From assembly GCA_918797485.1 (NCBI GenBank), contig CAKKNE010000001.1, positions 1,674,001-1,738,000 of the forward strand: a stretch of 64,000 nucleotides of DNA, written 5' to 3'. The stretch is from Pelagomonas calceolata. Taxonomy: Eukaryota. A program made the translations under genes and the position numbers. The notes under the pieces are model-generated. The model was not told the origin of the DNA, made no database searches, and worked only from the letters and a program-made list of their open reading frames with translations. Positions 1 to 64,000 of this stretch are shown here, in pieces. The stretch's first letter is position 1. Each line of letters starts with the position of its first letter.

Positions 1-711
1 AAACGCCTGGGCGCCGCCTTCCACCGCTAGTTGCGGTCCTACATCGGTCATCTTGTGCACCGCATTGATAGCGGGCCTCGTGAAACTGCAAATTTTTTGT
101 TTCTCGCCATCAGTTATAGGTAGGGAAGCTACCTGTTGAGCACAGTTGGACCATAATCTCGCGAAGGCCTCCTTATCCCCAAAAACTTCTTTGAGGCCCG
201 GTATTGATGTTATCAAGGCACCTTCGGGAGCCACTAAATAGTTCTTTTCGTAGTCGGGCTTGAACTGCAGGCCCACATAGACGTTCCAGTCCATGTACTT
301 CGTCTGGAGCAGTCCCAACTTTTTTAGCATTGGAGCCACAAAGTTCTCCAGGTCCTTGCGCGGTCCTACTCTGAATCTCCGCCACTTGTTGACAGGTTTT
401 TGTATTGTATTTTTGACGTATCGTCCCTGGCGATTGAAGGGCCAGCAATGTGCGGCCTTGAGTTCATTTGTTGGTGAGGCGGTGGGCGCGGGCGTCCGCT
501 TCTTCTTCTTGTGTCTTCTATGATGTTTCTTGGTGTGGTTCTTCCTGCCCGTGTGCGTGTGCGGCTTCTCCGGCGTCGGCGCCGGCGTCGGCTCCTGGCT
601 GAGCAAGTGGGTGATCATAAAAACCCAGGCCAGCACGAGGGCCAGCGCGAGCGCCGACACGCAGCGCGTGCTCACGCCGCGGCGCTTGCGCCTGTTCATA
701 TGTCGTGGCAT
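1..711 (-). CDS. Type II membrane protein, 3' end outside the window; possibly ATP-grasp/TTL-like
   Basis: ATG at 711 opens a stop-free frame to base 1 (not in the ORF track): MPRHMNRRKRRGVSTRCVSALALALVLAWVFMITHLL, a Pro/His/Lys stem, then a globular region (WNVYVG...SIPGLKEVFGDKEAF). Confidence 0.7.
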   Translation of the reverse strand, partial: MPRHMNRRKRRGVSTRCVSALALALVLAWVFMITHLLSQEPTPAPTPEKPHTHTGRKNHTKKHHRRHKKKKRTPAPTASPTNELKAAHCWPFNRQGRYVKNTIQKPVNKWRRFRVGPRKDLENFVAPMLKKLGLLQTKYMDWNVYVGLQFKPDYEKNYLVAPEGALITSIPGLKEVFGDKEAFARLWSNCAQQVASLPITDGEKQKICSFTRPAINAVHKMTDVGPQLAVEGGAQAF

Positions 712-958
712 TGTGTGTTAGCTCGCTCAGTGCTAGCTCTGCTTGCCTGGCTTCCGTGGCCTACGTCTTAGACGAGAGCGGCGAGCCGCAGGAGACTGTT
801 CATACTACCTCGGCCGAACGCTGCCCATGTGCCGTGCTGCCATGCGGTACGGTCGCAGAAGTGCGCCTCGGTTGCGGGTTAGCTCGCTCGTACCTCCGCG
901 CGCCTCAATCTCACCGCGCGGGCAGCCTAAACGCATGCAATTTGCTCTGCTTTTTTTG

Positions 959-982
959 GCTAGTGTCTTACTGGCCGCTAGC
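959..982 (+). promoter_or_regulatory. Conserved 24-bp upstream element (copy 1)
   Basis: gctagtgtcttactggccgctagc, preceded by a T tract, ~250 bp upstream of the ATG at 711. Confidence 0.65.
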
Positions 983-1138
983 GCGTAAACGCGGGAGCCC
1001 TGGAAGCCGCTCGACTCTGAGCTATGTCACGGCTTTTGCCGCCGACATGGACCTCCTGGGGAGCAGCGCTCGAGCCCCGACGCCGTGGCGGCGGCGCCGG
1101 AGGTCGACGCGCCCCAGCGAAAAACTACACGTGCCCAC

Positions 1139-2068
1139 TTACTCCTCGGGCATGGCACCCGCCGCGGCCGCCCCGCGCGCATACTTCGCCCCTTCGTAGT
1201 CGGGGTCCAGCGCCGAGCCCTCGTCCGCGTACACCACGTCGTCCATCGCCAGCAACTCGACGTGGCCGTCCTTGGACTCGTGGTGCTCTCTCGCTGCCTG
1301 AGCCCCTCTCGCATATTTGGCCCCTTCATAGTCCGGATCGAGACCGTCCGCGTTCGGCAGGACGCCGACCGCACCATCTCCAACATTTCGACCCGACACC
1401 GTGCGGTCGATCTTGCTCTCCTCTTTACTCTCACTCGACAGATCCAATTCGCCCTTGCCCGCCTGTTCGAAGGCGTGGGCGGCCACGATGACCGTGTAGG
1501 CCTTGTGCCACCGCTTGATGGCCGAAGAACGAGCGGATTTGACCTTCCTTAGTCGGTCCGGCGCGATGTGTTTTTCGACCTCATCAGTCTCATCGTACTT
1601 GACTTCGTAGACGGGACCCACGGGACCCGTCGTCACTTGCGTGACGTGGCCCACGAACTCCAACGCGCTGTCGACATCCCTCACTTTGACCTCATCGCCG
1701 ACCTCGATCGTGTGCCACGCTAGAACTCGCCGACACACATCCAAGAGTACAGATTGGACGTCATCCTCGCCAAAGTCGACCGTGCACATCATGCCGTTGA
1801 TCGCAATGACCACGCCCTCGTAAAACATCCCCTCGACGGGCGCCTGCACGACGTCGCCGCATTGTATAGCGGCGTGGTCCTCCATGGTCGTACTCAAGAC
1901 TTCTTGATCGTACTGCTGTCTTAGTTTTTTCATTAACATGGCTTTCTCTGTATCGGTGTCGCATGACTCAACCTCGGCGTCGTACTGGGCCTTGAGCTTC
2001 GCGTACAGAGCTCTTTCAGCGGGGTTTGTGAGCTCGTCGACGGGGATGGCCGAGGCGCCTGCCCCCAT
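1139..2068 (-). CDS. Probably N-myristoylated protein with tandem Tudor/Agenet-like domains
   Basis: Starts MGAGAS; two beta-rich units (GDVVQA..FYEGVV..CTVDF; GDEVKV..FVGHV..YEVKYD); C-terminal duplicated LDPDYEGAKYARGA. Confidence 0.7.
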   Translation of the reverse strand: MGAGASAIPVDELTNPAERALYAKLKAQYDAEVESCDTDTEKAMLMKKLRQQYDQEVLSTTMEDHAAIQCGDVVQAPVEGMFYEGVVIAINGMMCTVDFGEDDVQSVLLDVCRRVLAWHTIEVGDEVKVRDVDSALEFVGHVTQVTTGPVGPVYEVKYDETDEVEKHIAPDRLRKVKSARSSAIKRWHKAYTVIVAAHAFEQAGKGELDLSSESKEESKIDRTVSGRNVGDGAVGVLPNADGLDPDYEGAKYARGAQAAREHHESKDGHVELLAMDDVVYADEGSALDPDYEGAKYARGAAAAGAMPEE

Positions 2069-2395
2069 GATGCTGCCCTTTGGCTCGTCGGTGCGCGCGC
2101 GGCGGTCGGCGGCCGTCCCCAAAACGCACAGCGCAGGCGCTCCCGGGAGGCCTAGTGGGTTTACGAGCTGGTAAGCGACGAGGCCTTACCACAGAACTGG
2201 TACATGAGAGCTCGCCTCGCGGCGGCGGCGTGCCCGGGCGGCCTCGCTCCGGGGAACCTCGACGAGGCGGCTGCGTCCGCGCCGCGACTGCCCTTCCGTA
2301 CGCCTCCCCCCGCCCCCACGCCATCGCCGCGACCCGCCGACGGGGTACGACCGACGCGTCGCCGCGCCCCCACGACCTACTTAAGATCCAGCACC

Positions 2396-2971
2396 TTACT
2401 CCTCCGGCGGCGCCGCCGCGGCATCTCTCTCGCTCTGCAAAACCATCGCACCATCAATCTTCGCGATATTGGGCAGTCTCCGCAGCACTTCAATCTTCGC
2501 CTCGGTAGGTTCCAACCCTTCGTACATGGGGTTGCCCACCAGTAAAATATCTCTCAGGCCGGGGTTCGCGGATAACTTGCTCAACTCGTCAAAATTTTTG
2601 AGCTGATTGTTCGACATGTACAGCACTTGCAAATTCGTCAAGTTCGACAGGCCGTCCAAGGACTGGATCTGGTTGTACGAGCACCAGAGCTCCTCCAAAT
2701 TGTCCCCCAGGTCGTCGAGTTTATCAAATTTCTTGATCACGTTCCGGCCCACGCTCAAAATCTTGAGGTTCGGCAGCGACAGGGCCACGCCGAACTTGTC
2801 GATGGCGTTCGTGCTCAATTGTAAATGTTCGCACGCCGCCAAGTTGTTCAGAGACCCGTCCATCTTCGCGATGGGCGGCACCTGGCAGTAGAGCTTGACG
2901 ATCTTGGCCTCCGCGGCCACCTCGCCGGTCTTGGCCTCGAAGTTCTTGATGGCGGCGCCGCAGGTCGTCAT
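2396..2971 (-). CDS. DNAL1: Dynein axonemal light chain 1 (LC1, LRR protein)
   Basis: 191 aa; VKLYCQVPPIAKMD, LSTNAI, LEELWCSYNQI, LVGNPMY and IDG motifs typical of LC1. Confidence 0.9.
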   Translation of the reverse strand: MTTCGAAIKNFEAKTGEVAAEAKIVKLYCQVPPIAKMDGSLNNLAACEHLQLSTNAIDKFGVALSLPNLKILSVGRNVIKKFDKLDDLGDNLEELWCSYNQIQSLDGLSNLTNLQVLYMSNNQLKNFDELSKLSANPGLRDILLVGNPMYEGLEPTEAKIEVLRRLPNIAKIDGAMVLQSERDAAAAPPEE

Positions 2972-3500
2972 GGTGGCTTAGAGATGGGCTGCCCTCGGTT
3001 CCTGGCTCGGTGGTGCTGCGCCGGCGCGGGCGCTTGAGTGCTTCTAGGTGGTGGTAGTGGAGGCCGCGAGGCTGTCCCGGGCTGCGTTTCTCGGGCGGCG
3101 CGGGCGTCGCGCGCGCGTAGAGGTCTATGGCGTTGTTTGCCTCCGAAACCGCTTGTCGGGTTTTCTCTCTCGTTTGTTCCTTCGTTTCGCGGCGCGGAGC
3201 CCTCCCCGCGGCCCGCGACGCCCTGCCCCGGCTGGGAGGAGGCCTCTTGCCTGAGCTCCCATATCACAGACCCCAGCGCGGTTGGCATCCATCTCGTGCG
3301 CCCGCGCCGCAGCGGTCGCGTAGCATCGTTGAAGAGGTGCTGAGTATCAGCACGCGTCGTGGCCAACGCGGTCGCGTCGAAAGACCGACCGGCTGGGCCT
3401 CCACGGGCAGCCCCCAGCCTTGGGGCTGCCCCAGGCGTGCCCTTGCGACGCGCACCCGTCGCCTCCCGTCGACAAGCGACCCACGGGCACGTGAACCGCG

Positions 3501-4568
3501 ATGGGCCTCCTCGAGTGCATCTGCGGCTACGGCGTCGCGCCGACGGCCGACGACCGCATCGCCAAGGCGATGCAGACGTTTAACCTGAAAGTGCGTTCCC
3601 GGTGTGTAGAGGCGGTCTCACTTCATTGAAACGCGTCGTCTCCGCGAGAGCGGGCGAGGGGTGGTCTCGTTTTCGAGTTTGAGCCGTTTCGCGGCGCGTC
3701 AGAGAGACCGTCGTCGTGATCCCACGCCGCGCGCAGGAAAAAGATATAAGAGTACTGTGGCACATGTTCAAGAAGCACGACAAGGAGCGCCGGAGCATCA
3801 TCGCTATTAGTGACTTCTACGACAAAATAGTATTCGTACCCAGAACCATTTTTTGCGATGGGCTGTTTGATCTGATAGAAGCCGCGGACTCAGAATCAAT
3901 AGATTTCGGGGAGTTCGTGGCGGCCGTCACCACCTACTGCTTCTTCGAGATCCCGGAGGTCCTCAAGTTCTGCTTTTTCGTCTTTGATCGAGATAAAAAA
4001 GGTTTTATTACGCAGGAGGAGATGCGGCTCTTCGTCGACGCGATGCACGGCAACGAGATGTCTACCAATGTTGAGTTCGCCTTAGATAATTTGAAATATA
4101 GAAAGGACGGGAAATTTGACTTCGAGGAGTTCAAGGGCATGCACCACTTATATCCATCGGTGCTGTTTCCCGCCTTCCGGTCCGCGGCTCAGTGTCGACA
4201 CCGACGCCCTCGTCATGATCATCCGAGAGTCTACGCACAGGCTGCAGAACGCGATGATGCAGGCCATGGGCGGCGAGCAGTTCTGGGAGTCGAAGAAGCT
4301 CGAGCTGTCCATGCAGAAGGAAGACGAGAGGAAACGGGAGGCCAATAGGGAGGCCCGCGAAAAGGCGGAAGCTTATAAATATAGGGAGGACCAGGTCAGA
4401 AGACATATGGGTTCCATCAAGTACTACCTGATGCCCAAGAACCGGGCGAAATATTATGAAGTGTATCCTCTGCCCAAAAAATATAGGGTGATGGAGGAGC
4501 AAGAACGAGCTCGGGCGAAGCGTGAAAAACAATTGGCCGAGATGCGGAAGAAGAAGGCGGCCCAGTAA
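3501..4568 (+). CDS. EF-hand (calcineurin B/NCS-like) calcium-binding protein, 3 exons
   Basis: join(3501..3590,3737..4179,4241..4568)=861 nt; GT-AG introns 3591-3736 and 4180-4240 restore one frame; EF loops ADSESIDFGEF and FDRDKKGFITQEE. Confidence 0.8.
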
Positions 4569-4745
4569 TGTTTGTTGTGTGAGTTGGTCGTAGTTCGGTG
4601 CTAGGACTCGTGGTCGTCGCGGCGGCCGCGCGTGGCTCGCGTGTTCGTTTTCGCGGGTGGGAGCGCGTCCGAGGGACGCTATGGGCGCCGAGGGGCCTCC
4701 TCGGCGTCCACATCTACGCTTGCTGCGGCGGCATAGCAAAAGCGG

Positions 4746-4769
4746 GCTAGCGTGCATCAACACACTAGG
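4746..4769 (-). promoter_or_regulatory. Conserved upstream element (copy 2, variant)
   Basis: gctagcgtgcatcaacacactagg, ~230 bp upstream of the PFAS ATG. Confidence 0.5.
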
Positions 4770-4997
4770 CCGGAGAGCGAGGTTGGGCTTGAGTTTTGAA
4801 AGTTGCGGGCTGACAAGTGCACTACGGAGGTAGCAGGCCGGTCCGGAAGGCTCAGTACTACCGTCGCAGCGACCAGCACAAAGCGGTTCGAACCGAAACG
4901 ACTGGGTAGCGGCTATAAAGCAAAGAGCGCGCCAGCCAGCAAAGAGCGCGCAGCACATATGCGCCAGAGCCCGCGCACGGTCGCCAGCGATCCCGAC

Positions 4998-7900
4998 ATG
5001 GCCGACGACGTGCACGCAGCGCTCACCAAAGCGCTGGCAACAGGCACGCCCGCGCGCGTGTTTCGGCGCGGCGTCGCGTCCGCCGCCGCGTGCGAAGCCG
5101 CGGCGAAGGCTGTGGAGCGGGCGACGGGCACGCCCTGTTCCGTGGAGATCGAGCACTGCTTCAATATTACGTCCACGGCGCTGGGCGACGATGCTAATGA
5201 AGCCGCTTCAGCATTACGATGGCTCTTGGCCGAGACGTTCGCCCCAGAGGACTTAAGGGCCTCCTCTCCTTCGTGTACCGTGGAGGTGGGCCCGCGGCCG
5301 GCCTTTGCGTCGGCCTGGTCTTCTACTGCTGTACTTGTAGCGGAAGCCTGCGGCGCGAAGGGTCTGCAGCGCGTCGAGAGATCTAGAAGGTACTTCATTA
5401 CTCCTGCCGTCGACGCCAAGAAAGCCTCCGAAGCGTTACATGACCGCATGACGGAGTGCGTCTACGACGGCACGGCGCCGTTCTTCGACCTGAAGACGGA
5501 ACCGCCTTCGAAGATTGGCACAGTCTCGTTAATTGCAGGCGGCGTCGAGGCGCTGAAGAAGGTTAATAGTGAACGAGGTTTGGGCTTCGACGCCTTCGAC
5601 GTGGCCTACTACGCCCAATTGTTCTCAGAAAAATTAGGCCGAGATCCGACGGACGTCGAGCTCTACGACATGAGTCAGTCGAATTCTGAACACAGTAGGC
5701 ACTGGTTCTTCTCGGGGCGGCAGGTCGTCGACGGCGTCGAGAAGGACCAGTCCTTGTTCCGGCTGGTGAAGGCTACGTTGTCGAAAGCTCGCGAGAAGGC
5801 TCAGTCACTAGGAAGGGAGGACTCGTCGGTGGTCGCGTTCTCGGACAATTCCTCGGTCATCAAAGGTGGGACTTGCCGTGTGCTCGTGCCCGAGGACGCG
5901 GCGAAGGCGGACGACGATGCGACGCATGTGGGCTATGGTGCGGCTCCGCTCGTCGAGCGAACTAGGACCTTACACGCTTTGCTGACCGCAGAGACGCACA
6001 ACTTCCCGTGTGCTGTCGCGCCGTTCCCTGGGGCCGAAACGGGAGCCGGCGGGCGGTTACGGGACGTCCAGGCCACCGGTCGCGGCGCGCACGCGTGTGC
6101 TGGGGTCGCCGGTTACTGCGTCGGCAATTTACACTTGCCCGACCATGCCATAGCGGGAGAAGAATGCACCGCTTCCCTACCGTATCCGGGCCACCTCGCG
6201 ACACCTAGTACAATTCTGAAAGACGCGTCCGACGGCGCCTCCGACTACGGCAACAAGTTCGGCGAGCCTTTAGTGTTGGGCTACTGTCGGTCCCTAGGAT
6301 TACCAGATGACGGCACGGGTAAGCGAGTGGAGTGGCTCAAGCCCGTCATGTTCTCGGCTGGAGCTGGATGGTTAGATTCCAGACACTGCCTCAAGAACAA
6401 GGCCGAGAAAGGCATGCTCGTGGCCAAGGTCGGCGGTCCGGCCTACCGCATCGGCATGGGCGGCGGCGCCGCCTCCTCCAGAGTTGCGTCCGACGGCAAC
6501 TCGGCGTTGGACTTTGATGCGGTGCAGCGCGGCGACGCGCAGATGTTGAACAGGATGAATCGCGTCGTGCGGGCTTGCGTCGAGAGAGGTAACGCGAACC
6601 CCATCATCAGCATCCACGACCAGGGCTGCGGCGGCAACGGCAACGTTTTGAAGGAGATCGTCGAGACCTGTGTGGAAATCCTGAGAATTATTCGCGTCTC
6701 GCGATCTCGGCACCGCGGCCATGTTTTCGGCTCAAACTCGGACACGACGTTCCTCTGATACACTCGACCGACTGGAGCGAGCCACACCTCACGCACACCC
6801 CGAGATATCCCGAATTGAAGGGCGCTTGAACTTTGATGTCCACACAGGTCGAAACCGAGGGCGCGACGTATCACCTCTCGAAGTTCACGCTTGGGGATCC
6901 CACGCTCACGGCTACGGAGCTGTGGGGCGCCGAGTACCAGGAGTCGAACGCCATTTTGGTGGATAAAGGTGATAGGGAGCTGTTGGAGAGGATGGCTTCT
7001 AGGGAGCGGTGTCATGTGGATTTTGTGGGTGAGGTCTCAGGTGACGGCATCGTTAAAGTAATAGATGACCGCTTTGCCGATCCGCAAGTCGTCAGTGAGT
7101 TGCCTCTGTCTCTCGTTTTAGCTGATATGCCCAAGAAGGTCTTTTCTTCTGTTACGCCTGCGCCGGCGTTTACTCCCCTCAAAATACCTGCGTCGTTGAC
7201 GTGTCGGGAGGCTACTCGTAAGGTGTTAGGATTGCCCTCCGTGTGCTCCAAGCGGTTCTTGGTGCACAAGGTCGATCGGTCAGTGACTGGATTGGTGGCC
7301 CAACAGCAGTGCGTCGGTCCGTATCAACTACCGCTGTCGAACTGCGCCGTGTTGGCTAGATCACATTTATCGACGGAAGGCGTCGCCATTGCTGTTGGGG
7401 AGGCGCCGCAGTTATCTGCCTTGTCACCGTCAAGGATGGCCAAGCGCTGCGTCTGCGAGATGCTGACTAACTTGTGTTGGGCGTCCGTACAGCATCGGAA
7501 CGACGTCCGGTTGTCGGCGAACTGGATGTGGGCCGCGAAGCTGGACGGGGAAGGTGCGCGCATGTACGAGGCCTGCGAAGCGTTGTGTGACGCTCTGATA
7601 ATCACGGGCACGGCGGTCGACGGCGGCAAGGACTCGCTGAGCATGGCCGCCGCTGATGGGAAAGGTGGTGTGTGTCGATCACCGGGAGCATTAACACTAA
7701 CGGCGTACGCGACCTGTACGGATATTACGGCCACGATCACGCCGGATTTGAAGCGAGGTGGCGGCGGTCTGGTCTTCGTCGATCTTGGAAGTAGTGCCTT
7801 GGGCGGCTCGGCTTTGGCCCAAGCGCTGGGTCAGCTAGGCAGCGAAGCGCCTGATTCTGATGTTGAGAGTACTACAAAAGCTTTTGATATTGTACAAACA

Positions 7901-9154
7901 TTAATCAGAGATGAATTGATTGTCGCGGGCCACGACCGCTCGGACGGTGGTCTAGTCACTACATTACTGGAAATGGCTTTTGCTGGTGGGTGTGGCATCT
8001 CATGCAGTTTCACTGGTAGCGATTGGGCCTCCGTTTTATTCAATGAGGCGCCTGGTCTAGTCGTGCAGTGTGCAAAGGGTAAAGAGAATGCCGTGTTACA
8101 AGCGTTTTCTGGATTAAAAGCGGTCCAGTGCGGTTCCATCGGAGAGGACTGCTCCATTGCCGTAAATGGATCTGAGGTACTAAAAGCCCCGCTGCGCGAG
8201 CTGTGGAAAGAGTGGGAGAGCACTAGTTTTGCCATGGAACGACTCCAAGGGAGAGATGCAAAGTGTGTAGCCGCGGAAGAGGCTTCATTATCAGTACGCA
8301 AGCCACCGGTCTACCGATTCGCCTTCGATGCGTGGGTGGAACGACCTTTGTCCAGTAGGAAGCGCGTCGCGGTCATCCGGTGCGAGGGGAGCAACGGCGA
8401 CCGCGAGATGTGCTCGGCGTTTCATCTCGCGGGCTGCGAGCCCTGGGATGTTGCGGTTGCTGACTTAGCTAGTGGGTCGTTGGATCTCGACCGGTTCCGG
8501 GGCGTGGCCTTCGTCGGTGGGTTCTCCTTCGCGGATACGCTCGATTCAGCAAAAGGATGGGCCGGGTCGATCAAGTACCATGCGACCTTGCGACCGTTGT
8601 TCGAGCGCTTCAAGGCTCGCAGTGATACGTTTTCGCTGGGCGTGTGCAACGGCTGCCAGTTACTCGCTCTGCTCGGGTGGGTCCCTGGCGTGAAAGCGGA
8701 TGTGCCGGAACACCTGCCTCGCTTCGTGCACAATGCGTCGCGGAAGTTCGAGAGCCGGTGGTCCTCGGTCACTATTCTCGACAGTCCTTCCGTATTGTTG
8801 AAGGGCATGGCCGGTTCTTCCTTAGGAGTGTGGATCGCGCACGGCGAGGGCCGCGCCTACTTTCCCGACGATTCTCATCGGCAACTAGTTGAGTCGAAGA
8901 ATCTGGCGCCGATCCGCTACGCCGACGATAGCGGCAAGGCCACGGACGCATACCCGTTTTGCCCGAACGGCGCGGCGTTAGGCGCGGCCGCTTTATGCTC
9001 GCCGTGCGGCCGCCACCTCGCCATGATGCCTCATCCAGAAAGATGCGTGCTGCCCTGGCAGTGGCCCTACCTGCCGCCGGACCAACCGAAGTTTGCTCAG
9101 AGATCGCCGTGGCGGAAGCTCTTCGAGAACGCGGCGGCGTTCCTCGAGGACTAG
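4998..9154 (+). CDS. PFAS: Phosphoribosylformylglycinamidine synthase (large-type PurL), 2 exons
   Basis: join(4998..6659,6848..9154); NSEHSRHWFF, AETHNFP, IHDQGCGG, GGKDSLSM, HDRSDGG, GVCNGCQ and MMPHPER motifs. Confidence 0.95.
6660..6855 (+). mobile_element. Introner (MITE-like) element forming the PFAS intron 6660-6847
   Basis: TSD gtcgagac (6660-6667) / gtcgaaac (6848-6855); TIR ctgtgtggaaatc (from 6668) / gatgtccacacag (to 6847); splicing gives KEI|VETEG. Confidence 0.85.
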
Positions 9155-9223
9155 TGCTCGTCTATCCCTCTCCCCCTCGTAACGAGCTTCTATTTAGTCG
9201 GGATATACATACAGGGGGATTCC

Positions 9224-9724
9224 TCACGGCGCGCCGGCGAGGTACAGGTAGGGCCGCCGCCCCGCCGGCCGGATCACGTGCCAGACGTACTCGCCGTGGC
9301 GCCAGATGAATTTCAAGGGCTCGCCCTGGCGCCAGGCGAGCGTCGCGCCCTCACCGTGGTTCCAGACGAAGTTGAGGGCGGGCATGGCTCGTTTTGGCGC
9401 CGGCGGCGCGGCGACCATGCCGCCGAGGGCCCGTAGGAGCAAGGCTATGAAGATGAAGGCGGCAACACCGGTGATTTTCCGCCCGTCCTCTGATTTGATG
9501 AATATCCTTGCTTTGTTGATGTAGGTCTGGAGCTTTTGGCGGAGCTGTTGGAGCGGCGCGGTGCGCGGCGCCTCCTGCGGCTCGCTGCCCGCGTCCGCGT
9601 ACCGCAGCGCTGTGGGCGCTAGCGCGACGCGCGGCTGCGTGATGGGTGCTGCGGAGGGCAACCGCTGCAGGTGGCGCGTCGGTGCGAAGGCTACTGCGGC
9701 TGAGACAAGGAGGAGGCAGTTCAT
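9224..9724 (-). CDS. Plastid-targeted single-TM protein of unknown function
   Basis: MNCLLLVSAAVA-FAP bipartite signal (ASAFAP-like); one hydrophobic helix. Confidence 0.7.
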   Translation of the reverse strand: MNCLLLVSAAVAFAPTRHLQRLPSAAPITQPRVALAPTALRYADAGSEPQEAPRTAPLQQLRQKLQTYINKARIFIKSEDGRKITGVAAFIFIALLLRALGGMVAAPPAPKRAMPALNFVWNHGEGATLAWRQGEPLKFIWRHGEYVWHVIRPAGRRPYLYLAGAP

Positions 9725-9925
9725 TGTGAGTTTCAAAAATGGGAGTGCCAGGCGTGTTATTGATCAATGCCGGTCTCGCAGCGCTGGCGTTCCGATCCGT
9801 AGTGTCGCTCACGCAAGCTGCGGGTGCACACGGTAGCGATGCGCGGCCACACGACGCGCGTCGAGTTTTTGCCTAACGAGCGGGTTTTTCAGCGTCGACG
9901 AACGCGGTAGCTTTTGTACATTTTC

Positions 9926-10744
9926 TTACTCATCTTCTCTGTCAGGGTTCGCGTTCCAAGCGTTCGCCGGGAATATTGCATCTGCGACCTCCGCGAGGAG
10001 CTCGCCCTCGCGGCGGTTTCGCCACTCTTGGAACGTGCGGCGCATATATTCATCGTAAACAAAACAATGGGATCTGTCGAGGAGGAACCTAGCAGCGGCT
10101 CTCGGATCATCCCATGTAAAAAGCCCCAGATCGGCCTGGGATTCTTGGAGCAGCGTTAATCTAGGTGTGTCAGTGTCATGGTTGAGAATATGAATTTTTG
10201 ACAACCACATGTTGATGAGACCACCCGTCCATCCTTCAGGTCCCATTCCCAGGTCGGCCGTCGTATAGCTCGGTTGTAGCCGGCGTACCCTATCGCATGC
10301 CAGTGCTTTCATGATTTGCCCGAGCCCATCAATAGACGGCACGACGACGTCCAGGAACCGTATAGCGCCCTCTAGTGAGTTGATGTGCGGGCCGAATGTC
10401 TCTGGAGGCCACCAGCTGGCTACTTCGATGAGGCACTCGCCGGGTGCTAACGCCCACGCCTCGCGAAGTAGGGCTCGCGTCGCGTCAGAAATGACAGGTT
10501 TCGCCCACCGTTTTTCATTGTTCAAAGTGTTATCCCCGGTTAGCTCAAAAGCCGCGAAGAGCTCGTCCCGCCCGCGCGCGCAAAATAACTTGAGCGGCCG
10601 CCATCGGCCCTTGGTCAGCGCGCGCCGCGCCGCCGACCGCAGACCGCGCGAGGCTTGTTTTGCGGTGGTGTGTACCTCGTCAAAAGGCACAAAGTCCAAG
10701 CACTTGGTCAGCACGTCGGCTGGGAGAGCGTCGAGCGGTGCCAT
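9926..10744 (-). CDS. F-box-like protein
   Basis: N-terminal LDALPADVLTKCLDFVP...SRGLRSAA resembles an F-box. Confidence 0.6.
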   Translation of the reverse strand: MAPLDALPADVLTKCLDFVPFDEVHTTAKQASRGLRSAARRALTKGRWRPLKLFCARGRDELFAAFELTGDNTLNNEKRWAKPVISDATRALLREAWALAPGECLIEVASWWPPETFGPHINSLEGAIRFLDVVVPSIDGLGQIMKALACDRVRRLQPSYTTADLGMGPEGWTGGLINMWLSKIHILNHDTDTPRLTLLQESQADLGLFTWDDPRAAARFLLDRSHCFVYDEYMRRTFQEWRNRREGELLAEVADAIFPANAWNANPDREDE

Positions 10745-10853
10745 TGGTGCTGGAGCTCGTTTGCAGTAGGAGTGCGGTAGAAATGCACTCCTAAGGCGCT
10801 GGTGTGCGATAGTGCGCCTGATTAAGCTATGCCCTAGACGATTTTGTGCGCCA

Positions 10854-10877
10854 GCTAGCGGCATGTAACACACTAGA
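10854..10877 (-). promoter_or_regulatory. Conserved upstream element (copy 3), divergent promoter
   Basis: gctagcggcatgtaacacactaga between ATGs at 10744(-) and 11042(+). Confidence 0.65.
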
Positions 10878-11041
10878 AAGAATTCATTACTTCATGCGCC
10901 CGCAGAGCTCCGGATCGCCACACAAGCGGCACCCCAGACGCAACTTTGGCCCCAAACGCTGCTACCCCAGCCCGCGAAGGCAGCCCCAATACGCCACCGC
11001 CGCGCACAAGCTCCTGAAGGCAGCCCCACACACCAAGCACC

Positions 11042-11623
11042 ATGATCGTCTCCCTCGTCGTCGTAGTGTTAGTAGGCATCGGCTTCACGCGACTCACAAT
11101 GCTGGCATTGGAATTAAGGGACAACTTCGACGAGGACGAACCGTTAGATGTGGGGAGAAAACGCGTCGATTGTCACAATCGGATGCGCGCGATGACGAAG
11201 CCGGCCACACTGGTCTTCCGGAACGACAACCAGTTCGAGACGGAGGGCGTGCCGCGCTTCGAGCCCGGGTTGGTGACGCGGACGATCAACTCCATCCTGT
11301 GTCCGCGCGACGACGCGGACAAAGACGACGACGTCGAGAAGGGAATTACGGTGAAGGAGGTCGTCACCGACGACTCGGACTGCGACAACCTGCTGGATCC
11401 CACCGAGGCTTGTACTATTTGTTTTGAAAAAGCAAAAAATGCGGTGATTATTGGGTGCGGCCACGGCGGCCTCTGCTACAACTGTTCGATCGATATTTGT
11501 GTGACGTCGGGCATGTGTCCTTTTTGTCGAGCCGACATCGGGCAAGTGGTGACGATCGGGCTCGGGCGTTATGAAGTGGATGACGACGGCCGGAAGGTCG
11601 TGCCGGTCATAGGGCCTAAATAG
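11042..11623 (+). CDS. Membrane-anchored C3HC4 RING finger protein (putative E3 ligase)
   Basis: N-terminal TM; CTIC...GCGHGGLCYNC...CPFCR. Confidence 0.85.
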   Translation: MIVSLVVVVLVGIGFTRLTMLALELRDNFDEDEPLDVGRKRVDCHNRMRAMTKPATLVFRNDNQFETEGVPRFEPGLVTRTINSILCPRDDADKDDDVEKGITVKEVVTDDSDCDNLLDPTEACTICFEKAKNAVIIGCGHGGLCYNCSIDICVTSGMCPFCRADIGQVVTIGLGRYEVDDDGRKVVPVIGPK

Positions 11624-11628
11624 ATGTG

Positions 11629-12375
11629 CTACCTTAGTGGTGCTAGCAATTTCAGGAGCTCGGCGTAGGACCTCTGCGCTCGCTCGACGTCCTTCCGGGC
11701 CTTGCCGAGCATGGTTGCCGAGGGCGACTGGCCACCAGAACCCACAGATGTACTGTAGTCGGCGAACTGGGCCCCTGCGTGGCATATGACCGGTAAGGCG
11801 AGGGACATCGCGGCGATGGCGTATAGCAGGCACGTTCGACGCCGCGGCAAACCATACGCGTCCCCTTCCGCATCCTGTAGCTCGGCGAGGAACTGCTCCG
11901 ACGCCTCCGCGAAGGCGACGGCGTCGAAGGCGTCTGGTAAATCATTCGCCTTGAGGACGCCCCTGAGGCCTCCTCGAATTTTGAAGAGCGGCGAGGTCAC
12001 GCCCACGGTCCCGAGGTATCGGCGCACGCTGTCGCCATCGGTCGCGATGCGGTCCCAGTTCGCCGCAAGCTCGTCAAGCGTCTTCCCGCTCGCGTCGAGG
12101 AGCGGCAGGTATGCTTTGCACTTCGTGGCGTCGGCGACGTCGTAGGTGGCCTTGGCGGCGTCCACCGTTTTGGTGTCGTAGAGCGCGTTCGCGCGCCGCG
12201 GCAGCGTTACCAAGGGTGCGGCGAGGATGCAGCGGCGCGTCGCCAGCGCAATCGGCTGCATTGGTGCCGGCGGTCGCATCGCGGCCGTTGGATGCATCGC
12301 TGCGGGTCGCATCGCTGCGGCTTGCCGCACCGCTGCAGCTGCAGCAGCCAACAGCGTGGTGTGCAGGCCTCGCAT
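11629..12375 (-). CDS. Thylakoid-lumen-targeted protein, 2 exons
   Basis: Signal + transit + twin-Arg RR-hydrophobic-ANA; in-frame GT-AG intron 11775-11852 (78 nt) joins DAYG|AQF; conserved-looking VRRYLGTVGVTSPLF. Confidence 0.7.
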   Translation of the reverse strand: MRGLHTTLLAAAAAAVRQAAAMRPAAMHPTAAMRPPAPMQPIALATRRCILAAPLVTLPRRANALYDTKTVDAAKATYDVADATKCKAYLPLLDASGKTLDELAANWDRIATDGDSVRRYLGTVGVTSPLFKIRGGLRGVLKANDLPDAFDAVAFAEASEQFLAELQDAEGDAYGLPRRRTCLLYAIAAMSLALPVICHAGAQFADYSTSVGSGGQSPSATMLGKARKDVERAQRSYAELLKLLAPLR

Positions 12376-12490
12376 GTCGCTCGTTTTGCAACGCAACTTC
12401 TTCACTATGAAATATGAGTCAGAACGTATTCAAACTCGTGCGCCTCCCGCGTAGCGTTGCAGGAGATGGGTTTTTCAGCCTCGCGCAGAA

Positions 12491-12514
12491 GCTAGCGGCA
12501 TGTAAGACACTAGC
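12491..12514 (-). promoter_or_regulatory. Conserved upstream element (copy 4), divergent promoter
   Basis: gctagcggcatgtaagacactagc, exact reverse complement of the copy at 44778. Confidence 0.7.
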
Positions 12515-12562
12515 ATGAATGCAAAGCCTCGAGACGCTGCCCAGAGCGAGTAGCACGCAACA

Positions 12563-14485
12563 ATGATGGGGCCCGCAGCGCTTCTGTGCGTTGTGAGCTT
12601 ATTAGAAGCCGTGGCTGGCAGCGCGCTGGACAATGGCAGTCGACGGAGGCCGCCCGTGGCAACGTCGCGTGCGCTGGTGGTCGCGCGGGAGCGGCGGCTG
12701 ACAACAGCCGACTACGCATGGGTCGTGAGGCTCGCGGCCAGCGACGCCGCCTCGTACGACCGCTTCGGCTACTCCGTGGCGATCGACGGCGACACCATCG
12801 TAATTGGAGCGTCTGGTTGCATTTGGTCATATTGCAGTTCCATTGCAGGTTCGACCTACGTCTACCGCACGAGCGACGGCGGCGCCACTTGGGTCGAGAT
12901 GGCCAAGCTGACGGCCTCCGACGCCGCATCGAACGACCTCTTCGGCACCTCCGTGGCGATCTCCGGCGACACCATCGTGGTCGGAGCCCACGCCAAGAAC
13001 GATGGCACGGGTGCGGCCTACGTCTTCCGCACGAGCGATGGCTGGGACACGCACACAGAGATAAAGCTGACGGCCTCCGACGCCGCGGCGGGCGACCAGT
13101 TTGGCATTTCCGTGGCGATCGACGGGACCACCGTCGTGGTCGGGGCCTCCGGGAAAGATAGCGGCGACGATTGCACTTATGCGTACGACAACTGGAGCGG
13201 CAACTGGGAGTGGAGTGGCGACGATTGCGACCACGGTGCAGTCTACGTCTTCCTCACCACCGACGGCGGCGCCACGTACGACCAGGTCGCCAAGCTGACG
13301 GCCGCCGACGCCGCGTCGAACGACAAGTTCGGCTACTCCGTGGCGACTTGCACCACGGTCCTCTGTCCCGCCGCGGCGCTGTGCAAGTACGGCAACACCA
13401 TCGTGGTCGGGGCCCCCTATGATAACATCGACGGTGGTAATGGCGGTTATCAAATTGGTCAAGGCTCGGCCTACGTCTTCCAAACGAGCGACGGCGGTTC
13501 CTACGGCCAGGTGGACAAGCTGACGGCCGCCGACGCCGCAGTCGAAGACACCTTCGGCATTTCCGTGGCGATCGACGATGGCACCGTCGTGGTCGGAGCC
13601 TTCGACGCCAACGACTATAAAGGCGCAGCTTACGTCTTCCACGCGACCGACGACCTCCCCGCGTACTCCCAGGTGGCCATGCTGACGCCCAGCGACGCCA
13701 GGAGGAGCGCCTTCTTCGGCAACAGCGTGGCGATTGACGGCGACACCGTCGTGGTCGGAACCGGCGAATACGAAGCCGCCTACGTCTTCCGCACGACCGA
13801 TTACGGCTACACGTACCCCCAGGTGGACAAGCTGACCGCATCCGATCGCGAGGCGAGCTTCTTCGGCTCCTCCGTGGCGATCGACGACGGGACCGTCGTG
13901 GTCGGGGCAAAAGCCGACGAACACGACGGCGGCGACGGGTGGCCATCGAGAAAGGGCTCGGTCTATGTTCTCTCATCGGAGCCGCCGAAGTCCCGGCAGC
14001 AAAAGGACAAGGAAAAGGAAGAGAGTTCGGTTGCGGTGATCGCCGGCGCGGCCGCAGCCGTCGCGCTCCTGCTAGCCGTCGCCGCATTTTGGTTCTACCG
14101 TCGCCGCAAGGCCTCCATGATGGATAAGGCCCACGAGCTGACTCGCGCCAATCCAGAGCCGCTCAAACTGTCAGCACCGGAAGAAGCCACGACCCCAAAA
14201 GAAGAAGAGGCAACCATTCCCGTCGCCCCGGAAGGCGAGGAAGCATCTACCGAGCAACTGCCGCCGCCGCCGCCGCGAAGGTGGTTCTCGCGCGCCGAGC
14301 CTGAGCCTGAGCCTGCCGCGCCGAAAGCCGAGGAGATGTACAACCGGATAGCCGCCTGGTACCACGAGCCGGAGAACGGCGCGCTACGAGCAACTTGGGG
14401 CGCGTATCCGGACCCCGGAGAATTCCAGACGTGGCCCGGCTTCGTCGCGGTGACCAACGCATTCCTCGACCGCGAAGCCGGCTAA
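12563..14485 (+). CDS. FG-GAP repeat (integrin-alpha-like beta-propeller) type I membrane protein
   Basis: Signal peptide; ~7 repeats of KLTASDAA.D.FG.SVAIDGDTIVVGA...GAAYVF; TM helix followed by RRRK; cytoplasmic tail. Confidence 0.9.
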   Translation: MMGPAALLCVVSLLEAVAGSALDNGSRRRPPVATSRALVVARERRLTTADYAWVVRLAASDAASYDRFGYSVAIDGDTIVIGASGCIWSYCSSIAGSTYVYRTSDGGATWVEMAKLTASDAASNDLFGTSVAISGDTIVVGAHAKNDGTGAAYVFRTSDGWDTHTEIKLTASDAAAGDQFGISVAIDGTTVVVGASGKDSGDDCTYAYDNWSGNWEWSGDDCDHGAVYVFLTTDGGATYDQVAKLTAADAASNDKFGYSVATCTTVLCPAAALCKYGNTIVVGAPYDNIDGGNGGYQIGQGSAYVFQTSDGGSYGQVDKLTAADAAVEDTFGISVAIDDGTVVVGAFDANDYKGAAYVFHATDDLPAYSQVAMLTPSDARRSAFFGNSVAIDGDTVVVGTGEYEAAYVFRTTDYGYTYPQVDKLTASDREASFFGSSVAIDDGTVVVGAKADEHDGGDGWPSRKGSVYVLSSEPPKSRQQKDKEKEESSVAVIAGAAAAVALLLAVAAFWFYRRRKASMMDKAHELTRANPEPLKLSAPEEATTPKEEEATIPVAPEGEEASTEQLPPPPPRRWFSRAEPEPEPAAPKAEEMYNRIAAWYHEPENGALRATWGAYPDPGEFQTWPGFVAVTNAFLDREAG

Positions 14486-14507
14486 GTCAGTAGTGTCAAT
14501 GCAACTT

Positions 14508-14880
14508 CTAGATCTTACCCACCGGCCCCTTGTGGTTGCGCTCCAACGGGTTCTCCAGCGTCGACATGAGCGGCTCCCACTCGTCGGGCACGGCCGACAA
14601 GCCGCGGCCGTAGATGTGAATGTCCTTGAGGACGAGTACCTGCGACATCCGGCCCGCGAACGCCGCCGCCCAGCGCGCGAAGTGTCTCTGGTGCGCGGCT
14701 TCCGACTCGTAGCACTCGAGGAGCGTCACCGTCCGGCCGTCCGTAAAGAACTCGAACTCCAAGACGTCCGCGTGAGGAAATTCGGCGGCCTGCCAGTCGC
14801 GGACGAACGCGGCGACGGCGTCGAGGTCTCCAATGGCTTCGAATTCGACGCGCGCCTTGAACGCGTCGTCCGTTCCCGCG
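14508..14880 (-). other. Coding-like segment without its own start; dimeric alpha-beta barrel (ABM-like) domain
   Basis: DDAFKARVEFE...VLEFEFFTDGRTVTLLECYESEAAHQRHF...IHIYG, ending at stop 14508; out of frame with the upstream SASA segment. Confidence 0.45.
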
Positions 14881-14882
14881 CG

Positions 14883-15405
14883 GCTGGGCGACGGCGGCGT
14901 CAAACTTCGCGCCGAGCGAGTACGGCGGTCGGCCCGCGCTCGGCGGACGGAAGTCGACCGCGAGGCTCTTCCCGCCCCAGGCGCATTTGATGAGCAGCAC
15001 CGGCGCTTCGAGCCAGTTCCCCACCACCCAGCCGAAACCGAGCTCGGGCCCGATCTTCGCGGGGCGGGTTGGTCCCTCGACCGCGCCATAGCCGACGGTG
15101 AGCGGTCCGCGGCGGTGAAGATATCTAATCCACACGTCGTCGCGCTTGCGCCACTGGCCGGCGGCCGTGGCGTACTTCGCGAAGCGGGGCGCGGTCGCGG
15201 GATCCCGCAGGAGAAACTCGAGCGAGCCGCGACCACCGTTGCGCTGTGGTTCCGCGGCGACGAAGCCGTGTCCCTCCATGTTCGACTGCCCGGCGAGGAT
15301 GAAAACCTGCAGCGGCTTTTTCTCCGTCGCGCCGGCCGGAGCCGCGAAACCGAGCGCGCCAAGGGCCAGGACCGGGAGCAGAACTTTGAACGCTGGTTTC
15401 ATCAT
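14883..15405 (-). pseudogene. N-terminal half of a bacterial-type sialate O-acetylesterase (SASA, SGNH hydrolase)
   Basis: Signal peptide, VFILAGQSNMEG, IGPELGFG, VLLIKCAWGGKSLAVDFRPPSAG; the later WxQGE and catalytic His blocks are missing and the frame degenerates after DAAVAQP. Confidence 0.65.
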
Positions 15406-15771
15406 TGGTGTGGGTGCAGCAGAGGGATCAGAGCGCGGTGAAAATGATCTCTGAGTGCAGTCTCTCGCCGTGGGTTTGCGTTATACGAGTCGTGTCCGCT
15501 CGCCCGGCGACAGCATGCGTTCTCATGATTAATCAGCGATGTTTTGACGTCTCGATTGACGCGCGACGTGCGTTTGCTGTGGGTTTATTGAGGCTGGGCC
15601 AAAAGCTCGTCTTTTTGAGACGGGTTTTCGCCGACTATACGAGGCCCAATTCCTCGGCCCCGAGTAGGCCAGGACGTAATCGGACACGATCGCACGATGC
15701 GGGACGCTCTCTCTGACGAAACGCCGGCCGCGCGCGCCCCGACGCCGGACAAGAAAAGACCATAACCAATA

Positions 15772-18429
15772 TTAAGTAAGAACAGCGCTATGTGCCCGTC
15801 TTCTCGGACGATTGTCCCTCTCTCCTCGTTCAACCTCCACATCCCCCGACGACGCGCGCCGCGTGACCGCTAAAGATTTCTGCAAGGACGCCTCCCGCCG
15901 CGCAACCCTAGAAGCCTGGGCCACGGCCCCATCGAGGGCCCGCAAGAACGCACCCACCGTCGTAAACACGTAGGACGCCTTCGCGGGCGCGGCCGCATCA
16001 TCAGCTACCGGCTCGCCAAAGTACTCGCAGACGGCGCGCAGTTTCAGCGCCATGGGTGCCAAGCGTCGTCGATCCAGCGCATCCAAGGACCGCCTTGATT
16101 GATCACAGAAGGAGCCTAATCGTGCCACTCGCCGCCCGGCCGACGCGTGCGCCGAGGCTCGTGCTATTGACATCTGACTCCCGGAGGAGGCCCACTTCCT
16201 TCTACGCCTACAAGGGTCGCGCGCGCCCATGAGCGACCGTTCCCTCGATAACGAATCGTTCTCCTCCTTCCTGAGGTCCGAGTCCGCTTCAGCTCTCAGC
16301 TTCTGGACCGTGGCCAGACCGGCCTTGAGTCTTCTAGCTTCATTGCGGAAGTCCTCGATGGGCACTCGTGACGCGTTGGCGACCTTCGTCTTCAGGGACA
16401 CGACGACTTCCGTCAACACGCGGGCGTGGCCCCGCTTCAGCAGGCCCTGGACGACGTAGTCCAGCACCGAGGTTTGTCTATCTCGTCCTTTGGTCTTCAC
16501 GATCGCGAGCAGCGAGCCCAATCTAATTCCGCGCGCGTCGCCGATGGACGTGCCGGCGTTCATGGCGTTCCCGACGGCCAAAATGCGTTGCAATACTAAA
16601 GTCAAGCCTCGACTTTGTACTAACGATTGCGCGGCGTCGATGGCCACGCGCGACCCCTCGTCGATCTTGTCGTAGCGCTCCTGGAAACTTGCTCTTAATT
16701 TCGCCGCTTGCAGATACTCCTGGTGCCGAGGGACGCGAGAAGTCGCCAGAATGAAGCGCTCGGCCGGCGAGCCTAAGTTATATGCAGCTACATTGGGCCG
16801 CGCCGCCCGCTCCGCGTGGAACCACTGGATGACCGATTCCGTCTCCTTTTTTGTGGGGAGGACTTCCTGTAACCTCTCAAGTGCATCGATCGGCAACGCG
16901 GCGGCGCACTCCGCAACGGCGCGCCAGACCCTGTCAAAATCGCCTCGGAACTTGCGAGAAGCGATAGCTAACGCTATGGTCGCATTCTGGGCCCGTTTCG
17001 CATCGAGCGGCGACGCCCGTATCGCCAGGTGCTGCGGGCTTTTCCGTCGCACCGGCGCCGTCGACGCCTTCGCACTGAAGATGTCCTTCAAATCAGTTAA
17101 ATCCTCCGCATCTAATTCACCATCTAATTCCGCAAAAGTATCGCCGCCGTTCCACACACTCTTTTTGGCGTGGGAGTCCATCTTCTCCCAGTGCAAAGCG
17201 ATCGTCGCGCGTTGCGGCTCGGCGGGGCTCGTCGGCGACGTGACCGTCCTCTCCTGGGATACGGACTCGGTCGGCTCCAGCTTGTGGAGCTTCCGGAACC
17301 TCGCCTTCAGCTGCTCGCTGCAGCCGTCCATCTGCATCCTTGCTAACACTCCTTCGGCGGCGACGCCGAACTTCTTCATCTTGAGATAGGCCGCCAGCGG
17401 ATCCGGTTGTTCGGGCTTCTTGAGCTGCGGCTGGCGCTTGGCGAGCATGGCGTTCAACGCGTCGGGCGACGGCTTCGACGCGGGTGTTTCCGGCTTGTTG
17501 TGCCTCGAAAGGCCGGCTCCCAACTTGCCCAGATCCCGCGAGACCTTCGCCGAGATCTCTGGCGACCAGCCCTCGGATTGGAGCCGCTGTTCCAAGTCGT
17601 CGGGTCGCAGACCAGCGACTAACAACGACACGGCCACGCCGTAGGCCTCCTGCTCGTTCGCGCCGTCCACACTCGGTGAGGACTTGGGCCGCGGGTCCGT
17701 GACCTGCGTGGACATCAACCGGTGAGTCTCGTGACCTCCACGCCATCGAGCAGATGCGGTGACGGGAAACGTCGCGTCGATGGCGTAGAACCGCCACGCC
17801 ATCGAGCAGATGCCGCGATGGAGACACCATCGCGTCGATGGCGTGGGGCGCATGAACTTTGATTCCGCACGGGCCGTTGCCGTGGTCGCGTCGTCCTCGG
17901 CATCATCCAAACCCTCCTTTGGTGGAGGCGGCTCGTAGCCCGGCTTCACGACGACGACCGTGTCGGCGTCGACGTTCAGCAGAGCGGCGAGTCGTTTGGC
18001 GTCCGGCGACAGCGAGATACCAGACCCTCGCCCTAGTTTAGCTTTCCGAAAACTAGAAGGCATCTCCGGCGGTGGCGGCGGCCGCGGTCGCGCCGAACCG
18101 CAGACGCCGCACTTCCCGTGGTTCTCGACGTTCAGGAAGGTGCACTGGGGACACGTCCAGGACTCGGGCTTTTTAACGGGAGAGGCGTCCTTGACCTCCT
18201 CCTCGTAGGACGGCTTTCTTCCACGGGGATCTTCATCCAAAGGTGGTATCGGCCTAGGACTGTCCCCAAAGGACCTCCTTCTAGGTGAGCACGCTTCGCT
18301 CGAGTCGAGGGAATCGGACTTACCATTGCGCACCCAGGCCGCGTCCGTGGCATCCAACTCGTCCTCGTAGGAGGTGGAGGACCACCAGGGCGCCGTCGCC
18401 TTGCCGACGGCCTTGACGAGGCCCTCCAT
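15772..18429 (-). CDS. Formin (FH2) with N-terminal RanBP2-type zinc finger
   Basis: WTCPQCTFLN...CGVC; FH2 motifs ALHWEK, LDAKRAQN..IAL, ILAVGNAMNAG, ARGIRLGSL, CEYFGE; in-frame introner intron 17704-17880. Confidence 0.9.
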   Translation of the reverse strand: MEGLVKAVGKATAPWWSSTSYEDELDATDAAWVRNGKSDSLDSSEACSPRRRSFGDSPRPIPPLDEDPRGRKPSYEEEVKDASPVKKPESWTCPQCTFLNVENHGKCGVCGSARPRPPPPPEMPSSFRKAKLGRGSGISLSPDAKRLAALLNVDADTVVVVKPGYEPPPPKEGLDDAEDDATTATARAESKFMRPTPSTRWCLHRGICSMAWRFYAIDATFPVTASARWRGGHETHRLMSTQVTDPRPKSSPSVDGANEQEAYGVAVSLLVAGLRPDDLEQRLQSEGWSPEISAKVSRDLGKLGAGLSRHNKPETPASKPSPDALNAMLAKRQPQLKKPEQPDPLAAYLKMKKFGVAAEGVLARMQMDGCSEQLKARFRKLHKLEPTESVSQERTVTSPTSPAEPQRATIALHWEKMDSHAKKSVWNGGDTFAELDGELDAEDLTDLKDIFSAKASTAPVRRKSPQHLAIRASPLDAKRAQNATIALAIASRKFRGDFDRVWRAVAECAAALPIDALERLQEVLPTKKETESVIQWFHAERAARPNVAAYNLGSPAERFILATSRVPRHQEYLQAAKLRASFQERYDKIDEGSRVAIDAAQSLVQSRGLTLVLQRILAVGNAMNAGTSIGDARGIRLGSLLAIVKTKGRDRQTSVLDYVVQGLLKRGHARVLTEVVVSLKTKVANASRVPIEDFRNEARRLKAGLATVQKLRAEADSDLRKEENDSLSRERSLMGARDPCRRRRKWASSGSQMSIARASAHASAGRRVARLGSFCDQSRRSLDALDRRRLAPMALKLRAVCEYFGEPVADDAAAPAKASYVFTTVGAFLRALDGAVAQASRVARREASLQKSLAVTRRASSGDVEVERGERDNRPRRRAHSAVLT
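17696..17880 (-). mobile_element. Introner forming a 177-nt in-frame GC-AG intron in the formin gene
   Basis: Gene-sense TSD gcaacggc / gtcacgga (5/8); ends ccgtgcggaatcaa ... ttgatgtccacgcag; four internal CGCCATCG-type repeats in alternating orientation. Confidence 0.75.
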
Positions 18430-18908
18430 CTGTGGCCTGTGGGCCTGGGGGGCTGCCCCCGGTCCCTACGATGAGCCCGCTGGGGGGACTGCCCTAGGGC
18501 GCTCGTTCCGATGAATAACTCATGCTCGCGGGGCAGTGCTTTGGGTGTGCCGTTCCGCGCGCGTGCGGCTTCCCCGATGTAGTGCTCCCCAGCGCAGCGT
18601 GCCCCGCACGAAACGCGAGGAGCCGAACGCCGCTCCCACTCGTCTTTGGAGTGTCGCCAGTCATCGTCAAACTCCCGGGAGGGTCGCAACGCCTCCGACT
18701 CTCCGACCCCAGTCTCAACAAAACCACGCCCGGCGTCATCGCCTCGACGCTCCGTGTACGCGAGACTAGCCAACTTATTCGTCGCTAGACCGCTGTCTAT
18801 CAACGCATTGCTCTATTCGACGAGCGCTGCTGCAACGATTCGTTTTCGCGGCACGCACGTCAACAAAAACACGCTCTCTGACTCCCAGGGCTGCTGTTTC
18901 ACGCGACC

Positions 18909-19448
18909 ATGGCCCGTAGCACTCGAGCAGCGCTCCTCTTGATCGCCGGCGCCGGCGCATTGCAGGCGCCCGTCGCGCCGAGACGCGCGATGACCACTGC
19001 GCAGAGGCCCACGACGGCGCTCCAAGCCTACAACGACTTCGATGAACGGGGCATGCGCAAGTTCCGCTGGAACATGAACGTCGGAAGAGAACCGTGGGGC
19101 TTCTCGCTGAACGCCGAGGTGTGGAACGGAAGAATTGCTATGTTAGCGTTCTTTTGGGTCTTGATCCAAGAAGCCATCGTCGGCAAGGGCTGCATCACCG
19201 TCATTCAAGAAGCGGAGCACTGGTGGCAGCTCATCGTGCCCGGCGTCACCGCGGGCACGTTCTTCGTGCTCGTCGCGTTCGTGACCAACACGATCGCGAG
19301 CCAGGACGGGGACGATTTCTCGACGGACGAGATCCTCGCCGAGTTGACTGGCGAGGCGCCGAAGACGGCGCCGCCAGCCCCGGCGGAGGAGAAGGGCTTC
19401 GAGCTGCCGGCGTTCGAGCTGCCGAAGCTGCCCAACCCGTTCGAGTAA
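18909..19448 (+). CDS. LHC-like chlorophyll-binding protein (HLIP/SEP type), plastid-targeted
   Basis: WGFSLNAEVWNGRIAML LHC motif, second TM helix, bipartite presequence. Confidence 0.85.
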   Translation: MARSTRAALLLIAGAGALQAPVAPRRAMTTAQRPTTALQAYNDFDERGMRKFRWNMNVGREPWGFSLNAEVWNGRIAMLAFFWVLIQEAIVGKGCITVIQEAEHWWQLIVPGVTAGTFFVLVAFVTNTIASQDGDDFSTDEILAELTGEAPKTAPPAPAEEKGFELPAFELPKLPNPFE

Positions 19449-19471
19449 ACATCCACTGTCTTAAATGATCA

Positions 19472-19549
19472 TCTACTACTAGTACGACTACTAGTACTAC
19501 TATACGACTACTACTACTAGTAGTACTAGTACTAGTACTAGTAGTACTA
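19472..19549. repeat. Imperfect (TACTAG/TAC)n microsatellite in a convergent spacer
   Basis: tctactactagtacgactactagtactac...tagtactagtactagtactagtagtactat; core is self-complementary. Confidence 0.85.
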
Positions 19550-19593
19550 TCAGAAAGATACAACCCCAAATAATTAGTATGTACTAGTGTGCA

Positions 19594-22500
19594 CTACGGC
19601 GCCTCCTTCGCCTCGACCGCCTCCGCCGGAGCCCCGCCCCGCAGCTTCTGGATGTACCCCCGCGGGTCCTTCAGAAAGGCCACGTCGCCCTTGCCATTCG
19701 TGGGACCGCACAGCGCCAACAAAGCCATCATCCCGAAGTTGCTGACAACAAATGAGGACATGATCAAGGTACAGATGAAGTAGCCGAACATCTTGAACCA
19801 GAGCAAGTCGCAACTAAATAGGGCGCAGCACGCGCCGAACGTCGTAATGCACCCTGATAAGACAGATATACCCATCTCGCCCATCGCAAGTCTCACTCTT
19901 TCAGAAGATGTCAAGGTGGGATCCTGATGATTGTAGGCGTGCGACATGTGTAAAACATAGTCGACGGCCATGCCCCCGGCGATGGAAACATCAATTGACT
20001 CAATCACGTTCAGTTCCCAGCCGTAGAAGACCATCAGCGCCAATGTCGTTGATACGGTGGTCACTAATGACCCAAACGCTATGAGAGTAACGATCCAGTT
20101 CGCGGTCGCACAGAGCATGATGATGAGCGCAAAGGCGAACGCCGTGACGATGTTTATTCTACTACTATCATAAAATGCTTTTGAGGCCACCATCCAGTCG
20201 TCGTAGTACGTCACCTGGTAGATGTGTCCTCCCAAGAACTGTTTGGCCTTCTTCAGGGCCGCGCGCGCGCCCTCGTGCACGTCGTACAACTCGTCGAACG
20301 AGTCCCGGTCCACGTCTCGCGTCGTGTTGAAGCCCGCAAACACCGCTTTTATGGTGTTACCTTCCACGTGGAAGCCCGTCTGGTCTCCCGGGTATTCACT
20401 TTGACCTCCGAGGTGCAACCAGCCGTAGGGCGGCTCCCACGAGTCCCGGAACTCGATCAGCTTCGCCACGAAGGCGTCGTTGTCGTCTGGCGAGTAGGGA
20501 AAGGTCAGATTTTGATGAAGTACATAGTTCTTGAAGTCGATCATGAAATTGTAGTGTCCTGATTCATAGTGTGGCGAGGCGCCCTGAGCCCGGAGTTCGT
20601 CCTCATAAGCGGTGGAGGCGTCGATCCACGCCTGCTGGTGCTTCGCAAGGTCAAAGCCCTTGTACTTCGCCGAGCCCATGCAACTCTTGCCGTCCAGCGT
20701 CTCGCCCTCGACGCACGCCGGGTGCGCGCCGCCCGTCAGGGCCCAGGGGTCGTCCTCGCTGATGCCGGCGACGAGCCACGATGACTCCTTCTCGTCCGTG
20801 CGCTCCTCCAGGAACTTGTACTTCGTGGCCTTGTCGTGTAAGGTGAAGGGGTGGTCTGATACAAACCAGTCCGTGGCGGACGTGGCTCGCACGAGCAGCA
20901 GGTTCCACACAATCATGGAACTGACGAGGATGCCACAGAATAGGATTGTAAGGGGTATTTTGCCCTTAATGATGAAGTCGGCGAAGGGGCCGCCGTAGAA
21001 CCGTTCGACGAGCCTCGGTTTCTTCGCGTCCGGCGGTCGCACCTCGTCGACCTTGTCGTCGGAGGACGGCGCTGCACCGACCGGTGATGATTTCAAACAC
21101 GCCTTGGTGCCGCAGTCCTTGCACTGTTGCGGGAAGTACCTCTCTCGCACGATGCAGGCCGCCGGTAGGAACGTGATCACTAGGAGGTAATCAGCGAAGA
21201 CCATCACAGCGCTGACGACCCCGAAGCACTGGATATCCCAGATCGGCGAGACGGCACACGCCACGAACGCCGCACAGGTCGTCACCGACGTCGCGAGCAT
21301 CGCCGACGCGGCCCGGTTGTAGGCCCACGTGAACCTCAACAGCAGCGATTCTCTCACCTCGCGGGCCGGATGCATCGCGCTCTGCTTCCACGCGTCCATC
21401 AGCACAAATATATCATCGCACCCAATGCCTAGAATGATAAACACCCCGTTGTACATGAGGTACGTCACGTAGTCCTGCTGCATGATCACCACCCACACAA
21501 ATAACCCAATCGGGAAGCTGATGACGATTTCAAATAACCCGCAACACGCGATCCACACGGACTTGGTCTGCAGGATCAAGACGATAAGTACGATGATCAC
21601 GGCAATCAGCAGTTTCTGCTGGTCGTTCGCGAGGTAGTAATCGATGAAATAGCAAGCTCCGTCGAACACTAAGTCATAATCCGCCTCCTTGAAGCTTTCG
21701 CCGTCGTGTAACTTGGTGCGTAGTTTATGTAACCTGGGCATCATAGTACCAATAGCCCACTCCTCCACTTCCTCCTCCTCAGCATCGTCCCAGCAGTCGC
21801 CCTCGCACCTAGATAACGGCATGCCCGTCGCATACGTGATCTTGGCGTAGGTCGCTTTGTTGGAGGTACAGTCCCAGCCGCCGCCCACCGTGAACGCGCG
21901 TTGCGCCGCGACGACGGTCATGCATTCGTCCGACGCAGAACCCGCGACGTCGTACTGGAAACTTTTCTTGCGGCCTTTTCCTATATTGACGGACGTGCGG
22001 TAGACATCAGTAGATTCACAAAGAGGCCCGAAGGCATCTGTCGCGAACTGATCTACACTGCCGAAGTGGTCGTCGCACGTTGGTAATGATGCATCTAAAT
22101 ACGCGCCACAGGTGTTGTTCGCGCACGTTGCTAGAGGAGGTGGTGCATTCGCGAGGCCCTCGAAGACTGACGTCGGTGGCACGCACGTCGCGCCACCGTC
22201 CTCACTCAAACAGTAATCATCATAACCCTCGGTGTGCGTGAGGCGCCGGTGGATCCTCCGTAACGTAGACAAACCCTTCCCTAGTATATCGCCCGACTTC
22301 CTAGCTCTCACAACAACGGAGAACCGGCAGTCCTCCTCTCGTCTAGGTGCGCCGTGGTCTGTAGTATCTTCGTGGGCGTCGAGGCGGCGCCTCTGCTGCC
22401 TTTTCGTGGACCTTGTGGTCTTGACGGGGATCCGCGCCAGCGTCGCCTTGGACACGCCGTGGTTCTTGCTCAAGACACTATCTGAGGACAGCCGCCGCCG

Positions 22501-22866
22501 CCAGTAGTCCTCGCGGCCCGTCGCCTTCCAGTAGTCCTCGCGGAAGGCGAAGAAGCCGTAGAGGCGCCTTACTTTTATGTTGCTGATGTCCGTGAAGGAG
22601 CCGCCGAGCTCCGACTCGCCGGCGCCGAACGCGAGGCCCGCGAGGACGACGGCGATCAGACCGGTCACGAACATGACACACCCCGGGTAGTGCACGACCG
22701 TCTTGTGGAAGCGGTTCGGCACGGGGATTTTGGCCTCCTCTTCCATGGGTCTTCTCACGGAAACGTTGGCCCGCGCCCGGCGCCCGAAGTCGTCGATCGG
22801 CGCCTCGTCGTTTTCAGACGCCTTGGCATCAATGTCCTCTACACCGTCGTCCTTGGACTCGTCCAT
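19594..22866 (-). CDS. Patched/Dispatched-family RND transporter with sterol-sensing domain
   Basis: ~12 TM; ILGIGCDDIFV and GMAVDYVLH motifs; AMLATSVTT; two large luminal loops. Confidence 0.9.
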   Translation of the reverse strand: MDESKDDGVEDIDAKASENDEAPIDDFGRRARANVSVRRPMEEEAKIPVPNRFHKTVVHYPGCVMFVTGLIAVVLAGLAFGAGESELGGSFTDISNIKVRRLYGFFAFREDYWKATGREDYWRRRLSSDSVLSKNHGVSKATLARIPVKTTRSTKRQQRRRLDAHEDTTDHGAPRREEDCRFSVVVRARKSGDILGKGLSTLRRIHRRLTHTEGYDDYCLSEDGGATCVPPTSVFEGLANAPPPLATCANNTCGAYLDASLPTCDDHFGSVDQFATDAFGPLCESTDVYRTSVNIGKGRKKSFQYDVAGSASDECMTVVAAQRAFTVGGGWDCTSNKATYAKITYATGMPLSRCEGDCWDDAEEEEVEEWAIGTMMPRLHKLRTKLHDGESFKEADYDLVFDGACYFIDYYLANDQQKLLIAVIIVLIVLILQTKSVWIACCGLFEIVISFPIGLFVWVVIMQQDYVTYLMYNGVFIILGIGCDDIFVLMDAWKQSAMHPAREVRESLLLRFTWAYNRAASAMLATSVTTCAAFVACAVSPIWDIQCFGVVSAVMVFADYLLVITFLPAACIVRERYFPQQCKDCGTKACLKSSPVGAAPSSDDKVDEVRPPDAKKPRLVERFYGGPFADFIIKGKIPLTILFCGILVSSMIVWNLLLVRATSATDWFVSDHPFTLHDKATKYKFLEERTDEKESSWLVAGISEDDPWALTGGAHPACVEGETLDGKSCMGSAKYKGFDLAKHQQAWIDASTAYEDELRAQGASPHYESGHYNFMIDFKNYVLHQNLTFPYSPDDNDAFVAKLIEFRDSWEPPYGWLHLGGQSEYPGDQTGFHVEGNTIKAVFAGFNTTRDVDRDSFDELYDVHEGARAALKKAKQFLGGHIYQVTYYDDWMVASKAFYDSSRINIVTAFAFALIIMLCATANWIVTLIAFGSLVTTVSTTLALMVFYGWELNVIESIDVSIAGGMAVDYVLHMSHAYNHQDPTLTSSERVRLAMGEMGISVLSGCITTFGACCALFSCDLLWFKMFGYFICTLIMSSFVVSNFGMMALLALCGPTNGKGDVAFLKDPRGYIQKLRGGAPAEAVEAKEAP

Positions 22867-23347
22867 CGCTGCGGTCCTCGACACGAGTGCCGCTTGAGCC
22901 TGGTACGCGTACGCCTTTGCACGCCCTCTGCGGTATACAGACACTCCTCCTCACACCGATCCGCGGCGGCGCTGCCGGACCCGATCGATTGGTGTCCGAG
23001 CACGGTGTGGCGGTCCCGCTGCGGCGGTGGGGCAGCGTATGAAGCTGCTGCGCCCGGCGGGGAACGCGTTCAACGCGGCATGTGCTTGGGGGAGATTGCC
23101 GAGCAAGTACCCGATTTGACCCTAGCCGACCGCCCCGATGTATCTTTGGCAGGCCCACGCGTGCCCCGGCAGCCCTAAATCTAATTAATCTCCCTAGTGC
23201 CTCTATCTCTATCTAGTGCAGCCCCCAGGATTTCGGCGCGAGAGCGGCAGGATCCACAGCGCGCACGTTCGTGTAGCAGCGGTTAAGCGTCTGGCATCGT
23301 CCAGACCCGGCCCAGCCACCCACCGGAAACCGCAGAGCAGCGAAACC

Positions 23348-25306
23348 ATGGCAGAGGAGATAGTCGTAGGCGAGGTCATCTCCAATGGAACTTACACGAC
23401 GACGGACCCCCAGTGCGACGTCGATATTAGGATGGGCGACGGCGCGGCGGCGCGCGCGCCCGTGACGGTGGGCGACGCGCTGCGGAGGACGAGCGCTGCG
23501 GTGCCTAACAAAGTAGCTTTACGAGTGAAAAGAGAAGGCGTGTGGCGGGAGTGGACCTGGAGCCAGTACGAGGGCGAAGCGGTGAGGGTGGCGCAGTCGT
23601 TGATCGCGCTCGGTGTCAAGGAGCGCGAGGCCGTGGCCATCATTGGGTTCAACTCGCCGGAGTGGGTGTTTTCGTGGGCGGGAGCTGCCACTATAGGATG
23701 CATGGGCACGGGCATTTATGCGACGAACGGGCCGGAAGGCGTCGCTTATGTTGTTGATCATGCGAAGGCCAAGATCGTCATCGCCGAGGACGAGAAGCAA
23801 CTGGCAAAGTTCCGGAAAGTCGACAAATCGCTCCTGAAATCCGTCAAGGCCTTTGTGGTCTACTCGCCCAACGAGCCGACGCCGGACAAAGTGCACGGCA
23901 TCCCCGCGTACACGTGGAGTGGCTTCATGGAGCTCGGTGCTAAAACATCACAAGAGGCGGTCGAAGTGAAGCGCGGCGCGGTGGTCCCCGGCCAGTGCTG
24001 CTCGCTCATTTATACGAGTGGTACTACTGGTAACCCGAAGGCGGTCATGATCTCGCACGATTCTTGTACCTGGACGGCCAAGGTCGCCTTCGAGGACGTT
24101 TTTGGGTTAGGTCGAGAAGAGCACGTCGTGTCCTACCTCCCGCTGTCGCACATCGCGGCCCAACTCATGGACATCATCAGTCCCATGGTGAATGAAGTCA
24201 CTGTTCATTTTGCGAGACCCGACGCCCTCAAGGGCTCTCTGAAAGGCACTCTACAGGAGTGCCAGCCGACCGTCTTCTTCGGCGTGCCTAGGGTCTGGGA
24301 GAAGTTCCGCGAGGCGATCCTGGCCAAGGCCAAGGACCTGTACTCCGGGTTGCTCGGCGGCCTCAAGAAGAACATCGGCGCGGCGGGCAAGGCCTACAAC
24401 CTGCAAAAGTATTTGGCGGCCGAAAGAGGAGAAGCCCCGCCGGGCGGCTGCCTCTCGCCGGCATTGGGCAGGAAAGTGAGTGGCGGCATCAAGGCCGTGC
24501 TGGGCTTCGAGCGGTGCCACACGTTTTGTACGGGGGCCGCGCCCATTAGCCGTGATGTCCTGGAGTACTTTGGGAGCCTCGATATTAATGTCTTGGAGTT
24601 GTTTGGCATGTCCGAGGTCACGGGGCCCTCGAACTGTAGCGTGGCGGATGCCTTCCGCATCGGCAAGTGCGGCCGCCAGTTACCCGGGACGGAGACCGCG
24701 ATTGCCGAAGAAGACGGCGAGGTCATCTTTCGGGGGCGCCACGTCATGATGGGCTACATGTACAACGAGAAGGCCACGAAGGAGACCATTGATGAAGAGG
24801 GGTGGCTCCACTCCGGGGACATCGGCACCAATGAAGAGGGTTACCTTAAGATTACGGGTCGGAAGAAGGAGATCCTCATCACCGCCGCTGGAGAAAATGT
24901 GGCTCCTGTTTTGTTGGAGGATGAGATCAAGAAACAACTGCCTTGTGTGAGCAACGCGATGGTCATCGGCGACCGCAAAAAGTACTTGACAGTATTTTTA
25001 TGTCTCAAGACGAAGATGAACGAGGAGGACGGGACACCTTTACCAGGTTTAGTTTCTGATTCGGAGTTATTTGGGTGTTCTACAGTGCAGGACGCGAAGA
25101 CCTCACCGGAGTACAAAAAACATTTAGATGAAGGCTTGACGAGGGCGAACAAGAACGCCATTAGTCGGGCGCAGAACGTCCAGAAGTGGGCGATATTACC
25201 CAGAGACTTCACGCAGGAAGGTGGGGAGTTAACCCCGACGATGAAGCTGCGGCGCAAGGTCGTGCTGGAGATGTACCCCGACGTCGTGGCCCAGCTCTAC
25301 AACTAG
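23348..25306 (+). CDS. Long-chain fatty acid-CoA ligase, bubblegum (ACSBG) type
   Basis: YTSGTTGNPKAVMISHD, SYLPLSHIAAQ, FGMSE, GWLHSGDIG, GGELTPTMKLRR. Confidence 0.92.
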   Translation: MAEEIVVGEVISNGTYTTTDPQCDVDIRMGDGAAARAPVTVGDALRRTSAAVPNKVALRVKREGVWREWTWSQYEGEAVRVAQSLIALGVKEREAVAIIGFNSPEWVFSWAGAATIGCMGTGIYATNGPEGVAYVVDHAKAKIVIAEDEKQLAKFRKVDKSLLKSVKAFVVYSPNEPTPDKVHGIPAYTWSGFMELGAKTSQEAVEVKRGAVVPGQCCSLIYTSGTTGNPKAVMISHDSCTWTAKVAFEDVFGLGREEHVVSYLPLSHIAAQLMDIISPMVNEVTVHFARPDALKGSLKGTLQECQPTVFFGVPRVWEKFREAILAKAKDLYSGLLGGLKKNIGAAGKAYNLQKYLAAERGEAPPGGCLSPALGRKVSGGIKAVLGFERCHTFCTGAAPISRDVLEYFGSLDINVLELFGMSEVTGPSNCSVADAFRIGKCGRQLPGTETAIAEEDGEVIFRGRHVMMGYMYNEKATKETIDEEGWLHSGDIGTNEEGYLKITGRKKEILITAAGENVAPVLLEDEIKKQLPCVSNAMVIGDRKKYLTVFLCLKTKMNEEDGTPLPGLVSDSELFGCSTVQDAKTSPEYKKHLDEGLTRANKNAISRAQNVQKWAILPRDFTQEGGELTPTMKLRRKVVLEMYPDVVAQLYN

Positions 25307-25440
25307 AGTACTATCGGCCGCGGCAGCGACGGCGCCTGGCGCGGCGGCGGTGAACACCAGTATGCAGAGAAGCCGCACAATTCCCCTTCCCCCCTAGAGC
25401 CCTCCCGTTTTTTAAGACACCGGGTCACGAACAACAACAG

Positions 25441-26418
25441 TTAGTCGGCGAGCCGCTCTCCACTTATGGCGTAGACCGCTCCTTCCTCAGGAAGGTCGCG
25501 CCTTCGAGGTAAGACCGCCGCGTCGAGGAGCGCTTTCACAGAAACGCCGCGCGATCGTAGCGTAACGGTGGGGAAGACGTCCTGACTACGTGACACTTGG
25601 CACGCGCCGACGGCGCGCCGCGTGAAACCGCCGCGCCGCCTTGCTACAAAAATCACGTGACGGTGCTCGCCGACAACACGCGACAGCACGCCAACCCGGT
25701 CGCAGGCCCGGCCCTCGAGGCCGCCTCTCCGAAAAGCGCCCTCGCTATACAACCCTCCGAGCGTCGCGAGAGCAAAAGAACCGCGAGATTTCCCGCCGAC
25801 GACGCCGCGCCGCGTCTCCTTGGCGCTCTGGGCGCCCACGAAGCACTCGACGAAGTCGCCGTCGTATGTCAACTCGACCTCGAAGTAGCTCCACGCGTCC
25901 GACGTCGGTAGAGGCATCCTAGCAAAGGCATGGGCGTAGCGCGGCGAGTTTATCGAGGGCGCCAAGCGCGCCACGACATCGTACAGGAAGTTTCGTGTGT
26001 ACCACACGTCGCCCACGCACGTCGCCCACGCTCTATCGCCGTGGAAGCCGTTCTCGCAGAGGTACGTGGCAATTTGTGCGGAAACGTCATCACTGGAGAA
26101 GCATCTCGCTTCAAGCGCTAATCTACGTGCTGCCGCCTCGATGCGGGACCGCGTGCACGCGTCCGCGTCGACTTTTGGAGGCGGCGACGGCGGCGGCGTG
26201 ATTAATGCTTTGAGTGACGGCGGTCGCGGCGGCAGGGCCGACGCGTCTTCAATGGGACAGGGCGGTCTCCTTCTAATCAACGAGCGGGCGACGGCTAATA
26301 ATTCAGCCGTGAGGTTGGCCCGGCTCTTGCGATGCGCATTTCGCACCGGCACGCCGAGGAACTGGCGCTCCTCCGGTATTTCGTCTTCCGGCGCCGGCGG
26401 CGCGGCTTGCGCGGTCAT
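25441..26418 (-). CDS. SPRY-like domain protein
   Basis: WSYFEVEL, DRVGVL and VFPTVTLRS motifs of SPRY/B30.2. Confidence 0.65.
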   Translation of the reverse strand: MTAQAAPPAPEDEIPEERQFLGVPVRNAHRKSRANLTAELLAVARSLIRRRPPCPIEDASALPPRPPSLKALITPPPSPPPKVDADACTRSRIEAAARRLALEARCFSSDDVSAQIATYLCENGFHGDRAWATCVGDVWYTRNFLYDVVARLAPSINSPRYAHAFARMPLPTSDAWSYFEVELTYDGDFVECFVGAQSAKETRRGVVGGKSRGSFALATLGGLYSEGAFRRGGLEGRACDRVGVLSRVVGEHRHVIFVARRRGGFTRRAVGACQVSRSQDVFPTVTLRSRGVSVKALLDAAVLPRRRDLPEEGAVYAISGERLAD

Positions 26419-26638
26419 CCTACAGCCCTGGCCACAGCCCCTCGACGCGTGCTGCCGCTGTAGGCCTTTGCGCTGCGACTGCACTTATTACCCAGGGGGC
26501 GCCAGCGCCGAGTCCTGGACCCTGTCCAACCAGCAGTGCATTCGTGCGATAGTTCTTCGATATTTTCAGGCGTGTGCGGCCGTCTCGAAGTCACTTGTTG
26601 GCGTGAACTTGCAAAAAAACCGCGCTGCAGCAGAATTT

Positions 26639-26661
26639 GCTAGCGGTAGTAAGACACTAGC
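26639..26661 (-). promoter_or_regulatory. Conserved upstream element (copy 5, 23 bp), divergent promoter
   Basis: gctagcggtagtaagacactagc, followed by aaaa. Confidence 0.65.
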
Positions 26662-26820
26662 AAAACCAAGCCCTCGGCATTCCAAGGGCCCAAACGCCGT
26701 CGCTGCCTCCGCGGACGACCTGATACGACTGCTATCGCTTCCTTCCAGCCCACTCCCTCCGTGGGTAACATCTCGTCCCTCGAAAACCTCTGCCCAAGGC
26801 ACACCGCATCACACCATACC

Positions 26821-27195
26821 ATGGAATTCGTGCGCCGCGTCGTCTCGGCGCTCGGCAGCCGAGAATTCCTCTTCGGCGCCGACGACAACGTCTCCGTCTC
26901 GACGAAAGAAGGCACGCTCTGGCGCGTCGATTCTTCAGGGAAGTGGGTCAAGCGCTGGTTCGAACTCAGAGAAGACGTCTTAGCGTCCTACAAAGCTGAA
27001 GATAGGAGCAAGCTCAAGAACGCGATCAAGGTGTCGAAAATTACAAAAGTCGCGATGACGCCGGGCGACGCCGCGGGCACGTCGTTCACGATGACGTGCG
27101 GGACGACGGACTATCCGTTTAGAGCGGACGAGCCGGCGGACGCCGAGGCCTGGGTGGCAGTGATCTCCAAAAGGATGACCCAAACGAACCCGTAA
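26821..27195 (+). CDS. Small PH-domain protein
   Basis: KEGTLW...WVKRWFEL...YK...FRA...AEAWVAVI. Confidence 0.85.
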   Translation: MEFVRRVVSALGSREFLFGADDNVSVSTKEGTLWRVDSSGKWVKRWFELREDVLASYKAEDRSKLKNAIKVSKITKVAMTPGDAAGTSFTMTCGTTDYPFRADEPADAEAWVAVISKRMTQTNP

Positions 27196-27349
27196 ATATA
27201 CTGTGAATATGATTAACTCGCTAGTAGCCGTTCCGAGTCAAGGTCGTCCTCGACTTGCCAGTGTCCGACTCGTAGTCGCAGCCGAATCGTAAATATACTG
27301 TGAATATTAGGTGGTAGCGAGGAGCCTTTCCAGGTCGTCCTCGACCTGC
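27191..27349. repeat. Local direct duplication spanning the RhoGAP gene's last codons and 3' flank
   Basis: cgtaaatatactgtgaatat identical at 27191-27210 and 27288-27307; aggtcgtcctcgac at 27241 and 27332. Confidence 0.85.
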
Positions 27350-30132
27350 GGCGAGCCGGCTCCGGTGTACAGGATCTGCTCGCCGGACGCGTCTATCGAC
27401 GGACTCGAGAGGCGCCAGGCGCCCACCCTATGCGCGTGCAAAGCGTCGCTCGCGTCCTTCTCCGAACCAAACAACGCGACGCCCTGCTTGCCCTTGACCC
27501 GCACCTTGGTCACTCCAAATTCCTCGAGCGCATGCCGCAGGGACCACTCTCTTTCATCATCGTCGGAGTCGTCGCTGTCTATTTCGTCGACGTACGTCGC
27601 GCGGACGGCGCGGGCCTCGATCGGTCCCTCTACTTTCGGCGGCGGCGGCGGCTTCCAGTCCGGCGGCCGGTCCGACGCTTCTGGTGGTTTTTCGGGGGTG
27701 TGTGATGGCATCGGCGGCGGGGGCGCGTCCGGCACGTGCGGCGGCATCGGGGGCGGCGCGTCCGACGCATGCGGCGGCCACGGGTCGGCGGAGCCGGCGG
27801 GCCAGGGGTCTCCACCGTTATCATCCTTGACGGGCGTGTGCGACGGCATCGGCGGCGGGGGCGCCGCGCTGTCCGGCGCCCGCGACAGCATCGGCGGCGG
27901 CGACGCGGGCCAGGGATCAGCAGCGGGCGGCGCCCAGCCCGGCGGGTGGTGGTCGGGCGGGCGCATGGCGAGTTTCGGCGACTTCTTTTTCGAAGCCAGC
28001 TTCGGCGAGAAGGGGTTGGCCGGCATGTGCGCGAAGGCGTCGAACGCGGTATGTGGTTTTGGTGATGGCGCCGGTTGCCTCGGCGACCACGCCGGGCTCT
28101 CGGGCGCGCGCGGCGACTTGGGTCCTCCCGCGCCGGCGTTTACTACTCTAAGTAAGCGCTCGCAGGCGATACTGGCCTGGATCTTGGCCGTCGTCGACAC
28201 GGCTCCAGACGAGGGAAGCAGCACGGGACATAAAGCAGCGGCGAGGCCGCGCCACGACGACCCATTTAATCTTTGCCGTCTGACGATGCGCGCCAAGTGC
28301 GCCGCCAACCTCCCCAACAACTGCTTGTGGATCGGCGGCAAATCGTCCACCAACTTCTGCAGCGCCTCGCGCTGCGCCGCGGCGGTCCGGGGCTCCGTCG
28401 CCGCCCGGACGAAGGCGTCGCGCGTCTCGTGATGTACGGTCTTGCAAAGCGGCACATGCATCATGAGTAGAGCTCGGACCGCGTCCACCGCGGCATGGGG
28501 CTCGCCGCCCTCGATCGCGCTCACGATCGCCTTCGAAGCTTTTTCTGGAGTCGCCTGGCCGAGCGCCGCTTGTGTCGGGTCCCCACCTAATGCCGCTTTC
28601 ACAGAAGCGCACCTCTTTGCATCGCCGCGCTCGATCCAGAGATTTGCGGTACACATCGCACGCTCGTCGGCCTCGAACGCGTCGAGAGCCGTTCGCACGG
28701 CCTCGGCACCATGCGCCGTCCAGGGCTGCGGCGGCGTATCTTCTGAATGGTGGAACGCGTGTTGCGCCTTGCCGAAGAGATTCGCAAACCCCTTCTTCTT
28801 CCTCGGTGCCGGGTCGCTTTTCGCCTCCTCGGCACCTAGACGGCCGGCCAACGACCCCTGGCGCTTCTTGAGCTGCTTCCGCCGCAAGTCGCCGGAGGCC
28901 TCGTGGTCGAGGTGGGGCCGCGGGCTCGATGGTTCATCGGTCGCGTCGACGGTCTCCTTCTTCGAGAACGCGGTCAGGGCCATCATCGTCCTCGAAGCGG
29001 CCGCGCGGAACCGGTTTTGTTGCATCGACTCGAGCGAGGGCGCCGGGGCGGCACTGGGCGCGTCCTCGACGTCGACGGGGGGCACGGCGTTCTTCTTCGA
29101 GAAGGCGCCGTGCTGGCCCGTGGCCTTCGCCGCGGCCTTGCGCACTTTCGTCGCCGCGGGGCCCAGCGCCGCCGCCGCGTTCGATGCGATCTCCCGCGCG
29201 CGTTGTGCAGCGCCCGTCAGCGTCCCGCGCCAGCCTTCGGGTATGAGATCCGTCTTGAGCGCCTCGAGGTACTCCTCTCGGCTCACGGTCCCGTTGCCGT
29301 CCGTGTCGGCCTTCGCCACCAACTCTTTCACACGTTCCAAGCTCGCGTCGGCGTCGTTCTTCAGGAGCGCCGCGTGGATCTCCTCGGCGCTCAGCTCGCC
29401 GTCCCCATCAACATCCATGGCGTCGAAGGCTCGCGACGCGGCGCGCTGCTCGTCCGTCTCGTCCGGCTGCGCCCGCGGGGAGAAGGCCCCGTGGACCCCC
29501 GTCAGTTTTGCAGCGGCCTTCCGCAACCTCAAGCTCGCCGGCCGGGCCGCGGCCGGGGACGTCTCGTGGGCGGCGGGGATGGCGACGCCGGCCCCAGCGT
29601 CATCAGTAGGCGCTTCGTCGCCCGCGGACCACGCGGGCTCGGCCGGCGGCGGCTCAGCGCTCTTTTTCTTGGCGAGCTTCTCCTTGACCTTTGCGCCGGC
29701 GTGGTGGAGCCCTGTCAGCGCGGCGAGCTTCTTGCGCAGCTTGCGCGCGCCGCTTGCCGAGCTTGCGGGCGCGTCGGGCGCCTCGGCCGCGGCCGTGACG
29801 CCGGGCGCCGCGGGCTGCGACCAGGGGTCCTCCGGCGGGCTCGCGGGCGGCACGGCGACGGACGGGCTGCCCTCGGTCCGGGCCGGCAGCGCCGGCGACG
29901 TGGCCGCCCCGAAGGGATCGGCTGGTGGTGAAGTGGGTGTCTCGATCCAGGGATCGGAGGCCGCCGAGGGTGTGGCCCAGGGGTCCGGGTCCGTCGGTCT
30001 GGCGGGGCTTACGATGGGGTCCGCCGGCGGCGCTGCCATTTGTGGGCTGCCCGGGGCGGCGGCCACGAAGGGATCGGCGGGCGCCGAGGCCGCGGCCCAG
30101 GGGTCTTCCTGGCTCTCCGCGACGTCCACCAT
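27307..30132 (-). CDS. EF-hand + RhoGAP-like + proline-rich protein
   Basis: Two EF-hands (DVDGDGELSAEE, DTDGNGTVSREE); RhoGAP-like LPPIHKQLLGRLAAHLARI...N...LAAALCPVLLP; many DPW/DPF motifs. Confidence 0.8.
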   Translation of the reverse strand: MVDVAESQEDPWAAASAPADPFVAAAPGSPQMAAPPADPIVSPARPTDPDPWATPSAASDPWIETPTSPPADPFGAATSPALPARTEGSPSVAVPPASPPEDPWSQPAAPGVTAAAEAPDAPASSASGARKLRKKLAALTGLHHAGAKVKEKLAKKKSAEPPPAEPAWSAGDEAPTDDAGAGVAIPAAHETSPAAARPASLRLRKAAAKLTGVHGAFSPRAQPDETDEQRAASRAFDAMDVDGDGELSAEEIHAALLKNDADASLERVKELVAKADTDGNGTVSREEYLEALKTDLIPEGWRGTLTGAAQRAREIASNAAAALGPAATKVRKAAAKATGQHGAFSKKNAVPPVDVEDAPSAAPAPSLESMQQNRFRAAASRTMMALTAFSKKETVDATDEPSSPRPHLDHEASGDLRRKQLKKRQGSLAGRLGAEEAKSDPAPRKKKGFANLFGKAQHAFHHSEDTPPQPWTAHGAEAVRTALDAFEADERAMCTANLWIERGDAKRCASVKAALGGDPTQAALGQATPEKASKAIVSAIEGGEPHAAVDAVRALLMMHVPLCKTVHHETRDAFVRAATEPRTAAAQREALQKLVDDLPPIHKQLLGRLAAHLARIVRRQRLNGSSWRGLAAALCPVLLPSSGAVSTTAKIQASIACERLLRVVNAGAGGPKSPRAPESPAWSPRQPAPSPKPHTAFDAFAHMPANPFSPKLASKKKSPKLAMRPPDHHPPGWAPPAADPWPASPPPMLSRAPDSAAPPPPMPSHTPVKDDNGGDPWPAGSADPWPPHASDAPPPMPPHVPDAPPPPMPSHTPEKPPEASDRPPDWKPPPPPKVEGPIEARAVRATYVDEIDSDDSDDDEREWSLRHALEEFGVTKVRVKGKQGVALFGSEKDASDALHAHRVGAWRLSSPSIDASGEQILYTGAGSPQVEDDLERLLATT

Positions 30133-30493
30133 GGCGTTAAGGGCAGCCTATACCCACTGTTCGGTGTGGGCTCTCAGGACTTTGGTGCGTGGTCTCTGCG
30201 ATGCTGTTGGAGAGGGGCAGCCCCACTGCCGAGCGTCTCTATCCACGACGCAGGTGAGCTGCTTCTGGTTTGCCTTTGCCTGTTCAGCTTTGATTTGAGC
30301 TCTAGTATCTCTCTACCTAGGTACAGCTAATCTGTAGAGAGATTGAATGGGGGGGGCGAGGCGGTTCTGCTTAGAAGGGTATGTACTGTTATCAAGGACG
30401 CGGCCCGCGCCCGCCGCCGATGAATCCTAGCACCGTAACGGACCCGCGGCGGTCGTGGCGGCTAGGCCTAGCTCCAAGCAAAGCAACAGAAAC

Positions 30494-32482
30494 TTACGCG
30501 TCCCGGATGGCCTTGTCTCTAGCTCTCCTCCCCCCACACGTCAGCCATCTTGTACCTTTTTCAGCGGTGTTCATCATGAACTCCTTCGTGAAGCCGCAGA
30601 TGAAGCGCTTGCCCTTCTGGGTCCAGGGCTTCGCTCGCTTCGCCTCGTAGACGTTCAGGTAGTCTCTGATACTTTCATGGATGCATCTTGCGTCGTATCG
30701 GAGCGGGGGCTTCTGCCCCTTCTCCACTTTACCAGGTTGCGAGAAGAACTGGCGTAGATCGCCGTAAGGCACGTCGCTCCCCTTCTTGTTGCCCACGTCG
30801 CTCGGTTTGACCTTAGCCTTGCGAGATGGCAGGCCGGGCTCGTCCACTTGATGTTCTTTCCCATTAAACGTCGTAGGATTGGCTACGCGCGTATGCGGCG
30901 AGGCGGATAAGACGCGCCGCAACCGTCGGTAGATACATAAATTCATGAACGGGATGAACAATGATAGAACTGATAGACCAATCGCGGCGCCCTTGATGTA
31001 GATCACATCGAGATCGAACTTTCGGGATAGAGGTATGCTAGCCGCACTTACCACTAAAGATAAAAATATCAGCGCCACGTAGATGTGATTCACCTGGAAC
31101 GTAGCTAAAAATGATTCATTTTGAGATAACCGAGGCACCATCAGCACGAGCGTAAACCCGATGGCCACGACGTTCGCCAGGAACTCCTCGAATTGCTTGG
31201 AAAAGACGACGTTCAGCGCGTTCGCAAATAAAGCGAAGATGATCGGCGCGATCGTCTCCAGGAACGGTTGGCGCGCATCGCGATACAGGTAGAACGTCAC
31301 TCTCAACTTAGGAGTATAAAAGGGCTTCTTTCCCTCAATCCCGTCGCCGTCGGCCTCGTATTCTACGGTAGGTGACGAGTTCATGATCTCCCACTTCTTC
31401 ATCTCGTCCATCTTTGACGGGGAGTCGTAGTCCCTGACTCGTACTAGGTTCCTGAAATCCTTGACATGACACAGAATGGACGGTCTCAGTTCGTGGCCTG
31501 TCTCAGAAGTGAAGGAGGTCAATTCGATCATGACCTCGGCCGCCATGATGTGGAAGGGGTGGGCGCTGAAAACGCTATATAATTTCATGGGTACATTGGC
31601 CGCGAAGGTCGTGGACGTCGCGCGCCAGACACCACCATGCATAGATTGTGAAGTAGATGCGACTTTCCTCTCGTCAAAACACCCTTCCACCGACGTCTCG
31701 CCCTCGTTTACTCGCGTCGCAAAGTAGGGCGTCGCCGTTTTACCGGAGCAGCGCGGCAATGATGCAAGGTCGTAGAGCAGCGGCCGTTGTATGAGCGTAC
31801 CCACGAGCGAGATGCCGTCCTCGTCCGCCTCGGATCGCGACGCCACTAATTTTTTGATCATTAATGTAAGATACACAGGTACGACGACCTGCCGCGTCTT
31901 GTCGGACTTGATGGGCTTTGAGACGCGCAGCGACGGGTCCAAAAGCTCGTAGGCCGGTTCACTTCCGGCTAGCCGTGTCAGCTGCTCCCGCCCGTCCGCA
32001 TCCAATTGTAAAGCCGCCCGCGCGTCCTCGACCGCCTTGAGTGATTTCCTGTGGTCCTCGACACATTTTTTGAGCCGCGCGTGGAGCTTGCACCGCGCGC
32101 CGTAGCCGGCGATTATTGAAGCGGCTTGGCACGCGGCGCCGGGGCCCTCGCCCAGCAACTTGAGTTCCGCCGCGGGTGCGTTTAATAAGCTTTCGAGCAC
32201 CTCGCCATCCACGCCGTGCTTCAGAAACAGCTCGGAGCACGCGGCGATGCTACACTGCTCGCAGCACGCGTCCACCACCGATGCGACCTTGGCCGCGTCC
32301 CACGATCGAGCTCCCGCGGGCGGCGGCGGCTTCGGCGCCTCCTCTATTCTAACGTCGACGTCGTCGGCCGCGACTGCGCGCTTGCGCGTGCTCCGCGCCG
32401 GCGAGTAGCCCGGCCTATCCCCTGGATCGTAGCCGGGCGGGCGGTAGGTGCGGCCCAGGAGCCGCTCGGTGGCCGTGGGCAT
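30494..32482 (-). CDS. SAM-domain + Cys-less pentameric ligand-gated ion channel-like protein
   Basis: SAM-like SWDAAKVA...FLKHGVDGEVLESL; beta-rich domain with Pro-loop-like FSAHPFH..AEVMIEL; pre-M1 VTFYLYR with Pro in M1; four TM helices. Confidence 0.6.
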   Translation of the reverse strand: MPTATERLLGRTYRPPGYDPGDRPGYSPARSTRKRAVAADDVDVRIEEAPKPPPPAGARSWDAAKVASVVDACCEQCSIAACSELFLKHGVDGEVLESLLNAPAAELKLLGEGPGAACQAASIIAGYGARCKLHARLKKCVEDHRKSLKAVEDARAALQLDADGREQLTRLAGSEPAYELLDPSLRVSKPIKSDKTRQVVVPVYLTLMIKKLVASRSEADEDGISLVGTLIQRPLLYDLASLPRCSGKTATPYFATRVNEGETSVEGCFDERKVASTSQSMHGGVWRATSTTFAANVPMKLYSVFSAHPFHIMAAEVMIELTSFTSETGHELRPSILCHVKDFRNLVRVRDYDSPSKMDEMKKWEIMNSSPTVEYEADGDGIEGKKPFYTPKLRVTFYLYRDARQPFLETIAPIIFALFANALNVVFSKQFEEFLANVVAIGFTLVLMVPRLSQNESFLATFQVNHIYVALIFLSLVVSAASIPLSRKFDLDVIYIKGAAIGLSVLSLFIPFMNLCIYRRLRRVLSASPHTRVANPTTFNGKEHQVDEPGLPSRKAKVKPSDVGNKKGSDVPYGDLRQFFSQPGKVEKGQKPPLRYDARCIHESIRDYLNVYEAKRAKPWTQKGKRFICGFTKEFMMNTAEKGTRWLTCGGRRARDKAIRDA

Positions 32483-32837
32483 TGCTGCAAACGCTCGCAG
32501 AGGTCAGGCGTCGCGCGCGAGGTGGGTTGGTGCTGCCCGCGTGGACGCGCTCGCGTCGTCCGGCTGCCCGCGTATGCACGCTGCCAATCGACAAGGCGCT
32601 GCACCCCAGCGCCGCCGACGATTTGTGTCTTACGAACCGTCGGAAGGCTCGGGACGACGGTCCCACGCTTCTCCATCGCACGCGTCGAAGCGTGGCGACT
32701 GAAAAACCCGACCGGCGCGTTCCAGGCGGTTTGCGCATCGGCGCCTTCCTAGGCCCAATTCCCAGCTCGACGGGCGTTCGGGCAGCCTCGTACGCGACCA
32801 CCGAGAAGCCGCATCGGCTATAAACCCCTAGGCCACC

Positions 32838-33722
32838 ATGGCCATGTGGGTAGGGCGCGAGGAGGAGATCCCGGCCTACCGCCTGGCGCACAACCAGGAG
32901 GCGACGCCGGCGACGCTCGGTTTGTTCCAGGCCTGTGAAGCTGGGGATGCCGTCAAAGTAGGAGAGTTCCTCGCGCAAAATGGACGAGCGAACTACTTCG
33001 ACGACGTCAAGGGCGGGACGACGCCGGTGCACGCCGCGTGCACCCTGCCGAAGGACGCTAGTGCGTTAGAAGCGTTGATTGCCTTCGCAGCCACGGAACC
33101 AGGTGATGATTTGAAGCCCCTGTTCGACCTCCCTTCTACTGTGCTAAAAGCCACACCTTTACATTGCGCGGCCGAAGTGGGCAATTCAGCACAACTAGAA
33201 GTGTTACTCAAGTTAGGTATAGATGCCAACGGCGAAAACGCCTACGGGGATACTCCTTTATTGGTAGCGTGCGCGAACAACCAGGCGGAGTGTGTCAAAT
33301 TGCTGCTAGAACATAATGCAGACCCCACCAAAGCCAACCACAAAAAACAAAATGCCCTGCACATGGCCGTGGCGGGCCTGGGCAAGGCGCTGCGGAGCGA
33401 GGAGGGCAAGGAGAACGAAAACGTCGAGGAGAAATTATTGGTTGCGAAGCGGTTGCTGGAGGACCCGAAAGTCCCTCTCGCCAAGCGCATCGACCCGAAC
33501 CACGCCGACGCCAACGGCCAGACGCCGCTCCACCACATCGCGGTCATGAAGGAGCGGCCCGCGACCGTGGCTTTGGCCAAATTATTGTTGGCGTCCGGTG
33601 GGAAAGCCAAGGTCATGGATGCGAGCGGAAAACGGCCCTCGGAGCTGGGGGCGGGCCGGGCGACGCCGCGCGGCGAGCTGACGGCTCTACTCAAACGCCA
33701 CGAGCTGTTGGTGTTGGGCTAG
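32838..33722 (+). CDS. Ankyrin repeat protein
   Basis: TPVHAA, TPLHCAA, GDTPLLVA, NALHMA and GQTPLHH repeats. Confidence 0.9.
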   Translation: MAMWVGREEEIPAYRLAHNQEATPATLGLFQACEAGDAVKVGEFLAQNGRANYFDDVKGGTTPVHAACTLPKDASALEALIAFAATEPGDDLKPLFDLPSTVLKATPLHCAAEVGNSAQLEVLLKLGIDANGENAYGDTPLLVACANNQAECVKLLLEHNADPTKANHKKQNALHMAVAGLGKALRSEEGKENENVEEKLLVAKRLLEDPKVPLAKRIDPNHADANGQTPLHHIAVMKERPATVALAKLLLASGGKAKVMDASGKRPSELGAGRATPRGELTALLKRHELLVLG

Positions 33723-33741
33723 GTTTCCTATGCGTAAGTAC

Positions 33742-34431
33742 TTACAACCGGCCTGGTATGTAGGGCATCATGTGGACCTCGACGCGTCTGTTCACGGCTC
33801 CTTTTTCCTCGGTGATGTCGTCGCTCAAGCGCCGCGTGCCCGCGAAGCCCACGGCGTACACACGATCTGTGTCCACGCCGCACTTGGCAACGAAGGACTT
33901 GATCGCTTCCGCCCTGGCTTTGCTTAAACCGTAGGCGCCGCCGGGGCAGCGCGCGCACATGTCGCTTCCGACCTTTCGCGCCGCCTTGCAGGGCTTCCCC
34001 GTCGCGCCGCGGCATTCCAGGCCGCAGGTTGAGTTCACATGTCCCTCAAACCGCACGACGACGCCGGGGTGGGACTTGAGCGTCCGCAGCAGTTGGGCGA
34101 GAATCGGTTGCGACGCCGGCAAGGGCACTGCCCGCGACCCGACGAATTGAATCATCCGGGAGAACCAGATGCGTTTCGCGCCCGGATCGACGAGCACCCC
34201 GGCTCCCCGCAGCGCGCACGAGCGACAGATCGCGAAGTCGCCGCGGACGTATGTTTTGTGAAGCCAATTGATTGCCCTCTCAAACGCTTTTCCGGCGGCC
34301 GGCTTCGGCAGGTGCCGCCGTATGGGGACAGTAGCCGTGTCCTGATACAAAGGAAAGTATCCCCGACGCGAGCAATGCCGCACCAGCACAATTTTGCGTT
34401 GTAAAACCCGTCGCGTTATATGAGGAGACAT
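33742..34431 (-). CDS. OmpA/MotB C-terminal-like domain protein with a Cys-rich insert
   Basis: IQF......P.S.PIL..L...L..HP.V.VRFEGH, LSKARAEAIK, AVGFAG, NRRVEV; start uncertain. Confidence 0.7.
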   Translation of the reverse strand: MSPHITRRVLQRKIVLVRHCSRRGYFPLYQDTATVPIRRHLPKPAAGKAFERAINWLHKTYVRGDFAICRSCALRGAGVLVDPGAKRIWFSRMIQFVGSRAVPLPASQPILAQLLRTLKSHPGVVVRFEGHVNSTCGLECRGATGKPCKAARKVGSDMCARCPGGAYGLSKARAEAIKSFVAKCGVDTDRVYAVGFAGTRRLSDDITEEKGAVNRRVEVHMMPYIPGRL

Positions 34432-34471
34432 GTGCACGCCATCGCCGCGACCACACCACACACAGATTTAC

Positions 34472-35452
34472 TCAGGAGGGAAACAGCGGCTCATCGTCGT
34501 CGAACGGATACGAGTCAAGCGCCGCGAGCGCCGCGCCGTCTCCCCTCACCCCGGCGAGGATGCCGACGTGGGGATTATCCCCACCTTCAAACCTCAACAG
34601 CCGCACGTCATAGCCCCGTTCGCTCGCGTAGCGCAACCTATCTTCTTCGAGGATCCGCCGCGCCTGCCGGAAGAGCCGCGTCCGCGCGCCGTCCCCCAAC
34701 ATCGCCGAAGCTCTAGCTGCAGGCGGCTCGTCGGCGTCGACTAGTGTGACATAATCTTCGGGAGAGACGTCAAAACCTGCGAGCCACGCCGAGCGTGGGT
34801 AATTGAGCGAAGGCGGCGCCGTCGTAGGCATGCGACCGCCCTTACTCGTGGTCTTCGCCACGGCCTTCCAGAGGCAGCAGGGCGACACGACGAAGGCCGC
34901 GCCACTGTCCACCGCGGCTTCGATGGCCATGTCGGCCACGGCGCCACAAGCCCGTAACGCGACGACGCAGTCATTTTTGTTGAGATGTGGTCCCAATTCC
35001 GCGCAGTCCACGGTCTTCGTCTTGATCTGGAGCGAGGCCTCGTCCGCGCGCTCTGCTGCCACGTCGAGTGCCCTTGCCGAGACGTCGCAGAGCAACACGT
35101 CCTTCCTCAAAAAGTATGCTAGAGGCAGCGCCACGTCGCCGCGACCGGCGCACGGGTCGACGATGCGCGCGCCGTCCAGCGCGCGCGCGACCGTCGCCAA
35201 GGCTTCTATTGATGCCCTTGAACGCCGCTGCTCGTCGTCCCGCTCCCGCGTCGCCGGCAGGAGGCCCTCGTCTATGGCGGACCAGTCCAGTGCCGTTGTA
35301 TGTAACACGTCCGGGTCCGGTAACGCACTGGCACTGCCGATCGCGTCCACGAGCGCTACGGCTTTTGCCCTGGCTGCAGCCCTGGGGTTGCCCTGCAGGT
35401 AGTCCACTGCGCGCGCGCTCGCGAGCAGCAATAGTGCGACGGTGGCACGCAT
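34472..35452 (-). CDS. SAM-dependent methyltransferase (Methyltransf_32-like) with signal peptide
   Basis: IVDPCAGRGDVAL, VALRACG..AD and SPCC motifs. Confidence 0.75.
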   Translation of the reverse strand: MRATVALLLLASARAVDYLQGNPRAAARAKAVALVDAIGSASALPDPDVLHTTALDWSAIDEGLLPATRERDDEQRRSRASIEALATVARALDGARIVDPCAGRGDVALPLAYFLRKDVLLCDVSARALDVAAERADEASLQIKTKTVDCAELGPHLNKNDCVVALRACGAVADMAIEAAVDSGAAFVVSPCCLWKAVAKTTSKGGRMPTTAPPSLNYPRSAWLAGFDVSPEDYVTLVDADEPPAARASAMLGDGARTRLFRQARRILEEDRLRYASERGYDVRLLRFEGGDNPHVGILAGVRGDGAALAALDSYPFDDDEPLFPS

Positions 35453-35527
35453 CGATGGCGTAGTTGCTGCTGCAATTTGCACACTGTGGGCTGTGTTATG
35501 ACGCTTGCACTTGATCGTCGAGTGAGT

Positions 35528-35551
35528 GCTAGTGTGTCAATGCACGCTAGC
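35528..35551 (+). promoter_or_regulatory. Conserved upstream element (copy 6, variant), divergent promoter
   Basis: gctagtgtgtcaatgcacgctagc, closely matching copy 2. Confidence 0.6.
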
Positions 35552-35726
35552 GCCAAGAGGGAGAAGGGGGAAAAAAGGGCCGCACGAGCCTCTATCGGCT
35601 CTAACTGTGTGTCTCGTTACTTTGGTTTCGCTGCGCAATCCACCCCAGCAAGTTTCAGCCGCCAAAGTGTCGGCGCCGCAGAGAAGAGAGAAGGAGGCCA
35701 CAAGGCTACAACAAAACGCAATCGTC

Positions 35727-37229
35727 ATGGTGCGCACACGCGCCGGCACGAGAACAACAACATCGACGAGCGTTGCGTCCGAAGCGACGGACAGTTGCGA
35801 CCCGGCACTACGGATGGTCCTCCGCGGCACGATCTGCGCGTCGTCGCCGCTGCGGCTCCTGCGGGGGAAGGAGGACATCCTCAAGTCCCTCTTCGGGCTC
35901 GTGCTCGAAGAGTACTGGGCCGCGTGCCTCGAGGACACGGCCGCGCGCCACCCGCGGGCCTGGGCGCGCGAGTTCGAGCGGTGCACTAACATAAGGCCGG
36001 CCGATCCTGACGATGTCGAAAATGCGCCGCGAACCGGCTTCGGCTACCCGCGCTGGCCGGGGTGGCTCTCGCTCAGCCTCTTCGGGCGCGAAACGGAGGA
36101 CGGCGAGTTCATCCGCACGCGTTCGGACAGACTGGTCACATTTCCGGAGAACCGCGGGCGCTACTGCAACATGCTTCCGTTCCGGTTCGACGATCTCGAC
36201 ACGTTGCCGGCCGAGTTCCGCGACTACGCCCGCCTGATCGAGCGCTGCCAGAGCCACTCGACCGACTACGCCCGACGAGACCCCTGCGTCGCGTACCTGA
36301 CCGTCGACGAGCGGGCGCCGGCGCCGGGCGCGTCGCAGCGCCGACCGGGCCTGCACTGCGAACGCGCCGGCGCGACCGGGTCACACATGGAGCCGCCGGA
36401 AGCGTTCGGCTGGGGCTACGGGACGGTCTGTTTCAAGGATTGCGCGCAACCCACGGGCGGTATCTTCATGGCCAGTACCGTGGGCGGCACGACGCGGATC
36501 TGGAACACGCGCGTCTGCGACGCGGCCGGCGACGGCGTGATCGGACCGCACGGCAATCTCGAGCGCCTCCGGCCGCTGCTCGACGGGCGCGTGGAGTCGC
36601 ATACGCTCGAGGCGAACGAGCTGGCCTGGCTGACGGACCGTACGCCGCACGAGAGCCTCCCGGTGCCGGACGGCGCGCCGAGGCAGTACTTCCGCCTCGT
36701 CGTGGGGAAGGTCGACCTGTGGTACGCGGCGCACTCGACGGCGAATCCGCGGGTCGCGCTCCCGGATACAGTCCGCGTCGTCGCTGGAGACAAGTTCGCC
36801 TCGGCGCCGCCGCTGCGCTGGGTCCAGGGCGACGCGGCGCTCGCGGAGGAGCGCACGACTTTCCGCACGATGCTCGAGAGCTATTCGCTCGGCGACCGCG
36901 TCGACGACATCGCCGCGTTGGGCGTGAGGACCGTCGCGGACCTGCGCGGCGTGGCGACGCCGGCTGCCCTGGGCATCAACGCTTACATGGACGACGAGGA
37001 CGGGAGGGTCGTCCGCGGCGTCCAGATCGGGTACCTCGACCTCGATGACCCGGAAGGGGAGTTCGGTCCCCTCCACAAAGGCGGTGGAAATCTCTACACT
37101 CTCTGGGCGAGTGTCCGAGTGCAGCCGTCTGTCCGCGCGGTGCTCGAGCTCTGGGAACAGAGCGCGAGCATCTGGCCGGCGGACGTGGACGAGGACGCCA
37201 TGGGCGAGGACCGCGAATTTGAAGGGTAG
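35727..37229 (+). CDS. Uncharacterised protein with a probable 2OG-Fe(II) dioxygenase-like fold
   Basis: YLTVDE...QRRPGLHCE (HxE), GGIFMAS, WLTDRTPHESLP (distal His), RQYFRLV. Confidence 0.55.
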   Translation: MVRTRAGTRTTTSTSVASEATDSCDPALRMVLRGTICASSPLRLLRGKEDILKSLFGLVLEEYWAACLEDTAARHPRAWAREFERCTNIRPADPDDVENAPRTGFGYPRWPGWLSLSLFGRETEDGEFIRTRSDRLVTFPENRGRYCNMLPFRFDDLDTLPAEFRDYARLIERCQSHSTDYARRDPCVAYLTVDERAPAPGASQRRPGLHCERAGATGSHMEPPEAFGWGYGTVCFKDCAQPTGGIFMASTVGGTTRIWNTRVCDAAGDGVIGPHGNLERLRPLLDGRVESHTLEANELAWLTDRTPHESLPVPDGAPRQYFRLVVGKVDLWYAAHSTANPRVALPDTVRVVAGDKFASAPPLRWVQGDAALAEERTTFRTMLESYSLGDRVDDIAALGVRTVADLRGVATPAALGINAYMDDEDGRVVRGVQIGYLDLDDPEGEFGPLHKGGGNLYTLWASVRVQPSVRAVLELWEQSASIWPADVDEDAMGEDREFEG

Positions 37230-37310
37230 TAGTGACGACCCCTCCCCCCCCCCCCGACTAGATACCCCCTGTGCATGCATCTCAAAAATAATAACAACAA
37301 AGTCGATGAA

Positions 37311-39620
37311 TTAGGGCGCCAAGGCCTGCGCCGCCTTGCGCCGAGCAATGTAGTCCTCGCCCGGTAATAATTTTCCAGACGCGTCCCGCCTGGATCTATA
37401 CTCTGCTCCAGTCGAAGAGCGCAACCCGATGGCAAGCAAAGCCTCGGACGCCTCTCCCGCACTCTTGATGGGCTCGCCCGACTCGTCGAAGCGCGGCGCG
37501 TACGCCGCGCCGGCCTCGGCCTCCAAACCCAGACCTAACCGAGACTTGCGGTTCTTCTTCCAGCGCATCCTAATACTATCTTGGGAGTCGTGCTCGGAAT
37601 CCTGGGAGCCGGGCTGCCACCACTGTCGAGGCGAGACTTTTCTGTATTCGCGCTTGTTCCGGTCCCGACACGCATCCCTACAATTGCGACCCCACATCAG
37701 GACACACTTGGGAGCGACCACAATATTCAAGGCCCGCTTGATCTCGACGTGGGCGCCCCAGGGCTTGAAACGCCAATTTTCAAATCTTTTCAATGATCGT
37801 CGACACTTCCCGCCCTTCGCCCAGGGCGTCCGCGGGTCCCTCACGAGCTGCAAAGAACCGCAGATCCCGAACCTCTCGCAGAAGTTCGCGTAGACAAGAT
37901 GCTCGGTAAGCTCCTCTTCGACGAACGTCCGGATCGCGCTCTGCGCGTTGTGCAGTTTTTTGAGGAGCCAGGGCCGTTCGATGGTCGCGTTGCTTGCCAT
38001 CTTGCGTTGGGCGGCCTTGGCCTTCTCGCTATCCGTTAAATATTTCACGAAGCGTCGTAAATGTGCCGTGACCTCGGCGGACGTGCCGTTCGTGTCCTGC
38101 GCGTGTTGATAGGGTGATGGCGTGGACCTCGGCCCCGGCGCGCGCGGTCGCGGCGATGGCGTGTGTCTGGGGCGGCCCGTACGCCATCGACGCGAGACGG
38201 CGATGGCGTGCGATGCGAAGCAACGGACGCCGCACGTTACGGTAAGCGTCACGAAGGGCTGGCACTGCAACCCTATATAAGGCATCGACTGGATCGAAAC
38301 CATCACCGGTAATCCGAACATCAACGCCTCGTACAACACTCTTGGATTTCTATCACCGTTGCTGAAATGTATTAATCCAGAAGCGCGAGACATGACCGAG
38401 ACCATCTGCTCGTGCGACAATCTCGTAGAGTGCAGTGTCACCTTGCCCTGCCATCTTTCCTGAACCTCTTTCTGAATAGCAGCATAATCATCTCCACCGA
38501 CGTCCGCCTGGCGCACGCCGAAGAACTCCAGATTGTAGGGCCCCAGCGTCTCCTTGGAGACGATGCGCAGGAAGTCGAGTTGCCCTTTGTTTGGTCTATA
38601 AGAACCAACATAGATCAAGGTCCTCTCTCGTTTCTCCGAGGCCTTGACCGCTACGTCATCATAGATGACGCGTTCCTTCGGTGGTAACAGGATGGGTTTC
38701 GGGAGGGCGTCATCTCTGATAATTTCAATCGGCGCGTGGCCGCCTATCAACCGGAAGGCCGGTTCGATCACTCGTCGCTGGAAGACCACGTCCGGCAAGC
38801 GCGCAATATTTTGCGGTCTCGTGACGCGAGGCACGCCCGCTCCATCAGGATCCTTCTCCGAGGCATACAACAGATTCCGCTCGTACAAACCTCGGATCTC
38901 CGCGTGCGGGTTCACGAGCGGCAGCCAGGCGATCTTCGTCGGGGGATCCGCTTTTAATGAGACTTGTTCAGCACCAAGAATCCTCTTGCCTTGCCGATCA
39001 AACGCGTACGCGTCGCAGGCTCCCAAGTAATCGTGCGGCGCATTTCTCCCAGCATCAACCCAAAACGGGTCGCCCGTGTTGCCGCAGTAGTGGTTCGCAC
39101 ACAAGAATCGGAGGCGCTTGTCCTCGCCGCCACCCAATACCACAACTAAACCGGGCGGCGGGTCACCACTCGTAATACAGGAAGTGCGTTGTAGAGAACT
39201 ACAGTCGGCGCACGTGCCGTCGTCGTTGTGCACTATCACCCTAAGACCGGTCAACTGGTGCAAACATTGCGCCATGCCGTCGCGCCAGTCCGCGCGACTG
39301 CCTTCGCATAAGTTACTTTTTGATGCTGTCATCGTCTGCACCAATAATAATATACTACGGTTCTGTGCTCGCAACTTCTCGCCATCCTCGCTGAGAGCGA
39401 CTCGTTGGCAGGAAGCCGTCGCCTTCGTCTTGCCTTGTCTGTGATACGACGCGTCGTGCAGTTGGCTTGCTCGTTGGATCATATTTACGCCCTGGGCATG
39501 GACTCTCCCGAACTCCTCCTTGTATACGGAACCGTCCTTGTTCTTGAGCGGGTCGGGGTTGCTGCTGCCGCCGCCCGTGTTGGCGGCGCTGCAGGCGGTG
39601 AGCAGCAGCAGCATCCGCAT
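37311..39620 (-). CDS. Secretory-pathway GT-B (GT4/Glycos_transf_1-like) glycosyltransferase, 2 exons
   Basis: Signal peptide; LIYVGSYRPNKGQ, NPRVLYEALMFGLPV; in-frame GT-AG intron 38097-38240 (144 nt). Confidence 0.7.
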   Translation of the reverse strand: MRMLLLLTACSAANTGGGSSNPDPLKNKDGSVYKEEFGRVHAQGVNMIQRASQLHDASYHRQGKTKATASCQRVALSEDGEKLRAQNRSILLLVQTMTASKSNLCEGSRADWRDGMAQCLHQLTGLRVIVHNDDGTCADCSSLQRTSCITSGDPPPGLVVVLGGGEDKRLRFLCANHYCGNTGDPFWVDAGRNAPHDYLGACDAYAFDRQGKRILGAEQVSLKADPPTKIAWLPLVNPHAEIRGLYERNLLYASEKDPDGAGVPRVTRPQNIARLPDVVFQRRVIEPAFRLIGGHAPIEIIRDDALPKPILLPPKERVIYDDVAVKASEKRERTLIYVGSYRPNKGQLDFLRIVSKETLGPYNLEFFGVRQADVGGDDYAAIQKEVQERWQGKVTLHSTRLSHEQMVSVMSRASGLIHFSNGDRNPRVLYEALMFGLPVMVSIQSMPYIGLQCQPFVTLTVTCGVRCFASHAIAVSRRWRTGRPRHTPSPRPRAPGPRSTPSPYQHAQDTNGTSAEVTAHLRRFVKYLTDSEKAKAAQRKMASNATIERPWLLKKLHNAQSAIRTFVEEELTEHLVYANFCERFGICGSLQLVRDPRTPWAKGGKCRRSLKRFENWRFKPWGAHVEIKRALNIVVAPKCVLMWGRNCRDACRDRNKREYRKVSPRQWWQPGSQDSEHDSQDSIRMRWKKNRKSRLGLGLEAEAGAAYAPRFDESGEPIKSAGEASEALLAIGLRSSTGAEYRSRRDASGKLLPGEDYIARRKAAQALAP

Positions 39621-40025
39621 TTTTTTGTGCAGCGCCGCAGCGATGGCGTTATTGATCAGGGCAGCCGGCTTGGTGATCGCTGTCGCGGCTCAGGCAGCCC
39701 GCGGCATTATTGCGCCGTTCTGGGTGGACGCCAGCGACACTGACAGCACCAAAAATTGCTCGACAGGAGAGCCTGGTTCGGGTTTCTGCGGCGATCCCCT
39801 GCGGGACGCGTCGACCGGCGTTTGCGGCGAGTCAAAGACGCCTTGCGACGCCTTAAAAAATTGAGAAAAACCCGCGTCCTAGCATCAAGCTCCAGCTCGA
39901 TTGCCCCGGAACACCACCGTTCTCGACCGCTGAGCGCAATCAAGCTAGCACACTCCTCAGGCCACGACAGAACGCAGTCGTGCGACCGCTCGCGAATTGA
40001 GAGAAGCTCACGTGCGCTCCGCACC

Positions 40026-40772
40026 ATGAAACAAGTGATTCTTGCGCTCGCCTTGCTGAGCCATGCGGCCGCCCTCTTGCCGACGCCGCCGCGGCGACGA
40101 ACCGTAGCCAGATACGGCTTCCTCGACGACCTCATGGACAAGTTAGATGGAGGCGCGGACAAGGACGACGCCTGGAAGGACGAGATGATGCGCGAGCAGC
40201 AAGCTATTCTTGCGAACCGCCGCGCGTCGGGCGGGTTCATCACCGAGGCGCAAGAGGAAGAAATCCGCCAGCGCCGCGCCAAAGTCGGGGAAGAAGAAGA
40301 TAGGCTCAAGGCGATCCAGCAGTCGCGCGAGGCCGACAATCTTGATCAGTGGAAGTCGGCTAGGGACTCCGGTGCGATCAAGACGGCGTCATCTGGCCTG
40401 AAGCGGGACGCGGATTCATCGAGGATGGGCTCCGCTGGCCTGTTTGCCGAAAGAGCTGATGCCAAAATGCCTTATATCGATCGGGGCTACGTGCAAGAAA
40501 CGACGTCGGACGGCATCCCGATCAAGAAGAAGGCTCAGGAGAGCGCGCCCGCGGCGCCGAACCCGTTCGCCGGGTTCCAGAACCCCTTCGAGAAGAAGGA
40601 AGCATCAGCTCCGGCGCCGGCGCCCGCGCCCGCGCCGGCGGCGCCCGAGCTGCCGAACCCCTTCGCCGCCTTCTTCGACAAGCCCAAAACTCCAGAACCG
40701 GAGCCGGCGCCCGAGCCCGAGGCGCCGAACCCGTTCGAGGCCTTCGGCAAGATGTTCGGCGGCGACAAGTAG
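40026..40772 (+). CDS. Probably plastid-targeted protein of unknown function with C-terminal NPF repeats
   Basis: Signal peptide plus transit-like stretch; coiled-coil core; four NPF motifs. Confidence 0.7.
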   Translation: MKQVILALALLSHAAALLPTPPRRRTVARYGFLDDLMDKLDGGADKDDAWKDEMMREQQAILANRRASGGFITEAQEEEIRQRRAKVGEEEDRLKAIQQSREADNLDQWKSARDSGAIKTASSGLKRDADSSRMGSAGLFAERADAKMPYIDRGYVQETTSDGIPIKKKAQESAPAAPNPFAGFQNPFEKKEASAPAPAPAPAPAAPELPNPFAAFFDKPKTPEPEPAPEPEAPNPFEAFGKMFGGDK

Positions 40773-40805
40773 CTCGAGTAACTAGATTCGAGTGACGAGT
40801 CGTAG

Positions 40806-42253
40806 TTACCCGACGTCCATGGCGCCGGGCGCCGCGTAGCTCTGGCGCACGGGCGGGACGACGAAGTCGTCCGGCGCTTGAACTAAAGGCGCCGGCGGTC
40901 TGATATCAGGATCCCCCTCCCGCCCCGAAAAGTGGGACTCGTAGCGCCAGACGCGCGCCAGATTGTCCTTGTCCATGGAACAAGAAACGAACATGGAGTT
41001 TCTCGGGTGGTTGTCCATGCCTAGGACGGGAGACCGATGCGCTTGCACCTCGTGGGCCAGCTTGCCCGTGTTCATGTCGAAGATCATCAAACACCCGTCC
41101 TCCTGGCCAGCGACCACTACTGGCCCTTCTCTATTTTTTGGCGCATGAAAACCGTTGTTGCAGTTGTACCTCAATGAACGACAGCCTTCGAAGAATCTGC
41201 TGGCGCGCACCGGTTGCGTATCTACTCTCCACAATCTCATAAAAGTATCATGTGTCGACACTAATAAATAAGAGCCATTTGGGGTGTATCGTAGACCGGA
41301 GACAGGTGCCTGTTTGGCGGGTAAGCCCGCCTGCTCGGCGTAGATCGTAACTAAGCATGAGCCGGAAGCCGTGTCCCATAATCGCGTAAGACCATCGTAC
41401 GAGCCAGACGCTATGACCGACCCATCGCCCGGGCTGAACTGGACCCCGGTAATCGGCTCCGCGTGGGCCTTGATCTCCCTCACAGCCTCCGGACAGCGAG
41501 GATCCCACAGCTTTATGGTCTCATCAAAGGATCCAGAGCAAAACAAGGTAGACGTAGGATGTACCGAACAAGCGAACACGTAATCTTGGTGGCCGACGAA
41601 CTTGCGATGTTGTTTCCCCGTCCGCACGTCCCACAGCCGCACCGTCTTATCGTCCGAACAGGTGATAGCAAAGTGCTCGTCCTTGCCTGCGCGGAGCATC
41701 GCGGTCTCGCGACGCGGTCCGAATGGCCTCGAAGTCGAAAAAGAAACCACCCACGTCATCGTGCGATGGACACAAGTTGATGGCGTGACTCTACACGACG
41801 GGACGCCGAGATCGCACTGAATTGTATATCATTTATGCCCTCCTCGTGCTCGTCGAAAAGTAACACTACTTCCCACTTGCCGTTTTTTCTTTGACAAAAA
41901 CGGCCGATGGCGTCCGCACTACCTAAAGCTAGGTGCCGTCCCGATGGTGTGAAACGCACACTGGAGATAGGTCTGACGGCACCACAATTGATTGTTTCAG
42001 ACAGTACATATTTCCCTTTCTCGTCGAGGTTCTTGGGCCGCTTGTAGCGGTAGGGCTTCTTCGTCTTCTTGGCGGCAGCGACACGGTCGTTTTGGGCGTC
42101 GATGGGCGCCCAGTCTTTTGGTATTGGTGGGGGCGGCGGCGGCACGAGGCCTCTTAAGCGTCTTATCTCTCTGGCGTTTAGTGATATTTTCGGGTTCGGG
42201 AACAGTCTAGCGGTGTTGTGGCTGCCCTGGGCGGCCCTTGTTTGGGCGTTCAT
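40806..42253 (-). CDS. WD40 repeat protein (WDR5-like), 2 exons
   Basis: join(42253..41818,41686..40806); GT-AG intron 41687-41817; SDDKTVRLWD, SGSFDETIKLWD, SGSYDGLTRLWD. Confidence 0.85.
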
Positions 42254-42440
42254 CGTCTATATCGGCGCGCGGGCTCGCTGGCTCTCCGTAGCTTTTGAAG
42301 CTTTTGAGGCACCGGAGCTGCCGCGGCTGTGCGCGCGGGGTCTCACTGGCCAGTCGCAGCGATAATGACTCCTCGACGTCCACCACGGAGGTCTTGCGCA
42401 GTAAATTCGCGCACAAAAGCCTTCGCGGTCAAATCGTCGA

Positions 42441-42464
42441 GCTAGCGTCGTGTAAGGCACTAGC
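42441..42464 (-). promoter_or_regulatory. Conserved upstream element (copy 7), divergent promoter
   Basis: gctagcgtcgtgtaaggcactagc. Confidence 0.65.
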
Positions 42465-42615
42465 AATCGAAGAGCAACATGAGCAAAACGCTCTGACCTT
42501 GCTACGTGGGCGCTGAAACACCCTCAAAACTAAGCATTCATTCATTGGACTGCCTCGTGGACCGCGCACCGCCGAGCTCTCCTCAGCATCTCACCAGCCA
42601 GCACTCAAGCCAACA

Positions 42616-43452
42616 ATGCGACGCCTCCTCGCCCTGCTCGGCACTGCCAGCGCCCTCGTGCCACCGCCACGACAATTACTAAGACGCCCGTATCAAATCC
42701 AGCCGGCACAAATGACCCCGGAGCTCCAGACCGCCCTCACGCTCAACACGGGCCTAGCAACAATTGGCACGTTGGCGGGCCAGAAGCAACTCACGCCGAC
42801 AGGTTTAGTCCACGCCTGGGCCCTCGGCGTGATCCTCTGGTCGAGCTTCGTGGGGTGGCGCGGCTACTCTTTATGTGTATTATACTTGGTGGTTGGCAGC
42901 GCAGCCACGAAAATAAAACAAAAGCAAAAGGAAGCGCAGGGCATCGCGGAAGGTCGAGGCGGCGCTAGAGGTCCGGAGAACGTCTGGGGGTCGGCCGCGA
43001 CCGCCGCTATGTGTGCGTTGTACGGCTTTCGCAAGCCTTCACTCAGACCGCTCCTCGCCGTGGCCTACGTATCATCGCTAGCGACGAAGTTGTCCGATAC
43101 TCTAGCGTCGGAAGTCGGCAAGGCCTACGGCAAGACGTGCTATTTGTCCACCACTCTGAAACGCGTCCCGCCGGGAACGGAGGGAGCAGTGTCACTAGAA
43201 GGTACTTTAGCTGGCTTCGCGGGCTCCGTCGTCGCCGCTGCCTACGCCGTCGCCGTGGGGCTGACGCCTCGTCAAGCGATGGCACCGGTCATCATAGCGG
43301 CCTTTGTGGCGACGACGTGCGAGAGCTGGTTGGGGGCGGGCGCGCAGGGCCGCGTGCCGTGGCTGACGAACGAGGTCATCAACTTCCTCAACACGCTGAT
43401 TGGGGCCGGCGTCGGCGCCGCGCTGTCGTTTAGGCTCTTTAACCTCTATTAA
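42616..43452 (+). CDS. VTE6: DUF92/TMEM19 family, plastid phytyl-phosphate kinase VTE6-like
   Basis: GIAEGRGGARGPENVWGSA, KLSDTLASEVGKAYG, VPPGTEGAVSLEGTLAG; plastid presequence. Confidence 0.85.
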   Translation: MRRLLALLGTASALVPPPRQLLRRPYQIQPAQMTPELQTALTLNTGLATIGTLAGQKQLTPTGLVHAWALGVILWSSFVGWRGYSLCVLYLVVGSAATKIKQKQKEAQGIAEGRGGARGPENVWGSAATAAMCALYGFRKPSLRPLLAVAYVSSLATKLSDTLASEVGKAYGKTCYLSTTLKRVPPGTEGAVSLEGTLAGFAGSVVAAAYAVAVGLTPRQAMAPVIIAAFVATTCESWLGAGAQGRVPWLTNEVINFLNTLIGAGVGAALSFRLFNLY

Positions 43453-44552
43453 CTATGCGCCTTCGCTACGTGCTTCAGGTGCCTCATCGCGCGGTCGTTC
43501 CTAGTTCGCACCTCGAGGGCGTGCTCCACGACCCCACTAACAACGTCGAGCGCTTTTTGGGAGAGGGACTTGCGTACGACGGGGCAGGACTTGTTGTAGT
43601 GCTCCCGGATATACTGTGATGTAGATGGCCGGCACGCGTCGCGCAAGGCCGTAGTCCAGAGCCTCTCCATCTTCCCGGGGCAGACGAGCTGCGCCCCCGT
43701 CTCTTTTACGGCTCGCTCGAAGACAAATAAACCGTGGAGGTAGAGCAGCTCATCCCTGTCCACGAGCTTCTTCAGCGAACCTTGGACAGATGAAGGCACT
43801 TTATCCAGTGATGAATCGTAGGCCTCGCGGTGCGTGGTAGAAGTGGGCGGAAATTTCGCGCCGAAGAGCGGCCCCTCGGCGCCGCAGCGGCAGTAGGACG
43901 GCACTTGCTTTGTGGCGCGCCAGCCGAGCAAACATAAGCTCTCTCTATATAACTCGACGAAGCCCACGAACCCAAACTCACCGTCGAGCTTTCTGGACGC
44001 GTCGGCCACGGATATTTTGGAAGACACGCCCTTGTTTGTCAAAGCGCTGCCCTCGCCGACGACGAAGCGGAATTGTATATTGCGAGGATCGTAGCACTTC
44101 CAGAAGGGCCCTCGTTCCGCGGTCACCTTCGTCGCACCCTTGCTCCACTCCTTCACGCCAGCCCATGCTTCTGATTGGCCGTGGCCGGGAAAGTCCTTCA
44201 CTTTTCCTTTCAGAACGTTTTTACAGTAGAGGAACTGCGAATAGACGAGCTGCAGCGGCCGTCGCAGCAAGACGGCCCTCCTACCACCATTCTCGAGCTT
44301 CCTTAGCGTCGTCCGCGAGAAGGCGCCCTTCTCCTCGGAGCCCGTGATCGAGTCGCGTCTTGTCAGGAAGTGCCTCGCGTCGACCATGAACGACGCGCCG
44401 GCGGCCTTTGGGATATGTACGAAGACCCAGCGCTGCGGCGTTCTCTCCACATCGTTGGGTAGGAGTCCTTTCGTCGTCTGCCGGTCTCTTGCTGACAGCT
44501 GGCGGCGGTCGTCCGTCGCCGTCGCAGCGGCTAACCATAGGAGGAGCCTCAT
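43449..44552 (-). CDS. Golgi-type sulfotransferase
   Basis: Signal/anchor; 5'-PSB FVHIPKAAGAS; LRRPLQLVYSQF; FVGFVE; stop codon overlaps the VTE6 stop in TTAA. Confidence 0.8.
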   Translation of the reverse strand: MRLLLWLAAATATDDRRQLSARDRQTTKGLLPNDVERTPQRWVFVHIPKAAGASFMVDARHFLTRRDSITGSEEKGAFSRTTLRKLENGGRRAVLLRRPLQLVYSQFLYCKNVLKGKVKDFPGHGQSEAWAGVKEWSKGATKVTAERGPFWKCYDPRNIQFRFVVGEGSALTNKGVSSKISVADASRKLDGEFGFVGFVELYRESLCLLGWRATKQVPSYCRCGAEGPLFGAKFPPTSTTHREAYDSSLDKVPSSVQGSLKKLVDRDELLYLHGLFVFERAVKETGAQLVCPGKMERLWTTALRDACRPSTSQYIREHYNKSCPVVRKSLSQKALDVVSGVVEHALEVRTRNDRAMRHLKHVAKAHS

Positions 44553-44777
44553 GTTGGGCAGCCTCTCACTCGCCGCATTGATGGACAGCGGTCACCACGC
44601 GGCCAGCATGGATGCCGGTGGCCCGAATGGGCAGCCTTTTTGAGCAAGTGTGTGCAGCTGCTTTTGAGCTCCGGCCGGTGCTAGCAACAAACCAGCACGG
44701 GGTTTTCGCACGTTCTTTCGTGCGGAATGCACAAATAAGTGCGTTTGCAGCTCTTTGCGCAAGGCTGCTTTTTGCTT

Positions 44778-44801
44778 GCTAGTGTCTTACATGCCGCTAG
44801 C
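44778..44801 (+). promoter_or_regulatory. Conserved upstream element (copy 8), divergent promoter
   Basis: gctagtgtcttacatgccgctagc. Confidence 0.7.
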
Positions 44802-44938
44802 GCACGCGGGATTAGGCTGCCAAAAATAATAGCGTACGCGGCACCTCACGGGGATCTGAACTGTTTCGAACCAACATTAGTCATCACTCTTGCCGCCAGC
44901 GCAACAGGTTCCACCCGTATCGGCGACAAGCTCGCAAA

Positions 44939-47237
44939 ATGCGACCAACAGCGGTGGTGCTGCTTCTGGCCGCGGCGGCGCGCGCCGGCGATGACGTAGA
45001 ACAAAAAGTAATCGCGATCGTCGCATCGCTCACGCGACAAGAGAAGCTCGAGCTCATGAACGGCATCGGCTGGGACCAGTGGGACATCCGGGACGGCTAC
45101 TACGTCGGCAATTTGTTAGGAGCGCCCGCGAAGGGCCTCCCCGCGTTCAAGATGCACGACGCGGGCCAGGGCTTCCGCACGCACGATCCGCGCGTCGTCG
45201 GCACGGTCACGAGCTGGCCCTGCGCGCTCGCGCTGGCGAGCACGTGGGACCATTCAAGCGTTACAGCCTTCGCCAATGCCGCAGCCGCTGAATTCAGAGC
45301 CAAGGGCGCGAACGTGATCCTCGGCCCCGGCCTGAACGTTCATAGAGTAGCAAGAGGCGGCCGCAACGCCGAGTACCTGTCGGGCGAAGACCCTGTCTTG
45401 GGTGCTGTGTTAGCTTCAAAATATGTAGAAACCTTCCACGCTCATGGTATCATGACGGTGGCCAAACATTACGGCTTCAATCAACAAGAGACGCGCCGGA
45501 ACACGTATGATGCGCTCGTCGATGCGGAGGCGAAGGAGCTCTACTACACACCGTATAAAGGCGCCATCGCGGCTGGGTGCCTCGCGGTCATGTGCGCCTA
45601 CAATAAACTGAACGGCCACCACGCGTGCGCCTCGGACGAGTTACTTGTGAGCGATTTGCGTGAACGGATGGCCTTCAAAGGTTTTGTCGTTTCCGACTGG
45701 GCCGCGGCGCATCAATACCATGCTGGCTTGGACGTGGCGATGCCGGGTTCGGCCGTCGACGATTCTGGGGATCCTCGAGGCTGGTACTCTGCTGAACGGC
45801 TTGACGTTCTAGATGAAGCGTCTTTAGATGCGCACGTCGCTAGGATCGTGCGCGCCGCGGCGTCCGTGCCCGGGTTCCTGGACGATCATGGGTGTGCGCC
45901 GGGCTCCTGCCAGGAGGAGCTGTACGCGACGAACGCGACGTCGTCGGAACATCGGGCGCTCGCGCGTGATTTAGCCGCGGACTCCGTGGTGATGCTCAAG
46001 AATAATGAAGTGCTGCCTTTAAAAACGGGCAGTAAGATCGCCGTCGTCGGCGATGCGTGTGCCGCGGTCCACGACGCCGAGACGCTCATGAAAAGGTGGG
46101 ACCTCGGTGACTATTACGTCGTCGGAGGCTCCGGGCGCGTCGTCGCGGCCCGCATCCCGAGCGTCCTCGACGCGCTCTGGGATGCAGATATTGTTGGGGT
46201 CGCGGGCGACGACCTCGACGCAGCGCTCGCGGCGGCAGCGGGCGCCGACGTCGTCGTTGCGTGCGGCGGCGCGGCGACGACCGAGGCCGCCGACCGTGCG
46301 ACCCTACGCCTCGACAACCACGACTTTTTGACCGCGCTCGTCGCGGGCGTTGATGCGCCGGTCGTGCTCGTGGCACTAGCGCCCGGCGCCATCGTCCTGC
46401 CGCAGGCCGACGCCGCGGCGGCCGCATTGGTCTGTTTTCTGTGCGGCGAGGCGACGGGTCTGGCGCTTGCGGACGTGCTGCTCGGGCGCAAGGAGCCCGG
46501 TCCGTGGCGCCGCGTCCCCGAGGGGCCTTCCTCCACGCCATCGACGCGATATATATTCATCGGTCGACGTCCACTCAGGCGGACGGCTGCCCGTGACGCT
46601 ACCTCGAAGCGAGGCCGCGACGGTACAGCCCTGCGAGGACGACGCCTGCCCGTACACCGAGGGCGTGCGCGGCGGCTACCGCGGTATTGATCGGGCCGAC
46701 GTGCACTTTCCGTTCGGCCATGGGCTAGGCTACGCTGCCTTCGAGCTCGAGGTGCTCGAGGTTACCGCCGGGGCCGTCACCGCGGTGCTGCGCCACGTCT
46801 CCGGTCCCGGCGGATCAGCAGTCGTGCAGGTCTACGGTTCCGAGCCGTCGCGGCTGCTAGCCTTCGAGAAGCGATTTTTAGATGAGGGCGATGAGGACGT
46901 CGTGTCGCTGCGCTTTCGCGGCGCCGCCTCCGAGGTCGCGGTCGGCTTCTCGAGCGGCGAGGCGACGACCTACGCCGTGCAGGGCGGCGCCGGCGACGGG
47001 TTCCGCCGCGACGCGAATTGGTGGATCCTCGTGGTCGGTCCGCCCATTTTGGTGTTTTCTATCATTGGCTGGCTGCTTTTTCGAGACCGGAAGCGGCGCC
47101 GCGCGGAAGAGCGGACGCGGTCGAGCGAGCGCCGCCGCTCGCTCGAGCTGACGGCGACGTTCCGGCCCGGCGATAGCGCCGCGGACGGCGCGTTCTTCTC
47201 GATACCGCTGGACGAGGAGAAGCCGCAGTTTGTCTAG
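44939..47237 (+). CDS. GH3 beta-glucosidase with C-terminal TM anchor, 2 exons
   Basis: join(44939..46499,46579..47237); GGRNAEYLSGEDP, KHY, VVSDW, P-G|GRLPVT across the intron, FPFGHGLGY. Confidence 0.88.
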
Positions 47238-47395
47238 TGTTCTGCTCCAACGCGGCAATCTGGTCGGGACTGACGAGTCCTGCAAGCGACGGCGCAAGAG
47301 TCCCCGCCCCGCTGGACCCGCCGGCCTAGACGCTGTCGAGCAGAAGAGCCAGCCCTGTTTTTTGTAGTAATCAGTTCGTTGTCTGTCAACACACA

Positions 47396-48698
47396 TTAGA
47401 GCGCCCCCTCGAACGTCGCGACGCCGGTCGTGACGCGGACCTCGTGCACGGCGCACTTGTAGAGCGGGTGCGCCAGGGGGTAGGCGCGCGCGACGGCCGC
47501 CTTGAGCGCCGCGACGGCGTCCGCTCTCACGATGGCGCCGGCCGCGCCCTTGTCGCCGCCCCCCAGCATGCGCTCTCCATAAACACCGTCGACGGTGCGC
47601 GCGATGTCGCACATGGTCTCGAGCTCCGGCCCGCTGATGCAGTAGAGGTCGCGCAGCCCCCAGCCGTCGGCTCTGAACATCTCGCCCACCTTCGCAACGT
47701 CGCCGCTGCGCCACGCGTCGATCATCCCGCCGAAGTTGTGCTGGGCGCTCACGAGGTACGCGAGGCGCTCCAGGTGCGGCGCCCACGCCGTCGAATGGTA
47801 GGCGTCGCGGATTTTACCGAAGTCCTTGACGTCCGCGAGCACCGGTCTATTAATGAAACTCTTCGCGAAGAGCTCCTCGGCGAAGGCGTCGCACTCCTCT
47901 CTTCTGATTTTGTAGGTCGACTTCTCGAGGCCGGGCCGGTCCGTGCCCGTGTCGAGTGCCACGAAGGCAAAGTCCGGCGCGCCCGCGCCGAGCGGGATGT
48001 AACTGATCTTTTTGGCCTCGGGCTCGTAGAGCGTGCCGGCGTTTTCCCGTGCGTGCCAAATCATGATCTGGTCGAGGTTGCCGCACGGGCTGCCGACGTA
48101 GGCGTTCTCCACCTGCACGGCGAGCTCGACCTCGCGCGCCAGGCTTCCCGGCGCCGGCGGCGGGAGCGTCGCCTGGTTCACGTCGAGCCACGTCGCGATC
48201 AGGTTGAGGCAGAGCGACGCGGACCTGCGGCGCGGCGCGTTGTTGATCGCGTCCGGCCCCGACGCCATCGACGCGGCTTAAAAACCGGCTCATGCCGCCG
48301 CCCGGGATGTTGCCCCAGACGACGGCGTCGAAGCCCACTGATTGCTGGAGCAGGCCCTCCTTCCGCAGCACGAAGTCGACGCCGTGCGGGAAGCGCGCCC
48401 AGGACTTGGACTGCTGCTCCGTGAGGGGCGGTGTGGGTTGGGCGCCGCTCGCGAAGGTTATCAAGCCGTCGTCCGGGAAGTTGCCCGAGGCGAGGCGTAT
48501 CGTATTCGTGCCGTTCGCCTTGTACGCGACCCAGATGTAGCGGTCCGTGCCGACGCCGAAGAGGTTCGTGCCGTTGTAGTCGCCGTGTTCTACTCCTAGG
48601 CAGAAGCGGCTGCTCGTGCGTCTTATTTTTGCGTTGGTTAGGTCGAGGGCGTGTTGCTGGGCTAGGGCTTGGAGGTGCTGGAGGGCGGTGGGGTCCAT
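47396..48698 (-). CDS. Galactokinase-like GHMP kinase, 2 exons
   Basis: join(48698..48286,48224..47396); a 61-nt GT-AG intron splits PGGGMSR|SAS; GVEHGDYNG, CGNLDQ, GERMLGGG. Confidence 0.85.
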
Positions 48699-48819
48699 GA
48701 TTGCTGGGGAAACGTTGCTTGGGCGATCAGTGGTGAGGCTGGGGCCTGGAATCAAAGCCTTGCGTATCAGTAGCGAGTTATTTCGTGTAAAAGAGGCTGG
48801 CACTGCGCTCTGTTGTCAG

Positions 48820-48842
48820 TCTAGTGTCTCTACTTGCCTAGC
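48820..48842 (+). promoter_or_regulatory. Conserved upstream element (copy 9, degenerate)
   Basis: tctagtgtctctacttgcctagc, ~120 bp upstream of the galactokinase ATG. Confidence 0.45.
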
Positions 48843-49595
48843 ATCACCTTTTACGGTAAAGCGAGCGCGTCCAAGCCAAAACAAATTCACAGGAGGGTTG
48901 CTTGGTTACGCGGGTCCGGTGCTGCGTCGCGGCGGCGCCGTCGCGAGGTTCGTCGTTGTCGCGTTCGCGTAGTGCGGGCGCGCGGACCTCCAGACCACTT
49001 TTTTGGCTCGCGCGCGATGGGCATGCAAAAAAATTGCAAAAAGAAGAGGTGACACGTAGTGTCGTTTCAAGAAAGTAGGAGTTGACCTTCGCCCGCGTGT
49101 ACGGCATCTTCATTCACTCTTCGGATGAAGATTAGTAATGCCTGATGTGTTACATCAAAAGTGGCCCATCAACTTTAAGGATGATTGCGAGCTCACCAGC
49201 CTTGCGGCCAGGATGAATCGATATACTCACGGGCTCGGTCGCTAACTCTACGTCGGCGCACTCATCGGTGCAGCCGGGGGAGAAATCTTCGATTTTGCCT
49301 TAAGAACCCACCTTCGTGGAGGCGGGTTTGCGCCCGCCGGCTGCCAGGCCGCAACCGCATACCAGCGACACACGGCTCGTCTCCGAGCTATTTCGGACAA
49401 TTTCCCCCCCCTCGCAACGACTGCGCTGTCGCCGCTGCGTTCCTGCACTTGATAGAACCCACCGAGCTCTGCACCTCTTTGCAGCCACGACGACGCGGCG
49501 ACGCGGCGAGGCCGTCTTTGCTCACTAGCGCCTCTACCACACAACACCACCACTAGAAGACCCCACGACGCACTACTACTCGAACTACCACAGCG

Positions 49596-51266
49596 ATGCG
49601 ACGACTACTCTGCCTCGCCAGCACCGCTGCTGCTCTGCAAGGCAGCCCACCCCTACCACAACACCTGCAAGCCATAGAACGCGACCTCCGCAACGCCCAC
49701 ACACCTCACCTCAACAAGGAGATGAATGCCCTCTTCGAAGCCATCCCCGACGAGATCGGTCCCGTAAACGCGAAGATAGTCGCGGGCGCCATCCCGCACG
49801 ACCTCAAGAACGGCGCTCTCTTGAGAAACGGGCCGAATGCGCGACGCTGGGGCTCCAAGGGAGGGTGGCTGGACGGCGACGGCATGGTCCACGCTTGCGT
49901 CTTCAGCGAACAGCCACGGTATTCGCGGCGCTGGCTCCGGACCGAGGCCTTTGCGAAGGAAGAGGCTGTCGGAAAGGAGCTCTTCGACGGCTCGCTCGTG
50001 GCGCCGTTCGGTTACAAACTACTGGGAAACTTGGCGAAGAACCTGTTCCGCGCGAAGCAGCCGCAAAAGGACACGGCGAACACCGCGCTGCTCGCGCTGA
50101 AGCGGGGCCGCGTGCTCGGATTAATGGAGCAGTGCCGCCCCTGCGAATTCAAGGTCTACAGCGACGCCACGATCGAGACCGTCAAGCCGGGAAGCAACTT
50201 GGACGGCGGCCTCGACTTCTGGTCGCATCCCCTGAGCGGCGGCGCGTTGACGGCGCATCTCCACGCGAGCGCATCGCGGCCGCACGAAGCCGTCGGCGCG
50301 ACGTACTCGTCCTCGGATCAGCCGTTCTGTCGGATCGACGTGATAGACCTCGCGTCGGGCCGCGTCAGGAAGACCCACGGCGCGTCGAGCGGCGTCCATT
50401 CAACAGGAACGCGTCGATGGCGTAGAGGGTCAAAACACGCAGGCGTGGACCTCCGCTGCCCCGTCATGCTCCACGACTGCGCGCTAGCTGGGGACGACGT
50501 CGTCGTGTTCGATTTCCCGCTGACCGTGCGGCCCGCGCGGATGCTGAGCGACAAATTTCCGGTCGAGTACGAGCCGACGCACGGCGCGCGCATCGGCGTC
50601 GTCCACCGCGAGACGGGCGCCACGACGTGGGCCGCCGTGGAACCGGGCGTCGTCCTCCACGCGGCGAACGCGCACTTCGAGGGCGATACGCTCGTTGTTC
50701 GGGCGTTGCGGAGTCTTCCCGCGACGCCGTCGTCGTTCATCGCGTCCTACACGCCCGCGTTCCTCTACGAGTGGCGGATACGGGGCGAGCGGTGCCTCGG
50801 CGAAAAATATATTTCCGAGACCGCGTGCGAGTTCCCGGCCGTGGACCCGCGCTGCGTCGGCGCGGACGCGCCTTGTTGCTTTGCGATCTCACCGCGGACG
50901 ATCGGCGGTCCCAATATATACGGCCCGCCTAGCGAAGGTATTTTAATTGATCGCGTGGTCAAGTTCGACCTCCGCGGCGACGGCGACGACGCTTTCGCCG
51001 ACGCCTGGACGCTCCCTGAAAACTTTTGGCTCGTGTCGGAGCCGACGGTCGTGCCCAAGAGCGACGGCCGCCTCGGCGACGGCGTCTGGGTCCTGGTCTT
51101 CGGCACGTCGACGGCGCCCGCGCGACAAAAGACGCACGTCTACGTGCTCGACGGCGAGGACCTCGCGAGCGGTCCCGCGTGCGTCGTCGAGCTGCCCGGC
51201 GCGGGCTTGCCCTACGGGCTCCATAGCTGCTGGGTGGACGGTGCGGAGCTTGCTGTGCCGCGATGA
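49596..51266 (+). CDS. Carotenoid cleavage dioxygenase (RPE65/CCD family), plastid-targeted
   Basis: LRNGPN, WLDGDGMVH, TAH, MLHD, LHAANA, CEFP, SEP and PYGLH motifs; probable in-frame GC-AG intron 50380-50442. Confidence 0.9.
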   Translation: MRRLLCLASTAAALQGSPPLPQHLQAIERDLRNAHTPHLNKEMNALFEAIPDEIGPVNAKIVAGAIPHDLKNGALLRNGPNARRWGSKGGWLDGDGMVHACVFSEQPRYSRRWLRTEAFAKEEAVGKELFDGSLVAPFGYKLLGNLAKNLFRAKQPQKDTANTALLALKRGRVLGLMEQCRPCEFKVYSDATIETVKPGSNLDGGLDFWSHPLSGGALTAHLHASASRPHEAVGATYSSSDQPFCRIDVIDLASGRVRKTHGASSGVHSTGTRRWRRGSKHAGVDLRCPVMLHDCALAGDDVVVFDFPLTVRPARMLSDKFPVEYEPTHGARIGVVHRETGATTWAAVEPGVVLHAANAHFEGDTLVVRALRSLPATPSSFIASYTPAFLYEWRIRGERCLGEKYISETACEFPAVDPRCVGADAPCCFAISPRTIGGPNIYGPPSEGILIDRVVKFDLRGDGDDAFADAWTLPENFWLVSEPTVVPKSDGRLGDGVWVLVFGTSTAPARQKTHVYVLDGEDLASGPACVVELPGAGLPYGLHSCWVDGAELAVPR

Positions 51267-51300
51267 TAAGTCTTATTATGGTAATTACGACCTAGAGCAG

Positions 51301-52008
51301 CTACCTCGGCGACGGCAAGGGCTTTATGCGGCCGCGGACTGATTCTCGGTTTCGCAAGCAACCCGCAATACTCACCGTTAACGGGTGCGCGCCGCCAAAC
51401 ACGCGCCGTGCGATCGGTACCAGATCCTCGAGCGTCGTCACGGCCTCGCGGAGATCGCCAGGCGTGGCGCCGGTGTCCATGTAGAGCGCCATCGCGTAAA
51501 TCCACCTCCAACACGCCCACCCGAGCGCGCACTTTACGACACCGTGGTATTGTTGCTCGCAGAGGCTACACGTGTGCCATCGCACCCACCTCGCCTGCAA
51601 CGCCTCGGGGCCCAAATTGTTCTCCTTGACCTCGTCCATCAAAATCTTCGCCTGCTCCGCCAAGCACGACACGTGCGCGAAGCCCGCCGTCCCGCGGCAC
51701 GCACACATGCGCACGAGGCCCTCCTTCGTTTTCCAGTGGAGGGCCTGCGTGCAGATGTAGCACGTCTGGCCCTTCGTGTCGTCGGCGCACGCCTCGACCG
51801 CGACCGCGACCGCCTCCTTGTATTTTTTGTCTGCATTATACTGTTCCGCGTTGCCCCCGCGGTGTATTTTCTTGCACATCTGCTTGTGACCGCGGCGCCA
51901 GTGGTCATGCTGGCAAGTTTTGTTGCAGTATCTCGTCTGGCATCTAACGCATCGCGGCGCGTCGTGGGCCAGTGGGGCGGCACAGGCGGCGCAATTTGTG
52001 AGGATCAT
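51301..52008 (-). CDS. MYND zinc finger + RING-CH-like protein, apparently internally deleted
   Basis: CAAC..CVRC..YC..CQ..HW..GHK..C; CYIC..CACRG..AHVSC..CSLC; jumps directly to the C-terminal helix. Confidence 0.75.
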   Translation of the reverse strand: MILTNCAACAAPLAHDAPRCVRCQTRYCNKTCQHDHWRRGHKQMCKKIHRGGNAEQYNADKKYKEAVAVAVEACADDTKGQTCYICTQALHWKTKEGLVRMCACRGTAGFAHVSCLAEQAKILMDEVKENNLGPEALQARWVRWHTCSLCEQQYHGVVKCALGWACWRWIYAMALYMDTGATPGDLREAVTTLEDLVPIARRVFGGAHPLTVSIAGCLRNRESVRGRIKPLPSPR

Positions 52009-52172
52009 TTTGCGTTTTGCGGTGAGTTATTGGGGCTTGCGCGTCGGCTTGACTCGGCTTGGAAAACCCGATTTTTTCAACTCGCAAAAGAGGCGCACGA
52101 GCCTTTTTTTGACATTCACTTCACTCGCTACAACACACATTACCTTCTACTACCATCGGTGCGGCCGGCCGG

Positions 52173-52835
52173 TCAAGGGTCGGGTCGCTCCGGCCGCTCC
52201 CCGAGAACGCGCGCGAGTTCCTCGGCGGTGCTGGGCGCGCGGCCCCGACGCCGTCGACGCGAAAGCGGGTTCTGGAGCGAGCTGCTCGCCGCCTGCGCGT
52301 CGGCGAGCTTTGCCCGTTCCCGCGCGACGCGCTCGGGCGAGTAGTCGCGGGAGTCGTCCTCCGGCGCCAGGCCTCGTTCCAGCCAATACTGTTCGCCGTA
52401 GTCGAACGATAGCTCATCCCCCGCTTTAATATCCTTCAGAGCATAAAACGCCACGCGCCGCTCCGCCAGACTCACGCGCGGCTCGAGGCAGGCGTCCTGC
52501 GCGTGGTTGATCGCGCGGCTCGCGTGGTCCGAGTCGACGGCGTCGATGTACACGTGGCTGCCGGCCACGGCGCCGCCGCCGAGATGGAACAAGTATTCTG
52601 GCTCTTCAGAGACGTAGCGCACGGCTCGCTGCGCGAAGTCGATCACCTCGCCTTCATAATCGCAGACCCACGCGCCTTGAGAACGGTCCTCGGCGGCGAA
52701 CGCGCCCAACCCTTTGCTGCCGCAGTCCTTCACAGTCATGCGCAGCTCTGGCAGAGCAGGTGTCGGTGACGGCACCGCGAGTGCATTGCAGTGCTGCAGA
52801 TGTGCTGCTGCCAAAATTAGCAGCGCGGGGCGCAT
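52173..52835 (-). CDS. SET-domain lysine methyltransferase with N-terminal signal peptide
   Basis: KGLGAFA, YEGE, RAINHA, ELSFDYG. Confidence 0.8.
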   Translation of the reverse strand: MRPALLILAAAHLQHCNALAVPSPTPALPELRMTVKDCGSKGLGAFAAEDRSQGAWVCDYEGEVIDFAQRAVRYVSEEPEYLFHLGGGAVAGSHVYIDAVDSDHASRAINHAQDACLEPRVSLAERRVAFYALKDIKAGDELSFDYGEQYWLERGLAPEDDSRDYSPERVARERAKLADAQAASSSLQNPLSRRRRRGRAPSTAEELARVLGERPERPDP

Positions 52836-52953
52836 GTCTCTCGAAGAGCGCGGATTCGCGACCACTCGCAACGTGTAGTAATTATGCGCAGCTATGCCGT
52901 GTAAAGGATAGTGGCTGGAATGCCTGCTGGGGCGCTGGCTTGCGCACCGCTGT

Positions 52954-52977
52954 GCTAGTGTCTTACTGGACGCTAGC
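52954..52977 (+). promoter_or_regulatory. Conserved upstream element (copy 10), divergent promoter
   Basis: gctagtgtcttactggacgctagc, one mismatch to copy 1. Confidence 0.7.
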
Positions 52978-53128
52978 TTCGACCTCGCACAACATAACGC
53001 GACCTACTACGCGTCAGCGGCGACAAAATCGCGAGTAAGCCGCGCGTCGAGGTCGCGCAGCGCGCGCTCCAACTCGGGCGTCGAGGCCTGACCCGAAAAG
53101 ACCGCGTCCAAGGTACCACACAAAAGCG

Positions 53129-54010
53129 ATGGCCGATCTCTCTCGCCATCATCCTGGACGAGCCCTGCTCGACTCTAAGAACTCACCATTGGCCAAAGCG
53201 GTACAATCGCTCGACGTGGCGCGGCTACGCGAGCTCCTGGCCGGCGGGGTGGACGCGAACACTCGCATCGGATCGAAGACTGCGCTCTATTCGCTGTGCT
53301 CGACGCGTCTCAGTGTGGAATCCGTCTCGGAGCCACCGCTCGACGGCCCCGGCGAGGAGTCCCAGCTGTACTGCAAGCCGGCAGGGGACCCGGTACGTGC
53401 CGGAGCAAATCGATACGACGACTTTCACCGGACACAACAAAGGGCCGCGTGCGTCGCTGCGCTTCTGGACGCCGGCGCCGATCCGAACTTGCGACCGTGG
53501 GGTAGCGATCCAGACACGCCCCTGATCGAAGCGGCCTTGCATGGCTTTCCTGACATCGTGCGATTGCTTTTGGCGCACGGCGCGGACGTCGGCTTCGCAC
53601 AGAAACACGGTAACTCAGTGCTTCACGCGGTTCTATTCACGCGGCCGAATGTTCTAGAACGCGACCAGGCAGAATGTGTTAGATTGCTGATTGCGGGTGG
53701 TGCGGACGTGCACGCAAAAAGAATTAACCAAAATCATGGGCTGCCTGGGCCCACGCCCTTCGACGATGCGCTCTATTACCACCGTAGATGGCTTTTCCCC
53801 ATCTTCCTGAGGGCCGGCGCTTCTTGTGACCGGGAATTCCTAGAGGGGTATTCTTACTTCAGAAAAGTCCGCGACGCCGGCGGTATCAAAGCGTACGAAA
53901 AGGCGCATCTCAAGCGCCTCGTCGTTATGCTCGTCCACAAATTCCCGCAGCTCCCGGCCGCCGTTCATCCCCGCATTGTGATGCACTGGGCGCACGTCGG
54001 GGATTACTAA
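53129..54010 (+). CDS. Ankyrin repeat protein
   Basis: LLDAGADPN, TPLIEAALHG..IVRLLLAHGADV, LIAGGADV. Confidence 0.85.
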   Translation: MADLSRHHPGRALLDSKNSPLAKAVQSLDVARLRELLAGGVDANTRIGSKTALYSLCSTRLSVESVSEPPLDGPGEESQLYCKPAGDPVRAGANRYDDFHRTQQRAACVAALLDAGADPNLRPWGSDPDTPLIEAALHGFPDIVRLLLAHGADVGFAQKHGNSVLHAVLFTRPNVLERDQAECVRLLIAGGADVHAKRINQNHGLPGPTPFDDALYYHRRWLFPIFLRAGASCDREFLEGYSYFRKVRDAGGIKAYEKAHLKRLVVMLVHKFPQLPAAVHPRIVMHWAHVGDY

Positions 54011-54038
54011 TCAACAAAAAGATTAACAACAGAACAAT

Positions 54039-54884
54039 TCACTCCACGTGCCGCAACAACCACCCCCGACACGCGCTAGCCCCGCAGAAGCACTCCGTCC
54101 GCGAGTCCTCGACCGCGTCGTCCGGCGCGCCGCCCGCGTAGTCGAACGCGAGTTCGACGCCCACCGCCACGTCCTTCAACGTGACGAGCGCGAGCGTCGG
54201 CAGGAACTGGCCCCGCGTCGACCGCGTCGGCACCACTTCACAATTCGGCGCGCACGAGTGGTTCACGAAGCGCGCGACGCCGCCGCGGTCCGTCGCGTCG
54301 ACCGTCGTCCGCCAGGCCGCCACGCTCTCGTCGCGCGAGTGCTCGACGACGGATAAAATATAGGTCGGCCGGCCCGCCTCGAACTCGGCCCGCTCCCGCT
54401 CCCGCGCGGCCGTTCGCGAGACGACGGCGCCCGTGTAGTCGACGACGCGCCGGCCTTTCGGGATGTGCTCGCCGGCGACGAGGCCCCAGCACTTCTTCGC
54501 GGCGAGCCACGCGACGCGCACCTCGGCGTGGACGTCGTGCTCGGCGCCCGCAAAATTATTATAACGCGGCAGGACGAGCTTGCGCGCGTACCGGAAGCCC
54601 TCCGGGAAGGGAGGCGCGGGCAGCGGCGGCCGCCCGACGACCGGCACCGGCCGAGCGCCGCCGCGGCTGGCGTCGCGGCGGATCGCGGCCACGACTTGGC
54701 GGGCCGCACCGCGTGCCGCCCGCGAGCAGCGCGCGACGGCGACGGCGTCCGCGAAGTCGCAGAATGGCGCCGCGAGCGCCACGCACCGGAGCGGCGCGGC
54801 GAGCGGAGGCGGCACGGCGCCCAGCGCCCTGGCGCCGTCGCGCCGCCAGCGCCGGCGGAAGGCGTGCCAGTCCGTCTGGGCCAT
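54039..54884 (-). CDS. SET + post-SET histone lysine methyltransferase-like protein
   Basis: WGLVA, YTG, ARFVNHSCAPN, ELAFDY, CFCGASACRG. Confidence 0.85.
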   Translation of the reverse strand: MAQTDWHAFRRRWRRDGARALGAVPPPLAAPLRCVALAAPFCDFADAVAVARCSRAARGAARQVVAAIRRDASRGGARPVPVVGRPPLPAPPFPEGFRYARKLVLPRYNNFAGAEHDVHAEVRVAWLAAKKCWGLVAGEHIPKGRRVVDYTGAVVSRTAARERERAEFEAGRPTYILSVVEHSRDESVAAWRTTVDATDRGGVARFVNHSCAPNCEVVPTRSTRGQFLPTLALVTLKDVAVGVELAFDYAGGAPDDAVEDSRTECFCGASACRGWLLRHVE

Positions 54885-55195
54885 CACTGATGCATTTGGC
54901 TGTGGCGCGGCCGCCAGAGCTCGGCGCGTTGAAAGCTCTCTGTTTCCGCTTCTCCAGAGATCACTTTCGATGAACGCCGGGCGCTGCCGGTCAACTGCGA
55001 TCGCTGCTCGGATGTCCTCTTGCCCTCCTCTCCCTGTGGTTAGGAGAGCAGTCGTGGCCCTGTCGCTTTCACAGCGCTAGGTCACTCGAGAGCGGGTCGC
55101 GCATTGCAAACGACGCCTCGCGCTGCCACCACAGCGCCCAGCACGCGCCGCAAACCACGCACGCGGCCGAAACCTCTGGAGGAGGCCACACCACA

Positions 55196-56037
55196 ATGCA
55201 CACTGTACTCCGCCGCGCGGCCCCGCGGCTCCGGGCCGCAAGCCGTGCCATCAGCACGACAACTGCGCCACAGTCGCGAGGCTGGGTGCTGGGCGTGGCC
55301 AGCGCTGCAGCGGGCGCGGCCGGCGCGCTCGCGGTCGCCGGCGAGCGGCCGCCGCCGTCCGTCGCGGAGTGGGCGGCGCGCGACGACCCCGGCTCGTCCA
55401 ACGCGGAGCAGCGCTTCGCCCAGTGGAAGCGCGTCGACGAGGGACTCGTCGCGAGCGGCGCCGCGAAAAGCAATGCCATCTACGACGCGTTTGGTGCAGT
55501 GTGGAAATCAACCAGTGAGTTAAGTTCACGGGGACAACGTCGCGTCGATGGCGTGGGGCGCCCGAGATTTGATTTCCACGCAGGTTAGGCGCGCAGACGA
55601 ATGCCCTCAAGCACCACCGCCTCTGGTCGAAGCCCGACGGCTCCGAGGTCGCCTGCGTGGCGACGTTCGGCGACGACTGCGTGGGCCATCCGGGCGTCGT
55701 CCACGGCGGCGTCACCTCTCTACTGTTCGACAACACGCTCGGCTGGGCCAACGCCCTGTCCATCACGAAGGGCGGCGACCCGTCCCAGCACGACACCGTG
55801 AAACAGTTCGGCATGACGGCGAACCTGTCCGTGAACTACCGGCGCCCGCTCTTCGTGGGCCAGACGGTCGTCATCTCGTGTTCGTTGGATCGGGTCGAGG
55901 GCCGCAAGCGCTTCCTCAAGGGCGTCATGAAGGACGGGAAGACGGGCGGCGTCATCGCGGACGCGACGGCGCTGTACGTCGTGCCGCGCACGGCCGCGGA
56001 GAAGGCTGCGGGCGTCAAGTCTACTTGGGCGAAGTGA
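55196..56037 (+). CDS. Mitochondrial hotdog-fold acyl-CoA thioesterase (THEM4-like), 2 exons
   Basis: join(55196..55488,55584..56037); mitochondrial-type presequence; GHPGVVHGG..LFD, TANLSVNYRRP. Confidence 0.85.
55489..55591 (+). mobile_element. Introner forming the 95-nt intron 55489-55583
   Basis: TSD gtttggtg / gttaggcg (6/8); TIR cagtgtggaaatcaa / ttgatttccacgcag. Confidence 0.85.
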
Positions 56038-56078
56038 GTAACTGTTCTGTTGAGTATTGTGGCGCGCGGCGATGGTTT

Positions 56079-56102
56079 TCTAGCGGCTGTAAAGACACTA
56101 GC
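56079..56102 (-). promoter_or_regulatory. Conserved upstream element (copy 11)
   Basis: tctagcggctgtaaagacactagc, ~220 bp upstream of the ATG at 56321. Confidence 0.6.
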
Positions 56103-56320
56103 AAACGAGCACACACAGTGCTCAGCTTCACGCAAGATCACGCCAATATTCTGCACCTCGCAGCGCGTTGGGGCATCGATTCCTGAAGCGCTGCGCCTGC
56201 TGCAGCATCTCGCGCCATCGCTGCGGCACTTTGAGGCCTTTGACCACATTGCTCTCACTGCTCTCTGAAAGCCTGCGGCGCTGTTCATCGTCGCGCGTGG
56301 CTGGAACGCCAGCAAACGCC

Positions 56321-58111
56321 ATGTCTGACGCCATAACAAACGATCCAGAACTGGAAAGGAAGGGCTGCGCGGCAGCCGCGGAGTACGCGCAGATCCACTG
56401 GGCGAAGCTGCAGCGCCTCGTCAACGACGACGCCGTGCCCGCGGAATCGATCGAGCTGCACGGCAACGACCGGCGGCTCTACGCCTGCTTCCGCGCGTCG
56501 ATCTCGGAGGACGTCGCGGTGCTGCGCGCCGAGCAGCTGAAAACGCGGATCTGGCGCGATCTGCTCACGTGCATGGATGGTCGCGTTAAAGATCACAACT
56601 TTATGACGCTGTTACGGCCCGACGCGGCGCTGAGCTACGACGACCAGCGCGAGAACCTCTTCGTCGTGCCGCGGGCGCAGTTTCTGATGATCGAGCTCGC
56701 TCGTCAACGGGAGGGCTGCTACGACGGCGCATGGCGGGCGAAGCGACGCGCGTGCGCAATGCCGGCGTCAGCACCGCTCCGCCTCACGCGGACTACGCGC
56801 TACAGCGTGCTGGAATGCGCCGCGAGCACGGCCAGAATTGTGGGCGTGGACGCATCGTCGAGCGCGGCCGACGCTAGCGCGACGAGCGCGACGGCTGAAG
56901 GAGCCGAGGAAGAGTCGGACAACGCGCGCGCCGCAAGACTGGGCAAGCAGCTCGCAGAGTGCGTCCCGTGCGCCGAGGCGGCACGTAGGCTGCCCTGTCC
57001 GCGGACGGCGGCGCGGCGGCCGCGCGATGGCGCCCCCGTCGTCATCGACGGCGCGCTGGATCAAGCGGCGTGCGCCGAGGCCTGCGCGGCCGCACTGGCC
57101 TTCTTCGACGGCGCGGGGGACCGTAGAATTGCCGAGCAACAATTGCATCGCGGCGACGACGTGGCCTTTGTCCCTCTATTTGGTGAGGACGAGGGCTCGC
57201 CGCTGCGACAGGCGCTGGGGCCCGCGCGCCGCCTCCTCGCGCGCGCCGCCGCCGACATCGGCGATGCGGATTTGTTAGTCCCGGAGGTAGCCCAGCTAGC
57301 GTTGTACGACGGGTGCAAGCGCAATTTAAAACCAGGGTACGTCGCGCACCGTGACAACGCGTCCACACCTGGTGCTGCTGGCGAGAACTACCGCGAAGTG
57401 ACGTTGCTCCTCTATCTGAACGGCGCGCCACCGGGCGCTAGCGGCGGCGAGCTCCGTTCGTACGTCGGCGCGGAGCCCTCGGATCTCGATGGCGCCACCG
57501 CCCTGCGCGTCGACGACATCCAGCCTCGCGCGGGTCGCCTCGTCCTCTTCGAGTCGCGCACGCTGTTGCACGCTGTGCGGCCCGTCGGGCTCTGGCGCCG
57601 CGTCGCGCTGTCGCTCTGGTGCCTCAAGCGGATTCCGAACGATAGACTCTCGCCACTTACGGATATCTTGGGCGCCGATGCTTTCCAGTACTTGGATGCG
57701 ATAAGTCTGGCCCGGCTTGCAGCGTGCGCGCGCGTGTTCGGGAAGAAGAAGGACGGGCGCTCGCTCTGCGACGCAGCAGCGCGGCAGCAACTTAGCGCCC
57801 TCCGCGAAGAATTCTTGACGGGAGTCAAGAGCATCGACGGTATGGACTGGCTTCTATACCGACAAATTCCCTCCTGGATCTACTGCTTGTACGATTGGGA
57901 AGAGTCGAGTGCTGCGTTAGGAAGATGGGGCCCCGTCGACATGTTCGGGGACCGTGGATGGACATTCCGTCGAAAAGAGAAGGAACGCGAAAAGAGGAAG
58001 AGGGCCGTGGACGAGATCCGACATCAGATACATATCAAAGGCTCCCGGGCCCAGGAGTATGTCGACGATTTTCTCGCTGAGCTACTCCGGGACGCGCGCG
58101 AGGAGGACTAA
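56321..58111 (+). CDS. Fusion of PBDC1-like domain + EGLN/PHD-like 2OG-Fe(II) prolyl hydroxylase + F-box-like tail
   Basis: LYACFR...WR...DHNFMTLLRPDA...VPRAQFLMIELARQREG; YVAHRDN, TLLLYLN, GGELR, LHAVRP, RVALSLW. Confidence 0.7.
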   Translation: MSDAITNDPELERKGCAAAAEYAQIHWAKLQRLVNDDAVPAESIELHGNDRRLYACFRASISEDVAVLRAEQLKTRIWRDLLTCMDGRVKDHNFMTLLRPDAALSYDDQRENLFVVPRAQFLMIELARQREGCYDGAWRAKRRACAMPASAPLRLTRTTRYSVLECAASTARIVGVDASSSAADASATSATAEGAEEESDNARAARLGKQLAECVPCAEAARRLPCPRTAARRPRDGAPVVIDGALDQAACAEACAAALAFFDGAGDRRIAEQQLHRGDDVAFVPLFGEDEGSPLRQALGPARRLLARAAADIGDADLLVPEVAQLALYDGCKRNLKPGYVAHRDNASTPGAAGENYREVTLLLYLNGAPPGASGGELRSYVGAEPSDLDGATALRVDDIQPRAGRLVLFESRTLLHAVRPVGLWRRVALSLWCLKRIPNDRLSPLTDILGADAFQYLDAISLARLAACARVFGKKKDGRSLCDAAARQQLSALREEFLTGVKSIDGMDWLLYRQIPSWIYCLYDWEESSAALGRWGPVDMFGDRGWTFRRKEKEREKRKRAVDEIRHQIHIKGSRAQEYVDDFLAELLRDAREED

Positions 58112-58152
58112 TGTGTTGTTTGACTTAATACATCGAGCGAAAAACGAACGAA

Positions 58153-59193
58153 CTAGTGACCAGCGAGGAACGGGAGCGCGCGCGCCGCGGCCGGCGACGC
58201 GCGAGAAGCCGGATCGACGTCTAACAACCGCTCGAGCAGATCGACCGCGTCAGTATCCCGCGACAGGCCCTTGCCGGGCATGCGCCGCAGCACCGAGCAC
58301 AGGTCCCGGACCACTTCCCCCTGGCGCTTCGCGACCTTCTTGCCCTCGCGGTTCGGCACGGCCAGCGCCCCGCGTAGCCAGCGTCCCGGCTTGCAGCGGA
58401 ACTGGGGCCGGCCCGGCGGGTCGCAGACGCGCGAGTTGAAGGGAAACCAGACGGGAAAGCCGCACGCGAGTTCCAGAAAAACTGCCCCCACCGCGTAGAC
58501 GTCGACGGACGCCGGTGGCGCCGTCCTCAGAGTTTGTGGATGTGTAACGCACTCCGGCGCGCGGTACTCGGGCGTCGCCGAGCCGCCCGGGTCGCCCACG
58601 GCAAACTCGTAGGCACTTCCGAAATCGCAGAGGCGCGGTACCGCCCCGTCCATGAGGATGTTATCAGGCTTGATATCGGCGTGCACGATGCCCGACGCCG
58701 CGAGGTGCTCCACCGCCTCCAATAATCGCGCCAACAACACGCGAAGCTTCTTGTGCGCCACGGGCTGCGTAACATCTTTTTCGTCTTCGAACAAGTCGTG
58801 CCAGAAGTGGCCCCGGTCGACCCTGTAGGTCCGCGAGCTCTGGCCGCAGACGCGCGTGTACTCGCCCTCTACCTTCAACCATGTCAAGGACGCGAGCGAC
58901 GGGCCGCCCAGCTCCGTCGTGAGCCACAGCGCGTTTTCCGTCGTCGCTTGTGAGACGAGGCCGCAGATCAGCCGGTGCGATTGTAGTTGTCTCAGCATCC
59001 TGGCCTCGCGCTTGCCGCTCTTTTCGGCTCCACATAAATCGGCGGCTCCTCTCACAAAGCGCTTCGCCGCGACGGCGCGCCCGTCCTCGAGAACAGCTCG
59101 GTAGACGGTGCCAAAAGTGCCTGTCCCGAGCTCAGCTTCTATGGATACGCCCGGCGGCGGCGCGCAGTCCGCCGTGGACACCTGCTGCGCCAT
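58153..59193 (-). CDS. Ser/Thr protein kinase
   Basis: GTGTFGTV, AAK, HADIKPDN, DFG, YRAPE, DVYAVG. Confidence 0.9.
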   Translation of the reverse strand: MAQQVSTADCAPPPGVSIEAELGTGTFGTVYRAVLEDGRAVAAKRFVRGAADLCGAEKSGKREARMLRQLQSHRLICGLVSQATTENALWLTTELGGPSLASLTWLKVEGEYTRVCGQSSRTYRVDRGHFWHDLFEDEKDVTQPVAHKKLRVLLARLLEAVEHLAASGIVHADIKPDNILMDGAVPRLCDFGSAYEFAVGDPGGSATPEYRAPECVTHPQTLRTAPPASVDVYAVGAVFLELACGFPVWFPFNSRVCDPPGRPQFRCKPGRWLRGALAVPNREGKKVAKRQGEVVRDLCSVLRRMPGKGLSRDTDAVDLLERLLDVDPASRASPAAARALPFLAGH

Positions 59194-59422
59194 CGGTGCC
59201 ACGCGTCGTCGCCGCGAGGGGCTGCGCAACGGTGCTGCGAAGGCTGCCCGACGCCGGTTGTGTGAGCTGCTGGTGCGGGGTCAACGACGAGACGCTTTCG
59301 ACGCGCGCCGCACATTGACGGGGCCCTCCGGAAGTCTAATCTACGGGGTCGAGGCCAGAAAAAGCGCGTCGCGCTCGATCGGACGGCACGCGGCGCGCGA
59401 AGAACAAGCTACGGAAGAATAT

Positions 59423-61330
59423 TTAAACAGAGCTTCGATCGACCGACTCCTGGCGCGTCACCGACGAGTCCGCGATCCTAAAGGCCGACGTCAGCGACGT
59501 CGTCCGCGCGCCCAGGGCTTCGTCGACCTCGGGCAGCTCTTTGGCCAACCTTTTCATCACCGGCTCGACCTCGTTCGCGAGCTCCGCTCTACATTGTACA
59601 GCCACGTCCGCCCGCAGCTCGCGCACCCGATTGCCCATGCGCCCCGGCAGCACGAGTTCGCCGCCCTCGACGCCGAACGCGTACGCGTCCCGGAAGTACC
59701 AGAGCTCCTCCATGACCTCGTCGGCGTCGGCGCCTGTGCCTGGTTTCCTCGGCGCTTTGAGGCCCGGTCGCCTCCGGGCATACTTCTCGAGGTCCGTCAA
59801 ACGACTTCCCATGTTTAATCGAGGCGCCCACGTCTCGCGAAACTTGGCCAGGAAAAGCTTCCCGCCCTGGATGGCTGATCGTGCTTTCTCCTCCTCGTCT
59901 CCTTCGACGAAAGACGCTTCTAACCTAGCTTGCCGCGCCGCTCGCTTCGCGAGAATGCGTTCGTCCTGGCAGTCGTCGCGCACCTCGTACTCGAAGTTCA
60001 AGCGTAGATAAGGACAATCGGTAACGGCTTGCACGACATCTGATGATGCTGCTAGTCCATCCAACTCCTTATCGAGCAACTCCAAAGCTCTCAACGTAGC
60101 CAGTCTATCACACAACCTTCGGTCGAACGACGCCAGCGGCATCTCCTCGCTTTCCGTCTTGTAGACCGTCTCGCCACCGATCCTCAATTCCTCGGCGGCG
60201 TTCATCTCCGTCGACGGCAGCGCTTTCACCGGCATCGCATCCCTATAACACCGCTCCCGGTCCGTCTCTTCCAGTATGCCGTAATGGAACGACCAGTTGT
60301 CTATGAGAGCGTCCGCCGTCCGCAACAACCGATGTAGAATCCATCTCGTATCTATTGGTTCTTCATAAAACATGGACTTCAAGGCCTGCGCCATCAGGAA
60401 CGGGTTCTTCTTCTGCCTTTCGCTGAAGCGCTGCGGCGGCTGGGCGAGCTCGACCTCCACCACATCATCGGGCGTGTTGCCTAGCGTTTCGAGGTACTCG
60501 ACCCAGTTGCCTCGCAATTGGCACAAAGCCGGCGTATACGAGGACGGCGGGCCCGCACTCCCGGTGTCTCTTAATTTGGGTCCCAAGTGGTCGTGCCCGA
60601 GGAACTTCGACAGCCACGACACTTGGGGCTCGTTCCTCAACGCCGCGGAGTACTGGAGCTGCGTCTGGACGGACCGCTGCGTGATCGCCGCGCCCAGATC
60701 GTCGTACGCATAACCCTCGCCGATCTCAGCAACGATGGCGTGCGGCCCCGACGTCGGCAGCGCGTCCACCACCGTCTCGACGGCGTCCTTCGGCACGCCT
60801 GACGGTGGACTGCTCGAGGCGATGTTTCTAGCTTCCTCGACCGCTTGCGCGAGGCGCGTCTTCTCCTCCTGCTGTACAGATTCCTCCTCCCGGATCGGGC
60901 GGCTCATGTAGCGGCAGGGGTCGCCGGGGTCGTGCCGCGCTTTGTCGGCCTTGGCCTGGGCGGCCTTTTCTAAGGCTGCCGCCGCATCAGATGCGGCCGG
61001 CGCCGCCGCCGCCGCCGGAGCCGCTGCCGGCGCCTCGACCGGCGGCCAGTCCCACGACGTGCGGCCGTCGGCCGTGTAGTAGTACGTGCCACCACTGGTA
61101 GGGTCGACGGCGGCCTGCCAGTCCGCGTAGGGGTCGACGACGGGAGTAGTGGGGTCGTCCCACGTCGTCGCGCCGGTCTCGGCGTCGTGCCAGTACGGGT
61201 CGCCGGACGCGGCGTCCTCGTAGCGCTGCCAGTCTGCTCGCAGGACGCTCGTGGGGCGTCTTACCGAAACCGGCGGCGCGATGAGCGCCGCGGCGCCGCC
61301 GGCTAGCGCCGCGAGCGATGCGAGCCTCAT
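59423..61330 (-). CDS. Probably plastid-targeted protein with two WW domains
   Basis: Signal + transit peptide; WQRYEDAASGDPYWHDAETGATTWDDP and WQAAVDPTSGGTYYY..TSWDWP. Confidence 0.75.
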   Translation of the reverse strand: MRLASLAALAGGAAALIAPPVSVRRPTSVLRADWQRYEDAASGDPYWHDAETGATTWDDPTTPVVDPYADWQAAVDPTSGGTYYYTADGRTSWDWPPVEAPAAAPAAAAAPAASDAAAALEKAAQAKADKARHDPGDPCRYMSRPIREEESVQQEEKTRLAQAVEEARNIASSSPPSGVPKDAVETVVDALPTSGPHAIVAEIGEGYAYDDLGAAITQRSVQTQLQYSAALRNEPQVSWLSKFLGHDHLGPKLRDTGSAGPPSSYTPALCQLRGNWVEYLETLGNTPDDVVEVELAQPPQRFSERQKKNPFLMAQALKSMFYEEPIDTRWILHRLLRTADALIDNWSFHYGILEETDRERCYRDAMPVKALPSTEMNAAEELRIGGETVYKTESEEMPLASFDRRLCDRLATLRALELLDKELDGLAASSDVVQAVTDCPYLRLNFEYEVRDDCQDERILAKRAARQARLEASFVEGDEEEKARSAIQGGKLFLAKFRETWAPRLNMGSRLTDLEKYARRRPGLKAPRKPGTGADADEVMEELWYFRDAYAFGVEGGELVLPGRMGNRVRELRADVAVQCRAELANEVEPVMKRLAKELPEVDEALGARTTSLTSAFRIADSSVTRQESVDRSSV

Positions 61331-61574
61331 GATGCAGGATGCAGTGTCCCAGCGATGCAAGGCCTATTTACCCCCAGCGATTGATGTGCAGCTTCGATCG
61401 CGACTGATGTGCAGCTTTGAGAAGCTGCAAGGAGTGCTGGATGCACCGCTGCTGCCGCCCAGGTTGAGAGCAGGCCGCGTTTGCAGTGCGTCGAGGCCTC
61501 GTCGACATTCTCGTGCGGGTTCTCGAGCTCACCGGGAACGATAGTAAATTATGTATAAAGTTAGTTGACACAGG

Positions 61575-61853
61575 CTAGTGGCAGTCCCAGGGGTGCTTGA
61601 AGCCGAGCACCCACTGCCAGTCCTTCTCGGCGCGGTACATCATCCACACCCACATGGTCGTGGCGTAGATCGTGCCCAAGACCTCGTGGACGGGCTGCGG
61701 CTTGAAGTGGCCGTAATAGGGGCTTTGTTTGTCGGCCCAGGGGCGGCCTCCACCCGCGCCCATCGTTCGTCGCGGCGCAAGCGTCAAGCGCGGCGCGGCG
61801 GCGCGCGCCGGGGCCGCGGCGCGGCGCAGCGCGGCGAGGGCGACGACGGACAT
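61575..61853 (-). CDS. NDUFB2: Mitochondrial complex I subunit NDUFB2 (AGGG)-like
   Basis: Mitochondrial presequence then GAGGG; TMWVWMMYRAEKD...LG.KHPW. Confidence 0.75.
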   Translation of the reverse strand: MSVVALAALRRAAAPARAAAPRLTLAPRRTMGAGGGRPWADKQSPYYGHFKPQPVHEVLGTIYATTMWVWMMYRAEKDWQWVLGFKHPWDCH

Positions 61854-62078
61854 CGCTTTTTTTTTTGTTCTGCGCTGGCGCGCGGCGGCGCGCGGCCTGT
61901 TTTTGCGGCTTATTGCCTTTCGGCCCTTTTTGTGCGCGCTGCCGTCCGGGGCTCGCCGCGGCGCTTACGCTGTCTTTGGAGTGGTCAGCGCCGGCCAAGT
62001 AACGAGTCTGGGGTGCGGTGGGCCGCTGGAAGGGGTCTAATTCACCGCAAAAGGACGCTTGGGACGCGAGCTGCTTTT

Positions 62079-62102
62079 GCTAGTGTCTTACAATACGCTA
62101 GC
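62079..62102 (+). promoter_or_regulatory. Conserved upstream element (copy 12), divergent promoter
   Basis: gctagtgtcttacaatacgctagc, preceded by tttt. Confidence 0.7.
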
Positions 62103-62187
62103 TTCACTGCTTTTTGGCCGCGCCCGCAGCGTGCAAGCCGTAAAAATGCATCATGATCAAAGTTCGCATAAATAAACAAGCAACAAA

Positions 62188-63532
62188 ATGCCGCCCCCGA
62201 TCCGCGAGGTGACAGCTGCGCACCTCCAGACCCTCACGCAGCACCTAAAGCAGCGCCGCTGGCCCCAGCCGACGAAGTTCCGGAACCCGCCCTGGCTCGC
62301 CGCCTTCGCCGACTGCACTCCTCAAGCATTGCAACAGCGCTGCAGCACAAACGAGACCCTCAAAATCCTCCGCGTCGAGGCTCAGGTCAACGAATCGGGA
62401 GGCGACTACCACGGCGACGAGGTACGAAGAAGGGACGTGTCTATCAAATTGACGTCGGTGCTGAGCCTGCTCGAAGCGCACGGCGACGCGCAGCATTGGC
62501 TGCGGGAGGCGACGGACGGCGCTGAATATTATTTGGCCCAAGCACCGTTGTACGCCATAACCTCGGAAGGTAGTGAGACGCGCCATGCGCTGGCGGACCT
62601 CGTCCTATCATCAAAGGGCAGCCCTATGCCGCCCTGGCTCGCCGGGTCCTGCACGTTAAATCTGTGGCTCTCGCCTGGAGCAACCTCTTCCGCCCCGCAC
62701 TGCGACGAGTCGCACAACGTCCTGACGGTGTTGCGTGGGCGCAAGACCGTGCTGCTGCTCCCGCCGTCATCTGGCGCTGACTTGGGCGCGCTGCCGGCGT
62801 GGTCGGCGTCGCCGCACCACTGCCAATGTTCATCTGAAGAAGCGGCGCGGCACCCCTCTGCTTGCACGGTTACAATTGGTGTCGGTGAAGCTTTATTAAT
62901 ACCAGCAGGGTGGTATCACGCCGTCGCTTCTCCTGCAGGAACGGTTGCGGTCAACTGCTGGTGGCAGCCTTCTGTGTGGAAATCAAATTTTACGGCGCGT
63001 TCACGCTGAATCTTCGCGTCGACCTCCACGCCATCGATGCGACGCCTGCTCGATGACGTGGCGATGCCGATTCCTCACCGCTCGACGGAGCCAGCACGGC
63101 ACTGGTTGATTTCCACACAGGCCGCCTTCACTGATGTGCCGGGCTCCGGAGGCGCTCGCGGCGCTGGCGTTCCGGAAACGCAGTCCGCAACTCGCGTTCT
63201 TCGCGAGGAGGGCATTAATTCGCCGGCAGCGAGCGGCCGTCGACGCGGCGGCCGGCGAGTTAAGACTCGCGGATTTATTGAGGGCGGCCTCTACGTACCC
63301 GACGCGGTGGCGCCGGCGCCTCGAAACCGCGCCGCCGGCGGCCTGCGCGGCGCTCTACGCGCTCTGGACGCGCGAGGCCGACGGCGCCTGCGAGCCCCTG
63401 CTTGAGGTGTTTGCGCCCGACGAGCGCGGCGCCGTCGTCGCGCGGCTGCGGCGCGGGCGCGACCGCTTCGCGCGCGCGGTCTTTCGGAAGTTGTGTCGGC
63501 GGTTGCGGCGGCGGCGGCGACGGCGTTTGTAG
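62188..63532 (+). CDS. JmjC/cupin-like 2OG oxygenase, 2 exons
   Basis: join(62188..62963,63121..63532); NLWL, HCDESHN, GRKTVLL, LLIPAGWYHAV, AVNCWW. Confidence 0.85.
62964..63128 (+). mobile_element. Introner forming the 157-nt GC-AG intron 62964-63120
   Basis: TSD gcagcctt / gccgcctt (7/8); perfect 15-bp TIR ctgtgtggaaatcaa / ttgatttccacacag. Confidence 0.9.
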
Positions 63533-63758
63533 TTGTTGTAATTTTTTGTCGGAAAAACCCGGGACGGCAGCGCGGAGTCAGCAGCGCGTGCCAGCGTTCA
63601 GCGGCCGCATTCGTCGCTGTCACCTCGTTTCGAATTATCGCACGGCTTCTGAGTAATCGCTTCTCGCATCTGCTGAAGTTTGTACAGCTTGCAGCACGTT
63701 TCAAGCACTGCTCCGGGCTGCTCTCTAATAAGGCTGTGGCACCACGCCCTATCACTCA

Positions 63759-64000
63759 ATGATGAATCGCCTCGTCGCCGTGCTCGCCGCCGCGACGGCG
63801 CTGGAGCCCGTCGCCCGCCGCACCCTGCTGAAGGGCGTGCCGGCGGCCGCCGCTCTCGCGACGCCCGCACTGGCAGCCGACAACGCTCTACAAAAGACGA
63901 GCTGCTTCGAAGTAATTCCAGACTCGTCATTAGCCTTGAAACCGAAGCTCACGCCCATCAAACCCGACAAATGTATTGGAGGCCTCAAGGCGGCCAAAGC
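63759..64000 (+). CDS. 5' part of a probable thylakoid-lumen protein, runs off the window
   Basis: MMNRLVAVLAAATALEPVARRTLLKGVPAAAALATPALA-ADN: signal, twin-Arg and AxA cleavage site; open to the window end. Confidence 0.65.
   Translation, partial: MMNRLVAVLAAATALEPVARRTLLKGVPAAAALATPALAADNALQKTSCFEVIPDSSLALKPKLTPIKPDKCIGGLKAAK

What the first reader, a model, noticed from the sequence alone, without database searches (positions are those of the whole stretch)
959..62102. A 24-bp quasi-palindromic element (GCTAGTGTSTTAC-N4-CGCTAGC) marks promoters throughout the window
Seen: 12 copies at 959, 4746, 10854, 12491, 26639, 35528, 42441, 44778, 48820, 52954, 56079 and 62079, in either orientation. 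Arms GCTAGYG...CRCTAGC surround a ~10-bp asymmetric spacer, often next to short A/T tracts. Copies 12491 and 44778 are identical, and 959 and 52954 differ by one base, yet I see no shared flanking sequence, so they do not look like fragments of a larger repeat. Every copy lies ~50-250 bp upstream of an ATG. Nine sit between divergent genes and three in tandem spacers. None was found in a CDS or in any of the ~13 convergent spacers. The adjacent genes are functionally unrelated (purine synthesis, complex I, VTE6, WD40, GH3, SET). Inference: this is a long, high-information site for a dimeric general regulatory factor that defines bidirectional promoters or nucleosome-depleted regions, analogous in role to yeast Abf1/Reb1. 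It could also be a domesticated transposase binding site. I do not know of a description of this motif.
Basis: partly seen in the sequence, partly recalled or inferred. Interest (0 to 1): 0.88.

Follow-up and report, generated by a model that had tools for sequence, protein, structure and literature searches.

The report
Two-way promoter signal in pelagophyte alga
A 24-letter DNA word sits about 20 letters from where RNA begins on either side at many promoters of a tiny marine alga and is kept, though flipped, in related lineages, so it is likely the docking site of an unidentified protein that would start transcription in both directions.

Summary
The element is real: 11 strong copies and 1 weak one (48820) in 64 kb, none expected by chance, all 12 in spacers holding a gene start. 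The host is a pelagophyte, probably Pelagomonas (inferred). RNA 5' ends lie 14-25 nt outside the element at five gene starts; at 44778 two divergent starts are about 67 nt apart with the element between them. That is core-promoter distance, and no copy has a TATA box nearby. Flanks are mostly unshared, with no target-site duplications and no covariation, so it is not a MITE or a hairpin. Related lineages (25-31% diverged at four-fold sites) keep it at both orthologous promoters tested, in opposite orientation: a clear 42-bp micro-inversion at 44778, a weaker case at 42441. It carries about 31 bits where about 13 would locate it. Best reading: an orientation-independent binding site for a lineage-specific factor that sets up bidirectional initiation; the protein and causality are untested. 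Ten literature searches found no description. Limits: no genome or second pelagophyte genus was available, 5' ends come from polyA RNA-seq, and absence from convergent spacers is uninformative.

The parts
959..982 (+). Element copy, tandem spacer, 248 nt upstream of the minus-strand ORF 1-711; followed by a CGCGGGA module shared with other loci
   Evidence: (34.5 bits)
4746..4769 (-). Element copy, tandem spacer, 190 nt upstream of FGAM synthase (purine synthesis)
   Evidence: (26.7 bits)
10854..10877 (-). Element copy, divergent spacer (unknown gene / RING-finger gene)
   Evidence: 29.0 bits
12491..12514 (-). Element copy identical to 44778, divergent spacer (unknown gene / FG-GAP gene)
   Evidence: 34.5 bits
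26639..26661 (-). 23-bp copy (spacer one base shorter), divergent spacer (unknown gene / PH-domain gene)
   Evidence: 33.0 bits
35528..35551 (+). Element copy, divergent spacer (methyltransferase / unknown gene)
   Evidence: 28.9 bits
42441..42464 (-). Element copy, divergent spacer (WD40 / DUF92-VTE6); degenerate 22-23 bp versions at the same place in L005 and L006, core probably inverted; RNA 5' ends at 42478 (contig) and 42523 (reads)
44753..44753 (-). RNA 5' end of the gene 43449-44552 (7 of 7 molecules), 25 nt left of the element
   Evidence: table 6; contig end 44750
44772..44813 (.). Segment inverted in place in related lineage L005 (35 matches in a 42-column alignment to the reverse strand; flanking genes collinear)
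44778..44801 (+). Element copy centred between two divergent RNA starts (unknown gene / GH3 glycosidase)
44820..44820 (+). Approximate RNA 5' end of the GH3 gene, 19 nt right of the element
   Evidence: contig start 44820; one search read depth rises in bin 44816-44827
48820..48842 (+). Weak 23-bp copy; RNA 5' ends of the left gene at 48777/48784 (36-43 nt); the right gene (RPE65-like) starts about 500 nt away
   Evidence: 13 bits, near noise
52954..52977 (+). Element copy, divergent spacer (SET / ankyrin genes)
   Evidence: 34.5 bits
56079..56102 (-). Element copy, tandem spacer; RNA contig of the downstream gene starts at 56126 (24 nt)
   Evidence: 26.4 bits
62079..62102 (+). Element copy, divergent spacer (small minus-strand gene / cupin-like gene); RNA 5' ends at 62056 and 62061 (23 and 18 nt)
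   Evidence: 34.5 bits

Best explanation
The element is likely a double-stranded DNA binding site for an unidentified, lineage-specific promoter factor that would sit at the centre of a short promoter and position transcription starts about 15-30 nt beyond either end. Shown: 24-bp bipartite word (long arm GCTAGTGTCTTAC, 4-nt variable spacer, short arm CGCTAGC), confined to spacers with a gene start, RNA 5' ends just outside it, no TATA box, kept at orthologous promoters, either orientation tolerated. Inferred: the two CTAG half-sites 18 nt apart are read by two or more DNA-binding modules; the near CTAG falls at about -15 to -29 from the RNA 5' end, where TBP normally sits, so the factor would recruit or place the pre-initiation complex, one direction at a time when starts are only about 67 nt apart. 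Inferred: the imperfect inverted arms make the site prone to micro-inversion, and because function is orientation-independent such flips survive.
For: Placement 12 of 12 in 5' spacers, p = 7.5e-11. Six further distinct copies in eukaryote-like stretches of marine MAG contigs lie 124-197 nt upstream of an ATG; two were found by lying next to a search hit; one stretch has Aureococcus proteins as its named relatives. 5' ends shown for 7 of the 11 gene starts flanking the six copies in 42200-62199: five at 14, 18-23, 19, 24 and 25 nt, one at 36-43 nt (weak copy), one at 503 nt. No RNA reads on either strand at 44756-44767. No TATA-like box within 60 nt of any of 12 copies. Present at 2 of 2 orthologous promoters in lineages 25-31% diverged at four-fold sites while flanks align poorly. 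Outer pairs break without compensation, 0 of 7 pairs covary; hairpins no more stable than shuffles, z from +1.0 to -1.5 in 7 folds. Among tandem cases the long arm faces the driven gene in 3 of 5 (coordinates).
Against: 5' ends come from polyA RNA-seq of one sample (X21, X22) and from contigs only guessed to be RNA (X9); they are not capped-end maps, and one read cluster at 42523 lies 59 nt out. 6 of 15 divergent and 10 of 13 tandem spacers have no copy, and a gene without one still has a normal-looking 5' end (61484). The L005 and L006 versions at 42441 are degenerate and score under 15 bits (not listed), so selection there is loose. About 31 bits against 13.4 needed is more than one ordinary factor requires. 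A few copies elsewhere are read through by RNA (189 of 206 reads only partly on the stretch).
Confidence: 0.6

Rival explanations
1. It is a general-regulatory-factor site in the yeast sense: the bound protein would mainly exclude nucleosomes, and starts fall near it only because the open region is small.
For: Same placement data; T-rich 5' flank, 36% T in the last 20 nt; functionally unrelated neighbours; yeast GRFs act at least partly by steric constraint of nucleosomes (10.1101/331793, passages).
Against: Starts cluster at 14-25 nt from the edge at five gene starts, overlapping the space a pre-initiation complex needs (established knowledge). No CpG or GC phasing anchored on the element (p = 0.49 and 0.70), though the window shows no CpG periodicity at all, so the test is weak.
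Confidence: 0.2
2. It is a self-spreading or recombinogenic micro-element: a protein of recombinase or transposase origin would cut, flip and copy the site, and promoter activity would be its second role.
For: Opposite orientation at 2 of 2 diverged orthologous promoters, the only significant near-diagonal reverse-strand match in 4.2 kb; 31 versus 13.4 bits and an empty score range between 14.3 and 26 bits; a shared CGCGGGA module after some copies.
Against: n = 2; the 42441 flip is moderate against L006 (score 20 vs 11) and ambiguous against L005 (17 vs 16); a closer pair, L003/L004 (94.6% alike), is not flipped. Micro-inversions of 17-33 nt flanked by inverted repeats arise without any dedicated enzyme (PMC8755829, abstract). 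No TSD pattern. No recombinase or transposase family among 47 ORFs scanned.
Confidence: 0.12
3. It is the remnant of a MITE or of transposon ends that favoured open promoters.
For: One arm reads CACTA on the reverse strand (CACTA family name recalled, not tested); many genomic loci share about 30 nt with one copy; pelagophytes have abundant introner elements (10.1101/2021.10.25.465678, section 17).
Against: DNA depth returns to single copy within about 12-24 nt on both sides, and loose ends agree only 0.38-0.50; no flank match among the window's 12 copies at E <= 0.05; direct repeats of 2-3 nt at only 3 of 19 copies; kept at orthologous positions.
Confidence: 0.04
4. It works as a structure (RNA hairpin, DNA cruciform) or as a replication origin rather than as a transcription-factor site.
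For: 7-bp arms with an invariant T-G pair on one strand; a few copies lie inside transcripts; origins often sit in promoters (recalled).
Against: No compensatory change, 8 unpaired cells at the two variable pairs; folds no better than shuffles; no Rfam match at E <= 1; local RNA does not cross the copy at 44778; one per 5 kb is dense for origins (recalled).
Confidence: 0.04

Closest known systems
Human bidirectional promoter motifs (ZNF143, NRF1, NFY, SP, ETS, CREB; 10.1101/2023.06.27.546584, passages seen)
   Same: Non-strand-specific motif that drives initiation away from itself on both strands at a preferred distance.
   Different: No sequence likeness tested or apparent; here one 24-bp, about 31-bit word with two CTAG half-sites, in a stramenopile, with starts only 14-25 nt from its edge.
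Yeast general regulatory factors Rap1, Reb1, Abf1 (10.1101/331793, passages seen)
   Same: One site type at many unrelated promoters, often between divergent genes, next to A/T tracts; Abf1 sites are also bipartite (recalled).
   Different: Different sequence (recalled consensus), longer and far more specific; closer to the start sites; nucleosome effect and binding protein not shown.
Phytophthora infestans promoter motifs (PMC3597505, passages seen), a genome-wide stramenopile survey
   Same: Stramenopile promoter words with positional bias and conservation in related species.
   Different: Those 103 motifs are 6-9 nt long; the main text has 0 occurrences of CTAG; its Table S1 was not read.
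Inverted-repeat-flanked micro-inversions (PMC8755829, abstract seen)
   Same: Short segments flipped in place between imperfect inverted repeats.
   Different: There 59 events between human and chimpanzee; here both diverged orthologous sites examined appear flipped, and the flipped unit is a candidate promoter element.
Pelagophyte introner elements (10.1101/2021.10.25.465678, section 17 read)
   Same: Very numerous short repeats with inverted ends in the same lineage.
   Different: Introners are about 210-bp introns with splice sites inside genes; this is 24 bp and lies outside transcripts at the site mapped.

Membership tests
Bidirectional (core) promoter element | Confined to 5' regions of genes | tested here: met
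   12 of 12 in window, p = 7.5e-11; 6 of 6 distinct outside copies upstream of an ATG
Bidirectional (core) promoter element | Fixed short distance to transcription starts on both strands | tested here: met
   Five starts at 14-25 nt; both sides shown only for 44778; polyA RNA-seq, not CAGE
Bidirectional (core) promoter element | Conserved at orthologous promoters | tested here: met
   2 of 2 sites in L005/L006, one of them degenerate; no second genus tested
Bidirectional (core) promoter element | Required for initiation; bound by a protein | not testable with these tools
   needs reporter mutagenesis and footprinting
General regulatory factor site (Abf1/Reb1/Rap1 type) | Occurs at many functionally unrelated promoters | tested here: met
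General regulatory factor site (Abf1/Reb1/Rap1 type) | Creates a nucleosome-depleted region and phases arrays | tested here: inconclusive
   CpG/GC phasing p = 0.49 and 0.70, low power, no periodicity in the window overall
General regulatory factor site (Abf1/Reb1/Rap1 type) | Matches a known factor's matrix (JASPAR/CIS-BP) | not testable with these tools
   no motif database or Tomtom available
MITE / transposon remnant | Target-site duplication | tested here: not met
   16 of 19 copies none, 3 with 2-3 nt
MITE / transposon remnant | Shared sequence beyond the inverted arms with fixed ends | tested here: not met
   depth falls to single copy beside the element; flanks do not align; a minority share a CGCGGGA module
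Structured RNA / hairpin | Covariation and stable fold | tested here: not met
Site-specific recombination site | Inverted arms around an asymmetric spacer, with inversion events at the site | tested here: inconclusive
   anatomy fits; 1 clear and 1 moderate flip, 1 closer pair unflipped
Site-specific recombination site | Cognate recombinase | not testable with these tools
   no genome held; none among 47 window ORFs

The most novel reading that the evidence does not exclude
One protein of recombinase or transposase ancestry both serves as the TATA-replacing core-promoter factor for about a third of this alga's genes and still cuts, flips and copies its 24-bp site, so promoters are seeded and re-oriented by a domesticated mobile system. 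This would explain the 18 excess bits, the empty score range below the strong copies and the flips at both diverged orthologous promoters.
Probability: 0.12. Interest if true: 0.92.

Novelty: new variant of a known kind. Interest (0 to 1): 0.68.

Why it matters
If the window is typical there are roughly 5,500-6,000 copies in a 31-32 Mb genome (extrapolated from one window), serving about 20 of the 43 genes here. That would be a first defined promoter code for pelagophytes, a group the genome paper calls cosmopolitan and abundant (abstract). It gives a ready bait for finding the factor, a roughly 70-bp two-way promoter for transformation, and a marker for placing gene starts in metagenomes. It also makes two general questions testable: how compact eukaryotic genomes start divergent genes from very short TATA-less promoters, and why a site would carry more than twice the information needed to find it.

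Tried and rejected
No whole genome is held, so there was no genome-wide scan. Viral contigs: 0 matches to the consensus; a looser pattern gave 5 matches, all inside phage ORFs, treated as chance. The 4 GTDB hits equal the count expected by chance for 19 fixed bases (about 4, my arithmetic); they count only because all 4 lie in eukaryote-like stretches, and L003/L004 are one locus. Other CTAG-N14-CTAG pairs in those four MAGs (51 of 57) have unrelated middles; 181 of 182 genomes of the class of G002 have no match. Of 80 DUF92 loci only L005 and L006 are close relatives with upstream DNA; L007 (71%) has 43 nt upstream, so it could not be tested; none of L007-L084 has a hit above 15 bits. Summed contig depth at 44780-44791 (11,543 against about 16) is not a copy number because overlapping unitigs inflate it; I use only that 281 contigs were laid, 82 with foreign flanks. 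Run X12 (organism B) holds this DNA at 5-8x with no differences, so it gives no evidence for a second species. Degenerate candidates at 2152, 18766, 23194, 30302 and about 32620 score under 10 bits and are not claimed. An apparent rule that the long arm faces the driven gene (3 of 3 in the window; a line I wrote into, not a computed result) fails at both L004 copies. CpG phasing, Rfam and tRNA scans were negative. The Aureococcus virus methylates CTAG-type motifs (PMC12700378, passages); no link to this element was found. PMC6672047 (passages) gave nothing on pelagophyte promoters. Earlier scan notes: nothing relevant.
Full report
Observation. Ten 24-bp copies match GCTAGTGTSTTAC-N4-CGCTAGC with 0-3 mismatches at the stated places, against 0.00 expected from 100 shuffles; a looser arm pattern adds the 23-bp copy at 26639. 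Every one of the 10 CTAG pairs spaced 18 nt apart in the window is a copy. To avoid circularity I trained a two-arm matrix on 7 copies from outside the window (5 of them found by consensus patterns, one the orthologue in L005): it scores 11 window copies at 26-35 bits, nothing else above 14.3, and gives 0 hits above 20 bits in 20 shuffles; 48820 scores 13 and is near noise. In 17 aligned 24-mers, 12 positions are invariant.

Host. The genes are eukaryotic and photosynthetic (light-harvesting protein, formin, SET, RING). The DUF92 protein is about 70% identical to proteins named Aureococcus anophagefferens. GC near 62%, 43 genes per 64 kb and a 31.4-million-letter DNA run fit Pelagomonas calceolata as published (63% GC, 32.4 Mb, 16,667 genes; 10.1101/2021.10.25.465678, passages and section 17). 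The species name is inferred. No genome was held.

Placement. With a hand-made gene model, copies occupy 9 of 15 divergent, 3 of 13 tandem and 0 of 14 convergent spacers. Twelve of 12 in 14.3% of the sequence gives p = 7.5e-11, but convergent spacers total 824 bp, so their emptiness has P = 0.36. Several copies overlap long ORFs that I judged spurious. Outside the window, a GTDB scan gave 4 matches, all in eukaryote-like stretches of marine MAG contigs; two of these loci carry a second copy and one more came from the same MAGs. L003 and L004 share one locus, leaving 6 distinct copies, each 124-197 nt upstream of an ATG. One stretch has Aureococcus proteins as its named relatives.

Transcription. 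Reads were laid on 42200-62199 and 44600-44959. At 44778 the left gene's RNA ends at 44753 (7 of 7 molecules), no read covers 44756-44767, and the right gene's RNA begins at about 44820: two divergent starts about 67 nt apart, 25 and 19 nt from the element. That is 7 of 11 flanking gene starts; the other 4 were not in the truncated tables. Raw reads come from one sample, and contigs cannot prove a start. No TATA-like box lies within 60 nt of any of the 12 copies. About 190 reads from a few other loci cross a copy, so some copies are read through.

Not a larger repeat, not a hairpin. In the DNA run, 281 contigs lay on the 360-bp stretch, and depth returns to single copy within about 12 nt on the left and 24 nt on the right of the element; loose ends agree only 0.38-0.50. 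Flanks of the window copies do not align, and 16 of 19 copies have no flanking direct repeat. A minority share a downstream CGCGGGA module: 3 of 19 here, with a 19-nt match between the flank of 959 and another locus. No pair of the 7-bp stem covaries and the two variable pairs simply break; 7 folds are no better than shuffles; Rfam gives nothing at E <= 1.

Conservation and flips. Of 80 metagenome loci, L005 and L006 are collinear relatives, 25% and 31% different at four-fold sites. L005 has a full copy at the promoter orthologous to 44778, but reversed: 35 matches in 42 columns on the reverse strand, score 50 against 23 collinear; its flanks match 44778 best of 17 copies (score 20; 2 of 136 unrelated pairs reach that). 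It is the only significant near-diagonal reverse match in 4.2 kb. At 42441, L006 and L005 have degenerate 23- and 22-bp versions at the same place; the L006 core fits better inverted (20 vs 11), the L005 core is ambiguous (17 vs 16). A closer pair, L003/L004 (94.6%), is not flipped. Seven-base arms are too short to cause assembly inversions (established knowledge), and two assemblies agree at 42441. Inverted-repeat micro-inversions are known without a dedicated enzyme (PMC8755829, abstract).

Information. Thirteen copies not selected by a middle-specifying pattern carry about 31 bits after small-sample correction, 16 of them outside the two CTAGs; 13.4 bits would locate 12 sites in 64 kb. This excess points to several binding modules or to copying, and is unexplained.

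Mechanism. Most likely (0.6) a protein-binding, orientation-independent core-promoter element: the near CTAG lies where TBP normally binds, so the factor would place initiation on either side. A nucleosome-barrier role of the yeast GRF type (0.2) differs mainly in how starts are set; the CpG phasing test was negative but weak. Together these give about 0.8 for a promoter-defining protein site. A self-flipping or self-copying element (0.12), a MITE remnant (0.04) and a structure or origin (0.04) remain. Protein, binding and necessity are all inferred.

Known or new. It works like human bidirectional motifs (10.1101/2023.06.27.546584, passages) and yeast GRF sites (10.1101/331793, passages), but membership of any named motif family could not be tested. 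Ten searches (listings and abstract starts seen) found no description: the literal-string search listed 20 of 48 papers, none on algae by title or abstract; Pelagomonas with MEME gave 0; the genome preprint has 0 occurrences of motif, promoter or palindrom in its main text. Its supplements are closed and unseen, the Phytophthora motif table was not read, and subscription papers on Aureococcus chromatin and pelagophyte genomes are outside the library, so an earlier mention cannot be excluded.

Verdict. A real, probably undescribed promoter element of a pelagophyte; a new variant of a known kind; interest 0.68, rising to about 0.9 if the flips and excess information reflect an active recombination or copying system.

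Noticed in passing
window 42485-42562: 78-bp non-coding block in the DUF92 5' leader, 96% identical in L005 and L006 while four-fold sites differ by 25-31%; no Rfam match, no covariation in 3 sequences. Unexplained.
   Followed up: partly
window 44601-44640 and 44831-44864: Two more conserved non-coding blocks (92% and 94% with L005) in the two leaders flanking the 44778 element.
   Followed up: no
window 990-1008 and 44805-44811; L003 339-345: CGCGGGA module 3-8 nt after the element; at 959 it extends to a 19-nt match with another expressed locus. Possible co-factor site or subfamily.
   Followed up: partly
window 55500-55584, 17734-17844, 34436-34450, 63025-63045: ACGCCATCG-type repeats that attract many reads from other loci; probably introner-related (family assignment recalled, not tested).
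   Followed up: no
window 51420-52080: MYND/RING gene draws many divergent reads on both strands, suggesting a multi-copy family.
   Followed up: no
window 19473-19549: (CTA)n-type microsatellite with many CTAG in the convergent spacer between the light-harvesting and NPC1-like genes.
   Followed up: no
window 27193-27211 and 27294-27312 (approximate): A 19-nt AT-rich direct repeat at the 3' ends of two convergent genes.
   Followed up: no
window 2152, 18766, 23194, 30302, about 32620: Half-sites or mis-spaced CTAG pairs in 5' spacers that lack a full copy; below significance.
   Followed up: partly
L001-L004, L091 (G001-G004): Four prokaryote MAGs in GTDB contain eukaryote-like, at least in one case pelagophyte, sequence, partly as chimeric contigs.
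   Followed up: partly
window 33742-34431: OmpA-family match (E = 3e-5, under the Pfam cut-off) in an algal gene; possible bacterial origin.
   Followed up: no
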